Source: Mustelus asterias (Eukaryota). Taken from it: 64,000 nucleotides of DNA. The stretch lies in assembly GCF_964213995.1 (NCBI RefSeq), contig NC_135803.1, positions 9,982,001 to 10,046,000 of the forward strand, read 5' to 3'. This document shows, piece after piece, positions 1 through 64,000 of the stretch; the first letter of the stretch is position 1, and the number at the start of each line of letters is the position of its first letter. A model generated the notes under the pieces. That model ran no database searches. It was not told the DNA's origin and saw only the letters and a program-made list of their open reading frames with translations. Made by a program: the position numbers and the translations under genes.

Positions 1-514
1 ATTCATTGTAATGCTCAAATTTGCTGTAAGTCCCCTTAGAATAAGACCAGACATAAAATTGTGTCAAGTATGCATAACTCATAGCAAATAATGCGACCTA
101 ATGAAAGCGCCACTCTCGCACCTAAAATTCATCTTTAAATATGAAAGCTACACTTTCAACTCGCTCAACAGCTACCCAAACTTACCAGACACACCCGACA
201 AAAAACCTGCAATTAGGGAAGCTTTTAGAGTTTTCAAACAGTAAATTACACTGAATCCATACAAATGCTTGAATTCAGTGTGAGTTCCAGTGAGGATAGA
301 CTTTAAAATTTCAATAGAACACGAGAAAGCTAACGTTCTTTCATGGTGCGCCTGGACATCTGATGGCAATTCTAAGAAAGACTGGAAGCAAATGCAACTT
401 AAGGAAACTCAAATATTAGGTTTTGGAGCGGCGACCGTTTTATGGCCGGGTTTGAGTTTGTGTGGAAGGATCATCCTGGTTGTTTGTATATATTAAACTT
501 TAAGTTTGCTGTCA

Positions 515-870
515 CAGTTAAAGTTTATTAGTCTCAAGTAGACATTAACACTGCAGTGAAGATACAGTGAAAATCCGCTAGTCGCCACTCTGCTGGGTAC
601 ACTGAGGGAGAATTGAGCGTGGCCAATGTACCTAACCAGCACGTCTTTCGGACTGCAGGAGAAAACCGGAGCACCCGGAGGAAACACAGACAGACACGGA
701 GAGGACATGCAGACTCCGCACAGACAGTGGGGCGAATTTTACCGTCCCGTCTGCCGGGGAATCGGAGCCAGCGGTGGACCGTTCAAAGGTCCGTTGACCT
801 CGGGCGGCATTTTCCAGTTTCGGGGCGGGCGAGGGCGGAAAATCCCACTCACCAGTGACCCAAGCCTGGA
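515..870 (-). mobile_element. tRNA-derived V-SINE (HE1-like head, alternative tail), interrupted by a MITE-like insert
   Basis: Contains the reverse complement of the HE1-type core (ccggagcacccggaggaaac, gcagactccgcacagacagtgaccc). The tail matches copies at 26785, 30955 and 62655. Confidence 0.8.
729..850. mobile_element. Short GC-rich MITE-like element (about 120 bp) nested in the SINE
   Basis: Imperfect terminal inverted repeats ggggcgaatttt / aaaatcccactc. It splits the SINE at cagtg. The core aaaggtccgttgacctcgggcgg recurs at 27411 and 63264. Confidence 0.6.
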
Positions 871-1569
871 GTCGATCGTGACACCATGTCACCCCCAGTT
901 CAGTTTAAAATGGTTGGTAAACAATTTAAGTATGTAAATCCAAATATTTGAGAATGGCGTTGTGACCCACTTATCAGTTATTAAGTATTTCATGTAAATA
1001 AATTCAATGGTACAGGCAACATTACAATTAAACATTAACCAGAAGTGTTTATATTGTGACATTTACAGTAAAACAGCGAGGCAAAGGATCAGTGAACATG
1101 GGCGTCTTGTTGCAAACATTACTCACTCCCCACATTCCGTCCAATAATGGCTTTGCGTTGCGATTACCCCTGTCTCTGGGCACAAATACGGAGGAAATTG
1201 TAGGCCTGGTTTTCAAATTAACTCGTGTGTAATTCACCTTTGTAGAAAGATGCGTGGTAAGAGAGCTTGTATTTCTCGTGTGATTTATTTTCCACCGTTA
1301 GTGTAGCAGCTCAAACCTGGTCGGGTTTCCCTGAAGCTTTTCAACTATCAGCAAGTTAATTTCCATCTGGAACGGTTTAATTAGTTTCCTTATTGTTCCG
1401 TAGCAATTATCATTGAACTGGTGGTAAAACAACCCCCAGTTGTATTTGTGCGTGCGCGCGAGTGCAGTGTGTAATCTTCAAGTTCCTTAACTGAGAACGC
1501 ATTAATGCGGCGTTCTTTGGGGACTTTGAGCCATTGAAGGTCGCGTGGTTTTCAGTGAATTCGGTCACA

Positions 1570-1575
1570 TATAAA
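1570..1575 (+). promoter_or_regulatory. Candidate TATA box of V2R gene A
   Basis: TATAAA about 45 nt upstream of the ATG. Genes B and B' have TATATAAG at a similar distance (23804, 59784). Confidence 0.35.
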
Positions 1576-1618
1576 GCAGGTTGGCGGTGCTGTGAGAGAA
1601 CGGTAGTCGCTTCTCGCA

Positions 1619-1833
1619 ATGTATCGCCTTTTTCTGTGTTGTTTTTCATTGTTCCTCCTTGCTCCCGTGCGTTTGATGAAGATTCCAACATGTCAGCCTT
1701 GGGGGACCGATGATTTGCTCGGCTTATCGAAGGGCGGCGACATTCTTCTGGGCGGAATTTTCAGCGTGCATGCTAGCGTCGAGTCTCAGGATCTTTCCTT
1801 TGAAATTCCGTCAAAAGCGATTCAATGCAAGAC
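1619..1833 (+). CDS. V2R gene A exon 1 (signal peptide and start of Venus flytrap domain)
   Basis: Hydrophobic N-terminus, [12 protein letters not shown] motif, phase-2 donor gtgagt at 1834. Confidence 0.9.
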
Positions 1834-3144
1834 GTGAGTGGAACCTTATCACCGGCGGAAGTATTTTAAGCTAAATCAGAGTGTTGTTTGATATTTCAGC
1901 TCCTGGCGCGCGTCTGATAAGCGACATCGCTTAATCGTGGCCAGTTGCTTTGTTAATGAAAATGCACGAAATGTGTGAATATGTTTGTTTATGGATGAAT
2001 AGGTACTTCGCATGTATCCGTTTATTGCTGATTCATTAGCACCTACTTAGCGACATAAGCTTTCTTCAGGATCAGTTGCCTTGAAGACAGTTTCAAGGTG
2101 CCCAGATTGATGCTAATCTGAATGTAAGGTGAAGCAAGAAATATCTGGATGGAAATTTTAAATGTAAGTGCTTCCAATGATGAGGCAACTCAGATGTTAA
2201 ATCGCCTTAAATTAATTTGGCGAAGATCAATTGTCAGTTCAAGCCAAAATGGGATGCAATGTCAGCTTGGATCTTATTTGTCTGTCTTGACCTTCGATTG
2301 GATTCAATTGGATTTTGAATTTGGTTTTTGGAGTAAGCAAGGAATGGATTCGAGTTCGCCCTGTCGATTCTGAACCTTGGCTTTGTAACTTTAAGGATGG
2401 AGCATTTTTCTTTAAAGAAAATGCCTTAATTCCCACGCAAAAACTGGAAGTCCCTTTCCGCGTTACCTTGCAAAGTTTAAGATACTTCCGAAAGATTAAA
2501 TTCTTAATGATTGAAATTTCATCTTAATAATAAAGCGTCTATTATTTATCAAAGCTCGGCGTCATACATTCTAGGTGCCGCCATTAGTTCCATTGCATTA
2601 AAAAGTAAGTTAAGTGCAGCAACACGAATGGTGATGTGTTTAGATCTTACTCCTTTTTTGCTGGCGTTGCTTATAGATAGAAGTATAAAATGTGAATGAC
2701 ATTAGCGAAGGACTCGGCTGTCACCGACTATATGGACCAACGTAATTTGGAATATCCGTGACTTTTGAAGCACTTGACACAGTTCAATACGACAAATTGA
2801 AAAGTTTAGCGTCTAATTTTCCAAACAGGGTTGGGCGGTATTGACACTGGTATTGCTTTCATCTATTTCTACTCAAATTCAGCAAAACTATTGGACAAGT
2901 CAGCGGCTTCAGTTCACAAATAGCAATGTCTGAATGGTGCTTTGGCGATGTTACTTAAAACATTGTCCTTGAACACTTGTCGCCTTTTTTGTTTGTTCCT
3001 CGTCAGTATGTTATGGAGTGAGTTTTGAAAATTTGTATATCGAGTACATTTTGGTCGTAATGCATTAAAGGTTCTTGTATTGCATTTACGTGTAATTGAT
3101 ATGTTTCCTTCACCGAACTAAAACTGTACTTGCCTTCTTCGCAG

Positions 3145-3436
3145 CTTTCGGCACAGACTCTTTCGCTTTGTAATGGCGATGGTTTTTGCTATAGAGGAAA
3201 TCAACAAGGATCCACAGTTGCTTCCAAATGTGACCCTGGGTTATCGAATATACGATTCCTGTGGCAATCCTCCAGTATCTATAAAAGCAGCCTTTGACTT
3301 TTTAAACAGACTGGGGAAAATAGCACCCGATTTTACCTGCAAAAGAGCACCTGACGTTTCAGCCATCATTGGAGATTCGGGATCCTCGCAGTCCATAGCC
3401 ATCGCCAACTTAATCAGTCCTTTCAGAGTCCCAATG
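3145..3436 (+). CDS. V2R gene A exon 2
   Basis: [29 protein letters not shown] and AIIGDSGSSQS motifs; 292 nt, the same size as in B and B'. Confidence 0.93.
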
Positions 3437-4404
3437 GTAAAATATATGAAGAAGCATATCATCTAAATTATGGACTAGGAATAGAATATTAATATGCGTA
3501 CAAGAAACTTACGTTATTTCTAAAATTGATTTCCATAAAGTTTAACGCTTTGCCTACAAATAAGAAATATGAAACTAATAACTGTGAATATTGTCAGTAT
3601 TTAAAATATAATTGATAGTTTTTTAATTTCAATTAATACATTTGTAGTTTGACAGATATTTTCAATTCTATATTTCAAGTTATAAAATTGATCAGATTAT
3701 TCTTACGGTTGTTGCCAAATCTTTATAATTTTGCGGTTCTGGAATGCTAATTTACAAAACTAACCACTGATTTATGATGCTGTTCTGTTTTTTTGATGAT
3801 GAAAATTTCGACGCCAAGGCTTGGAATGTCTGATACTATTGCGTAATTCAGATTTCCTTTCATGTATGTTAAACAGCCCTGTCTACTTTTTATCACATAT
3901 CATCATTAAGATACTCTCACTTGTATGATTCCCTTTGGATGATTGCCAGTTACGTATCTGAAATCACTGATGAGTATAATGACGTGATTGCCTGGAAATT
4001 TCTTAAGTGAGACAATTGACCTCCTCGCCTTGAGAGAAAATTCAGATTATCAGTAAAATTATATTGATTTGATTTGTGAGTTAAACAATGAAGTAATATA
4101 GGATGAGAGGGGCGTATTTATTAATGTGGGTTACATTTCCCCCGCAAACTTCACAGAAGCCTATTAATTATTCTGAAGGGGGCGGGGGAGAGCCGACAAG
4201 AAACATGTTTTACCTTTACGAAAGAATGTCACTAAAAAGCAAGAACTTAAGAATACATCTGAGGGATTCTGAAAATTTTGAAGCAAACCAATTGCCTACT
4301 ATTGTAAATTCGCATCGCCTTAGAATATTGCATATGTCAACTCTTCAATTAAAGCGATTGAAGGATTAATGGTACAATTACATGAATGACTCATGTCCTA
4401 ATGC

Positions 4405-4778
4405 GTCAGTTCCAGCTCAGTAGTTACCACTCGCTCGTCTCCAAGTCGGGTGGTTGCGGTTGTTTCGTTGTTTGAATGCGACTTTACACCGAGGGCCAAT
4501 CTGCCCTCTCATGTGGACGTAAAGATCCCACAAAGAAGAGTGGGCGAGTTTCTAAGTATCTGACCAATATCCATCCCTCAGGCTACACTTTAAATAGATG
4601 AACTGGTCATTTATTTCATTACTGCTTTCGGGTGTTTGTTGTGAACTATTTGACTGCGAGTTTTCCAATATTACAAACATAACTGCACTTCCAACAAAAA
4701 ACTTAGTTTGGCTGTAAATCGATTTGTGACGCCCTCGGCTCCTGAAAGGTACTACATGAATTCAGGTATTTCTTTCTG
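4405..4778 (+). mobile_element. Degenerate DeuSINE (SacSINE1/AmnSINE1-like)
   Basis: Deu-domain-like stretches gtggacgtaaagatccca...gaagagtgggcgagtt...ccaatatccatccctca...ctggtcatt and the tail ggctgtaaatcgatttg...gaaaggtactac. Recognised from memory of the consensus. Confidence 0.6.
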
Positions 4779-4821
4779 CTTTGATGAAGATTAATCTGAT
4801 CTTCTCCTTTGTCTCCTGTAG

Positions 4822-5657
4822 GTTAGCTACGTTTCCACCTGCGTGTGCCTGAGTAACAGGATCGAATATCCGTCCTTTTTCAGAACAATACCGAGTGATT
4901 ATTTTCAGGTGAGAGCGTTAGCCCAACTCGTCAGTCACTTTGGCTGGACGTGGATCGGGACGATTAAAAGTGACGATGACTATGGTAACTTTGGAATGCA
5001 AGCTTTCATGGAAATCGTACGCAGGTCAGGCATTTGCATCGCTTTCTCTGAGTCCTTTCATAAAACATATTCTCAGGAAAAGCTGCTCAATGTTATACAC
5101 ACCATAAAGACATCATCCACATCCGTCGTTGTGGCCTTTCTGTCTCAATCGGATATGGCTATTTTGCTCAGAGGAATAGCACAGCAAAATATCACCGGAG
5201 TGCAGTGGGTAGGAAGCGAAGCCTGGATTACAACATCTCCTCTCCCACCAGGAAAAAGCAGACGATTTATTTCTGGCGCGATTGGAATTGCAATTCGTAA
5301 AGTCAGCTTACCAGGGCTGAAAGAATTCCTGATGGACATTCACCCGGCTGTGTACCCAGGAAACCTTTTGGTGAAGGAGTTTTGGGAGAGGACATTCAAC
5401 TGTACACTAAAGAACATGGAAAACAGAACAACTGGAACTAAACCTGACTCAGTGTCCAAGCATGCACAGCAAAACAGAATCTACACACTGCCCGCAATGC
5501 ATTTACAGATGTCACTGAGTACAGAGTTACTTACAACGTATATAAAGCCACTTATGCCATAGCTCATGCTCTCCATGATATGTTTTCGTGCGAAACTGGT
5601 AAAGGGCCATTTTACAATAACAGCTGTGCAAACATTTCAAACTTTCAACCATGGCAG
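4822..5657 (+). CDS. V2R gene A exon 3 (frameshifted)
   Basis: [23 protein letters not shown] and SEAW motifs. After 5454 the homologous sequence ([17 protein letters not shown]...QPWQ) continues in another frame up to the donor at 5658. Confidence 0.9.
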
Positions 5658-5812
5658 GTAAAGAATAGTAAAGCAGTGAATGTTGTTTGCCCTTTGAGGA
5701 GATGTCTCATTTCATACAATTTCCTTTCTAAAAATGAAATATGACTTTGATACATGCATATTTGAAATAATGTACCATTGATATTTTAACCGTTCTTTTT
5801 CCGTTTATAAAG

Positions 5813-6040
5813 CTACTGCATTATCTGAAAGCAGTAAAATTCAGAACTAAGATTGGCGAAACGGTATATTTTGATGAAAATGGCGATCCAGTCCCAACCT
5901 ATGACATTGTCAACTGGCAGCCAGATGCATTTGGTGGCACGAAGATTGTAACTGTTGGATACTATGATGGATCTGCATTGCCAGGACAAGAATTCGTCAT
6001 AAGCGAAGGTGAAATAAAATGGAGTGGCTCTCAGATTATG
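5813..6040 (+). CDS. V2R gene A exon 4
   Basis: [10 protein letters not shown]...[18 protein letters not shown]; 228 nt, bounded by AG/GT. Not present in the ORF track. Confidence 0.92.
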
Positions 6041-6951
6041 GTAAGGATATTCCATTCATGACAGTATGTGGGGTGATCTCACGGCTGCTTATCCGGGTTT
6101 GTTCTCGGGTTTAGGAAGAAATCGAACCGGTAAAAGTGCCTGCACTCGTTAAGGGAACAAAGTTTCATATGTAGTTAACGATTGCCAAATACCGTTGCTC
6201 CAGAATGTATAAAGTTGTCATTTACCAACATTGGTCTAATTTGAGCTTTTCTGCGATGCGCTGTATTTCGAGTCAATGCGCTGATTAAATTAATTATCAA
6301 GTGCCCGAGGCACAATAGCTAAGACCTATGGAAATTGTAAAATATGTTCGGGTGCCAGTGGTCTGTCTCTGTTTTGCGATAACCCACCGCGACCTGATCG
6401 GCAGTGAGACGAATCAGATAACCCTTTCTACGAGCGGAAACATGCACGTGGGCTCAATGAGCTTCTTCACAAATCATAGAATAATATAACACCGAAAGCG
6501 GCCATTCGGCCCACGCTTCCTGTGACAGCGCATTGAAAGGTCTATTTAATTTTTATCGCTACTTTTCCTTCCGATCCTTGTAATTGTTTCAAGTATTTCT
6601 TCAATTCCCTTTTGAAACTTACTTCATGACTCTGCTTCGGCACAATTTCAGGCACTTTGTGAAACGCGTTCTTCTTAATTTTCTTCTGTTTTCTTTTTGC
6701 AAATCACTTTAATCTGTCCTTTCTGCCTCTGGAGGGACTCTCTCCTTATGTGCTCTATCAAAACCCTTTTGAAAAGCTTAATTTAATATTCCTTCACCTC
6801 TTTTGCATTAGGTAGAATAACTTTGGATTCTCGCGTCTCTGCCGCATATTTGAAGTCCCATCATTCTAGCGAATCCTTCTGCATCGCCTCCAAGGGCTTG
6901 ATATTCTTCCATGTGTATGTGCCCGGAATAAGGCACAATAAGCCACCCGAG

Positions 6952-7268
6952 GCGGCACGGTGGCACAGTGGTTAGCACTGCTGACCCACAGCGCCAGGGA
7001 TGCGTGTTCAATTCCACGCTCAAGTCTCTGCCTATGTGGAGTTTGCACATTCTCCCAGTTTCTGCGTGGGTTTCCTCCTGGTGATCCGGTTTCCTCCCAA
7101 AGTTCAAAGATGAACGGGTTAGGTTGATTGGCCATGCTAAATTAAACCTAAAGTCAGGGGGATGAGCGGGGTAAGTGTAAGGGATTACGGGAAATAGGGC
7201 CTGGCTGGGATTGTGGTCGGTGCAGACTCGATGGGCCGAATTCTCCTTCCGCAATGTCGGGATTCTGT
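6952..7268 (+). mobile_element. HE1-type SINE
   Basis: Head ggcggcacggtggcacagtggttagcactgctg and tail gcagactcgatgggccgaa. The orthologous copy is at 44918-45235. Confidence 0.85.
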
Positions 7269-8600
7269 GAGGCATAAACAGTGATTTATAAATGTCACGC
7301 CTAACTTCCTCACTTTTGTGCCCTACCTCTGTGTGGAAAGTCAAGTCAAGGAACCTATACGCCTCTCTGGAAGCCTTCTTAACTTACGAAAACCTCTAAC
7401 TTTTGTTAGCGTGTGCCCCAGGCTTCTCCGTTCCCGTATCAATTTAATACTTGCAACATGTAATTAATTTTGCCCTTCTTTATACATTCTATGCAATTTT
7501 TCCTTTCGCGCAGCGTGATTATATGAGTAAATAGAACCATAGAAAATTACAGCTCAGAAACAGGCCTTTTGGCCCTTCTTGTCTGTGCCGAACCATTTTT
7601 TGCCGAGTCCCACTGACCTGCACTTGGACCATATCCCTCCACACCCCTCTCATCCATGAACCCGTCCAAGTTTTTCTTAAATGTTAAAAGTGACCCCGCA
7701 TTTACCACTTTATCCGGCCTCTCATTCCACACTCCCACCACGCTCTGCGTGAAGAAGCCCTCCCTTCCCCTAATATACCCTTCAAACGTTTCTCCTTTCA
7801 CCCTTAACCCATGCGCTCTGGTTTTTCTCTCCCCTAGCCTCAGTGGAAAAAGCCTGCTTGCATTCACTCTATCTATACCCATCAAAATCTTATACACCTC
7901 TATCAAATCTCCCCTCATTCTTCTACGCTCCAGGGAGTAAAGACCCAACCTATTCAAACTCTCTCTGTAACTCAGCTTCTCAAGTCCCGGCAACATCCTT
8001 GTGAACCTTCTCTGCACTCTTTCAACCTTATTTAGATCCTTCCTGTATCTAGGTGACCAAAACTGTACACAATACTCTAAACTCGGCCTCACCAATGCCT
8101 TATATAACCTTACCATAACACTCCAACCTTTATACTCGATACTCCGATTTATAAAGGCCAATGTACCAAAGGCACTCTTTACGACGCGATCCACCTGTGA
8201 CGTCACTTTTAGGGATTCTGTACCTGTATTCCCAGATCCCTCTGTTGAACTGCACTCTTCAGATTCCTACCATTTACCCTGTACGTTCTACTTTGTTTGT
8301 CCTTCCAAAGTGCAATATCTCACACTTGTCTGCGTTAAGTTCCATTTGCCATTTTTTAGCCCATTTTTCTAGTTGGCCCAAATCCCTCTGCAAGCTTTGA
8401 AAACCTTCCTCACTGTCCACTACACCTCCAATCTTTGTATCATCAGCAAATTTGCTGATCCAATTGACCACATTATCATCCAGATCATTGATATAAATGA
8501 CTAACAACAATGGACCCAACACCGATCCCTGCGGCACACCACTAGTAACAGTTTTAACAACACCAGGTTAATGTCCAACAGGTTTATTTGGTAGCAAATA

Positions 8601-8637
8601 CCATTAGCTTTCAGAGCGCCGCTCCTTCGTCAGATGG
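8601..8637 (-). ncRNA. Minimal type-I hammerhead ribozyme (mirror copy)
   Basis: Reverse complement reads CCAU-CUGACGA-A-GGAGC(ggc)GCUCU-GAAAGCUA-AUGG. The core is intact, with one G-U pair in stem II. Confidence 0.75.
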
Positions 8638-8655
8638 AGTGGAAAGGTTTCCACT

Positions 8656-8692
8656 CCATCTGACGAAGGAGCAGCGCTCCGAAAGCTAATGG
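8656..8692 (+). ncRNA. Minimal type-I hammerhead ribozyme
   Basis: CCAU-CUGACGA-A-GGAGC(agc)GCUCC-GAA-AGCU-A/AUGG. Stem I is CCAU:AUGG, stem II is 5 bp and stem III is the palindrome AGCU. Predicted cleavage is after 8688. Confidence 0.85.
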
Positions 8693-11408
8693 TATTTGCT
8701 ACCAAATAAATCTGTTGGACTTTAACCTGGTGTTGTTAAAACTGTTACTGTGTTTACCCCAGTCCAACGCCAGCATCTCCACATCATGCACACCTCTAGT
8801 CACAGGCCTCCACTCAGGGAAGCAATCCTCCACAACCACTCTCTGGCTTCTTCCATTGAGCCAGTGTCTAATCCAATTTACTACCTCCCCATGTATCCCC
8901 AGCGACTGAACCTTCCCATGAGGGACCTTGTCAAAGGCCTTGCTGAAATCCAGGTAGACAACATCCACCGCCTTCCCTTCATCCACTTTCCTGGTAACCT
9001 CCTCGAAAATCTCTAATAGATTGGTCAAACATGACCTACCACGCACAAAGCCATGTTGACTCTCCCTAATAAGTCCCTGTCTATCCAAATATTTGTAGAC
9101 CCTATCCCTTATCACACCGTCCAATGACTTGCCCACCACCGACGTCAAACTTACTGGCCTATAATTTCCCGGATTTCTTTTGGAACCTTTTTTAAACAAC
9201 AGAACAACATGAGCCACCCTCCAATCACCCAGCACTTCCCCGTGAATACTGACATTTTAAACATGTCTGCCAGGGCCCCTGCAAGTTCAACACGAGCTTC
9301 CCTCAAGGTCCGTGGGAATACCCTTTCCGGTCCTGGGGATTTATCCACTCTGATTTGCCTCAAGACAGCAAGCACCTCCTCCCCTTTAATCTGTAAAGGT
9401 TCCATGACCTCCCTACCTTTTGCCCTATTTCCGTAGACTCCATGCCCGTTTCCTCAGTAAATACGGATGCAAAAAAACCATTTAGTATCTCCCCCACCTC
9501 TTTTAGTTCCATACACAGTCTACCACTCTGGTCTTCAAGAGGACGAATTTTATCCCTCACTATCCTTTTGCTCCTAACATACCTATAGAGGTTCTTTGGA
9601 TTTTCCTTCACTCTGTCTGGCAAAGCAACCTCATGTCTTCTTCTAGCCCTCCTGATTTCCCTCTTAAGTAGCTTCTTGCACTTTTTATACTCCTCGAGCA
9701 TCTGGTCTGTTCCTTGCTCCCTTTACATTTCATACAACTCTCTCTTCCTCTCAATCAGTGTTACAATCTCCCTCGAGAACCAAGGATCCTTATTCCTATT
9801 TACTTTGCCTTTAGTCCTGACAGGAACATACAAACTCTGCACTCTCAAAATTTCTCCTTTGAAGTCCTCCCACTTTCCATTTACATCCTTACCAGAGAAC
9901 AGCCTGTGCCAATCCACACTTCCCAGATCCCTTCTCATTTAATCAAATTTGGCCTTTTTCCAGTTCAGAACTTCAACCCGAGGACCAGAACTATCCTTAT
10001 CCATGATCAGGTTGAAACTAATGTCATTATGATCACTGGATCCAAAATATTCCCTCACACTCACATCCATCACCTGTCCTAACTCGCTTCCCAATAGGAG
10101 ATCCAATATCACATCTTCTCTAGTTTGCACCTCCATAGGCTGATGTAGAAAATTTTCCTGAACACATTTTACAAACTCTACCCCGTCTAAACCTTTAACA
10201 GTATGCGAGCCCCAATCCATATGTGGAAAATTAAAATCCCCTACTATCACAACTTTGTGTTTCTTGCAGTTGTCAGTTATCTCTCTGCTGATTTGCTCCT
10301 CCAATTCTCGCTGACTATTGGGTGGTCTATAATACAACCCCATTAATGTGGTCATACCTTTCCTGTTTCTCAGCTCCACCCATAGGGCCTCTGTAGACAA
10401 GCTCCCTAATCTATCCTGCCTGAATACCGCTGTAACATTTTCCCTGACGAACAATGCCACCCCCCGCCCCACCTTTTATCCCTCTGCCCCTATCCCGCCT
10501 GAAACATTGGAACCCTGGAACATTGAGCTGCCAGTTCTGCCCCTCCTCTAGCCAAGTTTGACTAATGGCTATAATGTCATATTTCCATGTGTCTATCCAC
10601 GCCTTCAGCTCATCTGCCTTCCCCATAATACTCCTGGCATTGAAATAGACACACCTCAAAAGGTTATTTCCACCACACTCAACCCTTCCATTGGTGATTT
10701 TGCTTGAACTAACCTGTCTTTTTACCCCTGCTCCACTATCTTCTCTGGCACTCTGATTCCCATTCCCCTGCAAATCTAGTTTAAACGCTCTCCAATAACA
10801 GTAGCAAACCTCCCTGCAAGTATAATGGTCCCCTTGTCGTTTAGGTGTCACCCGACTCTTTTGTACAGGTCCCACCTGCCCCAGACGAGGTCCCAATGAT
10901 CCAAGAGTCGGAAACCCTGCCCCCTACACCAGTTTCTCAGCCACGTGTTCATCCGCCCAAGCATCCTACTCCTACCCTCACTGGCACGTGATGTCATCAA
11001 TTACCCTAGAACCCAAGGGGATTTGAGCTTTGGAGTGTGGGGTGGATGGAACCAAGCAGAGACCGGGCAACTGATCCTATTTCAGTGACTCACTCTGGCC
11101 AGTGACCTCGCTTTGCACTTAGATCTTGGGCTGAAATAGCTTGCTAGCAATTGCTGCATGGGTTCACATTCGGGGACTAACTATCAGAAGAAATAAGAGA
11201 AGGAGCAGCCAGGAGATGGCGCCCAAGAACAAATCAACATCTTTCAGAAAGGAAAGGGGAGGAAGATGGGGCTAATATGCATTCAGGATTCCCTGATCAC
11301 ACTCCCACGAGGAATATCCACCCATTCACCCTTAAAGGCAATGAATGTTAAGGGACTAAAAACAAAATACAAGATGACTATCTATTGCATTTTATTCTCT
11401 AAAACAAG

Positions 11409-11532
11409 GTTCCAAAAGCAGTTTGCTCCGATCCCTGTCCTAATGGAACAAGAAGGGCAGCAATAAAAGGTCAACCCATTTGCTGCTTTGACTGCATACG
11501 CTGTGCTGAGGGTGAAATAAGCAACACGACTG
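11409..11532 (+). CDS. V2R gene A exon 5 (cysteine-rich NCD3G domain)
   Basis: [41 protein letters not shown]; 124 nt. Confidence 0.93.
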
Positions 11533-11643
11533 GTAAGAATAAGCAGGAGTACGCATGTTACAAATAATTTAGCTACGATTCATCTCCGAATATGGAATGA
11601 TTTGAATCATGTCACTTTCAGTTTCGACTGTGTTTGTCTTTAG

Positions 11644-12536
11644 ACTCAACAGAATGCATTCGCTGTCCGATGGAATACCGGTCTAATGCTCACAGAGACC
11701 AATGCATACCGAAGCAAATTCAGTTTCTTTCCTTTGAGGAAATCATGGGGATTATTTTGGTCTCGCTCGCATTACTTGGAGCTTGCATTAGTATAATTGT
11801 CCTTGTAACGTTCTACCTTCACAGAAACACACCTATTGTTAAGGCGAATAACTCGGAGTTGAGCTTTTTGCTTCTTATCGCGTTAACGCTTTGTTTTTTG
11901 TGCTCAGTGACATTCATCGGAGAACCTTCAGGCTGGTCCTGTGCATTACGCCATGTAGCATTTGGTATTACATTTGTTCTTTGCATTTCTTGCGTTCTGT
12001 GCAAAACAATTGTTGTGGTGATGGCATTCAATGCAACGCTTCCGAACAACAATCTCATGAAGTGGTTTGGACCCACACAACAGCGTTTAACTGTTTTAGT
12101 TCTAGCACTTGTACAAAGTTTAATATGTGCTGTCTGGCTAACTCTATCGCCACCCCATCCTGAAAAAAACAGTGACTATTTTAAGGAGATAATTGTCTAT
12201 GAATGCCATGTAGGGTCTGCAATAGCCTTTTACTGTGTATTAGGTTACATTGGATTTCTGTCTTGCGTGTGTTTTGTGGCTGCCTTTCTAGCTCGAAAAC
12301 TTCCTGATAATTTCAACGAAGCGAAACACATCACTTTTAGTATGCTTATCTTTTGTGCCGTTTGGATAACTTTCATTCCAGCGTATGTAAGTTCTCCTGG
12401 GAAATATACTGTTGCGGTAGAAATATTTGCCATTCTGTCCTCCAGTTTTGGTTTGCTGGTTTGCATTTTTGCGCCTAAATGTTATATTATCCTTCTGAGA
12501 CAAGAAATGAATACGAAGAAATGCTTGATGGGTTAA
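11644..12536 (+). CDS. V2R gene A exon 6 (class C 7TM domain)
   Basis: [37 protein letters not shown] and FAPKCY motifs. Confidence 0.95.
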
Positions 12537-13119
12537 ATTGTTCCAATGAATCATTGACTCAAACAGCGCAGTTGCAGACCATTCGCCTTGTGTGCTCTCC
12601 TTGCAAGAATTAGCCATTTAACCCAACTATATTTCTCTTTCCCCCACTGTCCTTCGCAATATTTGACAATTCTTTACATATAATGTTGATGGGGCTCACA
12701 ATGCAATTGAGCCAGATGTTGCTTTCAAGGCTACACTATTTCCAAGTTGAAACTCACGTTGCAGTGTTACGAATAAAATTGTAAGATGTTATTCAAATAA
12801 AAGAACTGGAAAAAGATTTCAATGTCATAAACAAGAGAATTCTGTGACAATGTATACTATATTTGAGATGTAATGATGCGAATCAAATAAATGTAAAAAC
12901 TCGTAGCAAGGAAATGCCTGGAAGATTGGAAATCTACGTTAAAGCAAAGATGCAACTGACAAAATAATCAGCGAAGTTCAAAAAAAAACTCTGTGGCATC
13001 CCACGTTCATCTCTGCACAGAAGGCAGCGTGTCCTAAATTCTATCCCTCATGTTAGTTTGTTGTAATTGTTCCATGAGAACTCCGCTTTTGACGAACGCC
13101 ATTCTCTTCCTGTTCCCCA

Positions 13120-13820
13120 TAACAACAACACTTTTAATGTAATAAAACGTCCCAAAGTGTTTCACGAGAGCATTATAAAGCAAAAGATTTGAGCATAATG
13201 CAAGAGAGTGGGACTAGTTGGCCAGTGCAGACTGGGTGGGCCGAATGGCCGCCCTTTGCCCTGTTGCGATTTTTTGTGAATTTGTGTTTACACACGTAGT
13301 TTCATGGTCGATACTGAGGAAAATGAATTTAAGCAATCCATACAACTAAGAGTGGTAGATTTACGGACGGAATTTCAGAGCTTAAGACTGAGGTAACTGA
13401 ACATATGACCAGTAGTGGTGTAGCAATTAAAATAGGGAAACTTCATGAGGTCAGAATTACATGAGGGCAGATCGAAGTTCCTCTAATTTTCTTTTTGTCT
13501 GAGTGGGTGATTTCTGGTTTATTTTTGTTATGCTCAGCCGTACACATGTGGTCCCTTAAAGGTGTGGGCCTAGATAGCTGGGAGGGTTGCGGGCATGTAT
13601 TCATCACATAGATGAGTTGCTACTTTACCGGGAGCTCGTACGGGCCAGCGAGAACAAGGCTGAAAAGTGAATGGGACTTGGGGTGAGTAAGAACACAGGT
13701 TACCGAGTTTTGGGGGACCTCAAGGCTGCAGAGTGCAGAATGTGGGAGACCAGCCAATGCAGTCCGTGTTGAAAGTATTCAAGTCCGTGGGCAACAGAAT
13801 TATGAATGAGGCTTGCTTAT
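13120..13820 (-). mobile_element. Old L2-like LINE 3' fragments
   Basis: Resembles a degenerate reverse-complemented L2 3' end (ttttaatgtaataaaacgtcccaaagtg; ggaatttcagagcttaag). Partly repeated at 51030-51400. Confidence 0.4.
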
Positions 13821-14399
13821 TGCATCCCAATACATTAATTACACAATCTTCATTTTAATAAAAAAATGTCGAGATGCTTTCGTGCATGCTTTTGAAATAT
13901 CCTATGCGGCTCAATTTGTGGCACGGGTTCGACCAATCAACACAAAAGTCTTTTGTAACTTTCAACATTTTCAGCATTCCTTGCTTTGATCAAATATACA
14001 TTTTTCTTTGCGAAGCACTCTCCTATCGGAATTTCTCTCGAATTCCCCGAATTCCCCAGAAGACTTCACCGCTTCCCATTCATTCAGACCTCGTTCTGAT
14101 ACAATTGTAATTGGTAATTAAATTGCAATGGTTCAAAAACTCATAATTTTATTGTCCCACTAAAAAAATGCCTCACGCACGACGTTCCATTTTTAAAAAA
14201 GTTAACAATAAACAATCATTTATTTTGACTGTGGGGGTGATTTTCAGTGTAGTTGCCGTTGCACAAAGAACCGTGACTCTTCACTGAACATATTTGGTGA
14301 TTTTCTTCACATCCAAACTGATTACCTTGCCGACCTATTCTTCGTTTGCATGTGGAGCTGTGAGGCAGCAGTGCTAACCACTGCGTCACCGTGCCGCCC

Positions 14400-15590
14400 A
14401 TAGTTGCCCCCTCGTTCTAGAATCTGCAACACGTGGAAATAATTTATCTTTATCTTCTCTGTCATTTTCTGTTAATATCTTGAATGCTTCGATCAGATCA
14501 TCCCCTTAACCTTCTAAATTCTAGGGAAAACAGGCCTAATTGTTGTAATCTCTCTCTGAATTCCAGGTATCATTCTTGTGAATCTATTCTGCACTCCCTG
14601 CAAGGCCTATATATCCTTCCTAAGATATGATGTCCAGATCTGCTCAAGTGGTATCTACGTAAGGAGTCTAACAACACCAGGTTAAAGTCCAACAGGTTTA
14701 TCTGGTAGCAAACGCCAGGGTTTTGTACAGCTGCAGTATAACGTCTACGTCATAATACTCCAGTCTTATAGATATAAGGGCTAGCTTTCCGTTAGTCTTC
14801 TTGATTATTTTCCGCCCCTGTAATTGACATTTTAAAGATTTATAACCTGTGCTACCCCCACCTCCCTAAGTCTCTTTGGACATCCACTGTATTTAACTTC
14901 ATACCATCTAGAAAATACCACGATACATAGATTTTCGGCCCAGAATGGATAACCTGACACGTGCTTATATTGAAATCCATCTGCCACAGTTTTGCCCATT
15001 TTCCTCGTCTATCAACATCCCTTTGTAATTCATGCTAATATCTACATGGTCTACAATACCGCCTAACTTTGTGTCATCAGCAAATTTGGATATATGATTA
15101 TCTATGCCATTATCCAAGTCCACATAATGTGAACAATTGAGGCCTCAGCACAGATCTACTAGTCACACCCTGCCATTTTGAGTACCTACCCATTATCCCT
15201 ACATTCCGTTGCCTGCCACTCAACCAATTTCCCAGCCATGTCAGTAAATTGCCTCAATTCCGTGGGCAATTCATGTGTTAACAGTCTTTGATGTGGGACT
15301 TTTTCAAATGTCTTCTGGAGGTCCATATAAACAACATCCATAGGCATTCTCTTGCCCAGTGCATAAATCCCCTCTTCAAGAGAATCAGTGAGTTTTGTTA
15401 GGCATGACCTATCTGTTATGATCCTATGCTGGCACTCCCAGAGTAACTGAACATTTTCGTGATGTTCAGTTAAAACTATCATTGATTATGGACTCCAACA
15501 ATTTCCCCATCACAGAGGTTAGACTAACCGATCTGTAATTCCCTAGTTTTCCTCTTTCAGCCTTCTTGAAAAGCGGAATGAGATGTGCAA
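14400..15590 (-). mobile_element. Old degenerate CR1 RT fragment
   Basis: Minus ORF with SCLTKL and DVVYMDLQKTFEKVPHQRLL; tttgtgtcatcagcaaattt encodes KFADDTK. Paralog at 51430-52570. Confidence 0.8.
14657..14712 (-). mobile_element. PLE pseudo-LTR terminal fragment (about 55 bp)
   Basis: aacaacaccaggttaaagtccaacaggtttatctggtagcaaa. Absent from the paralogous site gtatct|cgccag at about 51695. Confidence 0.8.
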
Positions 15591-15713
15591 TAGTACTGAG
15601 CAAACGGTGAAGGAGGAGAGGAAATTCGCAAACATGTTGTGTCATTCCGATGATGTGGTGTCCAGACCTGCGTGATATCTAACCAGGGTTTGTAGAGCTG
15701 CAGCATAACTTCT

Positions 15714-17845
15714 TTTGGCCAATTTTGATGGTATCAGACAGGAACTTTCAAAAGTTAATCAGGAGAGACTGTTAGCAGACAAAGGGACGTCTGGTAAATG
15801 GGAGGATTTCAAAAATGTGTTAACCAGCGTTCAGGGTAAGCACATTCCTCTTAGAGTGAAGGGCAAAGTTGGTAGAAGTAGCGAAGCCTGGATGATTCGG
15901 GATTTTGAGGCCCTGGTCAAGAACAGAACTAAGGAGGAACAAGACATGGATAGGCAGCTGGGATCAAGTCGATCCCTTGAAGAGTCGAGGGTGTAGGAGT
16001 AGAGTTAAGAGAGAAGTCAGGAGTTAAAAAGAGGAGACGAGATTTCTTTGGCAGATAAGGCAAAGGAGAACCCAAAAAGATTCTACAAATACATAAAGGG
16101 CAAAGGAGCAACGAACAAGTGAATAGGGCCTCTGAAGGATCAACAAGGTGAGATCCTAAATGAATATTTTTCATCAGTATTTACTGTTCAGAAAGGCATG
16201 GATGTCAGGGAACTTGGGGAAATAAATAATTATGTCTTGTGGAGTGTACATATAATGGAGAAAGTGGTGTTGGAAGTCTTAAAGCGCATCAAGGTAGCTA
16301 AATCCCCGGGACCTGATGAAATGTATCCCAGGACGTTATGGGAGGTGAGGGAGGAAATTGCAGAGATCCCCTGCAGAGATATTTGAATAACCGACAGCCA
16401 CAGGTGAGGCGCCTGAAGATTGGAGGCTGGCAAATGTTGTGCCTTTCTTTAAAAAAGGGCTGCAGGGAAAAGCCTGGGAACTACAGGCTAGTGAGCCTCA
16501 AATCCGTCGTTGGTAAGTTTGTGAGAAGGTATTCTGAGAGACAGGATCTATAGGCATTTAGAGAGACAAAGACTGATTAGGGACAGTCAGCATGGTTTTG
16601 TGAGTGGAACATCATGTCTCACAAATTTGATTGAGTTTTTTGAAGGGGTAACCAAGAAGATTGATGAGGGCAGTGCAGTTGATGTTGTCTACATGGACTT
16701 TAGCAAGGCCTTTGACAAGGTACCGCCTGGTAGATTGTTGCATAAGGTAAAGTCTCACGAGATCCGCGGTGAGGGAGCCAAATGGATACAAAATTGGATG
16801 GATAACAGAAGACAGAGGGTTGTTGTAGAGGATTGTTTTTCAAACTGGAGGCCTGAAACCAGCGGTGTCCTGCCTCAGGGATCGGTGCTTGGACCACAGT
16901 CCAAGCATGGTTAGTAAGTTTGCAGATGACACCAAGATTGGTGACATAGTGGACAGTGAAGAAAGGTATCTAGGATTGCAATGAAATCTTCAACAATTGG
17001 GCCAATGTGCTGACGAATGGCCGATGGAGTTTAATTTAGATGAATGCGAGGTGATGCATTTGGTAGATTGAATCAGGACAGGACTTACTCAATTAATGGT
17101 AGGGCTTTGGAGAAAGTTATAGAACAAAGAGATCCAGGGATACATATTCATAGCCCCTTGAAAGTGGAGTCACAGGTGGACAGAGTGGTGAAGAAGGCAT
17201 TCACCATACATTGTTTCATTGGTCAGAACAGTGATTACAGGAGTTGGGACATCTTGTTGAAGTTGTACAAGACACTGGTAAGGCCACACTTGGAATATTG
17301 TGTACAGTTCTGGTCATCCTATTGTAGAAAGGATATTAATAAACTAGAAAGAGTGCAGAAAAGATTTACTAGGATGCTACGAGGACTTAATGGTTTGAGT
17401 GATAAGGAGAGGCTGGATAGATTGGGACTTCTTTCTCTGGAGCGTAACAGGCTTGGGGTGATCTTATAGAGGTCTATAATCTAATGAGGGGCATAGATCA
17501 GCTTGATAGTCGATATCTTATCCCAATGGTAGGGGAGTCTTAAACTAGAGGGCATAGGTTTAAGGTGAAAAGGGAGAGATACAAAAAGGTCCAAAGGAGC
17601 AATTTCTTCACACAAAGGGTGGTGAGTGTCTGGAACGAGCTGCCAGACGTAGTAGTAGAGGCGAGTAAAATTTTGTCTTTTAAAATGCGTTTAGACAGTT
17701 ACATGGGTAAGATGGGTATAGAGGGATATGGGCGAAACACAGGCAATTGGGACTAGCTAGTGGTTAAAAGAAGGGGGGCAGTATGGACACGTTGGGGCGA
17801 AGGGCCTGTTTCCATGCTGTAAACCTCTGTGGCTCTATGAGTCTA
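15714..17845 (+). mobile_element. CR1 LINE ORF2 3' part (RT), degenerate, with (ctctatga)n tail
   Basis: [30 protein letters not shown] and LYKTLVRPHLEYCVQFW motifs. Shared with 52708-54843. Confidence 0.92.
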
Positions 17846-18289
17846 TGTTCAGGCGAACTTGCTTGACCAGTATGTTCTTAGCCCAAGTAAGAAATAAACG
17901 TTTCTGGAGCTGTTGCCCTGGAATGAGGTGGACCAAATTGGACTAGGTACCTGTGCAGGAGCATTTGGCAAGCGTCAGCGTAATATCATTTGGCTTCCAA
18001 TAGTAATGGACAAAAGCAATGGCCAATCTAAAATAGAACTTCGATATTGGAAATGGATTAAATTTCATGGGATAAAATGGATAAAATGGAACGAAAAGAC
18101 TGACATGAAAAACTAAATATACAATGAGTAATCTTCAAAGGGGAAATGCTGCAGGCACAGGCCTCTTATAACACGGGTGAAAGATAGTGGGACCAAAGTC
18201 AGGACTCATTGGATGACGAGGGTAATAGGGACTATAACGAAACACAGAGAAGGGTGTGAATGCGTTGTATAAGATTTTGGGTTTGTCTG

Positions 18290-19095
18290 GCAGGTACAAC
18301 CACAGCGCTGTGATGACGCGAGTTCCAGGATTTTGACCCAGCAACAGTGAAGGAACAGTGACATAGTTTAAAGTCGAAATGATGTGTGGCATGAAGTGGA
18401 ACCTGCACAAAGTTGTGCCCGGCAGATCTATTACTAATATTCTACGAGCCGTCCGTTGACCAGAAACTGAACTGGGCCAACCATACAAAGTCTGTGGCTA
18501 CAAGAACAAGTCAGAGTCTGGGAATTCTATGGTGAGTAACTCATCTCCAGACTTCCCAAAGCGTGTTCACCATCTATCTACAAGGCACAAGTCAGGAGTC
18601 TAATGCAATACTATCCACTTCTCTGCATGCATGCACTTTCAGAAGCACTCAAGAAACTTGACATGAGCCAGGCCAAAATAGCCCGTTTGATTAGCACCGA
18701 ATCCACCTTCAAAGTTGGCTCTCTCCACAACTGGTGCACAGTGGCAGCAGTGTGTACCATCTACACGGGACATTGCAGCAATTCACTAAGGCTCCTTCGA
18801 TAACATCTCCCAACCCCATCTCTACCATTTAGAAGAACAACGGCAACAGATGCATGGGAACACCACTTTTTACAAGTTCCACTTCATGCCACACATTATT
18901 TCGATTTTAAACTATGCCACTGTTCCTTCGCTGTCGCTGGGTCAGAAACCTGGAACTCTCTTCTTAACAAAGAGGTTAGTACGAACGCCACATGGAGTGC
19001 AGTGGTTCAAGCAGAAGGCATCTTCTCAAGTGTGTGAGAAACGGGCAATAAATGCTGGCCCAGCCAGAGATGCTCACATTCCGTGAAAGAATCAG
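18290..19095 (+). mobile_element. LINE 3' fragment (CR1/L2-superfamily, YKAQVRS-type) with an inverted duplicated segment
   Basis: tacaaggcacaagtcaggagt... The segment 18290-18420 is the reverse complement of 18856-18970. The same family lies on the minus strand at 24460-24840. Confidence 0.6.
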
Positions 19096-20144
19096 AAAAA
19101 GAATCCTAAGATAAATAGTCAAGTATTCATAAATATGTTTAAGATAGTTTATTCAGAAGCAGCAGTTTAGGTATGATGCATTTACCAAATGTACAGGAAA
19201 TCTATGCAGCACGTGGCAGTTCAGAAAGGCTCACTGATGCTGGAGGATGAAAGCACAGTCGGCCCAGCGTGTGTTAGTCTCAAGGGCTTCTGCTGGCAGA
19301 TTCCGCTCTCCAGCCGAAGTATCAGGGAAATTTCTCTCGGTCTTCCTCCATTTTCCCTGGTTTATCTTCCAGCTGAAAAAGACAGCCACATGACGAGAAA
19401 TGCCCCCTGTGTCCTAGAATTCTTTGATATGCTTTATTGCTCGGGCCTGGTTCTTTACCTTATGTCAATAATTAGCGCAAACTTTTCTGACCAATGACTA
19501 CAGAACAGGTACACAAGCATGTTGATCAACAATCACCCCTGTCTATCACTTTAGCTTACGATCGCTTTTTGATTTACCTCATGTGGGAGGCTATTTGCTA
19601 GCTATTGGTGTATGGAAGGTATGAAAGCTCTGGCAATCAGTTGAGGAATGTTTGTGGAGTCTAATGAACTAATTGGGAGGAACACAATCATTGTGTCCCT
19701 TCTCTCTATCTTGCCTTGGTCGCTGCCATCTTTGAATTATTTGTATTTTTTAAAGAGAGAAGTAATGCTGTGTTGGCTAATTCAGCAGATTTAATTCTCT
19801 AGCGTTCTATATAATTCTAAAAATATAATTTCTTAAAGATCCCTAATTCTTACAGTTCTCCATTTGAAAAGCAAATTTATTTATTGACTTCTCACAACTA
19901 ATTTTTAGGATCATAGGGAAATAGGAATTAGGAGCAGAAATAGGCAAATTCAGCGCTTCGAACTTGATCCACCATTCAATCAGACCATGACTGACCTCCC
20001 CCTGGTCTCAAATCCACCTCCCCACCTGTTCCCCAGTTCCCCTTATCCCTTATTTATTAGAAATAAACCTATCTCTTAGCTAATCTAGTCAGAATGCTAT
20101 CGTGTGTAACATACTAACGCTACTCTTATTTCCTGAGTACAGAA

Positions 20145-20437
20145 TCATAGAATCCTACAGTGCAGAAGGAGGCCATTCGACAACAATCCTACCTCGGCCT
20201 TTCCCCATAACCCCATGCATTTAGCCTTGCTCGTTCCCCCTGACACATAGGGGCAATTTAGCATGGCCAATCCACCAAACCCGTGCATCTTTCGAGTGTG
20301 AGAGGAAACTGGAGCACCCGGAGGAAACCCGCGCAGACATAGGGAGAATGTGCAACCTCTACACAAACAGCGACCCAAGTGCCAATCGAACCCGAGTCCC
20401 TGGTGCAGTGAGGCAGCAGTGCTAATCACTGTGCCAC
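20145..20437 (-). mobile_element. HE1-type SINE
   Basis: Reverse-complemented head and tail; ortholog at 57345-57660. Confidence 0.85.
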
Positions 20438-21187
20438 TTGCATTTCACTGCAACCTAATACTCTTGCCACTGAAATTTCGAGCCAATGACATCTCAACTA
20501 TGGTGGATCCTACTTCTGGCGCCATGTGATAGGTTTTGGGTTCGAGAGCCGCAGATACCTAAGATAGGCAGACGTCAGCAATTTTAAGGTCATTATTAAG
20601 AGTATTCAGAAGAAGCAGTTTAGATATAATGCGCTAGTTAAACGTACACAATGCTTGGCATTTGGGAGAGCTTCACTTATCCTAGACGACAAATAGAAGT
20701 TTGGCATAGAGTGTGTCGATCTCAGTGGCTTGTGGCAATATTCTCTTCACTAGCCAAAATGTTATGGAACTCTTCCTTTAGTATTCGTTTATCTTTCCTG
20801 GTCCATATTTCAGTTCAAGAAGGTGGCTGTTTGACAAAGACTGCCACTGATGACGAATGACCGCTGACTCAAGCACTTGTTAACATATTTCTCGGAGATG
20901 GTAATTTACCCTATGTGAATCCTCTGTTCAAACATGCCTGATGTGGAGATGCCGTGTCTGACATGTCTGACCAATGAATACAGGACAGGTACCCAAGATG
21001 TCAGGGTTGACAACTTTCCCAACTGTCCATCATTTAGGCTTCACGTCCCATTTTTTATTTATCTTAAGCTGGAGGCTATTTTCAAGACACCGGAATATGC
21101 GTGGCACAAGAGGCTTTCATGCTTTTGGGTTCAGGAATGTTTGGAGAGTCTGGTGACTTCAATGCAGGGAATGCTTAAGGGAGTAAA

Positions 21188-21325
21188 GCACCCGGAGGAA
21201 ACCCATGCAGGGAACATGGGGAGAACATACAAACTCAACATAGGCAGTCACCCAAGGCCGGAGTTGAACCCAGATCCTTGGCGCTGTGAGGCAGCAATGC
21301 TAACCACTGTGTCATTGCGCTGCCC
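21188..21325 (-). mobile_element. HE1-type SINE 5' part
   Basis: gcacccggaggaaaccc...ggcgctgtgaggcagcaatgctaaccactgtg; ortholog at about 58255-58385. Confidence 0.75.
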
Positions 21326-21673
21326 AAAAAAAGAGGGATGTGGATGATATGAGTGGGACAAGGATGACAAGGGAGGGATGAAAAGAGTGGAATGGGATGG
21401 CATGAGAAGATGGCAGGGAGTGCATGAGAGGCGTGGCCTGGAGGAGGTGCTGAGATGATGGAGTGAGTTACGTATGGTAAAACAGTGGGGGTCAATTATT
21501 TGATATAATTTATTAATTTATTCAAAACTTAGCTTTTGTACGAACATTGAAGATTCATTAGGTTTAGTTTTTTAAAAATAAAACTGCCAGTGGAATAATA
21601 GACCAGTGTTGATTTTATAAAGAAAGAAGATGAAATTAGCCTATGTAGTCCACAGTATATACTGTCTATATAC

Positions 21674-22755
21674 TCCAGGGTGAAGTATCTAAATGGACAC
21701 AAAATTGGCTTCTAGAGGGTGGTTGTAGAGAATTGTTTTTCAAACTGGAGGCCTGTGACCAGCGGTGTGCCTCAGGGATCAGTATTGGGTCCAGTGTTAT
21801 TTGTCATTTATATTAATGATTTGAATGAGAATATAGGAAGCATGGTTAGTAAGTTTGCAGATGACAATAAGATTGGTGGCATAATGGACACTGAAGAAAG
21901 CTATCTCCATTTGCAATGGGATCTTGATCAATTGGGCCAGTGGGCTAACGATTGGCAGATGGAGTTTAATTTAGACAAATGCGAGGTGATGCATTTTGGC
22001 AGATTGAACCAGGGCAGGACTTACTCAGTTAATGGTAGGGCGTTGGAGAGAGCTACAGAACAAAGAGATCTAGGGGTACATGTTCATAGCTCCTTGAACG
22101 TGGAGTCACAGGTGGACAAAGTGGTGAAGAAGGCATTCGGCATGCTTGGTTTCATCGGTCAGAACATTGAATACAGGAGTTGGAATGTCCTGTTGAAGTT
22201 GCACAAGACATTGATAAGGCCGCACTTGGAATACTGTGTGCAATTCTGGTCACCCTATTATAGAAAGGATATTAGTAAACTCGAAAGAGCGCAGAAAAGA
22301 TTTACTAGGATGCTACCGGGACTTGATGGATTGCATCAAGGAGAGGCTGAATAGACTGGGACTTTTTTTTTCTGGAGCGTGGGTGATCTTATAGAGGTCT
22401 ATAAAATAATGAGGGGCACAGATCAGCTAGATAGTCAATACCTGTTCCCCAAAGTAGGGGAGTCTAAAACTAGAGGGCATAGGTTTAAGGTGAGAGGGGA
22501 GAGATACAAAAGTGTCCAGAGGGGCAAGTTTTTCACACAGAGGGTGGTGAGTGTCTGGAACAAGCTGCCAGAGGCAGTAGTAGAGGTGGGTACAATTTTG
22601 TCTTTTAAAAAGCATTTAGATAGTTACATGGTTAAGATGGGTCTAATGCGGGCAATTGGGACTAGTATAGGGGTTCAAATAACAGGGTGGCATGGACAAG
22701 TTGGGCCGAAGGGCCTGTTTCCATGCTGTAAACCTCTACGACTCTATGACTCTAT
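21674..22755 (+). mobile_element. CR1 LINE 3' fragment (RT C-terminal part)
   Basis: [16 protein letters not shown] and RPHLEYCVQFW motifs; (actctatg)n tail. Absent from the duplicate at about 58705. Confidence 0.92.
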
Positions 22756-22961
22756 ACGGCTAGACTCCAGAGCACAAGCTATCACAGAAAGCTAGGCTCA
22801 TGGAATGAGCAGTTATAATGTTGTTTGGAAACTTGAATCTTTCACAAGGTTTTGCCATTGGTCGTCAGGAAGCTATTTTCTTCAATGACAAATGTTGAAA
22901 TTTTAACAGACAAATTCCAAAAAAAAAGAATATTTATTCATCGAAAAAGTTTGAGTCCATC

Positions 22962-23320
22962 AGGGCAGCACAGTGACACAGTGGTTAGCACTGCTGACTC
23001 ACAACGCCAGGGACCCGGGTACAATTCTGACCTTGGGTGACTGTGTGAAGTTTGCACATTCTCCCTTTGCCTGCGTGGGTTTCCTCCGGGTGCTCTGGTT
23101 TCCTCCCACAGTCCAAAGATGCGCGGGTTAGGTGGATTGGCCATGGTAAATTGTCCATTTGAGTCACAAAGATGTGTAGGTTAGGGGGATTAGCGGGGTA
23201 AATACGTGGGGTTACGGGGATAGTGCGGGGATGGGCCTGAGTAAGATACCCAGTCGGAGAGTCGGTGCAGACTCGATGGGCCAAATGGCCTCCTTCTGCA
23301 CCGTAGAAATTCTATGATTC
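22962..23320 (+). mobile_element. HE1-type SINE
   Basis: Full head and tail; ortholog at 58931-59290. Confidence 0.85.
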
Positions 23321-23849
23321 CAGATGTAATTCCCAATTAGACTTCCATTTCTATAATTATAAGTAAGTCACAAGTCGAGACAATTGGTAAAATTTGTATT
23401 TATATTCCTCGGCTTGTGTTTATGCGGGGCAGCTTTATGCATCTTTATTCCAGAGTGAGATGTTTTCATTCTGCTACTCTTTGGCGAAAGAGTGAGTAGA
23501 AACTCGGTAGTTAAAGAAGTACAGCTTGCTTAAAGTTACTCATGTGGCAGCAAAGGTGTTTGTAGCTCTCTGCCTGTACACAATGATTACACATTTTTAG
23601 TCTGCCGAGTTAGAATGGAAAAGCATCAACAAAAGTTTTACTTGTGACTTCATGGCGAGAGAAGGGGATCATTATAATTTGTTCCTTTGTTTCTGCACCC
23701 CAGGCTGATTGAAGACATTATTTGCTTCCTTTTGGGAGTTTGTCTGAGTGTCGTGACATAGATCTATTTATAGTAGTGAGAAGATTGTCATTGCATGGAA
23801 CAATATATAAGCACAGTAAGTCGGTCTATGAAAAATAGAGTTACTTTGA

Positions 23850-24073
23850 ATGCTAATGATGTATTACATTTTGTCGTTATTTTTGTCGTTATCCGTTCTT
23901 ACCTCTGTACTGTTGAAGACTGAACCAACCTGCAAACAGTGGGGAACTGAGGGCTTGGTTGGCCTATCCAAGGAAGGTGACATAGCTATTGGTGGAGTTT
24001 TCGGTCTACACACTAATGTTGATCGCCCGGATCGTTCCTTTCAAAGTAAACCTGAAGCGGTAAAATGCAAAAA
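23850..24073 (+). CDS. V2R gene B exon 1
   Basis: Signal peptide and [12 protein letters not shown] motif. The phase-2 donor gtcagt at 24074 is the one compatible with exon 2. Confidence 0.88.
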
Positions 24074-27000
24074 GTCAGTGAGAGCTTGTTCCACATTTCC
24101 AAATTTGGAAATGCCTGTTCTCGTGAAATAACTTTTTGTGTCATCTCATAGTTTCAGCTGCCGCGCGGTCAGATAATCTGTACATGACGTGTGCTATTCG
24201 ACGGAATAGTCATTGATGCCGGAATAATGCGTTTCTGGCTTTGAGATTTATATTGCATATAGCTCGGGACATTAATGTAAATTACAAAACGGGTCAATGG
24301 CAATTCGCTAGACCAACTGTTATTGAGATTGAACTAAAACATAGATAGATTTTAACTCATTCAAAATCAAAGCAAAATCTGACTTTACAGAAGCACAGCT
24401 AGCTGGGCTCACTAAAACAATTCGTGTGCAAGTGATGAACGTGATCATTTCGGAGATTTTTTTGACATTCATCCATGGGATGTTCTCCTGAGACGGTTGT
24501 GGGAGTTGCCTTCTTGTATCACCGCAGTTCCTGTGGTGTAGGTACACCCACAGTGCTGTTAAGGAGAGAGTTCCAGGATTTTGACTCCGCGACAGTGGAG
24601 GAACAGTGATATATTTCCAAATCAGGATGGTGAGTGACTTCGAGGGGAACTTCCAGTGGTGGTGTTCCCATGTATGTGCTGCCCTTGTCCGAGATGGTAG
24701 CGGTGTGGGTTTGGAAGCTGCTGTCTAAGGAACCTCGGTGAGTTCCTACTGTGCATCTTGTGGAGGGTACACACGGCTGCCACTGTTCGTCGGTACTAGA
24801 GGGAGCAAATGCTTGTGAATGGGTTGCCAATCAAACAGGTGATAGCAAATCGCAAAATAGGTCTCAGCCGTATGAATTGCAGAGATTGTTGGAATTTCAT
24901 TACTTCTCATGTTTCATTCAATCCATGGACAGTTGTTTGTTAACAGATTTCTGTCAAGTTGCCCCATCAGAGGTCATGATGCGTCTTTCCAAACTAACCA
25001 TCTGGGGTTTTCAGGATTGCTACAGACTAGAATACCTGGGCAGTTTGGTCCTTGTACTGAAAGCATACTACAAGCAGGGATTTACGCTGCGGCTGCGGCT
25101 GATATCACTCATTCATTATCGACTGTAGCAGATACCTTTTCAAGATTTTGTGGCAACGATTAGAATTTCTCAAAACAGTAATCTTCAGGCTGCTGTTTGT
25201 AAGTAGCAATGCTGTTACACACAACAGGTCAAAAACTGACCATGTCCATAGCAAGCTGAGACAGCTGAACCCCCCGCCCCCCACCCCCCGCCCAGCACCA
25301 CTACCCCAATATTGTCCGCCGGGACACACGTAACACTTTTCCAGCAAATCAAGGAAATTGAATTGCTTTCTACCAACTATTGCCCCGATGAAAGATCCGT
25401 TTGTTTGTTGCATCAAGACATTTTTGGAATTCGGGGAAACGGACCAGTTATTCTTCCGTGCCATGTTAATATTTATAGAACAGAAAAATAAGCGAGAAGG
25501 ATGGTAAAATACCACGAGGGGGAATGAAGAGAGCGAGTGAATACGAGGCAGTAAGAAAGTCAGAGACGAGATAGTTAGCGAGGCTGAATTCAATTAAATC
25601 TGCAGTTAATGTTCCAAACCGATCATATTTCATCATAACTGTACGTGACGAAATCTATCAACCGCAAACGTTTCTCTCCTCCGCAGATGCTGCCTGACTC
25701 GCTGAGTCTTTCCAACGTTTCCCGATTTTATTTCAGATTTGCCACATCCTCAGAATTTTGCTTTAGTTTTAGAGTCAATTCCAGGAACTGCATGTCAGTG
25801 ATTCAAAAGATTAGCCAATTGTATCAACTACTATATTTGTATTCTTCTTGTGTCCCGCAATGTGGGCTGGTGGGAGATGGAGTAGTGGGTGGTGGGTCAT
25901 ACAAAGTATAAAACACCCGCCGAGAAATGAGAGCAGTATACACCTGACCTAATAAGATAGCTCCCAGAGGCAGCAGTTGTATTGAGAGCGATCTGTCCAT
26001 TGTAACTGATATCCCAGAAGATCGTGTGCCCAAGAGGCGATAGATATCAGCAATGGAACAGACAAAGCTCAGACATGAAAACGCATACTTGAAGTTTCCA
26101 GAAACACTTAATTAACTGGGGCGGGGACGTAAACTTCAAGAGGTCCAAAGATGTGCGAGTTAGGTTGATTGGCCACGCTAAATTGCCCCTTAGTAGCAGG
26201 GGGACTAGCTAAGGAAAAAGCATTGGCGTTATGGGGATAGGAACAGGCTGGAATTGTGGCCGGTGCAGACTTGATGGGCCGAACAGCCTCCTTCTACACT
26301 GCAGGCTTCTATGATTTTAAGTACACATAAATCGTGGAATGTTGGCAGTTAATTGCACCATCACTATTTTGTTTATCTAATCGCAAAAATGGAGCAATTC
26401 CACACCCTTTCCATGCTTAAAAGATTTAACAAGGAAGTTCAATTTAGATAAAAGTGGAAAACAGTTCATCAGCAAAAGTGTATGTGGAAACTTGTACTTG
26501 AGTATTTCATTTTAAATGTACTTGTCCCTCAACCAGAAGTAATGTTTACACTTTTGGTTGGTAGTCTGTTAGTCTGTAAACAATAAACGTTAAAAACGTA
26601 TGAACGGGTTTCAACGAAACTTGCCAGACATACAGGAAGAGTTGAAGAGTTCTTGACAATATGCGGATCTGCATCTGGATCCCCATTTAAAAAAAAGTAG
26701 CGGCTAACATTGAGATATATGCAGATTAAACCTTTTCTTTCGAATGTCGTGGATTACTTATTTAGAATGTTATTCGTTAAAAGTATTTATTAGTGTCACA
26801 CGTAGGCTTACATTAACACGGCAATGAAGTTACTGTGAAAATTCCCGAGTCGCCACACTCGAGTAGCCTGTTCAGGTAGACTGAGGGAGAACTTAGCATG
26901 GCCAATGCTCCTAACCAGCACTTCTTTTGGAGTGTGGGAGGACACGAGAGCACCCGGAAGAAACCCACACAGACAGGGGAGAGCATGCACACTCGGGGAG

Positions 27001-30000
27001 AATGTGCATACTCCGCACACACAGTGACCCAAGCTGGGAATCGAACCCAGGTCCCTGGTGCTGTGAGGCAGCAGTGTTAATCAAATTTTGTTGATTGTTT
27101 TAGAATTTTGTGGATTGTCTTAACTGCTTGTTTGTCGCAGCTATCCAAATGTGAGCAGAATATTCAGAGCAGGTTGTTGAATGTGGATTGGAATTCCCAG
27201 TGAGCTGCACGCTCTTAATAAAAGGTTTTTGTTCAGGATCTTGGTGACAAAACTTCAAAGGGGGAAGGAAAAGCCTAAACGAAGCGGCACGTATTTGTAT
27301 TAAGGTTGGCCGAAACATCATGGCGAAGATATGCAAAATACTGATATGTTTCTTGTTGGTTTTTGATTGCCATCAGCTTTAAGAGCAATAATTAAGTTCT
27401 TGAATACAATGGGGCCAATTTTCCCGTTGGAATTGGCAATGAAAGTGGGAAATGGGGCGAACCATGGAAAGGTCCGTTGATCTCGGGCGGGATTTCCCGG
27501 TTGCGGGGCGAGCGCAGCCAGAAAATCCCGTCCACGGCTCAGAAATAGGACGGTTCGCTCATGAAAAAAGATGACGTCGGGCAGTTGCTACCCTATTTGA
27601 AAATAATTTCATTTCAATGTCATTTATGCGAATTTTTAAAAAAATCTATTTTATCGACACAAACTATATATTTTTTTTACAGCTTTTGGTATAGAGGTAT
27701 GCGTTTCGTGCTGACCATGATTTTCGCCATTGAAGAAATCAACAAGAACCCACGTCTGCTTCCTAATGTTACACTGGGCTACCGGATTTACGATACTTGT
27801 ACCATGCCATTTTTAACTTTGAAATCAGCATTTGAATTTCTAAACAAAGGTGAAGACACGTCTTCCAATTTAGCTTGCAAAAAATCTTCTACCGTCGCTG
27901 CTATCGTCGGCGAGTCTGGATCTTCGCGATCTGCAGCAATGGCCACCTTAATCGGTCCATTCAGGATCCCTATGGTAAGGCATACAATCATCAATGTTCC
28001 GAGCTCAAAGTGCAGAAAGTACAGTTGCTGTCGAAGTAATAGGTTACTTCCATTTATTGTTGGATTATTAGACTCTAATATTCATTATTCCACAAAAATC
28101 TCATGGGGACTAAATCTTGACATAAATATATTTAAGTGCTAACTAACATTGCTAAGAACTGCAATGGTGTGCAGTAATGTTAATGCAAATGCATTTGAAC
28201 TGCGAACAATAATGAGGCAATTTAATTATAGTTTGATAACTTAGCAGGAAAGATTGGAGCTAGATAAGAGAAGGCTGAAAGTTTCCCTGATACTCCGAAG
28301 GAGGTCTTTAAGATTATGAAGTTCTCCGTTAAGGTAGACAGAGAGAACATGTTTCCGCATGTTTTATTATTCACAACTAGTGAACATAAAAATAAAATAC
28401 CCACTAATGATTATAGGAAGGAATTTCAGCTAAAGTTTTTTTTCCAACAAGTCGCGGCGAGCAGGTAGCATTCACTACCGTCTGGGTTATTTGAGGTGAA
28501 TAACAGATATGCACTTAAGGGGAGTTGGATAAGTACTTAGGCAGAAAAGGAACAGGTTATATATTGATAAGGTGAGCTCAAAAGAACGGGTGGTGGGGGG
28601 CGGGGGGTGGGGTAGGGAGTTGGACCTATTGGAGATACTTAAATTTATGAAAGGTTTTAATGGAGTGAAAACATATTTCCTCTTAACAGGAGGATATAAC
28701 TAGGCACCATCGATATAAGATAGTCGCCAAGAAATCTAATACATAATTCAGAAGAAACGTCTTTTCCCAATGACTGATGAGAATGGGGAACTTGCTGCCA
28801 ACGCAAGTTAAAGCAAATAATGCAGACGCATTTATGGGAAATGGAGAATAACATCTGAGAGAGAGAAGTGAATAGACGGTTACAAAGCTTGCTTTAGATG
28901 AGAAAAGCTGAGGTAAGGTGAGAGTGAAGCACGAAGGCCGGCATGGACTTGTTGGGTCGAATAGCCTGTTTCTGTGTCATATGGTATGTGTAACCCCATG
29001 TAGCGTGGAAGGAGGCTCGTCTGGAGCAGTAAGGCTGCATAGATCCGTGAGGTCGAATGGCCTGTCTTTGTGCAGTTGACTCCGATGTACTCCAATGTCA
29101 AGGAATTATTCCTCATATTTAAGGGTATCTTAAACGATTCATGTCAGCAATGCTATTCCGGTTCTCCTTTTATATCTGAATAGATATTAAATATAAATGG
29201 GGGTGGTGGGAGGAGGAGGGGGTAGGGGAGGGGGCATGAAAACCGATCCTGATTTCACACAAACCATTAAGTGATCAGATATTACTTTCTCCTCAGACCT
29301 AAATTGCTCTGTTCCCAGTATCTTGTTCCGGGTTCGCCTACCAGTCTGCCACCCGCACCCTTTGTATGATACTCGGCTGCTTTGCAGATGTTTTATTTTC
29401 GCATTTAATCCCCTCTACCCTATAGGTAACAATTGAGCGTCATCTGGTTCTCTTGCACTGTCGGTTCACATTAGGAATCTTACTAATTAAATTTGCTGAA
29501 GAACTTCAATAGAAAACTTATTACCTTGAATGTAATTTGCCGTGAGACTTGCCTTGTGTATTAGTTAAATTCACGCTGCCAAATTACATTAGAATAATTC
29601 GCACAGACGGAGATTATCCAATCCATTCTGCACGTGCAGCCTTATTGGAGGATCGAACCAATTAATGCAACTCTCCTACATTTTCCCTTCCATTTTTCCA
29701 TTCGTGTAGATATCAAATTATTTTCTCTACTATGCAGAGTACTGTTTCTTGCTGTCTATATTTTCCACTTGACTGACGCCCCCAATCTCTGACATCTTTC
29801 CAGTAAATGTCCTCTGAACTTTCTCCTAAGACTGGAAACCTCGAGCCGAAAATGCTGGGCAGACACAGCAGTTTCTTGCAGAAGAGGAAACGGTTACAGT
29901 TTTAACTCTTCATTTAGGATATCTGCGACATTTCGTGCAGTGTTTCCATAACCTCATCCCTTCTCGCAGTTGAATATTGTTCTGGAAGTGAATGAAAATG

Positions 30001-33000
30001 GCAGGCGGGACGGAGTGTAATGCATATAACTAGAATTATCATTGTCCTCAGAGTGAAATTTGACATGATTACATTTGAATTCTCCACAGGTCAGCTACTT
30101 TTCCACCTGCGCATGCCTGAGTAACAGGAAGAAATATCCATCATTTTTCAGAACCATACCAAGCGACTATTTCCAGGCGAGAGCCTTAGCCCAACTCGTA
30201 AAGCGTTTTGGTTGGACATGGATCGGGACGATCAAAAACAACGATGATTACGGTAACTTTGGGATGCAAGCTTTCACCGAAGCTGTCCAACAATTAGGTG
30301 TTTGCATTGCTTTCTCCGAATCCATTCACAGAACAGACCCCAGAGACAAGTTACTGAGAATCGTAGATGCTGTAAAGAAATCTTCCACGAAAGTTGTTGT
30401 GGCATTCGTTGCTTCTAAAGAAATGATAATTTTACTGAATGAGATTGTCCGACAGAACGTGACGGGTGTGCAATGGATAGGAAGCGAGGCTTGGGTATCC
30501 ACGCAATTTCTACCTCCGGAAGAAAGCAGACGATTTGTCTCCGGCACACTCGGAGTCGCAATTCGCCAGGTCGATATACCAGGACTGAGAGAATTTCTCA
30601 TGGATGTCCATCCTTCTCTGTATCCAGGCAACCTTTTAGTGAATGAGTTTTGGGAATCAACTTTTGGCTGCACGGTGATGAGTACAGCGAACAAAACAGA
30701 TCAAGTGCAACCTGCTTCGTTGAAAAAATGCACTGGGAGTGAAGTTTTACAGACAGTACACAATAAATTTACTGGTGTTTCGCAGTACAGGGTTACTTAC
30801 AATGTATATAAAGCTACGTACGCAATAGCCCACGCTCTTCACAATATGCTGTCGTGTGAAAATGGCAACGGACCATTTCCCCAAAAAGGTTGTGCAAATA
30901 TCTCAAGTTTTCAACCTTGGCAGGTAAGGCGGTCAATGTTTAAGTTTAAGTTTTGTTTTAAGTTCATGCCTTCAAGTATACTTGTTAGTGTCAGAAATTG
31001 GCTTAATTAACACTGCATTGAAGTTACTTTGAAAATCCCCTAATCGCCACACTCCGGCGCCTGTTCGTATACACTGACGTTGAATTTAGCATGGTCAATA
31101 TGCCTAATCAACACACTTTTCGGACTGTGGAAGTGAACCGGAGCACCGGGAGGAAACTCACGCAGACACAGTGAGAACGTGCAGACTCCACACAGACAGT
31201 GACCCACATCGGGGGTGGAACCCAGGTCCCTGGCGTTGTGAGGCAGCACTATTTATCACTGTGTCGCCGGTAATATTTAAGCAGCCGGATAATTTAAAAT
31301 TAGTATGTTTATAAACTGTTTAAGTTCTTATAGGAAATAAAAGCGATATTAAATGTCTCACGTTTCTTCCAAATAAAATGTTGTTAAATTCTCCTTTCTC
31401 GATTCTATTTCAAAGCTTCTGCATTATATGAAAACAGTCAATTTTACTACCAAGATCGGTGAAAATATCTATTTTGATGAAAATGGAGACCCGGTGGCCA
31501 CATATGATATCGTAAACTGGCAGCCCAATTCCGCTGGCGGGGTGGATATTGTAGGCGTTGGAGTCTATGACGGATCAGCTCCCCCAGGCCAGGCATTTGT
31601 GATAAAGGACGAAGCAATTGTATGGAATGGAGGTCAGATTACGGTAGGGACAATAAGGAGACACAAGTGCGCCAAATGGTGCGGTTGAAATCGAACATAT
31701 AAGCCGTTCACCTTCCTGAATGCAATTGTCTTGAAATTCCAGTGAAGCTTGAATACACATATTAACCTAAGTGAGTAGACTGCTGTTGTTTAGACAGTTA
31801 AACTTGTGTCAAAAATTAAAATATACTCTAGGAGGGTGATGTTTCGGGGAATGCATGAGGGAATTTTAGTTCTAGTGCTGAATGGTATCATGAATAACGT
31901 GAACAATTTATTCGTGTGAAATTCTTGCATGAGACGCCCAGGTTGGTCTGTATAAGTGCCTCTAAATTTAAGACTGTGAATTGTATGGTCAATTCTGAAT
32001 TTTTCCAGGACGATATCATGACGACACTTAGCTGTGTGCCAGTAAGTCAACTAGCCGGCACGTGTGACATCTACTGTGATGATTTGAGACCAATGAAGTT
32101 TGCTAGTGCTGTTGGGAAGGGTTTGAACTAACTTGGCTTGGGAGTGGCATTCTGAGACAAGATTCAGCAGGGGGCGATGCAGAGCCAAAATTTGTAGAGT
32201 CAGCAAGTGAGGCATTGACGTTATAGACCACTTACGGCACAGGCGAGTTTGGCAAGATTGGATGGTATTTATTATAATGAAAAAAGTCTGCCGAGAAAGG
32301 CAGATGAGTTGAGGGCACAAACTAAATCATGGACGATTAGTATCATTGCTCAGAGGTGGTTGAGGCAACGGCAGGGTTGGCAGCTTAATATTCCTGGATA
32401 TAAAATTTTCAGGCGAGACAGGGAAGGAGGTTAAAGATGAGGGAGTGTCCGAATTTTAATCAGAGTGTCAAATTCAGCAGTTATGACGGACAACATCTTA
32501 GAAGGCTCTTTCAATTAAGCCATACGTGTCGAACTTAACAACCACAAGGGAGCAAGCACATTGCAGGGTATGTTCTATAGCCCCCCTAACAATCCGAGAG
32601 GAACATAAGGGCAGATATGTAGGCAAATTTCAGAGAAAAGTGAAAGTAAAAGGTTAGTGGTAGTGGTTTCAACTTCCCCTGCATTATCTGGGGTAGCCAT
32701 AGTGCGATAGGTCTTGTGGAAGCAGAATTCTTAAAATTTGTCCAGGAGAACATTTTAAGCTGCTGTGTACAAGGTCCCAGACGATAGGGCAGACCTGGAC
32801 TTAATTTTAAATAACAAAGCCGGGCAAGTGGTTGAAGTATCAACGGGGCAGCATTTTTCAGACAGCGATTATCACTCCGTTAGATTCAATATTGTTATGG
32901 AAAAGCACAGCGATGGGGCAGAAATCAAAGTTCTAAACTGGGGCAAGGCCGATTTTAATAAGATCCTTCTCAGATATTGTGTCTACTATATAACATTATA

Positions 33001-35410
33001 TTGATCGACGTGTAAAAATGCTGGCAATGAAAATATTTATGATAAAAACAACCTCAGTCGTAAAAGTTTTCGTCGTAAATGTATTGCGATTCTTGGCAAT
33101 CATATCACTATCGATTTGGGACTTTATTTTTTAATATTCTTCAATCTATAAATAAACCACGAATCTCAGAAGCCGTCAAAGAGTGTTAGGGCAACGTAGT
33201 CACTTATTTTCTACGTTACAATCTTCTCCAATGATATTGAACAGCTTCCAGCCGGTTTTTTGCTGAACCTGAGATGATGACAAGTATGAGCATGCGTGTA
33301 GCAGGCTCCTCAGAGGGGGTTGTGGAGCGGCTCTGTGTCACTGCTGCCTCACAGCGCCAAGGACCCGGGTTCAATTCCGGCCTGGGGCCACGGGGTCTGT
33401 GTGGAGTTTGCAAGTTCTCCTCGTTTCTGCTTGGGTTTCCCCCGGATGCTCTGGTTTCCTCCCACAGTGCAAAAGTGTGTGGGTTAGGCGGATTGGCCGT
33501 GTAAATTAACCCTCGCGTCAGGGGCATTAGACGGGGCAATATGTGGGGTTACGGGAATAGGGCCTGGGTGAGATTGTGGTCGATGCAGACTCAACGGATT
33601 CAATTGTTTCCTTCGGCACTGTAGGGATTCTATGTCTCTACTCGCCTTGGTCCTGCACAAAGGAACTGGCTGCTAAAACTTCAGAACTCCACCGACAGAT
33701 AATGCGGCCTTTTTAATTGTAAAAATAGACACTCTCACCTTCCTTCGCTAATTACAAAGTTCAAAATTACATTAGTTTTATGTCTATTATTTCATTTCCC
33801 CGACCTCGTCTTTAAATCCTCGAAATTTTCAGTTGGGTTTATAAGACATGACCTACGTTTTACAAATCCGCAATAGTGTCTCTAACTAGGTGAAATGTTT
33901 CCAAGTGCCCAGTCTTTCTGTTAGTAATTATAGATTCCAACAACCGCCCCGCAGCTGGTGTTAAGCGAACACATTTGGAATGACGTGAATTCTCCTTTTC
34001 ACCGTCTTTCAGTAATGGACTGAACTTCGAAACATCACGGGATTAATAATAAAGTGACTTTCTCTTCTTTATAATGAGGTTCCAAGAGCAGTTTGCTCCG
34101 AAAGTTGCCCACATGGGACGAGAAAAGCCTCAAGGAAAGGACAGCCCATTTGCTGCTTTGACTGCATAAAATGCGCTGATGGTGAAATTAGCAACAGCAC
34201 AGGTACAGACAACGGGGGGGGGGGGGGGGGAATTGCATTGTGTGGCTCTGTGCTTGGTGAGAACTGATTTCCTCTGATCTCTCAGAGAAAACAAATGGCG
34301 TAAAGGAGCATATTTAAGAGACATTGGATTTTTCCCTTGAAACGCAGACATTAAACAAATTATTGCTTTATTTGCTGTGTTACGAACAAAGAGCGGGAGA
34401 AATTTTGCCGCTGGGATTTTTAATAACTATTGTTTAGCGTAAATATAGTTTTCTTTCTTGCTAGTTTTATGTTCTATGTATTTATGTTTCTTTCAGATTC
34501 TCCAGATTGCATGAAATGCCCATGGGAATACCGCTCGAACCGACAACGAGACGAGTGCATATTCAAGGAGATTGAATTTCTTTCTTTTGGCGACCTGATG
34601 GGGATTATTTTGGTGACATTGGCGTTGTTTGGAGCCTCTCTAACGATCGGTGTATTTGTGTTGTTTTATGCATACAGAGATACTCCTATCGTTAAAGCTA
34701 ACAACTCGGAGTTGAGTTTCCTGCTTCTTTTTGCATTGATTCTGTGTTTTCTGTGTTCGATTACATTCATTGGAGAACCTTCCCCCTGGTCTTGTGTGTT
34801 ACGTCACACAGCATTTGGCATCATTTTTGTTCTTTGCATTTCTTGCGTTTTGAGCAAAACAGTTGTTGTGGTGATGGCATTTAGTGCAATTCTTCCAGGC
34901 AGTAAGAAGATGAGGTGGTTTGGGCCTGTTCAACAACGCCTTTCTGTTTGTGCACTTACATTAGTGCAATGTTTAATCTGCACGCTTTGGCTAAGAATAT
35001 CACCTCCTTATCCTCTAAAGAACAGTGATTATTTTAAGGAAATCATTGTTTTTGAATGCAATGTAGGTTCGCCGATAGCCTTTTATTGTGTGCTTGGCTA
35101 TATTGGATTTCTGTCTTGTGTGTGTTTTGTGATGGCTTTTCTTGCTCGACAACTTCCAAACAATTTCAATGAAGCTAAACACATCACGTTTAGCATGATT
35201 ATCTTCTGCGCTGTCTGGATAACTTTCATTCCAGCCTATATAAGTTCCCCAGGTAAATATGCCGTAGCTGTGGAAGTGTTTGCGATTTTGGCATCCAGTT
35301 TTGGCCTGGTTTTCTGTATTTTTGCTCCCAAATGCCACATTATCCTGCTGAAAAAAGAAATGAACACCAAGAAGCATATGATGGATAAAATGGCTTCCAA
35401 GGATCTTTAA
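23850..35410 (+). CDS. V2R/OlfC vomeronasal type-2 receptor gene B (CaSR-like class C GPCR), six exons, predicted 871 aa, apparently intact
   Basis: Exons 23850-24073, 27683-27974, 30090-30923, 31416-31643, 34079-34202 and 34497-35410 sum to 2616 nt (872 codons) with compatible phases. Confidence 0.92.
24460..24840 (-). mobile_element. LINE 3' fragment (same family as 18490-19095)
   Basis: ggtacacccacagtgctgtt...ttccaggattttgac...ggtggtgttccca; ortholog at about 60480-60860. Confidence 0.6.
26141..26318 (+). mobile_element. HE1-type SINE 3' half
   Basis: ccaaagatgtgcgagttaggttgattggcc...gcagacttgatgggccgaa; ortholog at 61995-62171. Confidence 0.75.
26785..27080 (-). mobile_element. V-SINE with alternative tail
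   Basis: HE1-like head with tail cttacattaacacggcaatgaagttactgtgaaaatt; ortholog at 62655-62930. Confidence 0.8.
27411..27533. mobile_element. Short GC-rich MITE-like element
   Basis: Similar to 729-850; ortholog at 63264-63383. Confidence 0.55.
27683..27974 (+). CDS. V2R gene B exon 2
   Basis: [29 protein letters not shown] and [11 protein letters not shown] motifs; 292 nt. Confidence 0.93.
30090..30923 (+). CDS. V2R gene B exon 3
   Basis: [41 protein letters not shown] and QPWQ motifs; 834 nt, open. Confidence 0.95.
30955..31270 (-). mobile_element. V-SINE with alternative tail
   Basis: Same head and tail as 26785-27080. Confidence 0.8.
31416..31643 (+). CDS. V2R gene B exon 4
   Basis: [10 protein letters not shown]...[18 protein letters not shown]; 228 nt. 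Confidence 0.93.
32240..32965 (+). mobile_element. Degenerate CR1 APE-endonuclease fragment
   Basis: [27 protein letters not shown]...SDYHSVRF and LNWGKADF motifs. Confidence 0.8.
33330..33640 (+). mobile_element. HE1-type SINE
   Basis: cactgctgcctcacagcgccaaggacccgggttcaattcc...cactgtagggattctatg. Confidence 0.8.
34079..34202 (+). CDS. V2R gene B exon 5 (NCD3G)
   Basis: [41 protein letters not shown]; 124 nt. Confidence 0.92.
34497..35410 (+). CDS. V2R gene B exon 6 (7TM)
   Basis: [25 protein letters not shown] and FAPKC motifs; AATAAA at 35513. Confidence 0.95.
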
Positions 35411-36961
35411 TTCTGCCTCCAAGGGTTTGTAATGCAACCTCGCTGAAGCAAATGTATTCACTCGTAGTAAATTCTGTTATCATCATTTTAATGTTACGAA
35501 TTTGAACATTGGAATAAACTACAAAGTACTTGCAAAATGTGGAAATTTTGCTCTGGACAAATGTAACTTTGTGGGTGCTTGTACTCAAATCAGTCATCAC
35601 TTTTTAAATAAACGTCTCTTGTTCTTTCATAGTCGGAGTGTGTTTGGGATACAGGCGGAGGAGGAAGTGTAGGAGGGAACAGAGAAGAAAGATGGGAGAT
35701 CACCACAGAAGGTGGTCGAGTGGAACACAACAATACTTCAATGCTAACCTCACCAGGCCTTGATGAAAATATAAATTTGTTTTTAGAAATGAATGTAAGG
35801 TGCTGATAAATAATTCTGTCTCTTTTCGCAATTTTTGTTTCATTTGCATTTCATTTCCAGAAAGGTTTGTGCGCCACGAAACACTAGCTTGTATTTAATT
35901 GAAAGCCAGGATATGCCTGCAAAGGAGAAAGGCTTGTTTGATATAATGTGAGGACAGACATGCAAACCAGTGGGGGAAAGGTCAAGTCTTGTTGTATCCA
36001 CGAAATAAAGTTTATTAACATGTAAACAAGCACCACAGGACAGGCCACAATGCAATATCAAGGATCACATAACTTCAACAATCACAAACACACTATTCAT
36101 CTGCAATTAACTCCGGATGTCACTGAGTGACGGCAGGATATCCATACAGGGGGAGGGCGGGGGGCAATCAGCCAGAAGTCGTAATCCACAATTACATAGA
36201 TAAGTAGGGGACGAGGTTCTGGTAGCAGATTTCAGAGAGTTGCAAAATAAATTTAAAAGAGGCTCAAGAATAGTAGTCTCAGGATTATTCGCAGTTCCAA
36301 GTACCAGTGATAATAGTAATATGAGGATTGATGGATTAAATACGTGGCTGGAGAAATGGTCATGGAGGGATGCCATCAGCTTTCTAAGGTAGTGGGACCA
36401 GTTTTGAGGTAGGTTACATCTTAGCAGGGTTTACCATGGATGTCCTAGCAGGAAGGATGCTGGTGTCGTGGGGTTGGGTTTGAATTAGTTTATCAGGGGC
36501 ATGGGAACTTGAAGGATGGTCCAAATCGGAAGGGAGTAAACTTGGGTAACAGGATGTAATAATGGGGCTAGAAGGCAAGAACAACATAGAAAATAACTGA
36601 GTGTGCGTCAAATGTGGAGTGGTGTCAAACATACGGAGTTAACGGAGCTCCACCTGAATATACACAGCATTCGTAACAATGTAAATGATCTGAAGGCATA
36701 ATTACTGATAAATGGATATGACATAATTGTCATGGTGGAAACATGGTTGCATGGTGAACAAGACTGGGAACTGAATATCCAAACATATTCGACTGTTAGG
36801 AAGGAGAGACCAGAAGGGAAAGGAGGTGGGTTTGGCTGAGAATAGGGGCTGAGATCCGTGCAGTGATAAGGGAGAATCGGAAGAACAATGTGCAGAATCT
36901 GCTTGGATGGAGCTAGGATGCATCAAATTACAGCGGACATTGCTTCAACTTGGTTTTAGGC

Positions 36962-38229
36962 TGTTATGATCTGTTGTAACTGGATGGGGAGATCCCAGAT
37001 TGGAACCCTGAATTTTTTAGAAAACGTGGAGGAACAGAGTCGCAGGGCCACTGATTAGTTTTAACGACAATACAAAACTGTTAAACATGAAAAGTTTTCT
37101 TATAATGCAATTTTCCTTTATTCCCGCTTAGTTTCACAAATATATATGTATTTTAAGGTTTCCATGGAACACACAGTATATCTTAGGCTACAATGTTCTC
37201 AGGGACACACTGTCCCTTTAAACACACAAGCTGCTTATGGTCAGACACACTCCAATCTACACCCGAGTGAATTTCTGTGGATTTCTCTTCAAAGTCCCCC
37301 TCCCCAGAAGATTCTTACACAATGAACCATCTTGTTTCACTGAACTTTAGTTTCCACGTGAGCAATTTCAAATTCCACTTTCAAAAGATCCACATCCAAA
37401 TATTCTTGTAAACAATGTTGTCCCTTGGTTGTTTGTGTTAAAAATCCATTCCAGGTTTTCCAAAGTATTGTTTCAGACAAAACGTCTGCTCCACGTTTAA
37501 CTAGGAATCCAGCATCCTGGTTTGACATCTCCATCTTCAGGATTTTCTTGTCTTGACTGTTGCACAAAGTCTTCACAATTTCTTTACCTGTCGCTTCCCA
37601 AACTGTTAAGATAGCACCAAACATTTGATTTAACTCTGGAGTCTGCCTCCCAACTGTAAATCTGGTACAACAGCCGTCCCTTCAAAAAAGAACAATTTAT
37701 TTGTTTTCCCCTTGAAATCTCCTGAAGATGAACCCCTTGTTCCACTTCTTGGTCTCTGTTCTCTTAACTTCAGTCTTTCTAAGACATTCTTTCTGTCTCA
37801 ATTCCCTGGTTGTCTGGAGAATATCCGGTTCTTTGAGAAGTCTCCTTATTTTTGCAGTTCAATATGTGTGCTAGCAGAGTTCAGAGTGTTCACTCACTAG
37901 CATTCTATCTCCAACTGGCCTGGATTGCAGTTGAACTAAGAACAAAGAAAATCCCACTGGAAAGTGGTCCCTAGTTCCTAAACAACTGTTTTTACTTCTC
38001 CAAGCTGTTTTTTGCTTTTCACATCATAACCTCTCTAAGCACAATAGAAGTACTGTTTGAATTGAAATTAAACCACCCGATACATATGATGACCTTTGTC
38101 CAGCAGGAAACTAACTGCAGATCGGATTACATAGAAGGACTAAATGAAAAACACCTGAAACTATATCTTCTTTCCCATATTTACCAATACAAATATTAAT
38201 TCCTTGAAAATACCTTTGTTTTCCTGACA
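36962..38229. mobile_element. Solo LTR (1268 bp; Gypsy- or ERV-like)
   Basis: Begins TGTTA and ends TGACA, flanked by a 4-bp TSD aggc (36958-36961, 38230-38233). Removing it restores the CR1 endonuclease RPS motif. Confidence 0.75.
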
Positions 38230-39189
38230 AGGCCATCGAAAAGCAATGGTAATGTGGGACGTGTTATCAGTTAGGAAATGAAAGAAGCGTTTGACATGGT
38301 CATGACATGTGGTCATGAGTGACTTCAATCTGAAAATAGGCTTCTTCAACTAAATAAGGACCAATGCTGTGAAAGACAAGTTTCTGGAGTGTATTAGCTA
38401 TGGGTTTCGAGAGCAGTACGTTGAGAAGCCAACTAGAGTACACACTATTCAATATTTAGTACAATTAAAAAAAATGGCTAATTAATAATCCAGCTGCAAA
38501 AGAACCTCTAAGAATGAGCGATCACGATATGATGGAATATTACATTATGTTTAAAAGTGAGGAAGGCCAATCAGCAACCAAGGTGTTAAAGCTGAATAAA
38601 AGGAATTATGAAGACATGAGGGAAAAATTGGCTGAGATTGATTGGGAAAATGCAATAAAAATGCAATAAATGCCTGAGCATAGGGAAGAGATAGTCTTCA
38701 AAAAAATTACATAGCGTATAGCACCTAATCATTCCTTTAGGATTCAAAACCCCACAAAGCCAGTCAACCGTGGCTGCCGAAGGCTGTTAAGGATTGTATA
38801 AGTTTGAAATAAAAGGCTTTTAATTTGGCAGAAATAGTGGTAAACCCGATGATTGACAGGATTTTGGAATCCAGCAAAGGAAGGCCAAGACTCTGCTAAA
38901 GAAAGTGAGAACAAAATATGGATGCATTCCAGCAAAAACAGAAAACAAACTGTGAAAGCTTGTATAGGTATGTATAAAGAAAGCGATTTGCAAAGACAAA
39001 TTATAGGCAGAGTCAGGAGAGTTGATCAAGGGGAATGGAGAAATGGCAGGAAGCTGAGTGATTACTTTGTGTCTGAAGATACAGGAAATCTCACACTGTA
39101 GAGACCCAAGGGACGAGAGAGAATGTGGAGTCGAAGGAAATTAGTATAAGAACGTTGCATCAGACAAATTGGTAGGGATGAAAGTTGAT

Positions 39190-40380
39190 GGCCGGGATTC
39201 TCCCAGTCCCCTGCGCTGCTCGAGTCGCACAGCGGGCCGGGAGACATCAGCGGTGGGCCTGTAGTAGGACACGCGACCAGCATCCCACCGATCGTAAGTC
39301 CCCCAGGCCCTTTTTTCCCATGTAATCAGCCCCACACCAGAAATCAGTGCGGGGCTCATTACCTTCCGGAAATCGCTATTTCCATGTGAATAGAGAGCCA
39401 TAGATGGTAGTCTCCCGCCCCATTAGTGTCTCCCCATACAGGGAGAGCCTCGAATCATCGGGGTGACCAGGAATGCTCACCCCGCTGGTGGGGGCAGAGG
39501 CCATTGAGGCCGCCCGGGAGGTTGGGGGCAGGGAGATGACCCTTGGGCAGTGCCAGGCTGGCACTGCCCAGATGGCACATTGGCACTATCCACTGAGCAC
39601 CTGGCACTGCCCACCAAGCACCACGCAATGCCAAGGGGCAACGGCCAGTGCCAATGGGGCAGGGCTGGAGCAGGTGAGGCCTACTGGGGCGGGGCCTGCT
39701 GGATGGGGCTACTGGGGGGCAATGAGTTGTGATGGGGGAGGCCGCTGCGCACTCTGAAATGCTATTAGTGGGGGAGTGAGGGAGGGGGAGGGGGGGGGGG
39801 ATCCGGGCTGGCCTTAGGGGTGGTCAAGCTGGCCATGGGGATGGTTCGGGTTTGGCCATGCTGAAGGTCAGAGCTGGTCTGGAGGGGGTCAGGGCTGGCC
39901 ACAGGGGCGGGGAGAACGGGGCTGACAATGTGGTGCTGGCGATTGAGGCTGGGGAGGGGGGCGGAGAGGGTCGGGTTGGCCAGCACTTGGGGGCTGGCGT
40001 TGGGTAGGCAGAGGTCGGGTAGGCAGAGGATGGGAGGGGGAGCGGGGGTGCGGTGGGGGGGGGGGGGGAGGGGGGCGGGGCGGGGGGGGTTGCTGCCCAG
40101 GGAATCTGGAGGCCGGCGATATCAGGGCCAGTGAGCAGGCGCCGATATCCGCACTGACAGATCAGCGCGAGCGCAGTGGCACGTTCAGCACTTTGCTGCC
40201 AGCCTCTCCAGCGGGAATAGCCCCGCCCCGCCAACCCCCTCCCTCCACTTTCCGTTGTGAAACCTTCGGAGGCAGAGTTCCGGAGAATCGTTCTGTTAAG
40301 TACGCCCAGAAAATGGGGCGGGACATTCTCCCATTTTCCCACCCGTTGGGTACTTTGTTTCTTTGGGAGAATCCCGGTTC
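39190..40380. mobile_element. GC-rich non-autonomous DNA transposon/MITE (about 1.19 kb)
   Basis: Perfect 14-bp terminal inverted repeat ccgggattctccca (39192-39205) / tgggagaatcccgg (40364-40377) with AT flanks. It interrupts contiguous CR1 sequence and has no transposase ORF. Confidence 0.75.
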
Positions 40381-40933
40381 ATAACTTCTCAAAATCTAAT
40401 ATTACGCATCCCAGAGTGTTGAAAGAAGTTGCCCTGGAGATGGTGGATGCATTGGTGCTCATCTTCCAAAATTCTATAGATTCTGGAATGGTTCCTGAAG
40501 ATTGTAAGGTAGCAAACGTCGCCCCACTATTTATTCCCACCAGGAAAAAGCAGACGATTTATTTCTGGCGCGATTGGAATTGCAATTCGTAAAGTCAGCT
40601 TACCAGGACTGAGTACCCAGGAAACCTTTTGGTGAAGGAGTTTTGGGAGAGGACATTCAACTGTACACTAAAGAACATGGTAAACAGAACAACTGAAACT
40701 CAACCTGACTCTGAGATCCAAGCATGCGCAGCAAAAGAGAATCTACACACTGCCCGCAATGCGTTTACAGATGTCACTGAGTACAGAATTACTTACAACA
40801 TATATAAAGCCACTTATGCCATAGCTCATGCTCTCCATGATAAGTTTTCGTGTGAAACTGGTAAAGGACCATTTTACAATAACAGCTGTGCAGATATTTC
40901 AAACTTACCACCATGGCAGGCAAAGAATAGTAA

Positions 40934-41229
40934 TGATGTGGACCTGCAGAGTTTCACTGGCTGTCTTGTCTGGAGACAATACACATCTTTTTAGCCTGTC
41001 TTGATGCTCTCTCCACTCCCATTGTTTTGTTTCTTAAAGACTGGATTAGTTGTAAGTATTCGCATTCCAACCATTATTCATGTAAATTGAGTCTGTGTCT
41101 TTATAAGTTCTGTTTGTGAACAGAATTCCCACTCACCTGAAGAAGGGGCTTAGAGCCTCGAAAGCTTGTGTGGCTTTTGCTACCAAATAAACCTGTTGGA
41201 CTTTAACCTGGTGTTGTTAAACTTCTTAC
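40934..41229 (+). mobile_element. PLE pseudo-LTR insertion (296 bp) at the exon 3 donor of A'
   Basis: TSD (c/t)aaagaatagtaa at 40921-40933 and 41230-41242. Ends with accaaataaacctgttggactttaacctggtgttgttaaacttcttac. Absent in gene A. Confidence 0.9.
41129..41173 (+). ncRNA. Minimal type-I hammerhead ribozyme (second variant)
   Basis: CCACUCAC-CUGAAGA-A-GGGGC(uuaga)GCCUC-GAA-AGCU-U/GUGUGG. The stem sequences differ from the 8656 copy but pairing is retained. Confidence 0.8.
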
Positions 41230-41387
41230 TAAAGAATAGTAAAGCAGTGAATGTTGTTTGCCCTTTGAGGAGATGTCCCTGTTGATAAAATAGCCTTTCT
41301 GGAAATGAAATATGACTTTGATGCTTACATGCATATTTGAAAGAATTTACCATCGATATACTAACCGTTCTATTTCCTTTTATAAAG

Positions 41388-41615
41388 CTACTGCATTATC
41401 TGAAAGCAGTAAAATTCAGAACTATGATTGGCGAAACAGTATATTTTGATGAAAATGGCGACCCAGTCCCAACCTATGACATTGTCAACTGGCAGCCAGA
41501 TGCATTTGGTGACACAAAGATTTCAACTGTTGGATACTATGATGGATCTGCATTGCCAGGACAAGAATTTGTCATAAGCGAAGGTGAAATAAAATGGAGT
41601 GGCTCTCAGATTATG
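41388..41615 (+). pseudogene. V2R A' exon 4
   Basis: Near-identical to 5813-6040; 228 nt. Confidence 0.9.
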
Positions 41616-42370
41616 GTAAGGATATTCCATTCATGACAGTATGTGGGGTGATCTCACGGCTGCTTGTCCGAGTTTGCTCTCGGTTTTAGGAAGAAATAAA
41701 ATCGGTAAATGTGTCCAAACTCGTTAAGGGAACAAAGCTTCACATGTAGTTAACAATTGCCAAATTGCTCCAGAATGTATAAATCTGTCATTTACCAACT
41801 TTGGTCTAATTAGAGCTTTTCTGCTATGTGCTGCATTTCGAGTAAATGTTGACTAAATCAATTATCAAGTGCGCGAGACACAATGGCTAAGACCTATGTC
41901 AATTTTAAAATATGTTCGGGTACCAGTGCTTTGCGGTTTTCGCGATAACCCACCGCGACCTCATCGGCGGTGAGAAGAATCAAATAACTCTTTCTACTAG
42001 TGGAAACATGCAGTGGGCCCAATGAGCTTCTTCACAAAATCATAGAATAACATAACACCGAAAGCGGCCATTCGGCCCACGCTTTCTGTGACAACGCATT
42101 GAAAGATCTATTTAATTTTTATCGCTGCTTTTCTCTCAGAACCTTGTAATTGTTTCAAGTATTTCTTCAATTCCCTTTTGAAACTTACTTCATGAATCTG
42201 CTTCGGCACAATTTCAGGCACTTTGTGAAACGCTTTCTTCTTATTTTTCTTGTGGGTTTTTTTTTGCAAATCACTTTAATCTTCCCTTTCTGCCTCTGGA
42301 GGGACTTGCTCCTTATGTGCTCTATCAAAACCGTTTTGAACAGCTTTATTTAATACCCCTTCACCTCTTT

Positions 42371-44775
42371 GGGCGGCACGGTAGCACAGTGGTTAGTACT
42401 GCTGCTTCACAGCTCCAGGGACCTAGGTCCGATTCCCGACTTGGGCCACTGCCTGTGTGGAGTTTTGATGTGGAGATGCCGGCGTTGGACTGGGGAGAAC
42501 ACAGTAAGAGTTTTCACAACACCAGGTTAAAGTCCAACAGGTTTATTTGGTAGCAAACACCATCAGCTTTCGGAGCGCTGCTCCTTCGTCAGATGGAGTG
42601 GAAATGTGCTCGCAAACAGGGCACAGAGACACAGAAATCAAGTTACAGAATACTGATCAGAATGCGAATCCCTACAGCCAGCCAGATCTTAAAGATACAG
42701 ACAATGTGGGTGGAGGGAGCATTAAGCACAGGTTAAAGAGATGTGTATTGTCTCCAGACAGGACAGCCTGCAAGTCCAGGAGGCATGCTGTGGGGGTTAC
42801 TGATCATGTGACATAAATCCAACATCCCGGTTTAGGCCGTCCTCATGTGTGTGGAACTTGGCTATCAGTTTCTGCTCAGCGACTCTGCGCTGTCGTGTGT
42901 CGTGAAGGCCGCCTTGGAGAACGCTTGCCTGAAGATCAGAGGCTGAATGTCCGTGACTGCTGAAGTGCTCCCCCACAGGAAGAGAACAGTCTTGCCTGGT
43001 GATTGTCGAGCGGTGTTCATTCAACCGTTGTCGTAGCGTCTGCATGGTTTCCCCAATGTACCATGCCTCGGGACATCCTTTCCTGCAGCGTATCAGGTAG
43101 AAAACGTTGGCCGAGTTGCAAGAGTAGGTACCGTGTACCTGGTAGATGGTGATCTCACGTGAGATGGTGGCATCCGTGTCGATGATCCGGCACGTCTTGC
43201 AGAGGTTGCTGTGACAGGGTTGTGTGGTGTTGTGGTCACTGTTCTCCTGAAGGCTGGGTAGTTTGCTGCGTACAATTGTCTGTTTGAGGTTGCGCGGTTG
43301 TTTGATGGCAAGAAGTGGGGATGTGGGGATGGCCTTGGCGAGATGTTCGTCTTCATCAATGACATGTTGAAGGCTCCGGAGGAGATGCCATAGCTTCTCG
43401 GCTCTGGGGAAGTACTGGACGACGAAGGGTACTCTGTCCACCGTGTCCCGTGTTTGTCTTCTGAGGAGGTCGGTGCGGTTTTTCGCTGTGGCACATCGGA
43501 ACTGTTGATCGATGAGTCGAGCGCCATATCCTGTTCTTATGAGGGCATCTTTCAGCGTCTGGAGGTGTCTGTTGCGATCCTCCTCATCCGAGCAGATCCT
43601 GTGTATTCGGAGGGCTTGTCCATAGGGGATGGCTTCTTTTACGTGTTTAGGGTGGAAGCTGGAGAAGTGGAGCATCGTGAGGTTATCCGTGGGCTTGCGG
43701 TACAGTGAGGTGCTGAGGTGACCGTCCTTAATGGAGACGCGTGCATCCAAGAATGCAACCAATTCCGAAGAGTAGTCCATGGTGAGTCAGATGGTGGAAT
43801 GGAACTTGTTGATGTCATCATATAGTTGTTTCAGTGATTGCTCACCATGACTCCAAAGGAAGAAAATATCATCGATGTATCTAGTGTATAGCATCGGTTG
43901 AAGGTCCTGTGCGGTGAAGAAGTCTTGTTCGAACCTGTGCATGAAGATGTTGGCATATTGAAGTGCGAATTCGGTCCCCATGGCTGTTCCGTGTGTCTGG
44001 ATGAAGAACTGGTTGTTGAAGGTGAAGACATTGTGGTCCAGGATGAAGCGGATGAGTTGTAAAATTACATCAGAAAACTGGCAGTTGATGGCGTTGAGTA
44101 CTGAGGCCGTTGCAGCAATGCCATCATCGTGGGCGATGCTGGTGTAGAGTGCCGAGACATCCATTGTGACGAGGAGTGCTCCTGGTTCAACTGCTCCATG
44201 TGCGTTGAGTTTCTGTAGGAAGTCCGTAGTGTCGCGACAAAAGCTGGGGGTTCTTTGTACAATGGGTTTCAAGATGCCCTCGACATAGCCGGAGAGGTTC
44301 TCGCACAGGGTCCCATTGCCTGATACGATGGGACGGCCGGGTGTGTTTGTCTTGTGTATCTTTGGGAGGCAGTAGAGATCTCCAACGCGGGGAGTACGTG
44401 GGATGAGAGCACATTTCCACTCCATTTGATGAAGGAGCAGCACTCCAAAAGCTAATGGTGTTTGCTACCAAATAAACCTGTTGGACTTTAACCTGGTGTT
44501 GTTGAAACTCTTACTGTGTGGAGTTTGCACATTCTCCTCGTGTCTGCGTGGGTTTCCTCCGGGTGCTCCGGTCTCCTCCCACAGTCCAAAGATGTGCAGG
44601 TTAGGTTGATTGGCCATGCTAAAAATTGCCCCTTAGAGTCCTGAGATGCGTAGGTTAGAGGGATTAGCGGGTAAATATGTAGGGATATGGGGGTAGGGCC
44701 TGGCTGGAATTGTGGTCGGTGCAGACTCGATGGGCCGAATGGCCTCCATCTGCACTGTAGGGTTTCTATGGTTCT
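42371..44775 (+). mobile_element. HE1-type SINE split by the PLE (42371-42465 and 44514-44775)
   Basis: The head lies before the PLE and the body and tail after it. Absent in gene A intron 4. Confidence 0.85.
42466..44513 (-). mobile_element. Penelope-like retroelement (probably Neptune clade), 5'-truncated, RT plus GIY-YIG endonuclease, inverted pseudo-LTRs
   Basis: YCLPKIHK, GTAMG and YIDD (RT); CHSNLCKTC linker; VFYLIRC...WYIGET (GIY-YIG). One in-frame TGA at 43787-43789. Inverted arms of 109 bp at 42503-42611 and 44407-44515. 13-bp TSD ctgtgtggagttt. Confidence 0.95.
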
Positions 44776-44917
44776 TTTGCTTTAGGTAGAATAACGTTGG
44801 ATTCTCTAATCTTTGCCATATATTTGAAGTCCCATCATTCTCGCGAATCCTTCTGCATCGTCTCCAAAGGCTTAATGTTCTTCCTTATGTATGTGCCCGG
44901 AATAAGACGCAATAAGG

Positions 44918-45235
44918 TGGCGCAGTGGCACAGTGGTTAGCACTGCTGCTTCACAGCGTCATGGACCCGGTTTCAATTCCGGCCTCAGGTCACTGTCTGT
45001 GTGGAGATTGCACGTTCTCCCAGTGTCTGCGTGGATTTCCACCGGGTGCACCGGATTCCTCCCAAAATTCAAAAATGAGCGGGTTAGGTTGATTGGCCAT
45101 GCTAAATTAAACCTAATGTCAGGGAGATTAGCGGGGTAAATATGAAGGGTTACGGAAAATAGGGCCTCGCTGGGATTGTGATCGGTGCAGACTCGTTGGG
45201 CCGAATTCTCCTTCTGCAATGTCGGGATTCTGTGA
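44918..45235 (+). mobile_element. HE1-type SINE (ortholog of 6952-7268)
   Basis: Same flanks as the copy in gene A. Confidence 0.85.
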
Positions 45236-45351
45236 GGCACAAACAGTGATTTATAAATGTCACGCATAACTTCCTCACTTTTGTGCCCTACCTCTGTGCA
45301 GAATGCCAAGCCAAGGAACCTATACGCCTTTCTGGGAGCCTTCTTAATTTA

Positions 45352-45685
45352 CGGCACGGTAGCACAGTGGTTAGCACTGCTGCTTCACAGCTCCAGGGTC
45401 CTGCGTTCGATTCTCGGCTCGGGTCACTGTCTGTGTGGAGTTTGCACATTCTCCTCGTGTCTGCGAGGGTTTCCTCCGGGTGCTCCGGTTTCCTCCCACA
45501 GTCCAAAGATGTGCGGGTTAGGTTGATTGGCCAGGTTAAAAATTGCCCCTTAGAATCTTAAGATGCGTCGGTTAGAGGGATTAGCGGGTAAAATATGTGG
45601 GGGTAGGGCCTAGGTGGGATTGTGGTCGGTGCAGACTCGATGGGCCGAATGGCCTCCTTCTGCACTGTAGGGTTTCTATGATTTC
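45352..45685 (+). mobile_element. HE1-type SINE specific to A'
   Basis: Full head and tail; the empty site in gene A is at about 7385. Confidence 0.88.
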
Positions 45686-45933
45686 TTAAGAAAACCTCTA
45701 AGTTTTGTTAGCGTGTGCCCCAGGCTTCTCCGTTCCCGTATCAATTTAATACTTGCAACATGTAATTAATTTTGCCCTTCTTTATACATTCAATGCCATT
45801 TTTCCTTTTGCGCTGCGTGATTATATGAGTTAATGACATCAATTATTCCAGAACCCAAGGAGATTTGAGCTTTGGAGTGTGGGGTGGATGGAACGAAGGA
45901 GAGGTCAAGCAACTGGTCCTATTTCAGTGACTC

Positions 45934-48900
45934 GGGTTGCACTTGAATCCCAGGGGGACCAATATCCTGCCGGGGAGGTTTGCTAAGGCTACTGGGGAGA
46001 TTTCAAACTAGAATGGTTGGGGGGTGGGAATCAAATTGAAGTGACTAGGAGAGAGGAGGTTAGCTCACAAATAGAGAAAGCTTGTCGACAGTGTGAGAGG
46101 GAGGATAGGCAGGTGATAAAGAAGGGGAGCGCTCAGACCGAAAGTTTGAGATGTGTCTATTTTAACACAAGGAGTGTTGTGAACAAAGTGGATGAGCTTA
46201 GAGCGTGGATGACTACTTGGAAATATGATGTGGTGGCCATTACAGAGACTTGGATGACTCAGGCACAGGACAGGTTACTTCAAGTGCCGGGTTTCAGATG
46301 TTTCAGAAGGGACAGGGTAGGTGGCACTGTTGATCAGAGATAGTGTCACGGCTGCAGAAAAGATGGACACCAAGGAGGAATTGTCTACGGAGTCTGTGGG
46401 TGGAGGTTAGGAACCAGAAGGGGTCAATAACTTTACTGGGTGTTTTCTATAGGCCGCCCAATAGTAACAGGGATGTTGAGGAGCAGATAGAGAAACAGAT
46501 CCTGTAAAGGTATAATAATAACAGAGTTGTCGTGATGGGAGATTTTAATTTCTCAAATATTGATTGGAATCTCCCTAGAGTAAGGGGTGTAGATGGGGAA
46601 GAGTTTGTTAGGTGTGTTCAGGAGAGTTTCTTAACACAGTATGTAGATAAGCCTACAAGAGGAGAGGCTGTACTTGATTTGATGTTGGGAAATGAACCTG
46701 GGTAAGGTGTCAGATCTCTCAGTGGGAGAGCATTTTGGAGATAGTGATCATGATTCTATCTCATTTACAATAACATTGGAGAGAGATAGGATCAGACAAG
46801 TTAGAAAGTGTTTAATTGGAGTAAGGGGAATGATGAGGCTATCAGGCCGGAAATTGGAGGCTTAAATTGGAAAGAGGTTTTCTCAGGGAAATGTACGGAA
46901 GAAATGTGGCATATTTTCAGGGATTTGTATGGAGTTCTGCATAGTAACGTTCCAATGAGACAGGGATGTTATGGTAGTTTACATGAACCATGGTGGACAA
47001 AGGCTGTAATGAATCTAGTCAAGAAGAAAAGAAGAGCTTACAAAAGGTTCATTGAGCTAGGTAATGTTAGAGATCTTGAAGAGTATACGGCTAATAGGAA
47101 GGATCTTAAGAAGGAAATTAGGAAAGCCAGAATGGGTCATGAGAAGGCCTTGGCAGGCCGGATTAAGGAAAACCCCAAGGCATTCTACAAGTATGTGAAG
47201 AGCAAGAGGATAAGACGTGAAAGAATAGGACCTATCAAGTGTGACGGTGGGATAGTTTGTATGGAACGGGAAGAAATAGCAGAGGTACTTAATTAATACT
47301 TTACTTCAGTATTCACTCTGGAAAAGGAGCTTTAGTGCAGACTTGCAGCAGACTGAAAAGCTTGAGCATGTAGATATTAAGAAAGAGGATGTGTTGGAGC
47401 TTTTGAAAAGCATCAAGTCAGATAAGTCGCTGGGACCGGATGAGATGTACCCCAGGCTACTGTGGGAGGCGAGAGAGGAGTTTGCTGAGCCTCTGGTGAT
47501 GAACTTTGCATCATCAATGGAGACGGGAGAGGTTCCGGAGGATTGGAGGATTGCGGATGTTGTTCCTTTATTCAAGAAAAGAAGTAGAGATAGCCCTGGA
47601 AATTATAGACCAGTGAGTCTAACCTCGGTGGTTGGTAAGTTGATGGAGAAGATCCTGAGAGGCAGGATTTATGAACATTTGGAGAGGTATAATATGATTA
47701 AGAATAGTCAGCATGACTTTGTCAAAGGCAGATCATGCCTTACGAGCCTGATTGCATTTTTTGAGGATGTGACCAAACACATTGATGAAGGAAGAGCAGT
47801 AGATGTAGTATGTATGGACTTCAGCAAGGCATTTGATAAGGTGCCCCATGCAAGGCTTATTCAGAAAGTGAGAGGGCATGGGATCCAAGGGGACATTGCT
47901 TTGTGGATCCAGAACTGGCTTGCCCACAGAAGGCAAAGAGTGGTTATAGATGGGTCATATTCTGCATGGAGGTCGGTCACCAGTGGATTGCCCCAAGGAT
48001 CTGTTCTGGGACCCTCACTCTTTGTGATTTTTATAAATGACCTGGATGAGGATGTGGAGGGATGAGTTGGTAAGTTTGCTGATGACACAAGGGTTGGAGG
48101 TGTTGTGGATCGTGTGGAGGGATTTCAGAAGTTGCAGCGAGACATTGATAGGATGCAAGACTGGGCGGAGAAGTGGCAGATGGAGTTCAACCCAGACAAG
48201 TGTGAGGTGGTTCATTTTGGCAGGTCAAATAGGATGGCGGAATATAATATTAATGGTAGGACTCTTGGCAGAGTGGAAGATCAGAAGGATCTTGGGGTCC
48301 GAGTTCATAGGACGCTCAAAGCAGCTGTGCAGGTTGATGCTGTGGTTAAGAAGGCGCATGGTGTACTGGCCTTCATCAATCGAGGAATTGAGTTTAGGAG
48401 TCGTGAGATAATGTTGCAGCTATATTACACCCTGGTCAGACCACACTTGGAGTACTGTGCTCAGTTCTGGTCGCCTCATTACAGGAAGGATGTGAAAGCC
48501 ATAGAAAGCGGGCAGAGGAGATTTACAATGATGTTGCCTGGGTTGGGGAGCATGCCCTATGAGGGCAGGTTGAGTGAGCTTGGCCTTTTCTCCTTGGAGA
48601 GATGAAGGATGAGGGGTGACCTGTTAGAGATGTATAAGATGTTGAGAGGTACTCATCGAGTGGATAGTCAGAGGCTTTTTCCCAGGGCTGAAATGGTTGC
48701 CACAAGAGGACACAGGTTTAAGGTGCTGGGGAGTAGGTACAGAGGAGATGTCAGGAGTAAGTTTTTCACTCAGCGGGTGGTGGGTGCGTGGAATGGGCTG
48801 CCAGCAACGGTGGTGGAGGCGGATTCGATAGGGTCTTTTAAGAGACTTTTAGATAAGTACATGGAACTAGTAAGATAGAGGGTTATAGATAAGCCTAGTA

Positions 48901-48987
48901 ATTGCTAAGGTAGGGACATATTCGGCACAACTTTGTGGGCTGAAGGGCCTGTATTGTACTGTAGTTTTTCTATGTTTCTATGTTTCT
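45934..48987 (+). mobile_element. CR1-clade LINE, 5'-truncated (end of ORF1, endonuclease, RT), with (tttctatg)n tail
   Basis: GLHLNPRGTNIL (SGNH-esterase-like ORF1 end), [29 protein letters not shown] and [11 protein letters not shown] gtgactc at 45927-45933 and 48988-48994. Confidence 0.95.
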
Positions 48988-49307
48988 GTGACTCACTCTG
49001 GCCAGTGGCCACGCTTTGCACTTAGATCTTGGGCTGAAATAGCTTGCTGGCAATTGTTGCATGGGTTCACATTCGGGGAATATCTATGAGAAGAAATAAG
49101 GGAAGAGGCAAGAGATGGCACCCAAGAATGAATCAACATTTTTCAGAAAGGAAAGGGGAGGAAGATGGGGCTAATATGCATTCAGGATTCGCTGATCACA
49201 CGCCCACGAGGAATATCGACCCTTTCGCCCTTAAAGGCAGCGGACGTTAAGGGACTAAAAACAAAATACAAGATGACTATCTATTGCATTTTATTCTCTA
49301 AAACAAG

Positions 49308-49431
49308 GTTCCAAAAGCAGTTTGCTGCGACCCCTGTCCTAATGGAACAAGAAGGGCAGCAATAAAAGGTCTATCCATTTGCTGCTTTGACTTCATACGA
49401 TGTGCTGAAGGTGAAATAAGCAACACGACTG
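49308..49431 (+). pseudogene. V2R A' exon 5
   Basis: Paralog of 11409-11532; a conserved Cys is changed to Phe. Confidence 0.9.
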
Positions 49432-49542
49432 GTAAGAATAAGCAGGAGTACGCATGTCACAAATAATTTGGCAACGATTCATCTCCGAATATGGAATGAT
49501 TTGAATCATGTCACTTTCAGTTTCGACTGTGTTTGTCTTTAG

Positions 49543-50456
49543 ACTCAACAGAATGCATTCGCTGTCCGATGGAATACCGGTCTAATGCTCACAGAGACCA
49601 ATGCATACCGAAGCAAATTCAGTTTCTTTCCTTTGAGGAAATCATGGGGATTATTTTGGTCTCGCTCGCATTACTTGGAGCCTGCATTAGTATCATTGTC
49701 TTTGTAACCTTCTACCTTCACAGACACACACCTATTGTTAAGGTGAATAACACGGAGTTGAGCTTTTTGCTTCTTATCGCGTTAACGCTTTGTTTTTTGT
49801 GCTCAGTGACATTCATCGGAGAACCTTCAGGCTGGTCCTGTGCATTACGCCATGTAGCATTTGGTATTACATTTGTTCTTTGCATTTCTTGCGTTCTGTG
49901 CAAAACAATTGTTGTGGTGATGGCATTCAATGCAACGCTTCCGAACAAGAATCTCATGAAGTGGTTTGGACCCACACAACAGCGTTTAACAGTTTTAGTT
50001 CTTGCATTTGTGCAAAGTTTAATATGTGCTGTCTGGCTAACTCTCTCGCCACCCCATCCTGAGAAAAACAGTGATTATTTTAAGAAGATAATAGTCTATG
50101 AATGCCATGTAGGGTCTGCAATAGCCTTTTACTATGTATCAGGTTACATTGGATTTCTGTCTTGCGTGTGTTTCGTGGCTGCCTTTCTAGCTCGAAGACT
50201 TCCTAATAATTTGAACGAAGCGAAACCCTTTCCTTTTAATATGCTTATCTTTTGTGCCGTTTGGATAACTTTCATTCCAGCGTATGTAAGTTCTCCTGGG
50301 AAATATACTGTTGCGGTAGAATTATTTGCCATTCCCTCCTCTAGTTTTGGTTTGCTGGTTTGCATTTTTGCGCCTAAATGTTATATTATCCTTCTGAGAC
50401 AAGAAATGTATACGAAGAAATGCTTGATGGGTAAAATTGTTCCAATGAATCATTGA
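49543..50456 (+). pseudogene. V2R A' exon 6 (7TM, open reading frame)
   Basis: Near-identical to 11644-12557 with missense changes in conserved motifs ([22 protein letters not shown]). Confidence 0.88.
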
Positions 50457-51429
50457 CTCAAACAGCGCAGATGCAGACCATTCGCCTTGTGTCCTCTCCT
50501 TGCAAGAATTAGCCATTTAACCGAACTACATTTCTCTTTCCCCCATTGTCCTTCGCAATATTTGACAATTCTTTACATATAAAGTTGATGGGACTCACAA
50601 TGCAATTGAGCCAAATTTGCTTTCATGGGTACACTATTTCCAAGTTGAAACTCACGCTGCAGTGTTATGAATAAAATTGTAAAAACAATATTCAAATAAA
50701 AGAACTGGAAAAATATTTCAATTTCATAAACAAGGGGATTCTGTGTCAATGTACACTATATTTGAGATGCAATAATACGAATCAAATAAATGTAAAAACT
50801 CGCAGCAAGGAAATGCCTGGAAGATTGGGAATCTACAACAAAAGCAAAGATGCAACAGGCAAAATAATCAACCAAGTTTTAAAAAAAATCTTTGCGGCAT
50901 CCCACATGCATCTCTGCACAGGAGGCAGCCTGTCCTAAATTCCATCCCTCATGTTAGATTGTTATAATTGTTCCATGAGAACTCTGTTTTTGATGAATGC
51001 CATTCTCTTCCCATTCCCCCGAAAACAAAAACAACTTTAATGTAATAAAACTTCCCAAAGTGCTTCACAAGAGCTTTATGAAGCAAAGGATTTGGGCATA
51101 ATGCAAGAGAGTGGGACTAGTGGGCCGGTGCAGACTGGATGGGCCGAATGGCCGCCCTTTGCCCTGTTGCGATTTCTTGTGACTTTGTGATCAGACACGC
51201 AGTTTCATGAGTCGATACTGAGGAAAATGAATTTAAGCAATCCATACAACGAAGAAAGAGTGGTAGAGTGACAGAGGATTTAAGAACGGAATTTCAGAGC
51301 TGAAGACCTCGGGAACTGAACATGTGGCCAGTAATGATGTAGCAATTAAAATCGGGAATGCTCATGAGACAGCATTACATGAGGGCAGATCACAGTTCCC
51401 ATGTGGAGCAGTGAGATACCGTGCGCGCA

Positions 51430-52570
51430 TAGTTGCCCCCTAGTTGTAGAAGCTGCATCCAGCGGAAATAATGTATCTTTATCTGCCCTGTCCTTTCCTG
51501 TTAATATCTTGAAGATTTCGATCATATCATCCCCTTAAACTTCTAAATTCTGGGGAAAACAGGCCTAATTTGTTGTAATCTCTCCCAGAAATTCGGGTGT
51601 CATTCTTGTAAATCTTTTCTGTACTCCCTGCAAGGCCTATATATCCTTCTTAAGATGTGTTGCCCAGAGCTGCTCGCTGTACCAAATGGTATCTCGCCAG
51701 AGTTTTGTACAGCTTCAGCATAACTTTTGCGTCATTATACTCCAGTCCTCTAGATATAAAGGCCCGCTTTCCATTAGTCTCTTTGATTATTTTCTGCCCC
51801 TGTACGTGGCATTTTAAAGATCTATTTACTGGAAACCCCCCAAGCCTCTTTGGACATCCACTGTATTAAACTTCATACCATCTAGAATGTACCCTGATAC
51901 ATAATGTTTCGGCCCAGAATGGGTACCCTCACACTTGCTTACATTGAAATCCATCTGCCACAGTTTTGCCCATTCTCCTCGTCAATCAAGATCCCTTTGT
52001 AATTCATCCTAATATTTACAAGGTCTACGATACCGCCTAAGTTTGTGTCATCAGCAAATTTGAATATATGACTATCTATGCCATTATCGAGGTCCAAATA
52101 ATGTGCATAATTGAAACCTCAGCACAGATCTGCTAGTCACGCACTGCCATTTTGCGTACCTACCCAGTATCCCTACTTTCTGTTGCCTGCCACTCAACCA
52201 ATTTCCCAGCCATGTCAGTAATTTGCCCTCAATTCCGCGGGCTTCTACTTGAGTTAACAATCTTTTATGCGCGGCGGGACTTTCTCAAATGCCTTCTGGA
52301 AGCCCATATAAATAACATCCATAGACATTCTCTTATCCACTACATAAATCCCCTCTTCAAGAGAATCAGTGAGTTTTGTTAGGCATGGCCTATCTGTTAT
52401 GATTCCGTGCTGGCACTCCGTGATTAACTGAACATTTTAGAGATGTTCAGTTAACCTACCCTTGATTATGGACTCCAACAATTTCCCCACCACAGAGGTT
52501 AGACTAACCAGTCCGTAAGGCCCTTGTTTTCCTCTTTCACCCTTCCTGAAAAGCAGAGTGAGATGTGCAA
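51430..52570 (-). mobile_element. Old CR1 RT fragment (duplicate of 14400-15590)
   Basis: Collinear similarity with the first copy. Confidence 0.75.
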
Positions 52571-52707
52571 TAGTATTGAGTAAACGGTGAAGGAGGAGAG
52601 GAAATTCTCAAACTTGTTGTATCATTCCTAGGATGTGATGCCCAGATCTGCTCACAGTACTGAGCCGTATCTAACCAGCGCTTTGGACAGCTGCAGCATA
52701 ACGTCTT

Positions 52708-54843
52708 TTGGCCAATTTTGCTGGTATCAGACAGGAACTTTCAAAATTTAATTGGGGCGTCTGTTGGCAGACGAAGGAACGTCTGGTATGTGGGAGGCTT
52801 TCAAAAGTGTGTTAATCAGGGTTCAGGGTAAGCACATTCCTCTTACAGTGAAGGGCAAGGCTGTAGAGGAAGGGAACCCTGGACAACTCGGGATTTTGAG
52901 GCCCTGGCCAAGAAGGCACATGACATGGATAGGCAGCTGGGATCAAGCGGATCCCTTGAAGAGTCGAGGGTGTAGGAGTAGAGTTAAGAGAGAAGTCAGG
53001 AGGCTAAAAAGGGGAAACAAGATTGTTTGGTAGATAAGGCAAAGGAGAACCCAAAAAGATTCAACAAATACATTAAGGGCAAAAGGGTAACTAGTGAGAG
53101 ACTAGGGTTTCTCAAGTATCAACAAGGACATCGATGTGCAGATCGACAAGAGATGGGTGAGATCCTAAATGAATATTTCTCATCAGTATTTACTGTTGAG
53201 AAAAGCATGGATGTTGGTGAACTTGGGGAAATAAATAATGATATCCTGAGGAGTGTACATATAACAGAGAATGAGGTGCTGGAAGTCTTAAAGCGCATCA
53301 CGGTAGGTAAATCCCCAGGACCTGATGAAATGTATCCCAGGATGTTACGGGAGGCTAGGGAGGAAATTGCGGGTCCCCTAGCAGAGATATTTGAATAATC
53401 GAAAGCCACACGTGAGGTGCCTGAAAATTGGAGTGTGGCAAATGTTGCGCCTTTGTTTAAAAAGGGCCACAGGGAAAAGCCAGCAAACTACAGGCCGGTA
53501 AGCCTCACATCTGTAGTGGGTAGGTTGTTGGAAGGTATCCTGTGAGACAGGATCTGCAGCATTTAGAGAGGCAAAGACTGATTCGGGACAGTCAGCATGG
53601 CTTTGTGAGTGAAAAATCATGTCTCACAAAGTTGATTGAGTTTTTTGAAGGGGTAACCAAGAAAGTCGATGAGGACAGTGCAGTTGATGTTCTCTACATG
53701 GACTTTAGCAAGGCCTTTGACAAGGTACCACATGGTAGGGTGTTGCATCAGGTTAAATCTCACGGGATCCAGAGTGAGGTAGCCAAATGGATACAAAATT
53801 GGCTTGATGACTGAAAACAGAGGGTGGTTGTAGAGGGTTGTTTTTCAAACTGGAGACCTGTAACCAGCGGTGTGCCTCAGGGATCGGTGCTTGGACCACT
53901 GTTATTTGTCATTTTGTATTAATGATTTGGATGAGAATTTAGGAGGCACGGTTAGTAAGTTTGCAGATGACACCAGGATTGGCGGCATAGTGGACTGTGA
54001 AGAAAGTTATCTAGGATTGCAATATAATCATCAATTGGGCCAGTGTGCTGGCGAATGGCAGATGGTGTTTAATTTAGATAAATGAGAGGTTTTGCATTTT
54101 GGTAGGTCGAATCAGGGCAGGACTTACTCAGTTAATGGTAGGGCTTTGGGGAGAGTTGAAGAACAAAGTAGTCCAGGGGTACATGTTCAGAGCTCCTTGA
54201 AAGTGGAGTCACAGGTGGACAGAGTGGTGAAGAAGGCATTCGACACGCTTCGTTTCATTGGTCAGAACATTAAATACAGGAGTTGGGACATTTTGTTGAA
54301 GTTGTACAAGACGTTGGTAAGGCCACACTTGGAATACTGTGTACAGTTCTGGTCATCCTCTCATAGAAAGGATATTATTAAACTTGATGGTTTGAGTAAT
54401 AAGGAGAGGCTGGATAGACTGGGACTTTTTTCTCTGGAGCATAGGAGGCTTGGGGTGATCTTACAGAGATCTATAAAATAATGAGGGGCATAGATCAGCT
54501 AGATGGTCGATATATTTTCCCAAAAGTAGGGGAGTCTAAAACTAGAGGGCATAGGTTGAAGGTGAGAGGGGAGAGATACAAAAGGGTCCAGAGGAGCAAT
54601 TTTTTCACACAGAGAGTGGTGTATGTCTGCAACAAGCTGCCAGACGTAGTAGTAAAGGCGAGCACAATTTTATCTTTTAAAAAGTGTTTCGACAGTTACA
54701 TGGGTAAGATAGGTACAGAGGGATGTGGGCGAAAGGCGGGCAATTGGGACTAATTAGTGGTTAGAAAAAGGGGACAGCATGTACAAGTTGGGGTGAAGGG
54801 CCTATTTCCATGGTGTAAACCTCTATGACTCTATGAGTCTATG
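52708..54843 (+). mobile_element. CR1 LINE ORF2 3' part (duplicate of 15714-17845)
   Basis: RT motifs; same 5' and 3' flanks as the first copy. Confidence 0.92.
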
Positions 54844-55714
54844 TTCAGACGTACTTCCTTGACCAGCATGTTCTTAGCCCAAGTATGATAGAAACATTTC
54901 TGGACTTGCTGCCCTGGAATGAGGTAGACCAAATTGGACAAGATACTTGTGCAGGGAAATTTGGCAAGCGTCAGCATAATATCATTCGGCTTCGACTAGT
55001 AATGGACAAAAGCAATGGCCAATCTAAAGTCGAACTTCTAAATCGCAAAATGATTAACTTCAATGGGATGAAATGGGTAAAATGAGACCAAAAGACTGAC
55101 ATGAAAATCTGTAAATATACAATGAGTAATCTTCAAAGGGGAAATGCTGCAGGCACAGGCCGCTTATAACAAGAGTGAAAGATAGTGGGACCAAAGTCAG
55201 GATGCTTTGGATGACGAGGGTAATAGGGACTATAATGAAACAGAGAGAACGGTGTGAATACGTTGTGTAAGGTTTTGGGTTTGGCAGGCAGGTACAACCA
55301 CAGCGCTGTGAAGAAGCGACTTCCAGGATTTTGACCCAGCGACAGTGAAGGAACAGTGACATAGTTTAAAGTCGAAATGATGTGTGGCATGAAGTGGAAC
55401 TTGCACAAAGTGGTGTTCGGCAGATCAATTACTAATATTCTACGAGCCGTCCATTGACCAGAAACTGAACTGGGCCAACCATACAAAGTCTGCGGCTACA
55501 AGAACAAGTCAGAGGCTGGGAATTCTATGGTGAGTAACTCATCTCCAGACTTCCCAAAGCATGCTCACTATCTCTCTGCAAGACACCAATCAGGGGTCTG
55601 ATGCAATATTATCCATTTCTCTGCATGCATTCACTTTCAGAAACACTCAAGGAACTTGACATGATCCAGGCCAAAATAGCCCGTTTGGTGAGCACCGAAT
55701 CCACCACCTTCAAA

Positions 55715-55897
55715 TCAAAAGAGAAAATGCTGGAAAAATCTCAGCAAGCCTGGCAAAGCAAAGCTTTGACAAGAAGTCATCTGGACTCGAAACGTCAGCT
55801 CTTTTCTCTCCTTACAGATATTGCCTGACCTGCTGAGATTTTCCAGCATTTTCTCTTTTGACTTCAGATCCCAGCATTCGCTGTAATTTGCTTTTTT
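55715..55897 (+). mobile_element. Second non-autonomous PLE-type hairpin element with a degenerate hammerhead
   Basis: Inverted arms aaaagagaaaatgctggaaaaatctcagca / tgctgagattttccagcattttctctttt. TSD ccaccacctt(c/a)aaa at 55701-55714 and 55898-55911. Absent at the paralogous site near 18705. Confidence 0.75.
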
Positions 55898-57344
55898 CCA
55901 CCACCTTAAAAGTTGGCTCCCTTCACAACTGGCGCACAGTGGCAGCAGTGTGTACCATCTAAACGACACATTGCAACAATTCACTAAGGCTCCTTCGACA
56001 ACATCTCCCAACCCCATCTCTACCGTTTAGAAGAATAACGGCAGCAGATGCATGGGAACGCCACTTTGTGCAAGTTTCACTTCATGCCACACATCATTTC
56101 GACTTCAGACTATGTCACTGTCCTTCATTGGGTCAGAAACCTGGAACTCTCCTCTTAACAGCGCTGTGGTTGTGCCTACACCACATGGAATGCAGTGGTT
56201 CAAGCAGAGGGCATCTTCCCAAGGGCATGAGGAACGGAGAATAAATGTTGGCGGAGCCAGAGATGATCGCATCCCGAGAAAGAATAAAAAAAAGATACCT
56301 AAGATAGGTAGTCAAGTATTCGTAAATAAGTTTAAGACAGTTTATTCAGTTTATTAAGAAGCAGAAGTTTAGGTATGATGCATTTGCTAAATGTACAGGA
56401 AATCTATACAGCACGTGCCAGTTGAGAAAGGCTCACTGATGCTGGAGGATGAAAGCACAGTTGGCCCAGCGTGTTTTGGTCTCAAGGGCTTATGCTGGCA
56501 GATTCTGCTCTCCAGCAGAAGTATCAGGGAAATTTCTCTCGGTTTTCCTCCATTTTCTCTGGTCCATCTTCCAGCTGAATAAGACAGCCACATGACGAAA
56601 AATGCCCCGTGAGCTAGAATTCTTTGATATGCTTTGTTGCTCGGGCCTGGCCGTTTACCTTATGTCAATAATCAGCTCAACTTTTCTGGCCAATGAATAC
56701 AGAACAGGTACACAAGCAGGTTGATCAACAATCACCCCTGTCTATCACTTCAACTTACGGTCGCTTTTTGATTTGCCTCTTGTAGGAGGCTATTTGCTAG
56801 CTATTGGTGTATGGAAGGTATGAAGGCTTCTGGCAATCAGTTGAGGAATGTTTGTCGAGTCTAATGAACTCACTGCGAGGATGACAATCATTTGTGACCA
56901 TTATCTCTATCATGTCTTCGTCTCTGACATCTTTGAATTGTTTGTATTTTTTTAAGAGAGAGGGAAGTGATGCTGTGTCAGCTAATTCAACAGATCTAAT
57001 TCTATAGCGTTCTATATAATTCTAAAAATATAATTTCTTAAAGATCCCTATTTCTTACAGTTCTCCCTTTGAAAAGCGAATTTACTTATTGACTTCTCAC
57101 AACTAATTTTTAGGAACTTAGGAACATAGGAAATAGCAGCAGAAAAAGGCAAATTCAGCACTTCGAACCTGATCCACTATGACTGATCTCCCCCAGTCTC
57201 AAATCCACTTCCCCCCTGTGCCCCATATCACTTATTTATTAGAAATATACCTATCTCTCTGCTAACCTAGTTAAGAGTACAAATTAATTTCCCTCATTTG
57301 TAGATTACTTATCGTGGATACCATACTATCGCTACTACCTGATT

Positions 57345-57660
57345 ACAAAGTCATAGAGTCCTACAGTGCAGAAGGAGGACATTCGGCCCATCGAGTCTGC
57401 ACCGACCACTATCCCACCCAGGCCCTTTCCCATAACCCCATGTATTTATCCTCGCTAGTCCCCCTGACACAAAGGGGAAATTTAGCATGGCCAATCCATC
57501 TAACCCGCGCATCTTTTGAGTGTGGGAGGAAACCGGAGCACCCGGAGGAAACCCACGCAGACACAGGGAAAATGTGCAACTCCACACAGGCAGTGACCCA
57601 GTGGGAATCGAACGCCGGCCCCTGGTGCAGTGAGGCAGCAGTGCTAATCACTGTGCCACT
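57345..57660 (-). mobile_element. HE1-type SINE
   Basis: Ortholog of 20145-20437. Confidence 0.85.
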
Positions 57661-58930
57661 TGCATTTCACTTCAACTTAATACTGTTGCTACTAAAATGT
57701 TGAGCCAATGGCATCTCAACTATGCTGGATCCTACTTCTGACGTCATGTGATAGGTTTTGGATTCGGGAGCCGCAGATACCCAAGGTAGGCAATCGACAG
57801 CAATTTTAAGGTCATTATTAAGAGTGTAAAGAAAAAGCAGTTTAGATACAAAGCGTTAGTTAAACGTATACAATACGTGGCATTTGAGAGAGCTTCACTT
57901 ATCCGAGAGGGCAAATGGATGTTTGGCATAGAGTGTGTTGATCTCAGTACCTTGTGATGGCAATATTCTCTTCTCTAACCAAAGTGTTACGGAACTCTTC
58001 CCTTAGTGTACCTTTATCCTGTTCCATATTTCAGTTCAAGAAGGTGGCTGCTTGACAAGGAGTGCCAGCTGACGAGGAATGTCCGTTGTCTCCAAGCACT
58101 TGTTAATATATTTCTTGGAGATGGTAATTAACTCGATGTGAATTAACTTTTCAAACATGTCTGACCAATGAATAGAGGACAGGACAAGAGAGTTTCCTGC
58201 TTTTGGTTCTGGAATGTTTGGAGAGCCTGGTGACTTCAATGTAGCGAATGCATTGGAGAAAACCTATGCAGACACGGGGAGAACATACAAACTCAACACA
58301 GGTAGTCACCTAAGGTCGGAATCGAACCCAGATCCTTGGAGCTATGAGGTAGCAGTGCTAACCACTGCGTCATCGTGCTGCCCACAGAATGAGGGATGTG
58401 AATGGTAAGAGTGGGACAAGGATGACAAGGAAGGGATGACAAGAGTGGAATGGGTTGGCATGAGAAGATGACAGGGAGTGCATGAGAGGCGTAGCCTGGA
58501 GGAGGGGGTGAGATGGTGGAGTAGGTCATGTATGGTAAAACGTTGGGGGTCAATTATTTGAGATAATTTATTAATTTATGCAAACATTAGCTTTTGTGAC
58601 AACAATGAAGATTCACTAGATTTAGTTTTTTAATAAAACAGCCAGTTGAATAATAAAGCAGTGCTGATTTTATAAAGAAAGATGAAATTAGTCTCTTTCC
58701 TCCACAGACTCTACACAGCCAGACTCTAGAGCACAAGCTATCACAGAAAGCTAGACTCATAGAATGAGCAGTTATAATGTTGTTTGGAAACTTGAATCTT
58801 TAACAAGATTTTGCCATGAACAAGTTTGATCGTCAGGAAGCTGTTTTCTTCAATGACAAATGTTGAAATTTTAACAGACAAATTCCAAAGAAAAAGAATA
58901 TTTATTCATCGAATAAGTTTGAGTCCATCA

Positions 58931-59290
58931 GGGCAGCACGGTGGCACAGTGGTTAGCACTGCTGACTCACAGCGTCAGGGATCCGGGTAAAATTCTGGCC
59001 TTGGGTGACTGTGTGAAGTTTGCACATTCTCCCTCTGTCTGCGTGGGTTTCCTCTGGGTGCTCCGGTTTTCTCCCACAGCCCAATGATGTGAGGGTTAGG
59101 TGGATTGGCCATGGTAAATTGTCCATTAGAGTTACAAAGATGTGTAGGTTAGGGGGATTAGCGGGGTAAATACGTGGGGTTACGGGGATAATGCGGGGAT
59201 GGGCCTGAGTAAGATACCAAGTCGGAGAGTCGGTGCAGACTCGATGGGCCAAATGGCCTCCTTTTTCACTGTACGAATTCTATGATTCTA
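58931..59290 (+). mobile_element. HE1-type SINE
   Basis: Ortholog of 22962-23320. Confidence 0.85.
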
Positions 59291-59829
59291 TATGTAATTC
59301 CCAATTAGAGTTCCATTTCTATAATTATAAGTAAGTCACAAGTCCAGACTATTGGTAAAATTTATATTTATATTCCTAGGCCTGTGTTTATACGCGGGCA
59401 GCTTTATGCATCTTTTTTCCAGAGTGAGATGTTTTCATTCTTCTAAAACCTTTGGCGAAAGAGTTAGTAGAAACTCCGTAGTTAAAGAAGTACAGTTTGC
59501 AATAAAGTTACTCAGGTGACAGCAAAGGTGTTTGTAGCTCTCTACCTGTAAACAAAGATTACACATTTTAAGTCTGCGGAGTTAGAATGGAAAAACATCA
59601 ACAAAAGTTTTACTTGTGACTTCATGGCGAGAGATGGGGATCATTATGATTTGTTCCGCTTACATTATGTTTCTGCACCCCAGGCTAATTGAAGATATTA
59701 TTTACTTCCTTTTGGGAGTTTGCCTGAGTGTCGTGACATAGATCTATTTATAGTAGTGAGAAGATTGTCATTGCATGGAACAATATATAAGCACAGTAAG
59801 TCTGTTTGTGAAAAATAGAGATACTTTGA

Positions 59830-60053
59830 ATGCTAATGATGTATTGCATTTTGTCGGTATTTTTATCGTTATTCCTTCTTACCTCTGTGGCGTTGAAGAC
59901 TGAACCAACCTGCAAACAATGGGAAACTGACGGCTTGGTTGGCCTATCCAAGGAAGGTGACATAGCTATTGGCGGAGTTTTCGGTGTACACACGAATGTT
60001 GACCGCCCGGATCGTTCCTTTCAAAGTAAACCTGAAGCGGTAAAATGCAAAAA
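59830..60053 (+). CDS. V2R gene B' exon 1
   Basis: Paralog of 23850-24073, open, with the same gtcagt donor. Confidence 0.88.
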
Positions 60054-61458
60054 GTCAGTGAGAGCTTGAATTGTGTTCCACATTTCCAAATTTCGAAATG
60101 CCTATTCTAGTGAAATAATTTTTTGTGTAATCTATAGTTTCAGCTACCGCGCGGTGATTTTGAACGTTCGATCTGTCATTATATAAGCTGTAAATGACGT
60201 GTGCTATTCGGCGGAATTGATGCCGGAATAATCCGTTTTTAGCTTTGAGATTTATATTGCATATAGCTCGGGACATTGATGTATATTACAGAACGGGTCA
60301 ATGGCAATTCGCTAGACCAACTGTTATTGAGGTGGGACTGAAACATAGATAGATTTTAACTGTTCAAAATCAAAGCATTTGCACAGAGTTAAAATCTGAA
60401 ATTACAGAAGCACAGTAAACTGGGCTCACTAAAACCATTTGTGTGCAAGTGATGAACGTGATCATTTCGGAGACTTTTTTTTGACATTCATTCATGGGAT
60501 GTTCTCTTGAGACGGTTGTGGGAGCTCCCTTCTTGTACCACCGCAGTCCCTGTGGTGTAGGTACACCCACAGTGCTGTTAGGGAGGGAGTTCCAGCATTT
60601 TGACTCAGCGACAGTGGAGGAACAGTGATATATTTCCAAATCAGAATGGTGAGTGATTTGGAGGGGAACTTCCAGGTTGTGGTGTCTCCTTGTATGTGCT
60701 GCTCTTGTCCTAGATGGTGACGCTCGTAGGTCTGGAAGATGCTGTCTAAGGAGCCTCGGTGAGTTCCTACTGTGCATCTTGTGGAGGGTAGACACGGCTG
60801 TCACTGTTTGTCGGTGCTGGAATGAGCAAATGCTTGTGAATGGGTTGCCAATCAAACGGGTCATAACAAATTGCAACATAGGTCTCAGCCGTATGAATTG
60901 CAGAGATTGTTGGAACTTCATTACTTGTGTTTCATTCCATCCATGGACAGTTGTTTGTTAACAGATTTCCCTCAAGTTGCCCTATCAGAGGTCATGATGC
61001 GTCTTTCCAAAGTAACCATCTCGGGCTTGCAGGATTGTTACAGACGAGAATAACTGGACAGGTTGGGCCCTTGTACTGAAAGCATACTACAAGCAGGGAT
61101 ATACGCTGCGGTTGCGGCTGATATCACTCATTCATTATCGACTGCAGCTAATGCCATTTCATGATTTTGTGGTAACGATTAGAATTACCGAAAGCAGTAA
61201 TCTTCAGGCTGCTGTTTGTAAGTAGCAATGCTGTTACACACAACAGGTCAAAAACTGACCATGTCCATAGCAAGCTGAGACAAGACCCGCCCCACCCCAA
61301 CCCCCTACCCCCCCCCCCCCCCCCCCCCCCCCCACCCCCGCCCACCACCACTACCCCAATATTGTCCGCCGGGACACACATAACACTTTTCCTGCCACTC
61401 AAGAAATTGAATGGCTTTCTACCAACTATTGCCCCGATTAAAGTTCTGTTTGTTTGTT

Positions 61459-61990
61459 CATAAAGTCATAGAGGTTTACAGCATGGAAACAGGCCCTTGG
61501 GCCCAACTTGTCCATGTCCCCCTTTTTTTTTTAACTCCCGAAGCTAGTCCCAATTGCCCGCATTTGGCCCATATCCCTCGACAGCCATCTTACCTATGTA
61601 TCTGTCTAAATTCTTTTTAAAAGACAAAATTGTATCTGTCTCTACTGCTACCTCTGGCAGCTTATTCCAGACCCTCACCACCCTCTGTGTGAAACAAATG
61701 TCCCTGTGGACACTTTTGTATCGCTCCCCTCTCACCTTAAACCGATGCCCTCTAGTTTTAGACTCTTCTACTTTTAGGAAAAGATATCGGCAATCTAGCT
61801 GATCTATGCCCCTCATTATTTTATCGACCTCTATAAGATCACCCCTCAGACTTCCACGCTCCAGAGAAAAACATCCCAGTCTATCCAGCTTTTCCTTATA
61901 AGTCCAATCATGAAGTTCCGGTAGCATCCTAGTACGCCTTTTCTGCACGCTTTCTAGTTAAATAATATCCTTTCTATACTAGGGTGACCA
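61459..61990 (-). mobile_element. CR1 3' fragment specific to B' intron 1
   Basis: Minus ORF with LRGDLIEV and TRGHRFKV...FTQRVV; ctatga tail. Confidence 0.9.
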
Positions 61991-62654
61991 TAAGAGGCCC
62001 AAAGATGTGCGGGTTAGGTTGATTGGCCATGTTAAATTGCCCTTTAATAGCAGGGGGACGAGCTAAGGTAAATGCATGGGGTTATGGGGATAGGGACTGG
62101 CTGGATTTGTGGCCGGCGCAGACTCGATGGGTTGAATGGCCTCCTTCTGCACTGTAGGATTCTATGATTCTAAGTACACATAAATCGTGGAATGTTGGCA
62201 GTGAATTGCGCCATCACTATTTTATTTACCTAATCGCAAAAATGGACCAATTGCACATCCTTTCCATGCTTCAAAGATTTAACAAGGAAGTTCAATTTAG
62301 ATAAAATTAGGCAACAGTTCATCATCAAAAGTGTATGTGGAAACTTGCACATGAGTGTTGCATTTTAAATGTACTTCTCCCTCAAGCACTGAGGGTGGGC
62401 AGAGGTAATGTTTACACTTTTGATTGGTACTCTGTTAGTCTGTAAACAATAAATGTTAAAAACGAATGAACGGGTTTCAACGAAACTTGCCAGACAGATA
62501 GGAAGAGTTGAAGAGTTCTTGACAATATGCGGATCTGCATCGGGATCCTCAATTTTTAAGAAGTAGCGGCTAACATTGAGAGATATGGTGAATGAAACTT
62601 TTTTTTTCGAACGTCGTGGGTTATTTATTTAGAATGTTGTTTGTTAAAAGTGTA

Positions 62655-62930
62655 TTTATTAGTGTCACAGGTAGGCTTACATTAACACTGCAATGAAGTT
62701 ACTGTGAAAATCCCCTAGTCGCCACACTCCGGCACCTGTTCAAGTAGACTGAGGGAGAACGTAGCATGGCCAATGCACCCAACCAGCATGTCTTTCGGAC
62801 TGTGGGAGGACACGGGAGCACCCGGAGGAAACCCACACAGATAGGGGAGGGCATACGTACTCGGCACACAAGGTGACCCAAGCTGGGAATCGAACCCAGG
62901 TCCCTGGTGCTGTGAAGCAGCAGTATTAAC
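62655..62930 (-). mobile_element. V-SINE with alternative tail
   Basis: Ortholog of 26785-27080. Confidence 0.8.
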
Positions 62931-63531
62931 CAAACGTTGTTGATCGTTTTCCAATTTTGTGGATTGTCTCAGCTGCTTGTTTGTCACAGCTGTCAAAATG
63001 CGAGCAGAATTTTCACAGCAGGTTGTTGAACGTGGATTGGCGTTCCCAGTGAGATGGGAACTTCTAATAAAAGGTTTTGTTCAGCGTTGTGGTTACAAAA
63101 CTTCAAGGGGGGACGGAAAAGCCTTAACGAAGCGGCACATAATTGTATTAGCGTTGAGGTAAACATCATGGCGAAGATATGCAAAATACTGACTAGCTTC
63201 TTCAATTGTTGGTTTTTGATTGCCATCAGCTTTAGGAGCAATGATTAAGTTTTCGAATATAATGGGGCGAATTTTCCAGTTGTAATTGGGAATGGAAATG
63301 GGAAATGGGGCGGACTATGGAAAGGTCCATTGACCTTGGGCTTGATTTCCGGTTTCGGGGCGAGCGCACCCGAAACTCCCGCCAACCGTCTCAGATATAA
63401 GACGATTCACTCATGACACAAGGTGATTTCGGGCAGTTACTGCCCCTATTTGAAAATAAGTTCATTTCAATTCATTTATGTAATTTTAAAAAATCTCTAT
63501 TTTATCGACACCAAACTATATTGTTTTACAG

Positions 63532-63823
63532 CTTTTGGTATAGAGGTCTGCGTTTCGTGCTGACCATGGTTTTCGCCATTGAAGAAATCAACAAGAACCC
63601 AAGTCTGCTTCCTAATGTTACATTGGGTTACCGGATTTACGATACTTGTACTATGCCGCTTTTAACTTTGAAATCAACATTTGAATTTCTCAACAAAGGT
63701 GAAGACCCGTCTTCCAATTTAGCTTGCAAAAAGTCATCTACCGTCTCTGCCATTGTCGGCGACTCTGGATCTTCGCGATCTGTAGCAATGGCCACGTTAA
63801 TCGGTCCATTCAGGATCCCTATG
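63532..63823 (+). CDS. V2R gene B' exon 2 (gene continues beyond the window)
   Basis: [29 protein letters not shown]; 292 nt, bounded by AG/GT. Confidence 0.92.
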
Positions 63824-64000
63824 GTAAGATATATATTCATCAATGTTCCAAGCTCAAAATGCAGAAAGCACAGTTATTGTCAAAGTAATAGGTTACTTCC
63901 ATTTATTGTTGGATTATTAGACTCTAATATTCATTATTCCACAAAAATCTTATGGGGACTAAATCTTGATATAAATATATTTAAGTGCTAACTAACATTG

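What the first reader, a model, noticed from the sequence alone, without database searches (positions are those of the whole stretch)
8534..8800. 206-bp palindrome carrying a hammerhead ribozyme on each strand, inserted as a 241-bp unit
Seen: two 102-bp arms (8544-8645, 8648-8749) separated by only gg, then a 38-nt tail, bounded by a 13-bp TSD inside a CR1 RT. Each arm has a complete minimal type-I hammerhead (CUGACGA, stem II, GAAA, palindromic AGCU stem III, stem I CCAU:AUGG). Established: PLE pseudo-LTRs carry minimal hammerheads thought to cleave as dimers. Inference: this is either an extreme truncation/inversion product of the PLE or a protein-free, retrozyme-like mini-element. Full hairpin formation would sequester both ribozymes. 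It sits in intron 4 of V2R gene A, with one ribozyme in the sense orientation.
Basis: partly seen in the sequence, partly recalled or inferred. Interest (0 to 1): 0.8.

Follow-up and report, generated by a model that had tools for sequence, protein, structure and literature searches.

The report
Palindromic stump of a Penelope retrotransposon
This 241-base mirror-image insertion is the shortest form of an ordinary Penelope-type jumping-gene landing, one of thousands in this genome, and the copies together hint at how such elements insert from both DNA strands and whether their ribozyme cuts in the cell.

Summary
In detail: two 102-nt arms, a tail, a 13-nt TSD, inside a CR1 in V2R intron 4. It is neither a one-off nor a self-copying retrozyme. 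It is the short end of a continuum of head-to-head insertions of an abundant Penelope-like element (PLE): 1,812 loci have a centre of 30 nt or less, and centres differ (27 of 27 in a blind sample). The mirror arm is rebuilt at each landing. Best model: a dimeric PLE enzyme nicks both strands of a symmetric CTG-N16/17-CAG site, primes two cDNAs at the two start sites that bracket the tail, and the cDNA ends are joined. TSDs occur in 88 of 96 two-arm but 13 of 39 single-arm copies. Arm ends pile up just upstream of the hammerhead (this copy) and, more weakly, at its predicted cut (p 0.02 to 8e-5 by method), a possible record of cleavage in vivo. The architecture and the minimal hammerhead are published; the scan reported such palindromes before in two other genomes. 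Cleavage was not tested.

The parts
8534..8546 (+). left target-site duplication (last 3 nt shared with the arm)
   Evidence: 12 of 13 match to 8788-8800
8544..8645 (-). inverted pLTR arm; outer end at the inner RT start site (family offset +101), inner end at offset 0
   Evidence: outer ends of inverted arms fall at +98..104 in 80 of 96 blind loci
8601..8637 (-). minimal type I hammerhead, minus-strand copy, G10.1-U11.1 wobble; predicted cut after 8605
   Evidence: sequence, mismatches, fold
8646..8647 (.). 2-nt centre: junction of the two cDNA ends
   Evidence: no second exact copy among 40 of 573 candidates scored
8648..8749 (+). direct pLTR arm (family offsets 0 to +101)
   Evidence: 94% identical over 139 nt (with tail) to the pLTR of the PLE at 42466-42604
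8656..8692 (+). minimal type I hammerhead, intact core, extra A before stem II, palindromic 4-nt stem III; predicted cut after 8688; sense to the V2R gene
   Evidence: features as in PMC4209133
8750..8787 (+). PLE 'tail'; ends on the start codon of the next unit's ORF (A at 8786)
   Evidence: in L088-L090 the ~890-aa ORF begins directly after this tail
8788..8800 (+). right target-site duplication
8529..8531 (+). left half-site (CTG) of the symmetric target; 17 nt from the right half-site in the empty site
   Evidence: sequence; family pattern
8803..8805 (+). right half-site (CAG) of the symmetric target
   Evidence: sequence
7547..10923 (-). host CR1-type LINE (endonuclease and RT frames), interrupted by the insertion; extent approximate
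42466..44515 (-). longer insertion of the same PLE family: short inverted arm (about 44406-44515), 5'-truncated RT-GIY-YIG body, direct pLTR and tail, own TSD

Best explanation
The element is a de novo, dead-on-arrival insertion of an endonuclease-bearing Penelope-like retrotransposon (Neptune-type linker), mobilised by the family's RT-GIY-YIG protein. Inferred mechanism (twin priming): a dimeric enzyme binds a symmetric CTG-N16/17-CAG site and nicks both strands about 13-14 nt apart; each 3' end primes reverse transcription on PLE RNA, one at the outer start site (tail end, +138) and one at the inner site (+98..104); each cDNA stops at its own point; the two 3' ends are joined head to head through short overlaps or templated fill-ins and the gaps are filled, leaving a TSD, a tail on one arm only and a new centre each time. 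Here both cDNAs stopped at offset 0, the commonest stop, so two whole hammerheads face away from each other. Shown: family membership, copy numbers, variable centres, the two outer ends, TSD and target patterns. Inferred: dimer, twin priming, end joining. The locus itself most likely has no function; a read-through transcript would fold into one hairpin that hides both ribozymes.
For: Same architecture with any body length: window PLE; arms up to nearly a full 3-kb unit on either side (L092, L093, L096, L099); centre 0-30 nt at 1,812 loci and 31-60 nt at 598 out of 37,753 exact arm-motif hits. Blind sample of 160 tail-bearing loci: 96 have an inverted partner, 27 of them of this type, with 27 distinct centres. 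TSD of 9 nt or more in 88 of 96 two-arm but 13 of 39 single-arm copies, mode 13-14. Target symmetric: CAG right in 54 of 87 (control 8.2), CTG left in 54 of 87 (control 10.8), wrong orientation 3 and 2, spacing 16 in 21 and 17 in 10. The tail-less arm is longer by more than 20 nt in 18 of 96 and shorter in 15, which a simple fold-back of one cDNA cannot give. PMC11167929: a purified PLE protein nicks and extends both strands, starts at two internal sites that bracket the tail, is predicted to be a dimer, and does not need the ribozyme.
Against: 63 of 96 arm pairs end within 20 nt of each other (Spearman 0.81; beyond -35, 5 of 25 against 1.7 expected, p 0.022), and arms share subfamily letters in 71 of 79 (45 expected) and 40 of 47 (23 expected); both also fit self-priming on one template. 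Two pairs of loci with unrelated flanks share a complex centre (L349/L350, L351/L352), so centres can be copied. In vitro, the Anolis enzyme used both start sites on both strands alike and preferred AT-rich DNA, unlike the one-inner-one-outer pattern and CTG/CAG preference seen here. 21 loci differ from this centre by one base over 62; a small lineage with a 2-nt centre is not excluded.
Confidence: 0.75

Rival explanations
1. De novo PLE product, but made by self-priming (fold-back of one cDNA, or of an antisense RNA as proposed for rotifer PLEs) rather than by two primed nicks.
For: PMC3846280 Discussion proposes self-priming on an antisense template for head-to-head palindromes. Many centres are perfect palindromes; arm lengths correlate and arms share variants.
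Against: 33 of 96 pairs are unequal by more than 20 nt, in both directions; about 1 pair in 10 is discordant at a subfamily site; the TSD depends on the second arm and the target is symmetric.
Confidence: 0.13
2. A non-autonomous, SINE- or retrozyme-like lineage: short pLTR stumps or the palindromes are themselves transcribed and re-copied by the PLE enzyme, which would explain the pile-up of ends near offset 0.
For: Direct-arm ends pile up at -8..+6 (36 of 78 in -35..37, p 4e-7; single arms 9 of 18, p 0.005), as expected of an RNA with a fixed 5' end. Two identical complex centres at loci with different TSDs, one with the tail on the opposite arm. A 2-nt centre recurs among top hits (four of 30 loci).
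Against: Both twin pairs are neighbours on one contig (1.47 and 0.73 Mb apart) and no further exact copy turned up (40 of 299 and 13 of 13 candidates scored), which points to local gene conversion or repair. No tandem HHR units as in retrozymes. Centres otherwise unique.
Confidence: 0.1
3. One-off artefact of assembly or repair, or a DNA-transposon MITE / miRNA precursor.
For: Rfam lists MIR841 and MIR845_1 matches below their gathering scores.
Against: Thousands of loci with own TSDs; arms are the PLE pLTR; asymmetric tail; the Rfam hits follow from any long hairpin.
Confidence: 0.02

Closest known systems
Complex insertions of endonuclease-bearing PLEs: inverted pLTR + tail + TSD (PMC3846280, passages and Discussion read; PMC8557442, passages read)
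   Same: Inverted 5'-truncated copy joined head to head, 30-40-nt tail on one end only, TSD, palindrome at the junction.
   Different: Here the body is often absent; TSD is 13-14 nt rather than 8-10; the data favour two primed nicks over the self-priming proposed there.
Poseidon PLE of Anolis, in vitro (PMC11167929; parts 1-2 of 4 read, supplements not seen)
   Same: Two RT start sites bracketing the tail, both strands nicked and extended, predicted dimer, hammerhead in the pLTR.
   Different: This family has a CxxxxCxxC linker (Neptune-type), its ORF starts at the tail end rather than inside the ribozyme, and it prefers CTG-N16/17-CAG rather than AT-rich DNA. That paper does not treat inverted products or TSDs in its main text.
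Minimal type I hammerheads of metazoan PLEs (PMC4209133; parts 1-2 of 4 read)
   Same: Short stem I, extra base before stem II, G10.1-C11.1, palindromic stem III; pairs on opposite strands 100-700 bp apart were already noted in Schistosoma.
   Different: Stem II is 5 bp; full copies can extend stem I (offsets -6..0 with +46..52), which this truncated copy lacks. Activity not tested.
Animal non-LTR retrozymes (PMC7229834, passages; bioRxiv 10.64898/2026.07.22.740005, parts 1-3 of 5, supplements closed)
   Same: Non-coding, pLTR-derived, type I hammerhead.
   Different: Retrozymes are head-to-tail tandem repeats with same-strand ribozymes that release circles; this is head-to-head, one ribozyme per strand, with unique junctions.
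Twin priming of L1 (recalled, not read)
   Same: Both target nicks prime cDNA and give an inversion inside a TSD.
   Different: In L1 the two pieces are different parts of the RNA; here both arms copy the same pLTR from two fixed start sites.

Membership tests
Endonuclease-bearing PLE insertion | sequence belongs to the pLTR of an RT + GIY-YIG element | tested here: met
   94% to the window PLE pLTR; ~890-aa ORF with RVT_1; C-terminal part scores 0.96 with GIY-YIG clusters (Pfam itself gave no GIY-YIG hit)
Endonuclease-bearing PLE insertion | inverted 5'-truncated copy, tail on one end, TSD | tested here: met
Neptune clade | Zn-finger-like motif between RT and endonuclease | tested here: met
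   CxxxxCxxC at residue 753 of L088 ORF; criterion from PMC8557442, shared with Nematis
Neptune clade | phylogenetic placement of the RT | not tested
   no reference RT set was fetched
Minimal type I hammerhead | core, extra base before stem II, G10.1-C11.1, NUH triplet, paired stem I | tested here: met
   right arm meets all; of 389 motif matches in fetched loci 361 pair all three stem I positions (328 of one type, 20 compensatory), 344 have extra A with G-C (copies are related, not independent). Left arm has G-U.
Minimal type I hammerhead | self-cleavage as dimer or with protein | not testable with these tools
   only indirect: pile-up of arm ends at the predicted cut
Non-LTR retrozyme | two or more head-to-tail units with same-strand hammerheads | tested here: not met
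   head-to-head, one per strand
Non-LTR retrozyme | copied as a unit from its own RNA (shared junction) | tested here: not met
   27 of 27 centres distinct; own centre not found again in 40 of 573 scored; only two local twin pairs
Non-LTR retrozyme | expressed as linear and circular RNA | not testable with these tools
   no run on record as RNA, contigs only
MITE / fold-back DNA transposon | symmetric ends, fixed length and short fixed TSD from a transposase | tested here: not met
   tail on one side, lengths form a continuum, TSD 10-18 nt

The most novel reading that the evidence does not exclude
This family's insertions are a fossil record of the PLE reaction: the inverted-plus-tail architecture comes from twin priming by a dimeric enzyme on a symmetric CTG-N16/17-CAG target, and arm ends at +41/+42 are copies of RNA that the minimal hammerhead had already cut, which would be genomic evidence that a vertebrate PLE minimal hammerhead cleaves in the germ line; the second pile-up near offset 0 would map the element's RNA start.
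Probability: 0.4. Interest if true: 0.68.

Novelty: new member of a known kind. Interest (0 to 1): 0.43.

Why it matters
The locus itself is an ordinary dead stump. The family matters because two questions that the read papers call open become testable with thousands of young copies: how PLEs make inverted copies with a one-sided tail (PMC8557442, PMC11167929), and whether their weak minimal hammerheads ever cut in vivo (PMC11167929 found no RNA-seq reads at the cut). It names a symmetric target and two start sites for an in vitro assay. About 1,800 or more near-perfect 200-bp palindromes in one genome are also a likely source of hairpin RNA and cruciform breaks (inference), and a trap for MITE and miRNA annotation.

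Tried and rejected
Rfam: no hammerhead family; MIR841/MIR845 are hairpin artefacts. Top-hit sample was biased to short centres, so statistics use the blind 160. My first impression that the inverted arm has constant length was wrong. Ends near -305 were a script window artefact, redone; the script stopped with an error after its first part. Apparent +42/+47 ends from an older subfamily were alignment artefacts and were excluded. Segmental duplication for the twin centres rejected: flanks unrelated, TSDs intact. An intron acceptor as cause of the offset-0 peak is not supported: single arms keep part of the upstream letters, and no such joint is among the 15 of 62 joints shown. No RNA holder listed; contigs cannot show RNA ends. 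No solved structure matches the PLE protein. Sequence look-up in earlier findings gave only an unrelated note. A whole-genome count of tail-bearing arms and of junctions at the cut site was not obtained, so the cut-site result rests on 160 loci; 18 rows, 120 and all 150 were not fetched. Paper searches showed no paper on PLE twin priming, a symmetric target or cut-site footprints; the library lacks most subscription papers, and unseen supplements of PMC11167929 may bear on target and junctions.

Full report
Observation. The palindrome is as described: 102-nt arms at 8544-8645 and 8648-8749 with 4 mismatches, a GG centre, a 38-nt tail and a 12-of-13 TSD that overlaps the left arm by 3 nt, giving a 241-bp insert. 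It interrupts the RT frame of a minus-strand LINE (other copies show the empty site) in intron 4 of a V2R-type gene. Offsets below count from 8648 = 0; the predicted ribozyme cut lies between +40 and +41. The right-arm hammerhead is intact; the left has a G-U in place of G10.1-C11.1. Rfam detects no hammerhead, and one arm folds no better than shuffles. Across fetched loci the motif keeps its pairs: 361 of 389 matches pair all three stem I positions, 20 by a compensatory change (related copies). Its features match the minimal PLE hammerheads of PMC4209133. The whole transcript is predicted to be one hairpin.

What it belongs to. Arm plus tail is 94% identical to the end of a PLE at 42466-44515, which has the same layout with 1.8 kb of RT-endonuclease body between the arms. 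Intact relatives carry an ORF of about 890 aa that starts right at the tail end, with RVT_1, a CxxxxCxxC linker and a GIY-YIG-like end. The host is probably a shark (recalled from the repeat and gene content; not determined). One exact 14-mer of the arm occurs 37,753 times; head-to-head pairs with a centre of 0-30 nt at 1,812 loci and of 31-60 nt at 598; in the first 6.5 Mb of one contig spacings run on to over 2 kb. Either arm can be almost a full unit long.

Is the palindrome copied as a unit? Mostly not. Of the 50 loci listed, 46 centres are distinct (counted by eye). In a sample chosen blind to what lies upstream (130 of the 150 hits and 30 of the 150), 96 of 160 have an inverted partner, 20 another inverted piece and 44 none; 27 have both ends within 15 nt of offset 0 like this copy, with 27 different centres. 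This copy's centre had no second exact match among 40 of 573 candidates scored, though 21 differ by one base. Against this: two pairs of loci with unrelated flanks and intact TSDs share a complex centre, in one pair with the tail on opposite arms. Both pairs are neighbours (1.47 and 0.73 Mb) and no other exact copy was found, so local gene conversion or repair is my reading; it is not proven.

Mechanism. Tail-bearing arms end at about +137..139, partner arms at +98..104 in 80 of 96: the two start sites that bracket the tail in the Anolis PLE assay, where both strands are nicked and extended and a dimer is predicted (PMC11167929). A TSD of 9 nt or more flanks 88 of 96 two-arm but 13 of 39 single-arm copies, mostly 13-15 nt. 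The target is symmetric, CTG left and CAG right in 54 of 87 each against controls of 10.8 and 8.2, 16-17 nt apart; this locus fits with 17. The tail-less arm is the longer by more than 20 nt in 18 of 96, the shorter in 15. I infer twin priming from two nicks and joining of the cDNA ends (overlaps and templated fill-ins are visible; end joining by polymerase theta is recalled, not tested). Self-priming, proposed in PMC3846280, remains possible for the 63 of 96 near-equal pairs; arms share subfamily letters far above chance but not always.

Where the arms stop. Ends are not smoothly spread. The main pile-up is at -8..+6 (36 of 78 direct arms in -35..37, p 4e-7; 9 of 18 single arms), the upstream edge of the ribozyme domain; this copy belongs to it, so its template was uncut. 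The cause (RNA start or RT drop-off) is unresolved. A second pile-up sits at the predicted cut, first seen in separate loci: 14 of 47 direct arms in 7..48 begin at +39..42 (p 8e-5, strict reading; 11 of 47 at +38..42, p 0.02, gapped reading); by furthest arm 12 of 40 (scan-corrected p 0.008), 8 of 36 (p 0.018) after dropping four junctions with an ambiguous overlap (one row, L219, is misread there). Against: +43..46 is nearly as dense, the mode is +40 rather than +41, eight insertions reach +31..38, and partner arms rarely end at +53..85, so stalling in the structured domain plus trimming could give the same picture. I put real cleavage at about even odds.

Comparison and novelty. Inverted copy, tail and TSD are standard PLE anatomy, and opposite-strand hammerhead pairs were noted in 2014. 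It fails the retrozyme definition of head-to-tail units. Two earlier notes of this scan on other genomes reach the same basic reading; I saw them after my own tests. My nine searches found no paper on twin priming, a symmetric target or cut-site footprints for PLEs, within a library that lacks most subscription journals.

Verdict. Real, known kind, new family member; the locus is ordinary, the population is informative. Interest 0.43.

Noticed in passing
window 14660-14718: Single PLE arm on the minus strand of another subfamily that begins at about +42, next to the predicted ribozyme cut, with no clear TSD.
   Followed up: partly
window about 40920-41243: Older-subfamily PLE stump just behind a V2R exon donor: tail-only inverted piece, 3' UTR and pLTR, 12-13-nt TSD; the left copy of the donor reads GC instead of GT.
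   Followed up: no
window 4822-5744: Exon 3 of the host V2R gene is split over two reading frames, i.e. a frameshift; the gene may be a pseudogene.
   Followed up: no
L349/L350 and L351/L352 (G000:C1, 50.4/51.9 Mb and 173.3/174.1 Mb): Identical complex centres at neighbouring loci with unrelated flanks; in the second pair the tail is on the opposite arm; L349 has discordant arms, as expected of a conversion recipient.
   Followed up: partly
L001, L009, L259, L279, L294; L275, L276, L281; L242, L291: Independent PLE insertions at the same few sites inside CR1-type LINEs, consistent with the CTG/CAG target preference.
   Followed up: partly
L092, L093, L096, L099: Large head-to-head insertions; L092 has two nearly full-length ORF arms.
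   Followed up: partly
L122, L174, L111: Insertions whose inverted piece is the tail alone (about +137 to +108), or an arm without tail on the direct side.
   Followed up: no
window 42466-42612 (minus strand): In longer copies offsets -6..0 can pair with +46..52 and extend stem I; the 241-bp copy lacks this (pairing read by eye).
   Followed up: no
window 11601-12536 and 49500-50456; 27549-28142 and 63401-63991: Near-identical V2R exons: a recent tandem duplication within the cluster.
   Followed up: no

Follow-up and report, generated by a model that had tools for sequence, protein, structure and literature searches.

Inverted Penelope-like insertions in a shark V2R receptor cluster: junctions consistent with priming from both target nicks

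Introduction

Insertions of the endonuclease-bearing Penelope-like elements (PLEs) Pen2a_Av and Pen2 of Adineta vaga (PMC3846280; scheme in Fig. 2 of PMC8557442) carry an adjacent inverted, 5′-truncated copy, a 30–40-bp tail confined to one of the ends, a single short target duplication and palindromes at the inverted junction. The shark insertions described here have the same arrangement. However, duplications are 8–10 bp long in Adineta vaga elements and 11–13 bp in the shark, the shark copies in the window retain no direct pseudo-LTR pair, and the Pen2a tail lies inside the ORF (first 22 codons) whereas the shark tail ends before the start codon. The inverted architecture, including the single-ended tail, is already published, as the original prediction had noted for inverted pseudo-LTRs of PLEs (Arkhipova et al., 2013, PMC3846280; Craig et al., 2021, PMC8557442). 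There it was explained by self-priming or endonuclease resolution and not by two primers, and the origin of inverted pseudo-LTRs with a single-ended tail was named an open question by Craig et al. (2021).

Priming from both strands and at two start sites has been published in vitro for PAc, a Poseidon element of Anolis carolinensis (Frangieh et al., 2024, PMC11167929). PAc has two initiation sites bounding the tail and a hammerhead in the pseudo-LTR, and both target strands are nicked and extended in vitro. PAc belongs to another clade lacking the CX2-5CxxC linker, and its start sites lie ∼111–118 nt into the ORF, whereas those predicted for the shark family are not inside the ORF. For PAc, site choice is equal between the strands, primer homology is absent, and the protein is predicted to be a dimer; in the sections consulted, neither inverted copies nor the length of duplications are connected with these findings.

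In twin priming and the proposed dual priming of LINE-1 (as described by Meyer et al., 2010, PMC2837659), two inverted fragments lie within one duplication, as in three of the five shark insertions, the second nick serves as a primer, and the inner junction shows short microhomology. In contrast to LINE-1, where the first primer is placed on the poly(A) tail and the second at a variable internal site, the shark copies have no poly(A) and fixed sites 37 nt apart. Moreover, LINE-1 fragments do not overlap, whereas the arms of the shark insertions E1 and E3 repeat the same sequence; those of E2 do not overlap. The shark mechanism may thus be twin-priming-like, yet not of the LINE-1 form.

Results

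Family identity and domain content

The analysed window, a stretch of 64,000 nt of shark DNA, contains a duplicated V2R receptor cluster in which the insertions E1–E3 are situated (Table 1). They are copies of a Penelope-like shark retrotransposon, very abundant and of the Neptune/Nematis type. The E3 ORF, which has one in-frame stop (43787–43789) private to this copy, matched Pfam RVT_1 (E = 4.7e-8, 43787–44407), and its reverse transcriptase (RT) domain lies in a single ORF as in endonuclease-bearing PLEs. Over the entire query the E3 translation is 82% identical to a 643-aa shark protein. A GIY-YIG endonuclease with a CCHH motif (two core cysteines) was read from the translation and is kept in the homolog alignment; a Pfam search with this piece returned 0 families. 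Some full-length homologs carry PF01541, the GIY-YIG endonuclease family. The linker between RT and endonuclease reads CX4CxxC, with cysteines that are invariant among the homologs. Since a CX2-5CxxC linker defines Neptune/Nematis versus Penelope/Poseidon (PMC8557442), the initial label Poseidon was dropped; the placement as Neptune/Nematis is based on the linker motif.

The core motifs of a putative minimal type I hammerhead are present in the pseudo-LTR alignment of the window copies, where 44 of 45 cells are paired and two of nine pairs are compensatory, both from E2. Its score was matched by 17 of 500 shuffles, the structure having been drawn from the same sequences that were tested. An Rfam search gave two chance matches and no hammerhead, and folding of five pseudo-LTR/tail pieces (z-scores of −0.1 to −0.9) did not support a special structure. 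The tail is 37 nt long and single-ended in all three two-ended copies. Its 3′ end abuts the start codon of the family ORF, a detail that is new. In translation the tail reads on into the start methionine: P0121 continues via the same residues into the N-terminus with which P0122 starts. The window holds no full-length copy, the kind of copy in which direct pseudo-LTRs or partial tandems are looked for.

Table 1. Coordinates of the five insertions and their parts within the window.
Feature	Position	Strand	Remarks
E1 left target duplication	8534..8546		13 bp; 3 bases also fit the pseudo-LTR end
E1 pseudo-LTR-end arm	8547..8645	-	102 nt including overlap from 8544
E1 centre	8646..8647		2 nt, middle of a perfect head-to-head palindrome
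E1 tail-end arm	8648..8787	+	putative hammerhead 8656-8692; pseudo-LTR end 8749
E1 right target duplication	8788..8800		1 mismatch
E4	14657..14712	-	56 nt, pseudo-LTR end only; no inversion, no target duplication
E5	20932..20970	-	insertion 20939-20960: 16-nt tail-end-only piece 20939-20954, 6-nt target-like filler
E2 left target duplication	40921..40933		12 bp exact and a mismatched 13th base; at V2R splice donor
E2 tail-end arm	40934..40942	-	5 unique nt plus 4-nt microhomology
E2 pseudo-LTR-end arm	40939..41230	+	~290 nt; putative hammerhead 41133-41173, two compensatory pairs
E2 right target duplication	41230..41242		paralog empty site near 5660
E3 left target duplication	42453..42465		13 bp exact, within SINE
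E3 tail	42466..42502	-	37 nt, immediately ahead of the family ORF's start codon
E3 pseudo-LTR/untranslated part	42503..42796	-	putative minimal type I hammerhead 42560-42596
E3 ORF, 5′-truncated	42797..44410	-	RT, CX4CxxC linker, GIY-YIG endonuclease
E3 inversion microhomology	44407..44412		4 nt certain; 5-6 nt probable
E3 pseudo-LTR-end arm	44407..44515	+	~107 nt
E3 right target duplication	44514..44526		first 6 bases also fit the pseudo-LTR/tail boundary

Target duplications and outer junctions

The insertion sizes of 241, 296 and 2048 bp were reproduced on recomputation, as was the common architecture in which each copy starts antisense at the tail end and finishes sense at the pseudo-LTR end. 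The original prediction gave all three copies 13-bp duplications; by brute-force best match this holds exactly for E3 and with one mismatch for E1, while E2 is exact over 12 bp only. The thirteenth base of E2 is supported by the paralog and carries a C/T mismatch. As a 13-mer with at most one mismatch at a fixed junction pair is expected with p ∼6e-7, the duplications of E1–E3 are not due to chance. The pseudo-LTR end was thought to overlap the duplication by 1–3 nt, but with tail bases counted the overlap is 6 nt in E3, 3 nt in E1 and 1 nt in E2 (p ∼8e-4, post hoc). After removal of ambiguous bases, the stagger ranges are 7–13, 9–13 and 11–13 in the three copies, therefore any fixed stagger of 11–13 fits; three equal duplication lengths have a chance of 0.5–4% under uniform ranges. 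The junction geometry fits the proposal that both nicks prime at two RNA positions, but three copies do not establish a fixed stagger of 13 nt. Likewise, three to five sites are too few for a target consensus.

All six target junctions of E1–E3 are element 3′ ends, three of the tail and three of the pseudo-LTR, and in the window as a whole eight of eight element 3′ ends lie at most ∼2 nt from one of the two tail boundaries, overlaps allowed. One tail end is combined with one pseudo-LTR end in each two-ended copy (3/3; p = 0.125 under free choice). The empty site predicted in the paralog was found for E2. For E1 and E3, empty sites were instead read from repeat copies: E1 lies in a LINE RT remnant, other LINE copies carrying the target site once, and the host SINE of E3 is absent as a whole from the paralog, the empty site being read from six SINE copies.

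Since the family is very abundant and inverted repeats assemble poorly, one might think of independent insertions that hit the same site, of recombination among copies or of an assembly error. This is very improbable: a single duplication encloses both arms in all three copies, the empty sites carry neither arm, and at two positions the E1 arms agree with each other against both arms of E3. The inverted arms are 96% identical in E1 (8544–8645/8648–8749; 4/102 differences) and 93% in E3 (42499–42614/44404–44519; 7/102 differences), and because they are 4–7% diverged they are not an assembly mirror.

Inner junctions and single-ended copies

Microhomology was found at two of the three inner junctions, 4 nt in E2 and 4–6 nt in E3, where the gagc at 44407–44410 was present as predicted. 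Of the 9-nt first segment proposed for E2, 5 nt are unique to the tail and 4 nt are common to the other arm, because of the microhomology at the switch (40939–40942). The E2 arms have no mutual overlap; this copy represents a subfamily 80% identical to E3. The E3 short arm is contained entirely in the long arm. In E1 the tail extends for 37 nt to 8786, followed by one start-codon base, and both arms terminate at one common base, with an inner microhomology of 0–1 nt and none clear.

E4 and E5 belong to the same family and lie inside the window, although they were not among the predicted insertions. Both are missing from the paralog (empty sites near 51690 and 58155, respectively). Each element end is also found alone, the pseudo-LTR end in E4 and the tail end in E5. 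The E5 duplication has 10 bp with one mismatch (20932–20941/20961–20970). Its tail junction has a 3-nt overlap, which counts against a clean rule of no homology at the tail end. With three of the five window copies fitting and E4 and E5 not, the term 'stereotyped' was too strong.

All five copies are probably explained by priming of both nicked strands at two RNA sites. The GIY-YIG endonuclease would nick both target strands with a spacing of 11–13 nt, 13 being the most probable value, and thereby create 3′ overhangs. From both 3′ ends, as the junctions suggest, reverse transcription would start on sense RNA at two internal positions separated by 37 nt: one is the tail end, immediately ahead of the start codon, and the other is the pseudo-LTR end, where pairing between target and RNA may help. 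The two cDNAs would extend toward one another, halt at variable points and be joined where their 3′ ends are briefly complementary (4 nt in E2, 4–6 nt in E3) or by end joining (E1). This would yield a head-to-head insert with a single-ended tail within one duplication, and priming from one nick alone would leave single-ended scars such as E4 or E5. The related PAc protein starts in vitro at both tail boundaries, though in another clade and within the ORF (PMC11167929).

The two-ended copies number three. The common end of the E1 arms is not predicted by independent random truncation; under two-primer synthesis it requires that a shared RNA end was reached by both cDNAs as run-off products.

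A perfect palindrome with a 2-nt centre such as E1 is what single priming followed by fold-back would give: the cDNA begun at the tail end from one nick folds onto itself and templates a mirror arm; at the pseudo-LTR/tail boundary this arm terminates or is cleaved by the endonuclease, and microhomology then links it to the second overhang. The E3 short arm lying within the long arm, with a 4-nt microhomology that permits snap-back, agrees with this, as do the microhomology at the pseudo-LTR junction, typical of a repair joint, and arm differences of 4/102 and 7/102, small enough for the arms to have been identical when inserted. Craig et al. (2021; PMC8557442) ascribed the tail to endonuclease-mediated resolution. 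E2, however, cannot have arisen by fold-back directly, because its ∼290-nt arm is not contained in an arm of 5–9 nt. E2, E4 and E5 would be aborted events or later deletions, and could indeed be deletion remnants of larger palindromes, but the deletion in E2 must have spared just 5–9 nt of the tail arm and that in E4 must have erased the arm together with the duplication, precisely to the base. The in vitro finding that PAc initiates directly at each of the two sites and on each strand (PMC11167929) also speaks against fold-back, which is considered unlikely.

In the published reading of an identical architecture (Arkhipova et al., 2013, PMC3846280), synthesis is self-primed on an antisense transcript; cleavage by the endonuclease would afterwards determine the ends. 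This reading suits the palindromic centre of E1. By itself it leaves unexplained the 5′-truncation gradient, the non-mirrored arms of E2 and the fixed ends at the two sense-RNA start sites mapped in vitro (PMC11167929), and it is regarded as improbable.

Copies in other genomes

In four runs from four organisms, 32,538–155,412 contig records fall on E3, with a contig depth that drops toward the 5′ side. At least 432 loose record ends lie exactly at 42466 in run X7. The tail end is thus fixed in other genomes, in line with one of the two RNA positions predicted to be fixed. The start at the pseudo-LTR end is less sharp, varying by several bases. Among the 12 joints listed, three go to 42466 with identical two letters and may be partial tandems in other genomes. 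Tail depth is ∼0.39–0.67 of pseudo-LTR-end depth, a weak hint at one tail per two ends. Out of 342 joints, 197 between-letter rows and 4941 loose-end rows, 15, 12 and 24 were listed, respectively; the counts for X1 and X7 are lower bounds.

One X1 contig with a joint from 42619 to 44404 looks like a second perfect palindrome of the E1 kind, which would also agree with fold-back. A fixed short-arm length of ∼105 nt, suggested by E1, E3 and this contig, was dropped in view of the ∼290-nt arm of E2; at least five other opposite-strand joints, scattered over 42884–44093, contradict it as well. The opposite-strand joint 42550/42592, found in all four runs, was set aside as it may stem from the way the hammerhead helix aligns.

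A conserved 23-nt pseudo-LTR pattern gave no hits when collections of metagenomes and of viral and prokaryote genomes were searched. Protein-based retrieval yielded 79 metagenome loci of distant relatives (24–49% identity). On self-comparison, one of them (L071, clipped by the contig end) had a separated inverted arm of at least 40 nt, six had local palindromes alone, and direct repeats were many; this comparison is uninformative on inversions, because short-read contigs collapse such structures.

Discussion

A twin-priming model joining the inverted architecture with two start sites was not found in the literature searched. In a stronger and more tentative form of the two-primer explanation, coupled twin priming would be the normal route of the family: a dimeric protein would grip a single RNA with two RT active sites spaced by 37 nt and cut the target at a constant stagger of 13 nt. 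Of the two, the leading RT would begin at the pseudo-LTR end, aided by pairing of target and RNA, and the trailing RT would begin at the start codon and displace the first cDNA. If both ran off the same RNA end, a perfect palindrome would result (E1); a stall of the trailing RT would leave a tiny tail arm (E2), a stall of the leading RT a short pseudo-LTR arm (E3), and failure of one RT a single-ended scar (E4, E5). The pairing of one tail end with one pseudo-LTR end is unexplained by the in vitro data, because the start site of PAc is alike on both strands and priming is not homology-based (PMC11167929). Three copies by themselves do not prove the coupled model.

The family is extremely abundant in several genomes and inserts in SINEs, LINEs and duplicated genes with readable empty sites. 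Therefore, a single long-read shark assembly would make thousands of events scorable for two-primer versus fold-back origin. If the coupled model is true, it would account for the combination of an inverted pseudo-LTR and just one tail, which has been known for long, and these elements would, unlike L1 and R2, write both insertion ends themselves.

Structure of the Penelope-like insertions

E1–E3, the three inverted Penelope-like insertions of the original prediction, were recovered at the predicted positions and lengths. Each runs antisense from the tail end, switches strand and finishes with the pseudo-LTR end, these two ends being the boundaries of the tail, a 37-nt segment. E4 and E5 were added as single-ended insertions.

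Penelope-like insertions in the window
Insertion	Position	Length	Structure	Target duplication	Site in paralog
E1	8547–8787	241 bp	inverted	13 bp, 1 mismatch
E2	40934–41229	296 bp	inverted	12 bp, exact	empty
E3	42466–44513	2048 bp	inverted	13 bp, exact
E4	14657–14712	56 nt	pseudo-LTR end, without inversion	none	empty
E5	20939–20954	16 nt	exact tail end, then 6-nt target-like filler	10 bp, 1 mismatch	empty

Target duplications were determined by brute-force search. The 13 bp claimed for all three inverted insertions hold for E3 and E1; in E2 a 13th base is obtained only via the paralog, the other arm of a segmental duplication (left copy C, paralog and right copy T). The overlap between pseudo-LTR end and duplication was 6, 3 and 1 nt in E3, E1 and E2, respectively, instead of 1–3 nt, and that of the tail end was 0, 1 and 1, counting the two letters after the tail. 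Given these overlaps, the real stagger, the spacing of the proposed target nicks, ranges from 7–13, 9–13 and 11–13, respectively; 13 is the simplest shared value, and 11 or 12 fit too. Chance alone would yield three identical lengths in 0.5–4% of cases (uniform ranges from 7–20 to 10–14).

The exact 16-nt match of E5 has a chance expectation of about 3e-5 in the window and was found in 0 of 100 shuffles. Its filler (20955–20960) copies neighbouring target sequence, resembling a templated insertion of end-joining repair. E4 and E5 show that either end can occur alone. Inversion with a 13-bp duplication thus characterizes three of the five insertions of this family in the window and single ends the other two, which had been overlooked, and this weakens the description of the mechanism as stereotyped.

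Identity of the element and position of the tail

E3 codes for a 5'-truncated reverse transcriptase (Pfam RVT_1, E=4.7e-8); downstream of it come a CX4CxxC linker and then a GIY-YIG endonuclease. One stop codon in E3 is absent from nearly all other contigs. The nearest relatives of the protein are from sharks, with 88–93% identity in Mustelus and 77–85% in Scyliorhinus and Heptranchias, which makes a shark the very probable host. The linker motif is described in PMC8557442 as diagnostic of Neptune and Nematis, Penelope/Poseidon being given there as lacking it. The pseudo-LTR contains a minimal type I hammerhead, the kind on record for Penelope-like elements (PMC7761336), in which two of nine pairs are compensatory, both contributed by E2.

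In one frame, the tail (42466–42502) codes for residues that in the shark homolog P0121 continue directly into the methionine opening the family ORF (as in the homolog P0122). Of the 12 joints with intervening letters listed from other genomes, three carry the identical two letters appended to the tail end, completing this start codon. Since the tail frame enters the start methionine and the joints complete the codon, pseudo-LTR and tail together constitute the 5' untranslated region, with the tail-end start site at the start codon. In PAc, the Poseidon element of Anolis carolinensis studied in vitro, and in Pen2a_Av of Adineta vaga the tail lies inside the ORF, whereas in the shark family it ends directly before the start codon.

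Copies in other genomes

Contigs of four sequencing runs from four organisms (4 of the 24 runs listed) were aligned to 42436–44425, which gave 100,042, 155,412, 65,734 and 32,538 records, with depth declining 3' to 5' along E3. In run X7, 432 records had a loose end exactly at 42466, whereas the rows listed from the remaining three do not include this position; the low agreement (0.35) is what unique flanks would give. Loose ends at 42514 (441, 1005, 359 and 76 records), whose consensus includes the pseudo-LTR end and loses definition a few bases past it, are compatible with a slightly fuzzy pseudo-LTR end near 42500–42503 but give no count of it. Tail depth was ∼0.39–0.67 of that of the pseudo-LTR end, a weak hint as contig depth is not copy number.

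Six strand switches, counted without regard to orientation, are among the 15 of 342 joints listed. Five of them are single contigs at scattered positions, and a fixed arm length was therefore rejected. The joint 42619 to 44404 in run X1 reads as a further near-perfect palindrome centred near 42618, visible only since the alignment reference ended within the inverted arm. A strand-switch joint across the hammerhead (42550–42592) was present in all four runs (6, 9, 3 and 1 contigs). Either stem II produces it as an alignment effect, or the ribozyme is a site of recurrent inversion. Distant relatives in metagenomes (L050, L054, L055 and L060) are arranged in long tandem arrays, with direct repeats of 1.1–2.6 kb, and not as inverted inserts.

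Host sites

A V2R-type receptor gene cluster (Pfam domains ANF_receptor and 7tm_3) fills the window and contains a segmental duplication whose arms are offset by ∼35–38 kb. Of E1–E3, only E2 has the empty site in the paralog that had been claimed. The host of E3 is a SINE absent from the paralog, and its site is present once in 6 other SINE copies; the host of E1 is a LINE remnant, whose site is spanned as a single copy in 2 of the 4 LINE stretches listed. The history of E3 is nested (42371–44770 versus 6799–6803): segmental duplication, SINE into one arm, E3 into the SINE.

The E2 insertion site is a V2R splice donor (40918–40922 and 41230–41242), GC in the left duplication copy and canonical GT in the paralog. 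The preceding exon and the paralog exon (4822–5663) are both frameshifted compared with the intact copy at 30069 and are therefore probably pseudogenes. A further inverted pair outside this family (18309–18417 and 18861–18969; 109 nt, 86%, 443 nt apart) has an echo in the paralog near 55307.

Origin of the inverted arms

The strongest fact is the geometry of E1–E3, which have element 3' ends at both target junctions. In a two-primer model each target strand, ending in a 3' overhang, would run on into antisense cDNA that starts at one or the other boundary of the tail. The cDNA 3' ends, complementary over at least 4 nt in E2 and E3, could prime the second strand of each other. The PAc protein, a predicted dimer, when purified nicks both strands and extends them from start sites at the two boundaries of the tail (PMC11167929).

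At the inner junction of E3, the 4-nt microhomology was found at 44407–44410 as predicted; it is likely 5–6 nt, because in homologs an arginine precedes the residues with which the E3 remnant begins and one contig matches through 44411 while another ends at 44410. The E2 switch has a 4-nt microhomology too (40939–40942), so that the tail arm, reported as 9 nt, consists of 5 unique bases, the rest being microhomology; an extra 10-nt segment in E2 recurs in other genomes as a trait of its subfamily (loose-end rows at 42768). The arms of E1 end at the identical base, flanking a 2-nt centre. Fold-back, as a rival origin of the arms, predicts E1, allows E3 and treats as a repair joint the microhomology at the three pseudo-LTR junctions (10 nt in sum; post hoc p about 8e-4). 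It requires deletions for E2 and E4, however, and is considered rather unlikely. Arm divergence (4/102 in E1, 7/102 in E3) does not separate the two origins. The two-primer model seems moderately probable and accounts for all five copies without extra events, provided that the E1 arms ran off one shared RNA end. The pairing of one tail end with one pseudo-LTR end is unexplained by it, because start-site choice by PAc in vitro is the same on both strands and not homology-based (PMC11167929).

Inserts of Penelope-like elements are standardly pictured as an inverted 5'-truncated copy with the tail on one end (PMC8557442). In Pen2a_Av the pseudo-LTR is inverted, one arm carries a tail of 31 bp and the duplication measures 9 bp (8 and 10 bp in others); palindromes of such inserts were interpreted as self-priming on an antisense template (PMC3846280). 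Twin priming and dual priming were defined for L1 (PMC2837659); a literature search of incomplete coverage found no paper applying twin priming to Penelope-like inversions. The inverted insertions E1–E3 are real and well recorded, and their architecture itself is already known. The value of their analysis lies in a synthesis open to testing and in the position of the tail end at the start codon.
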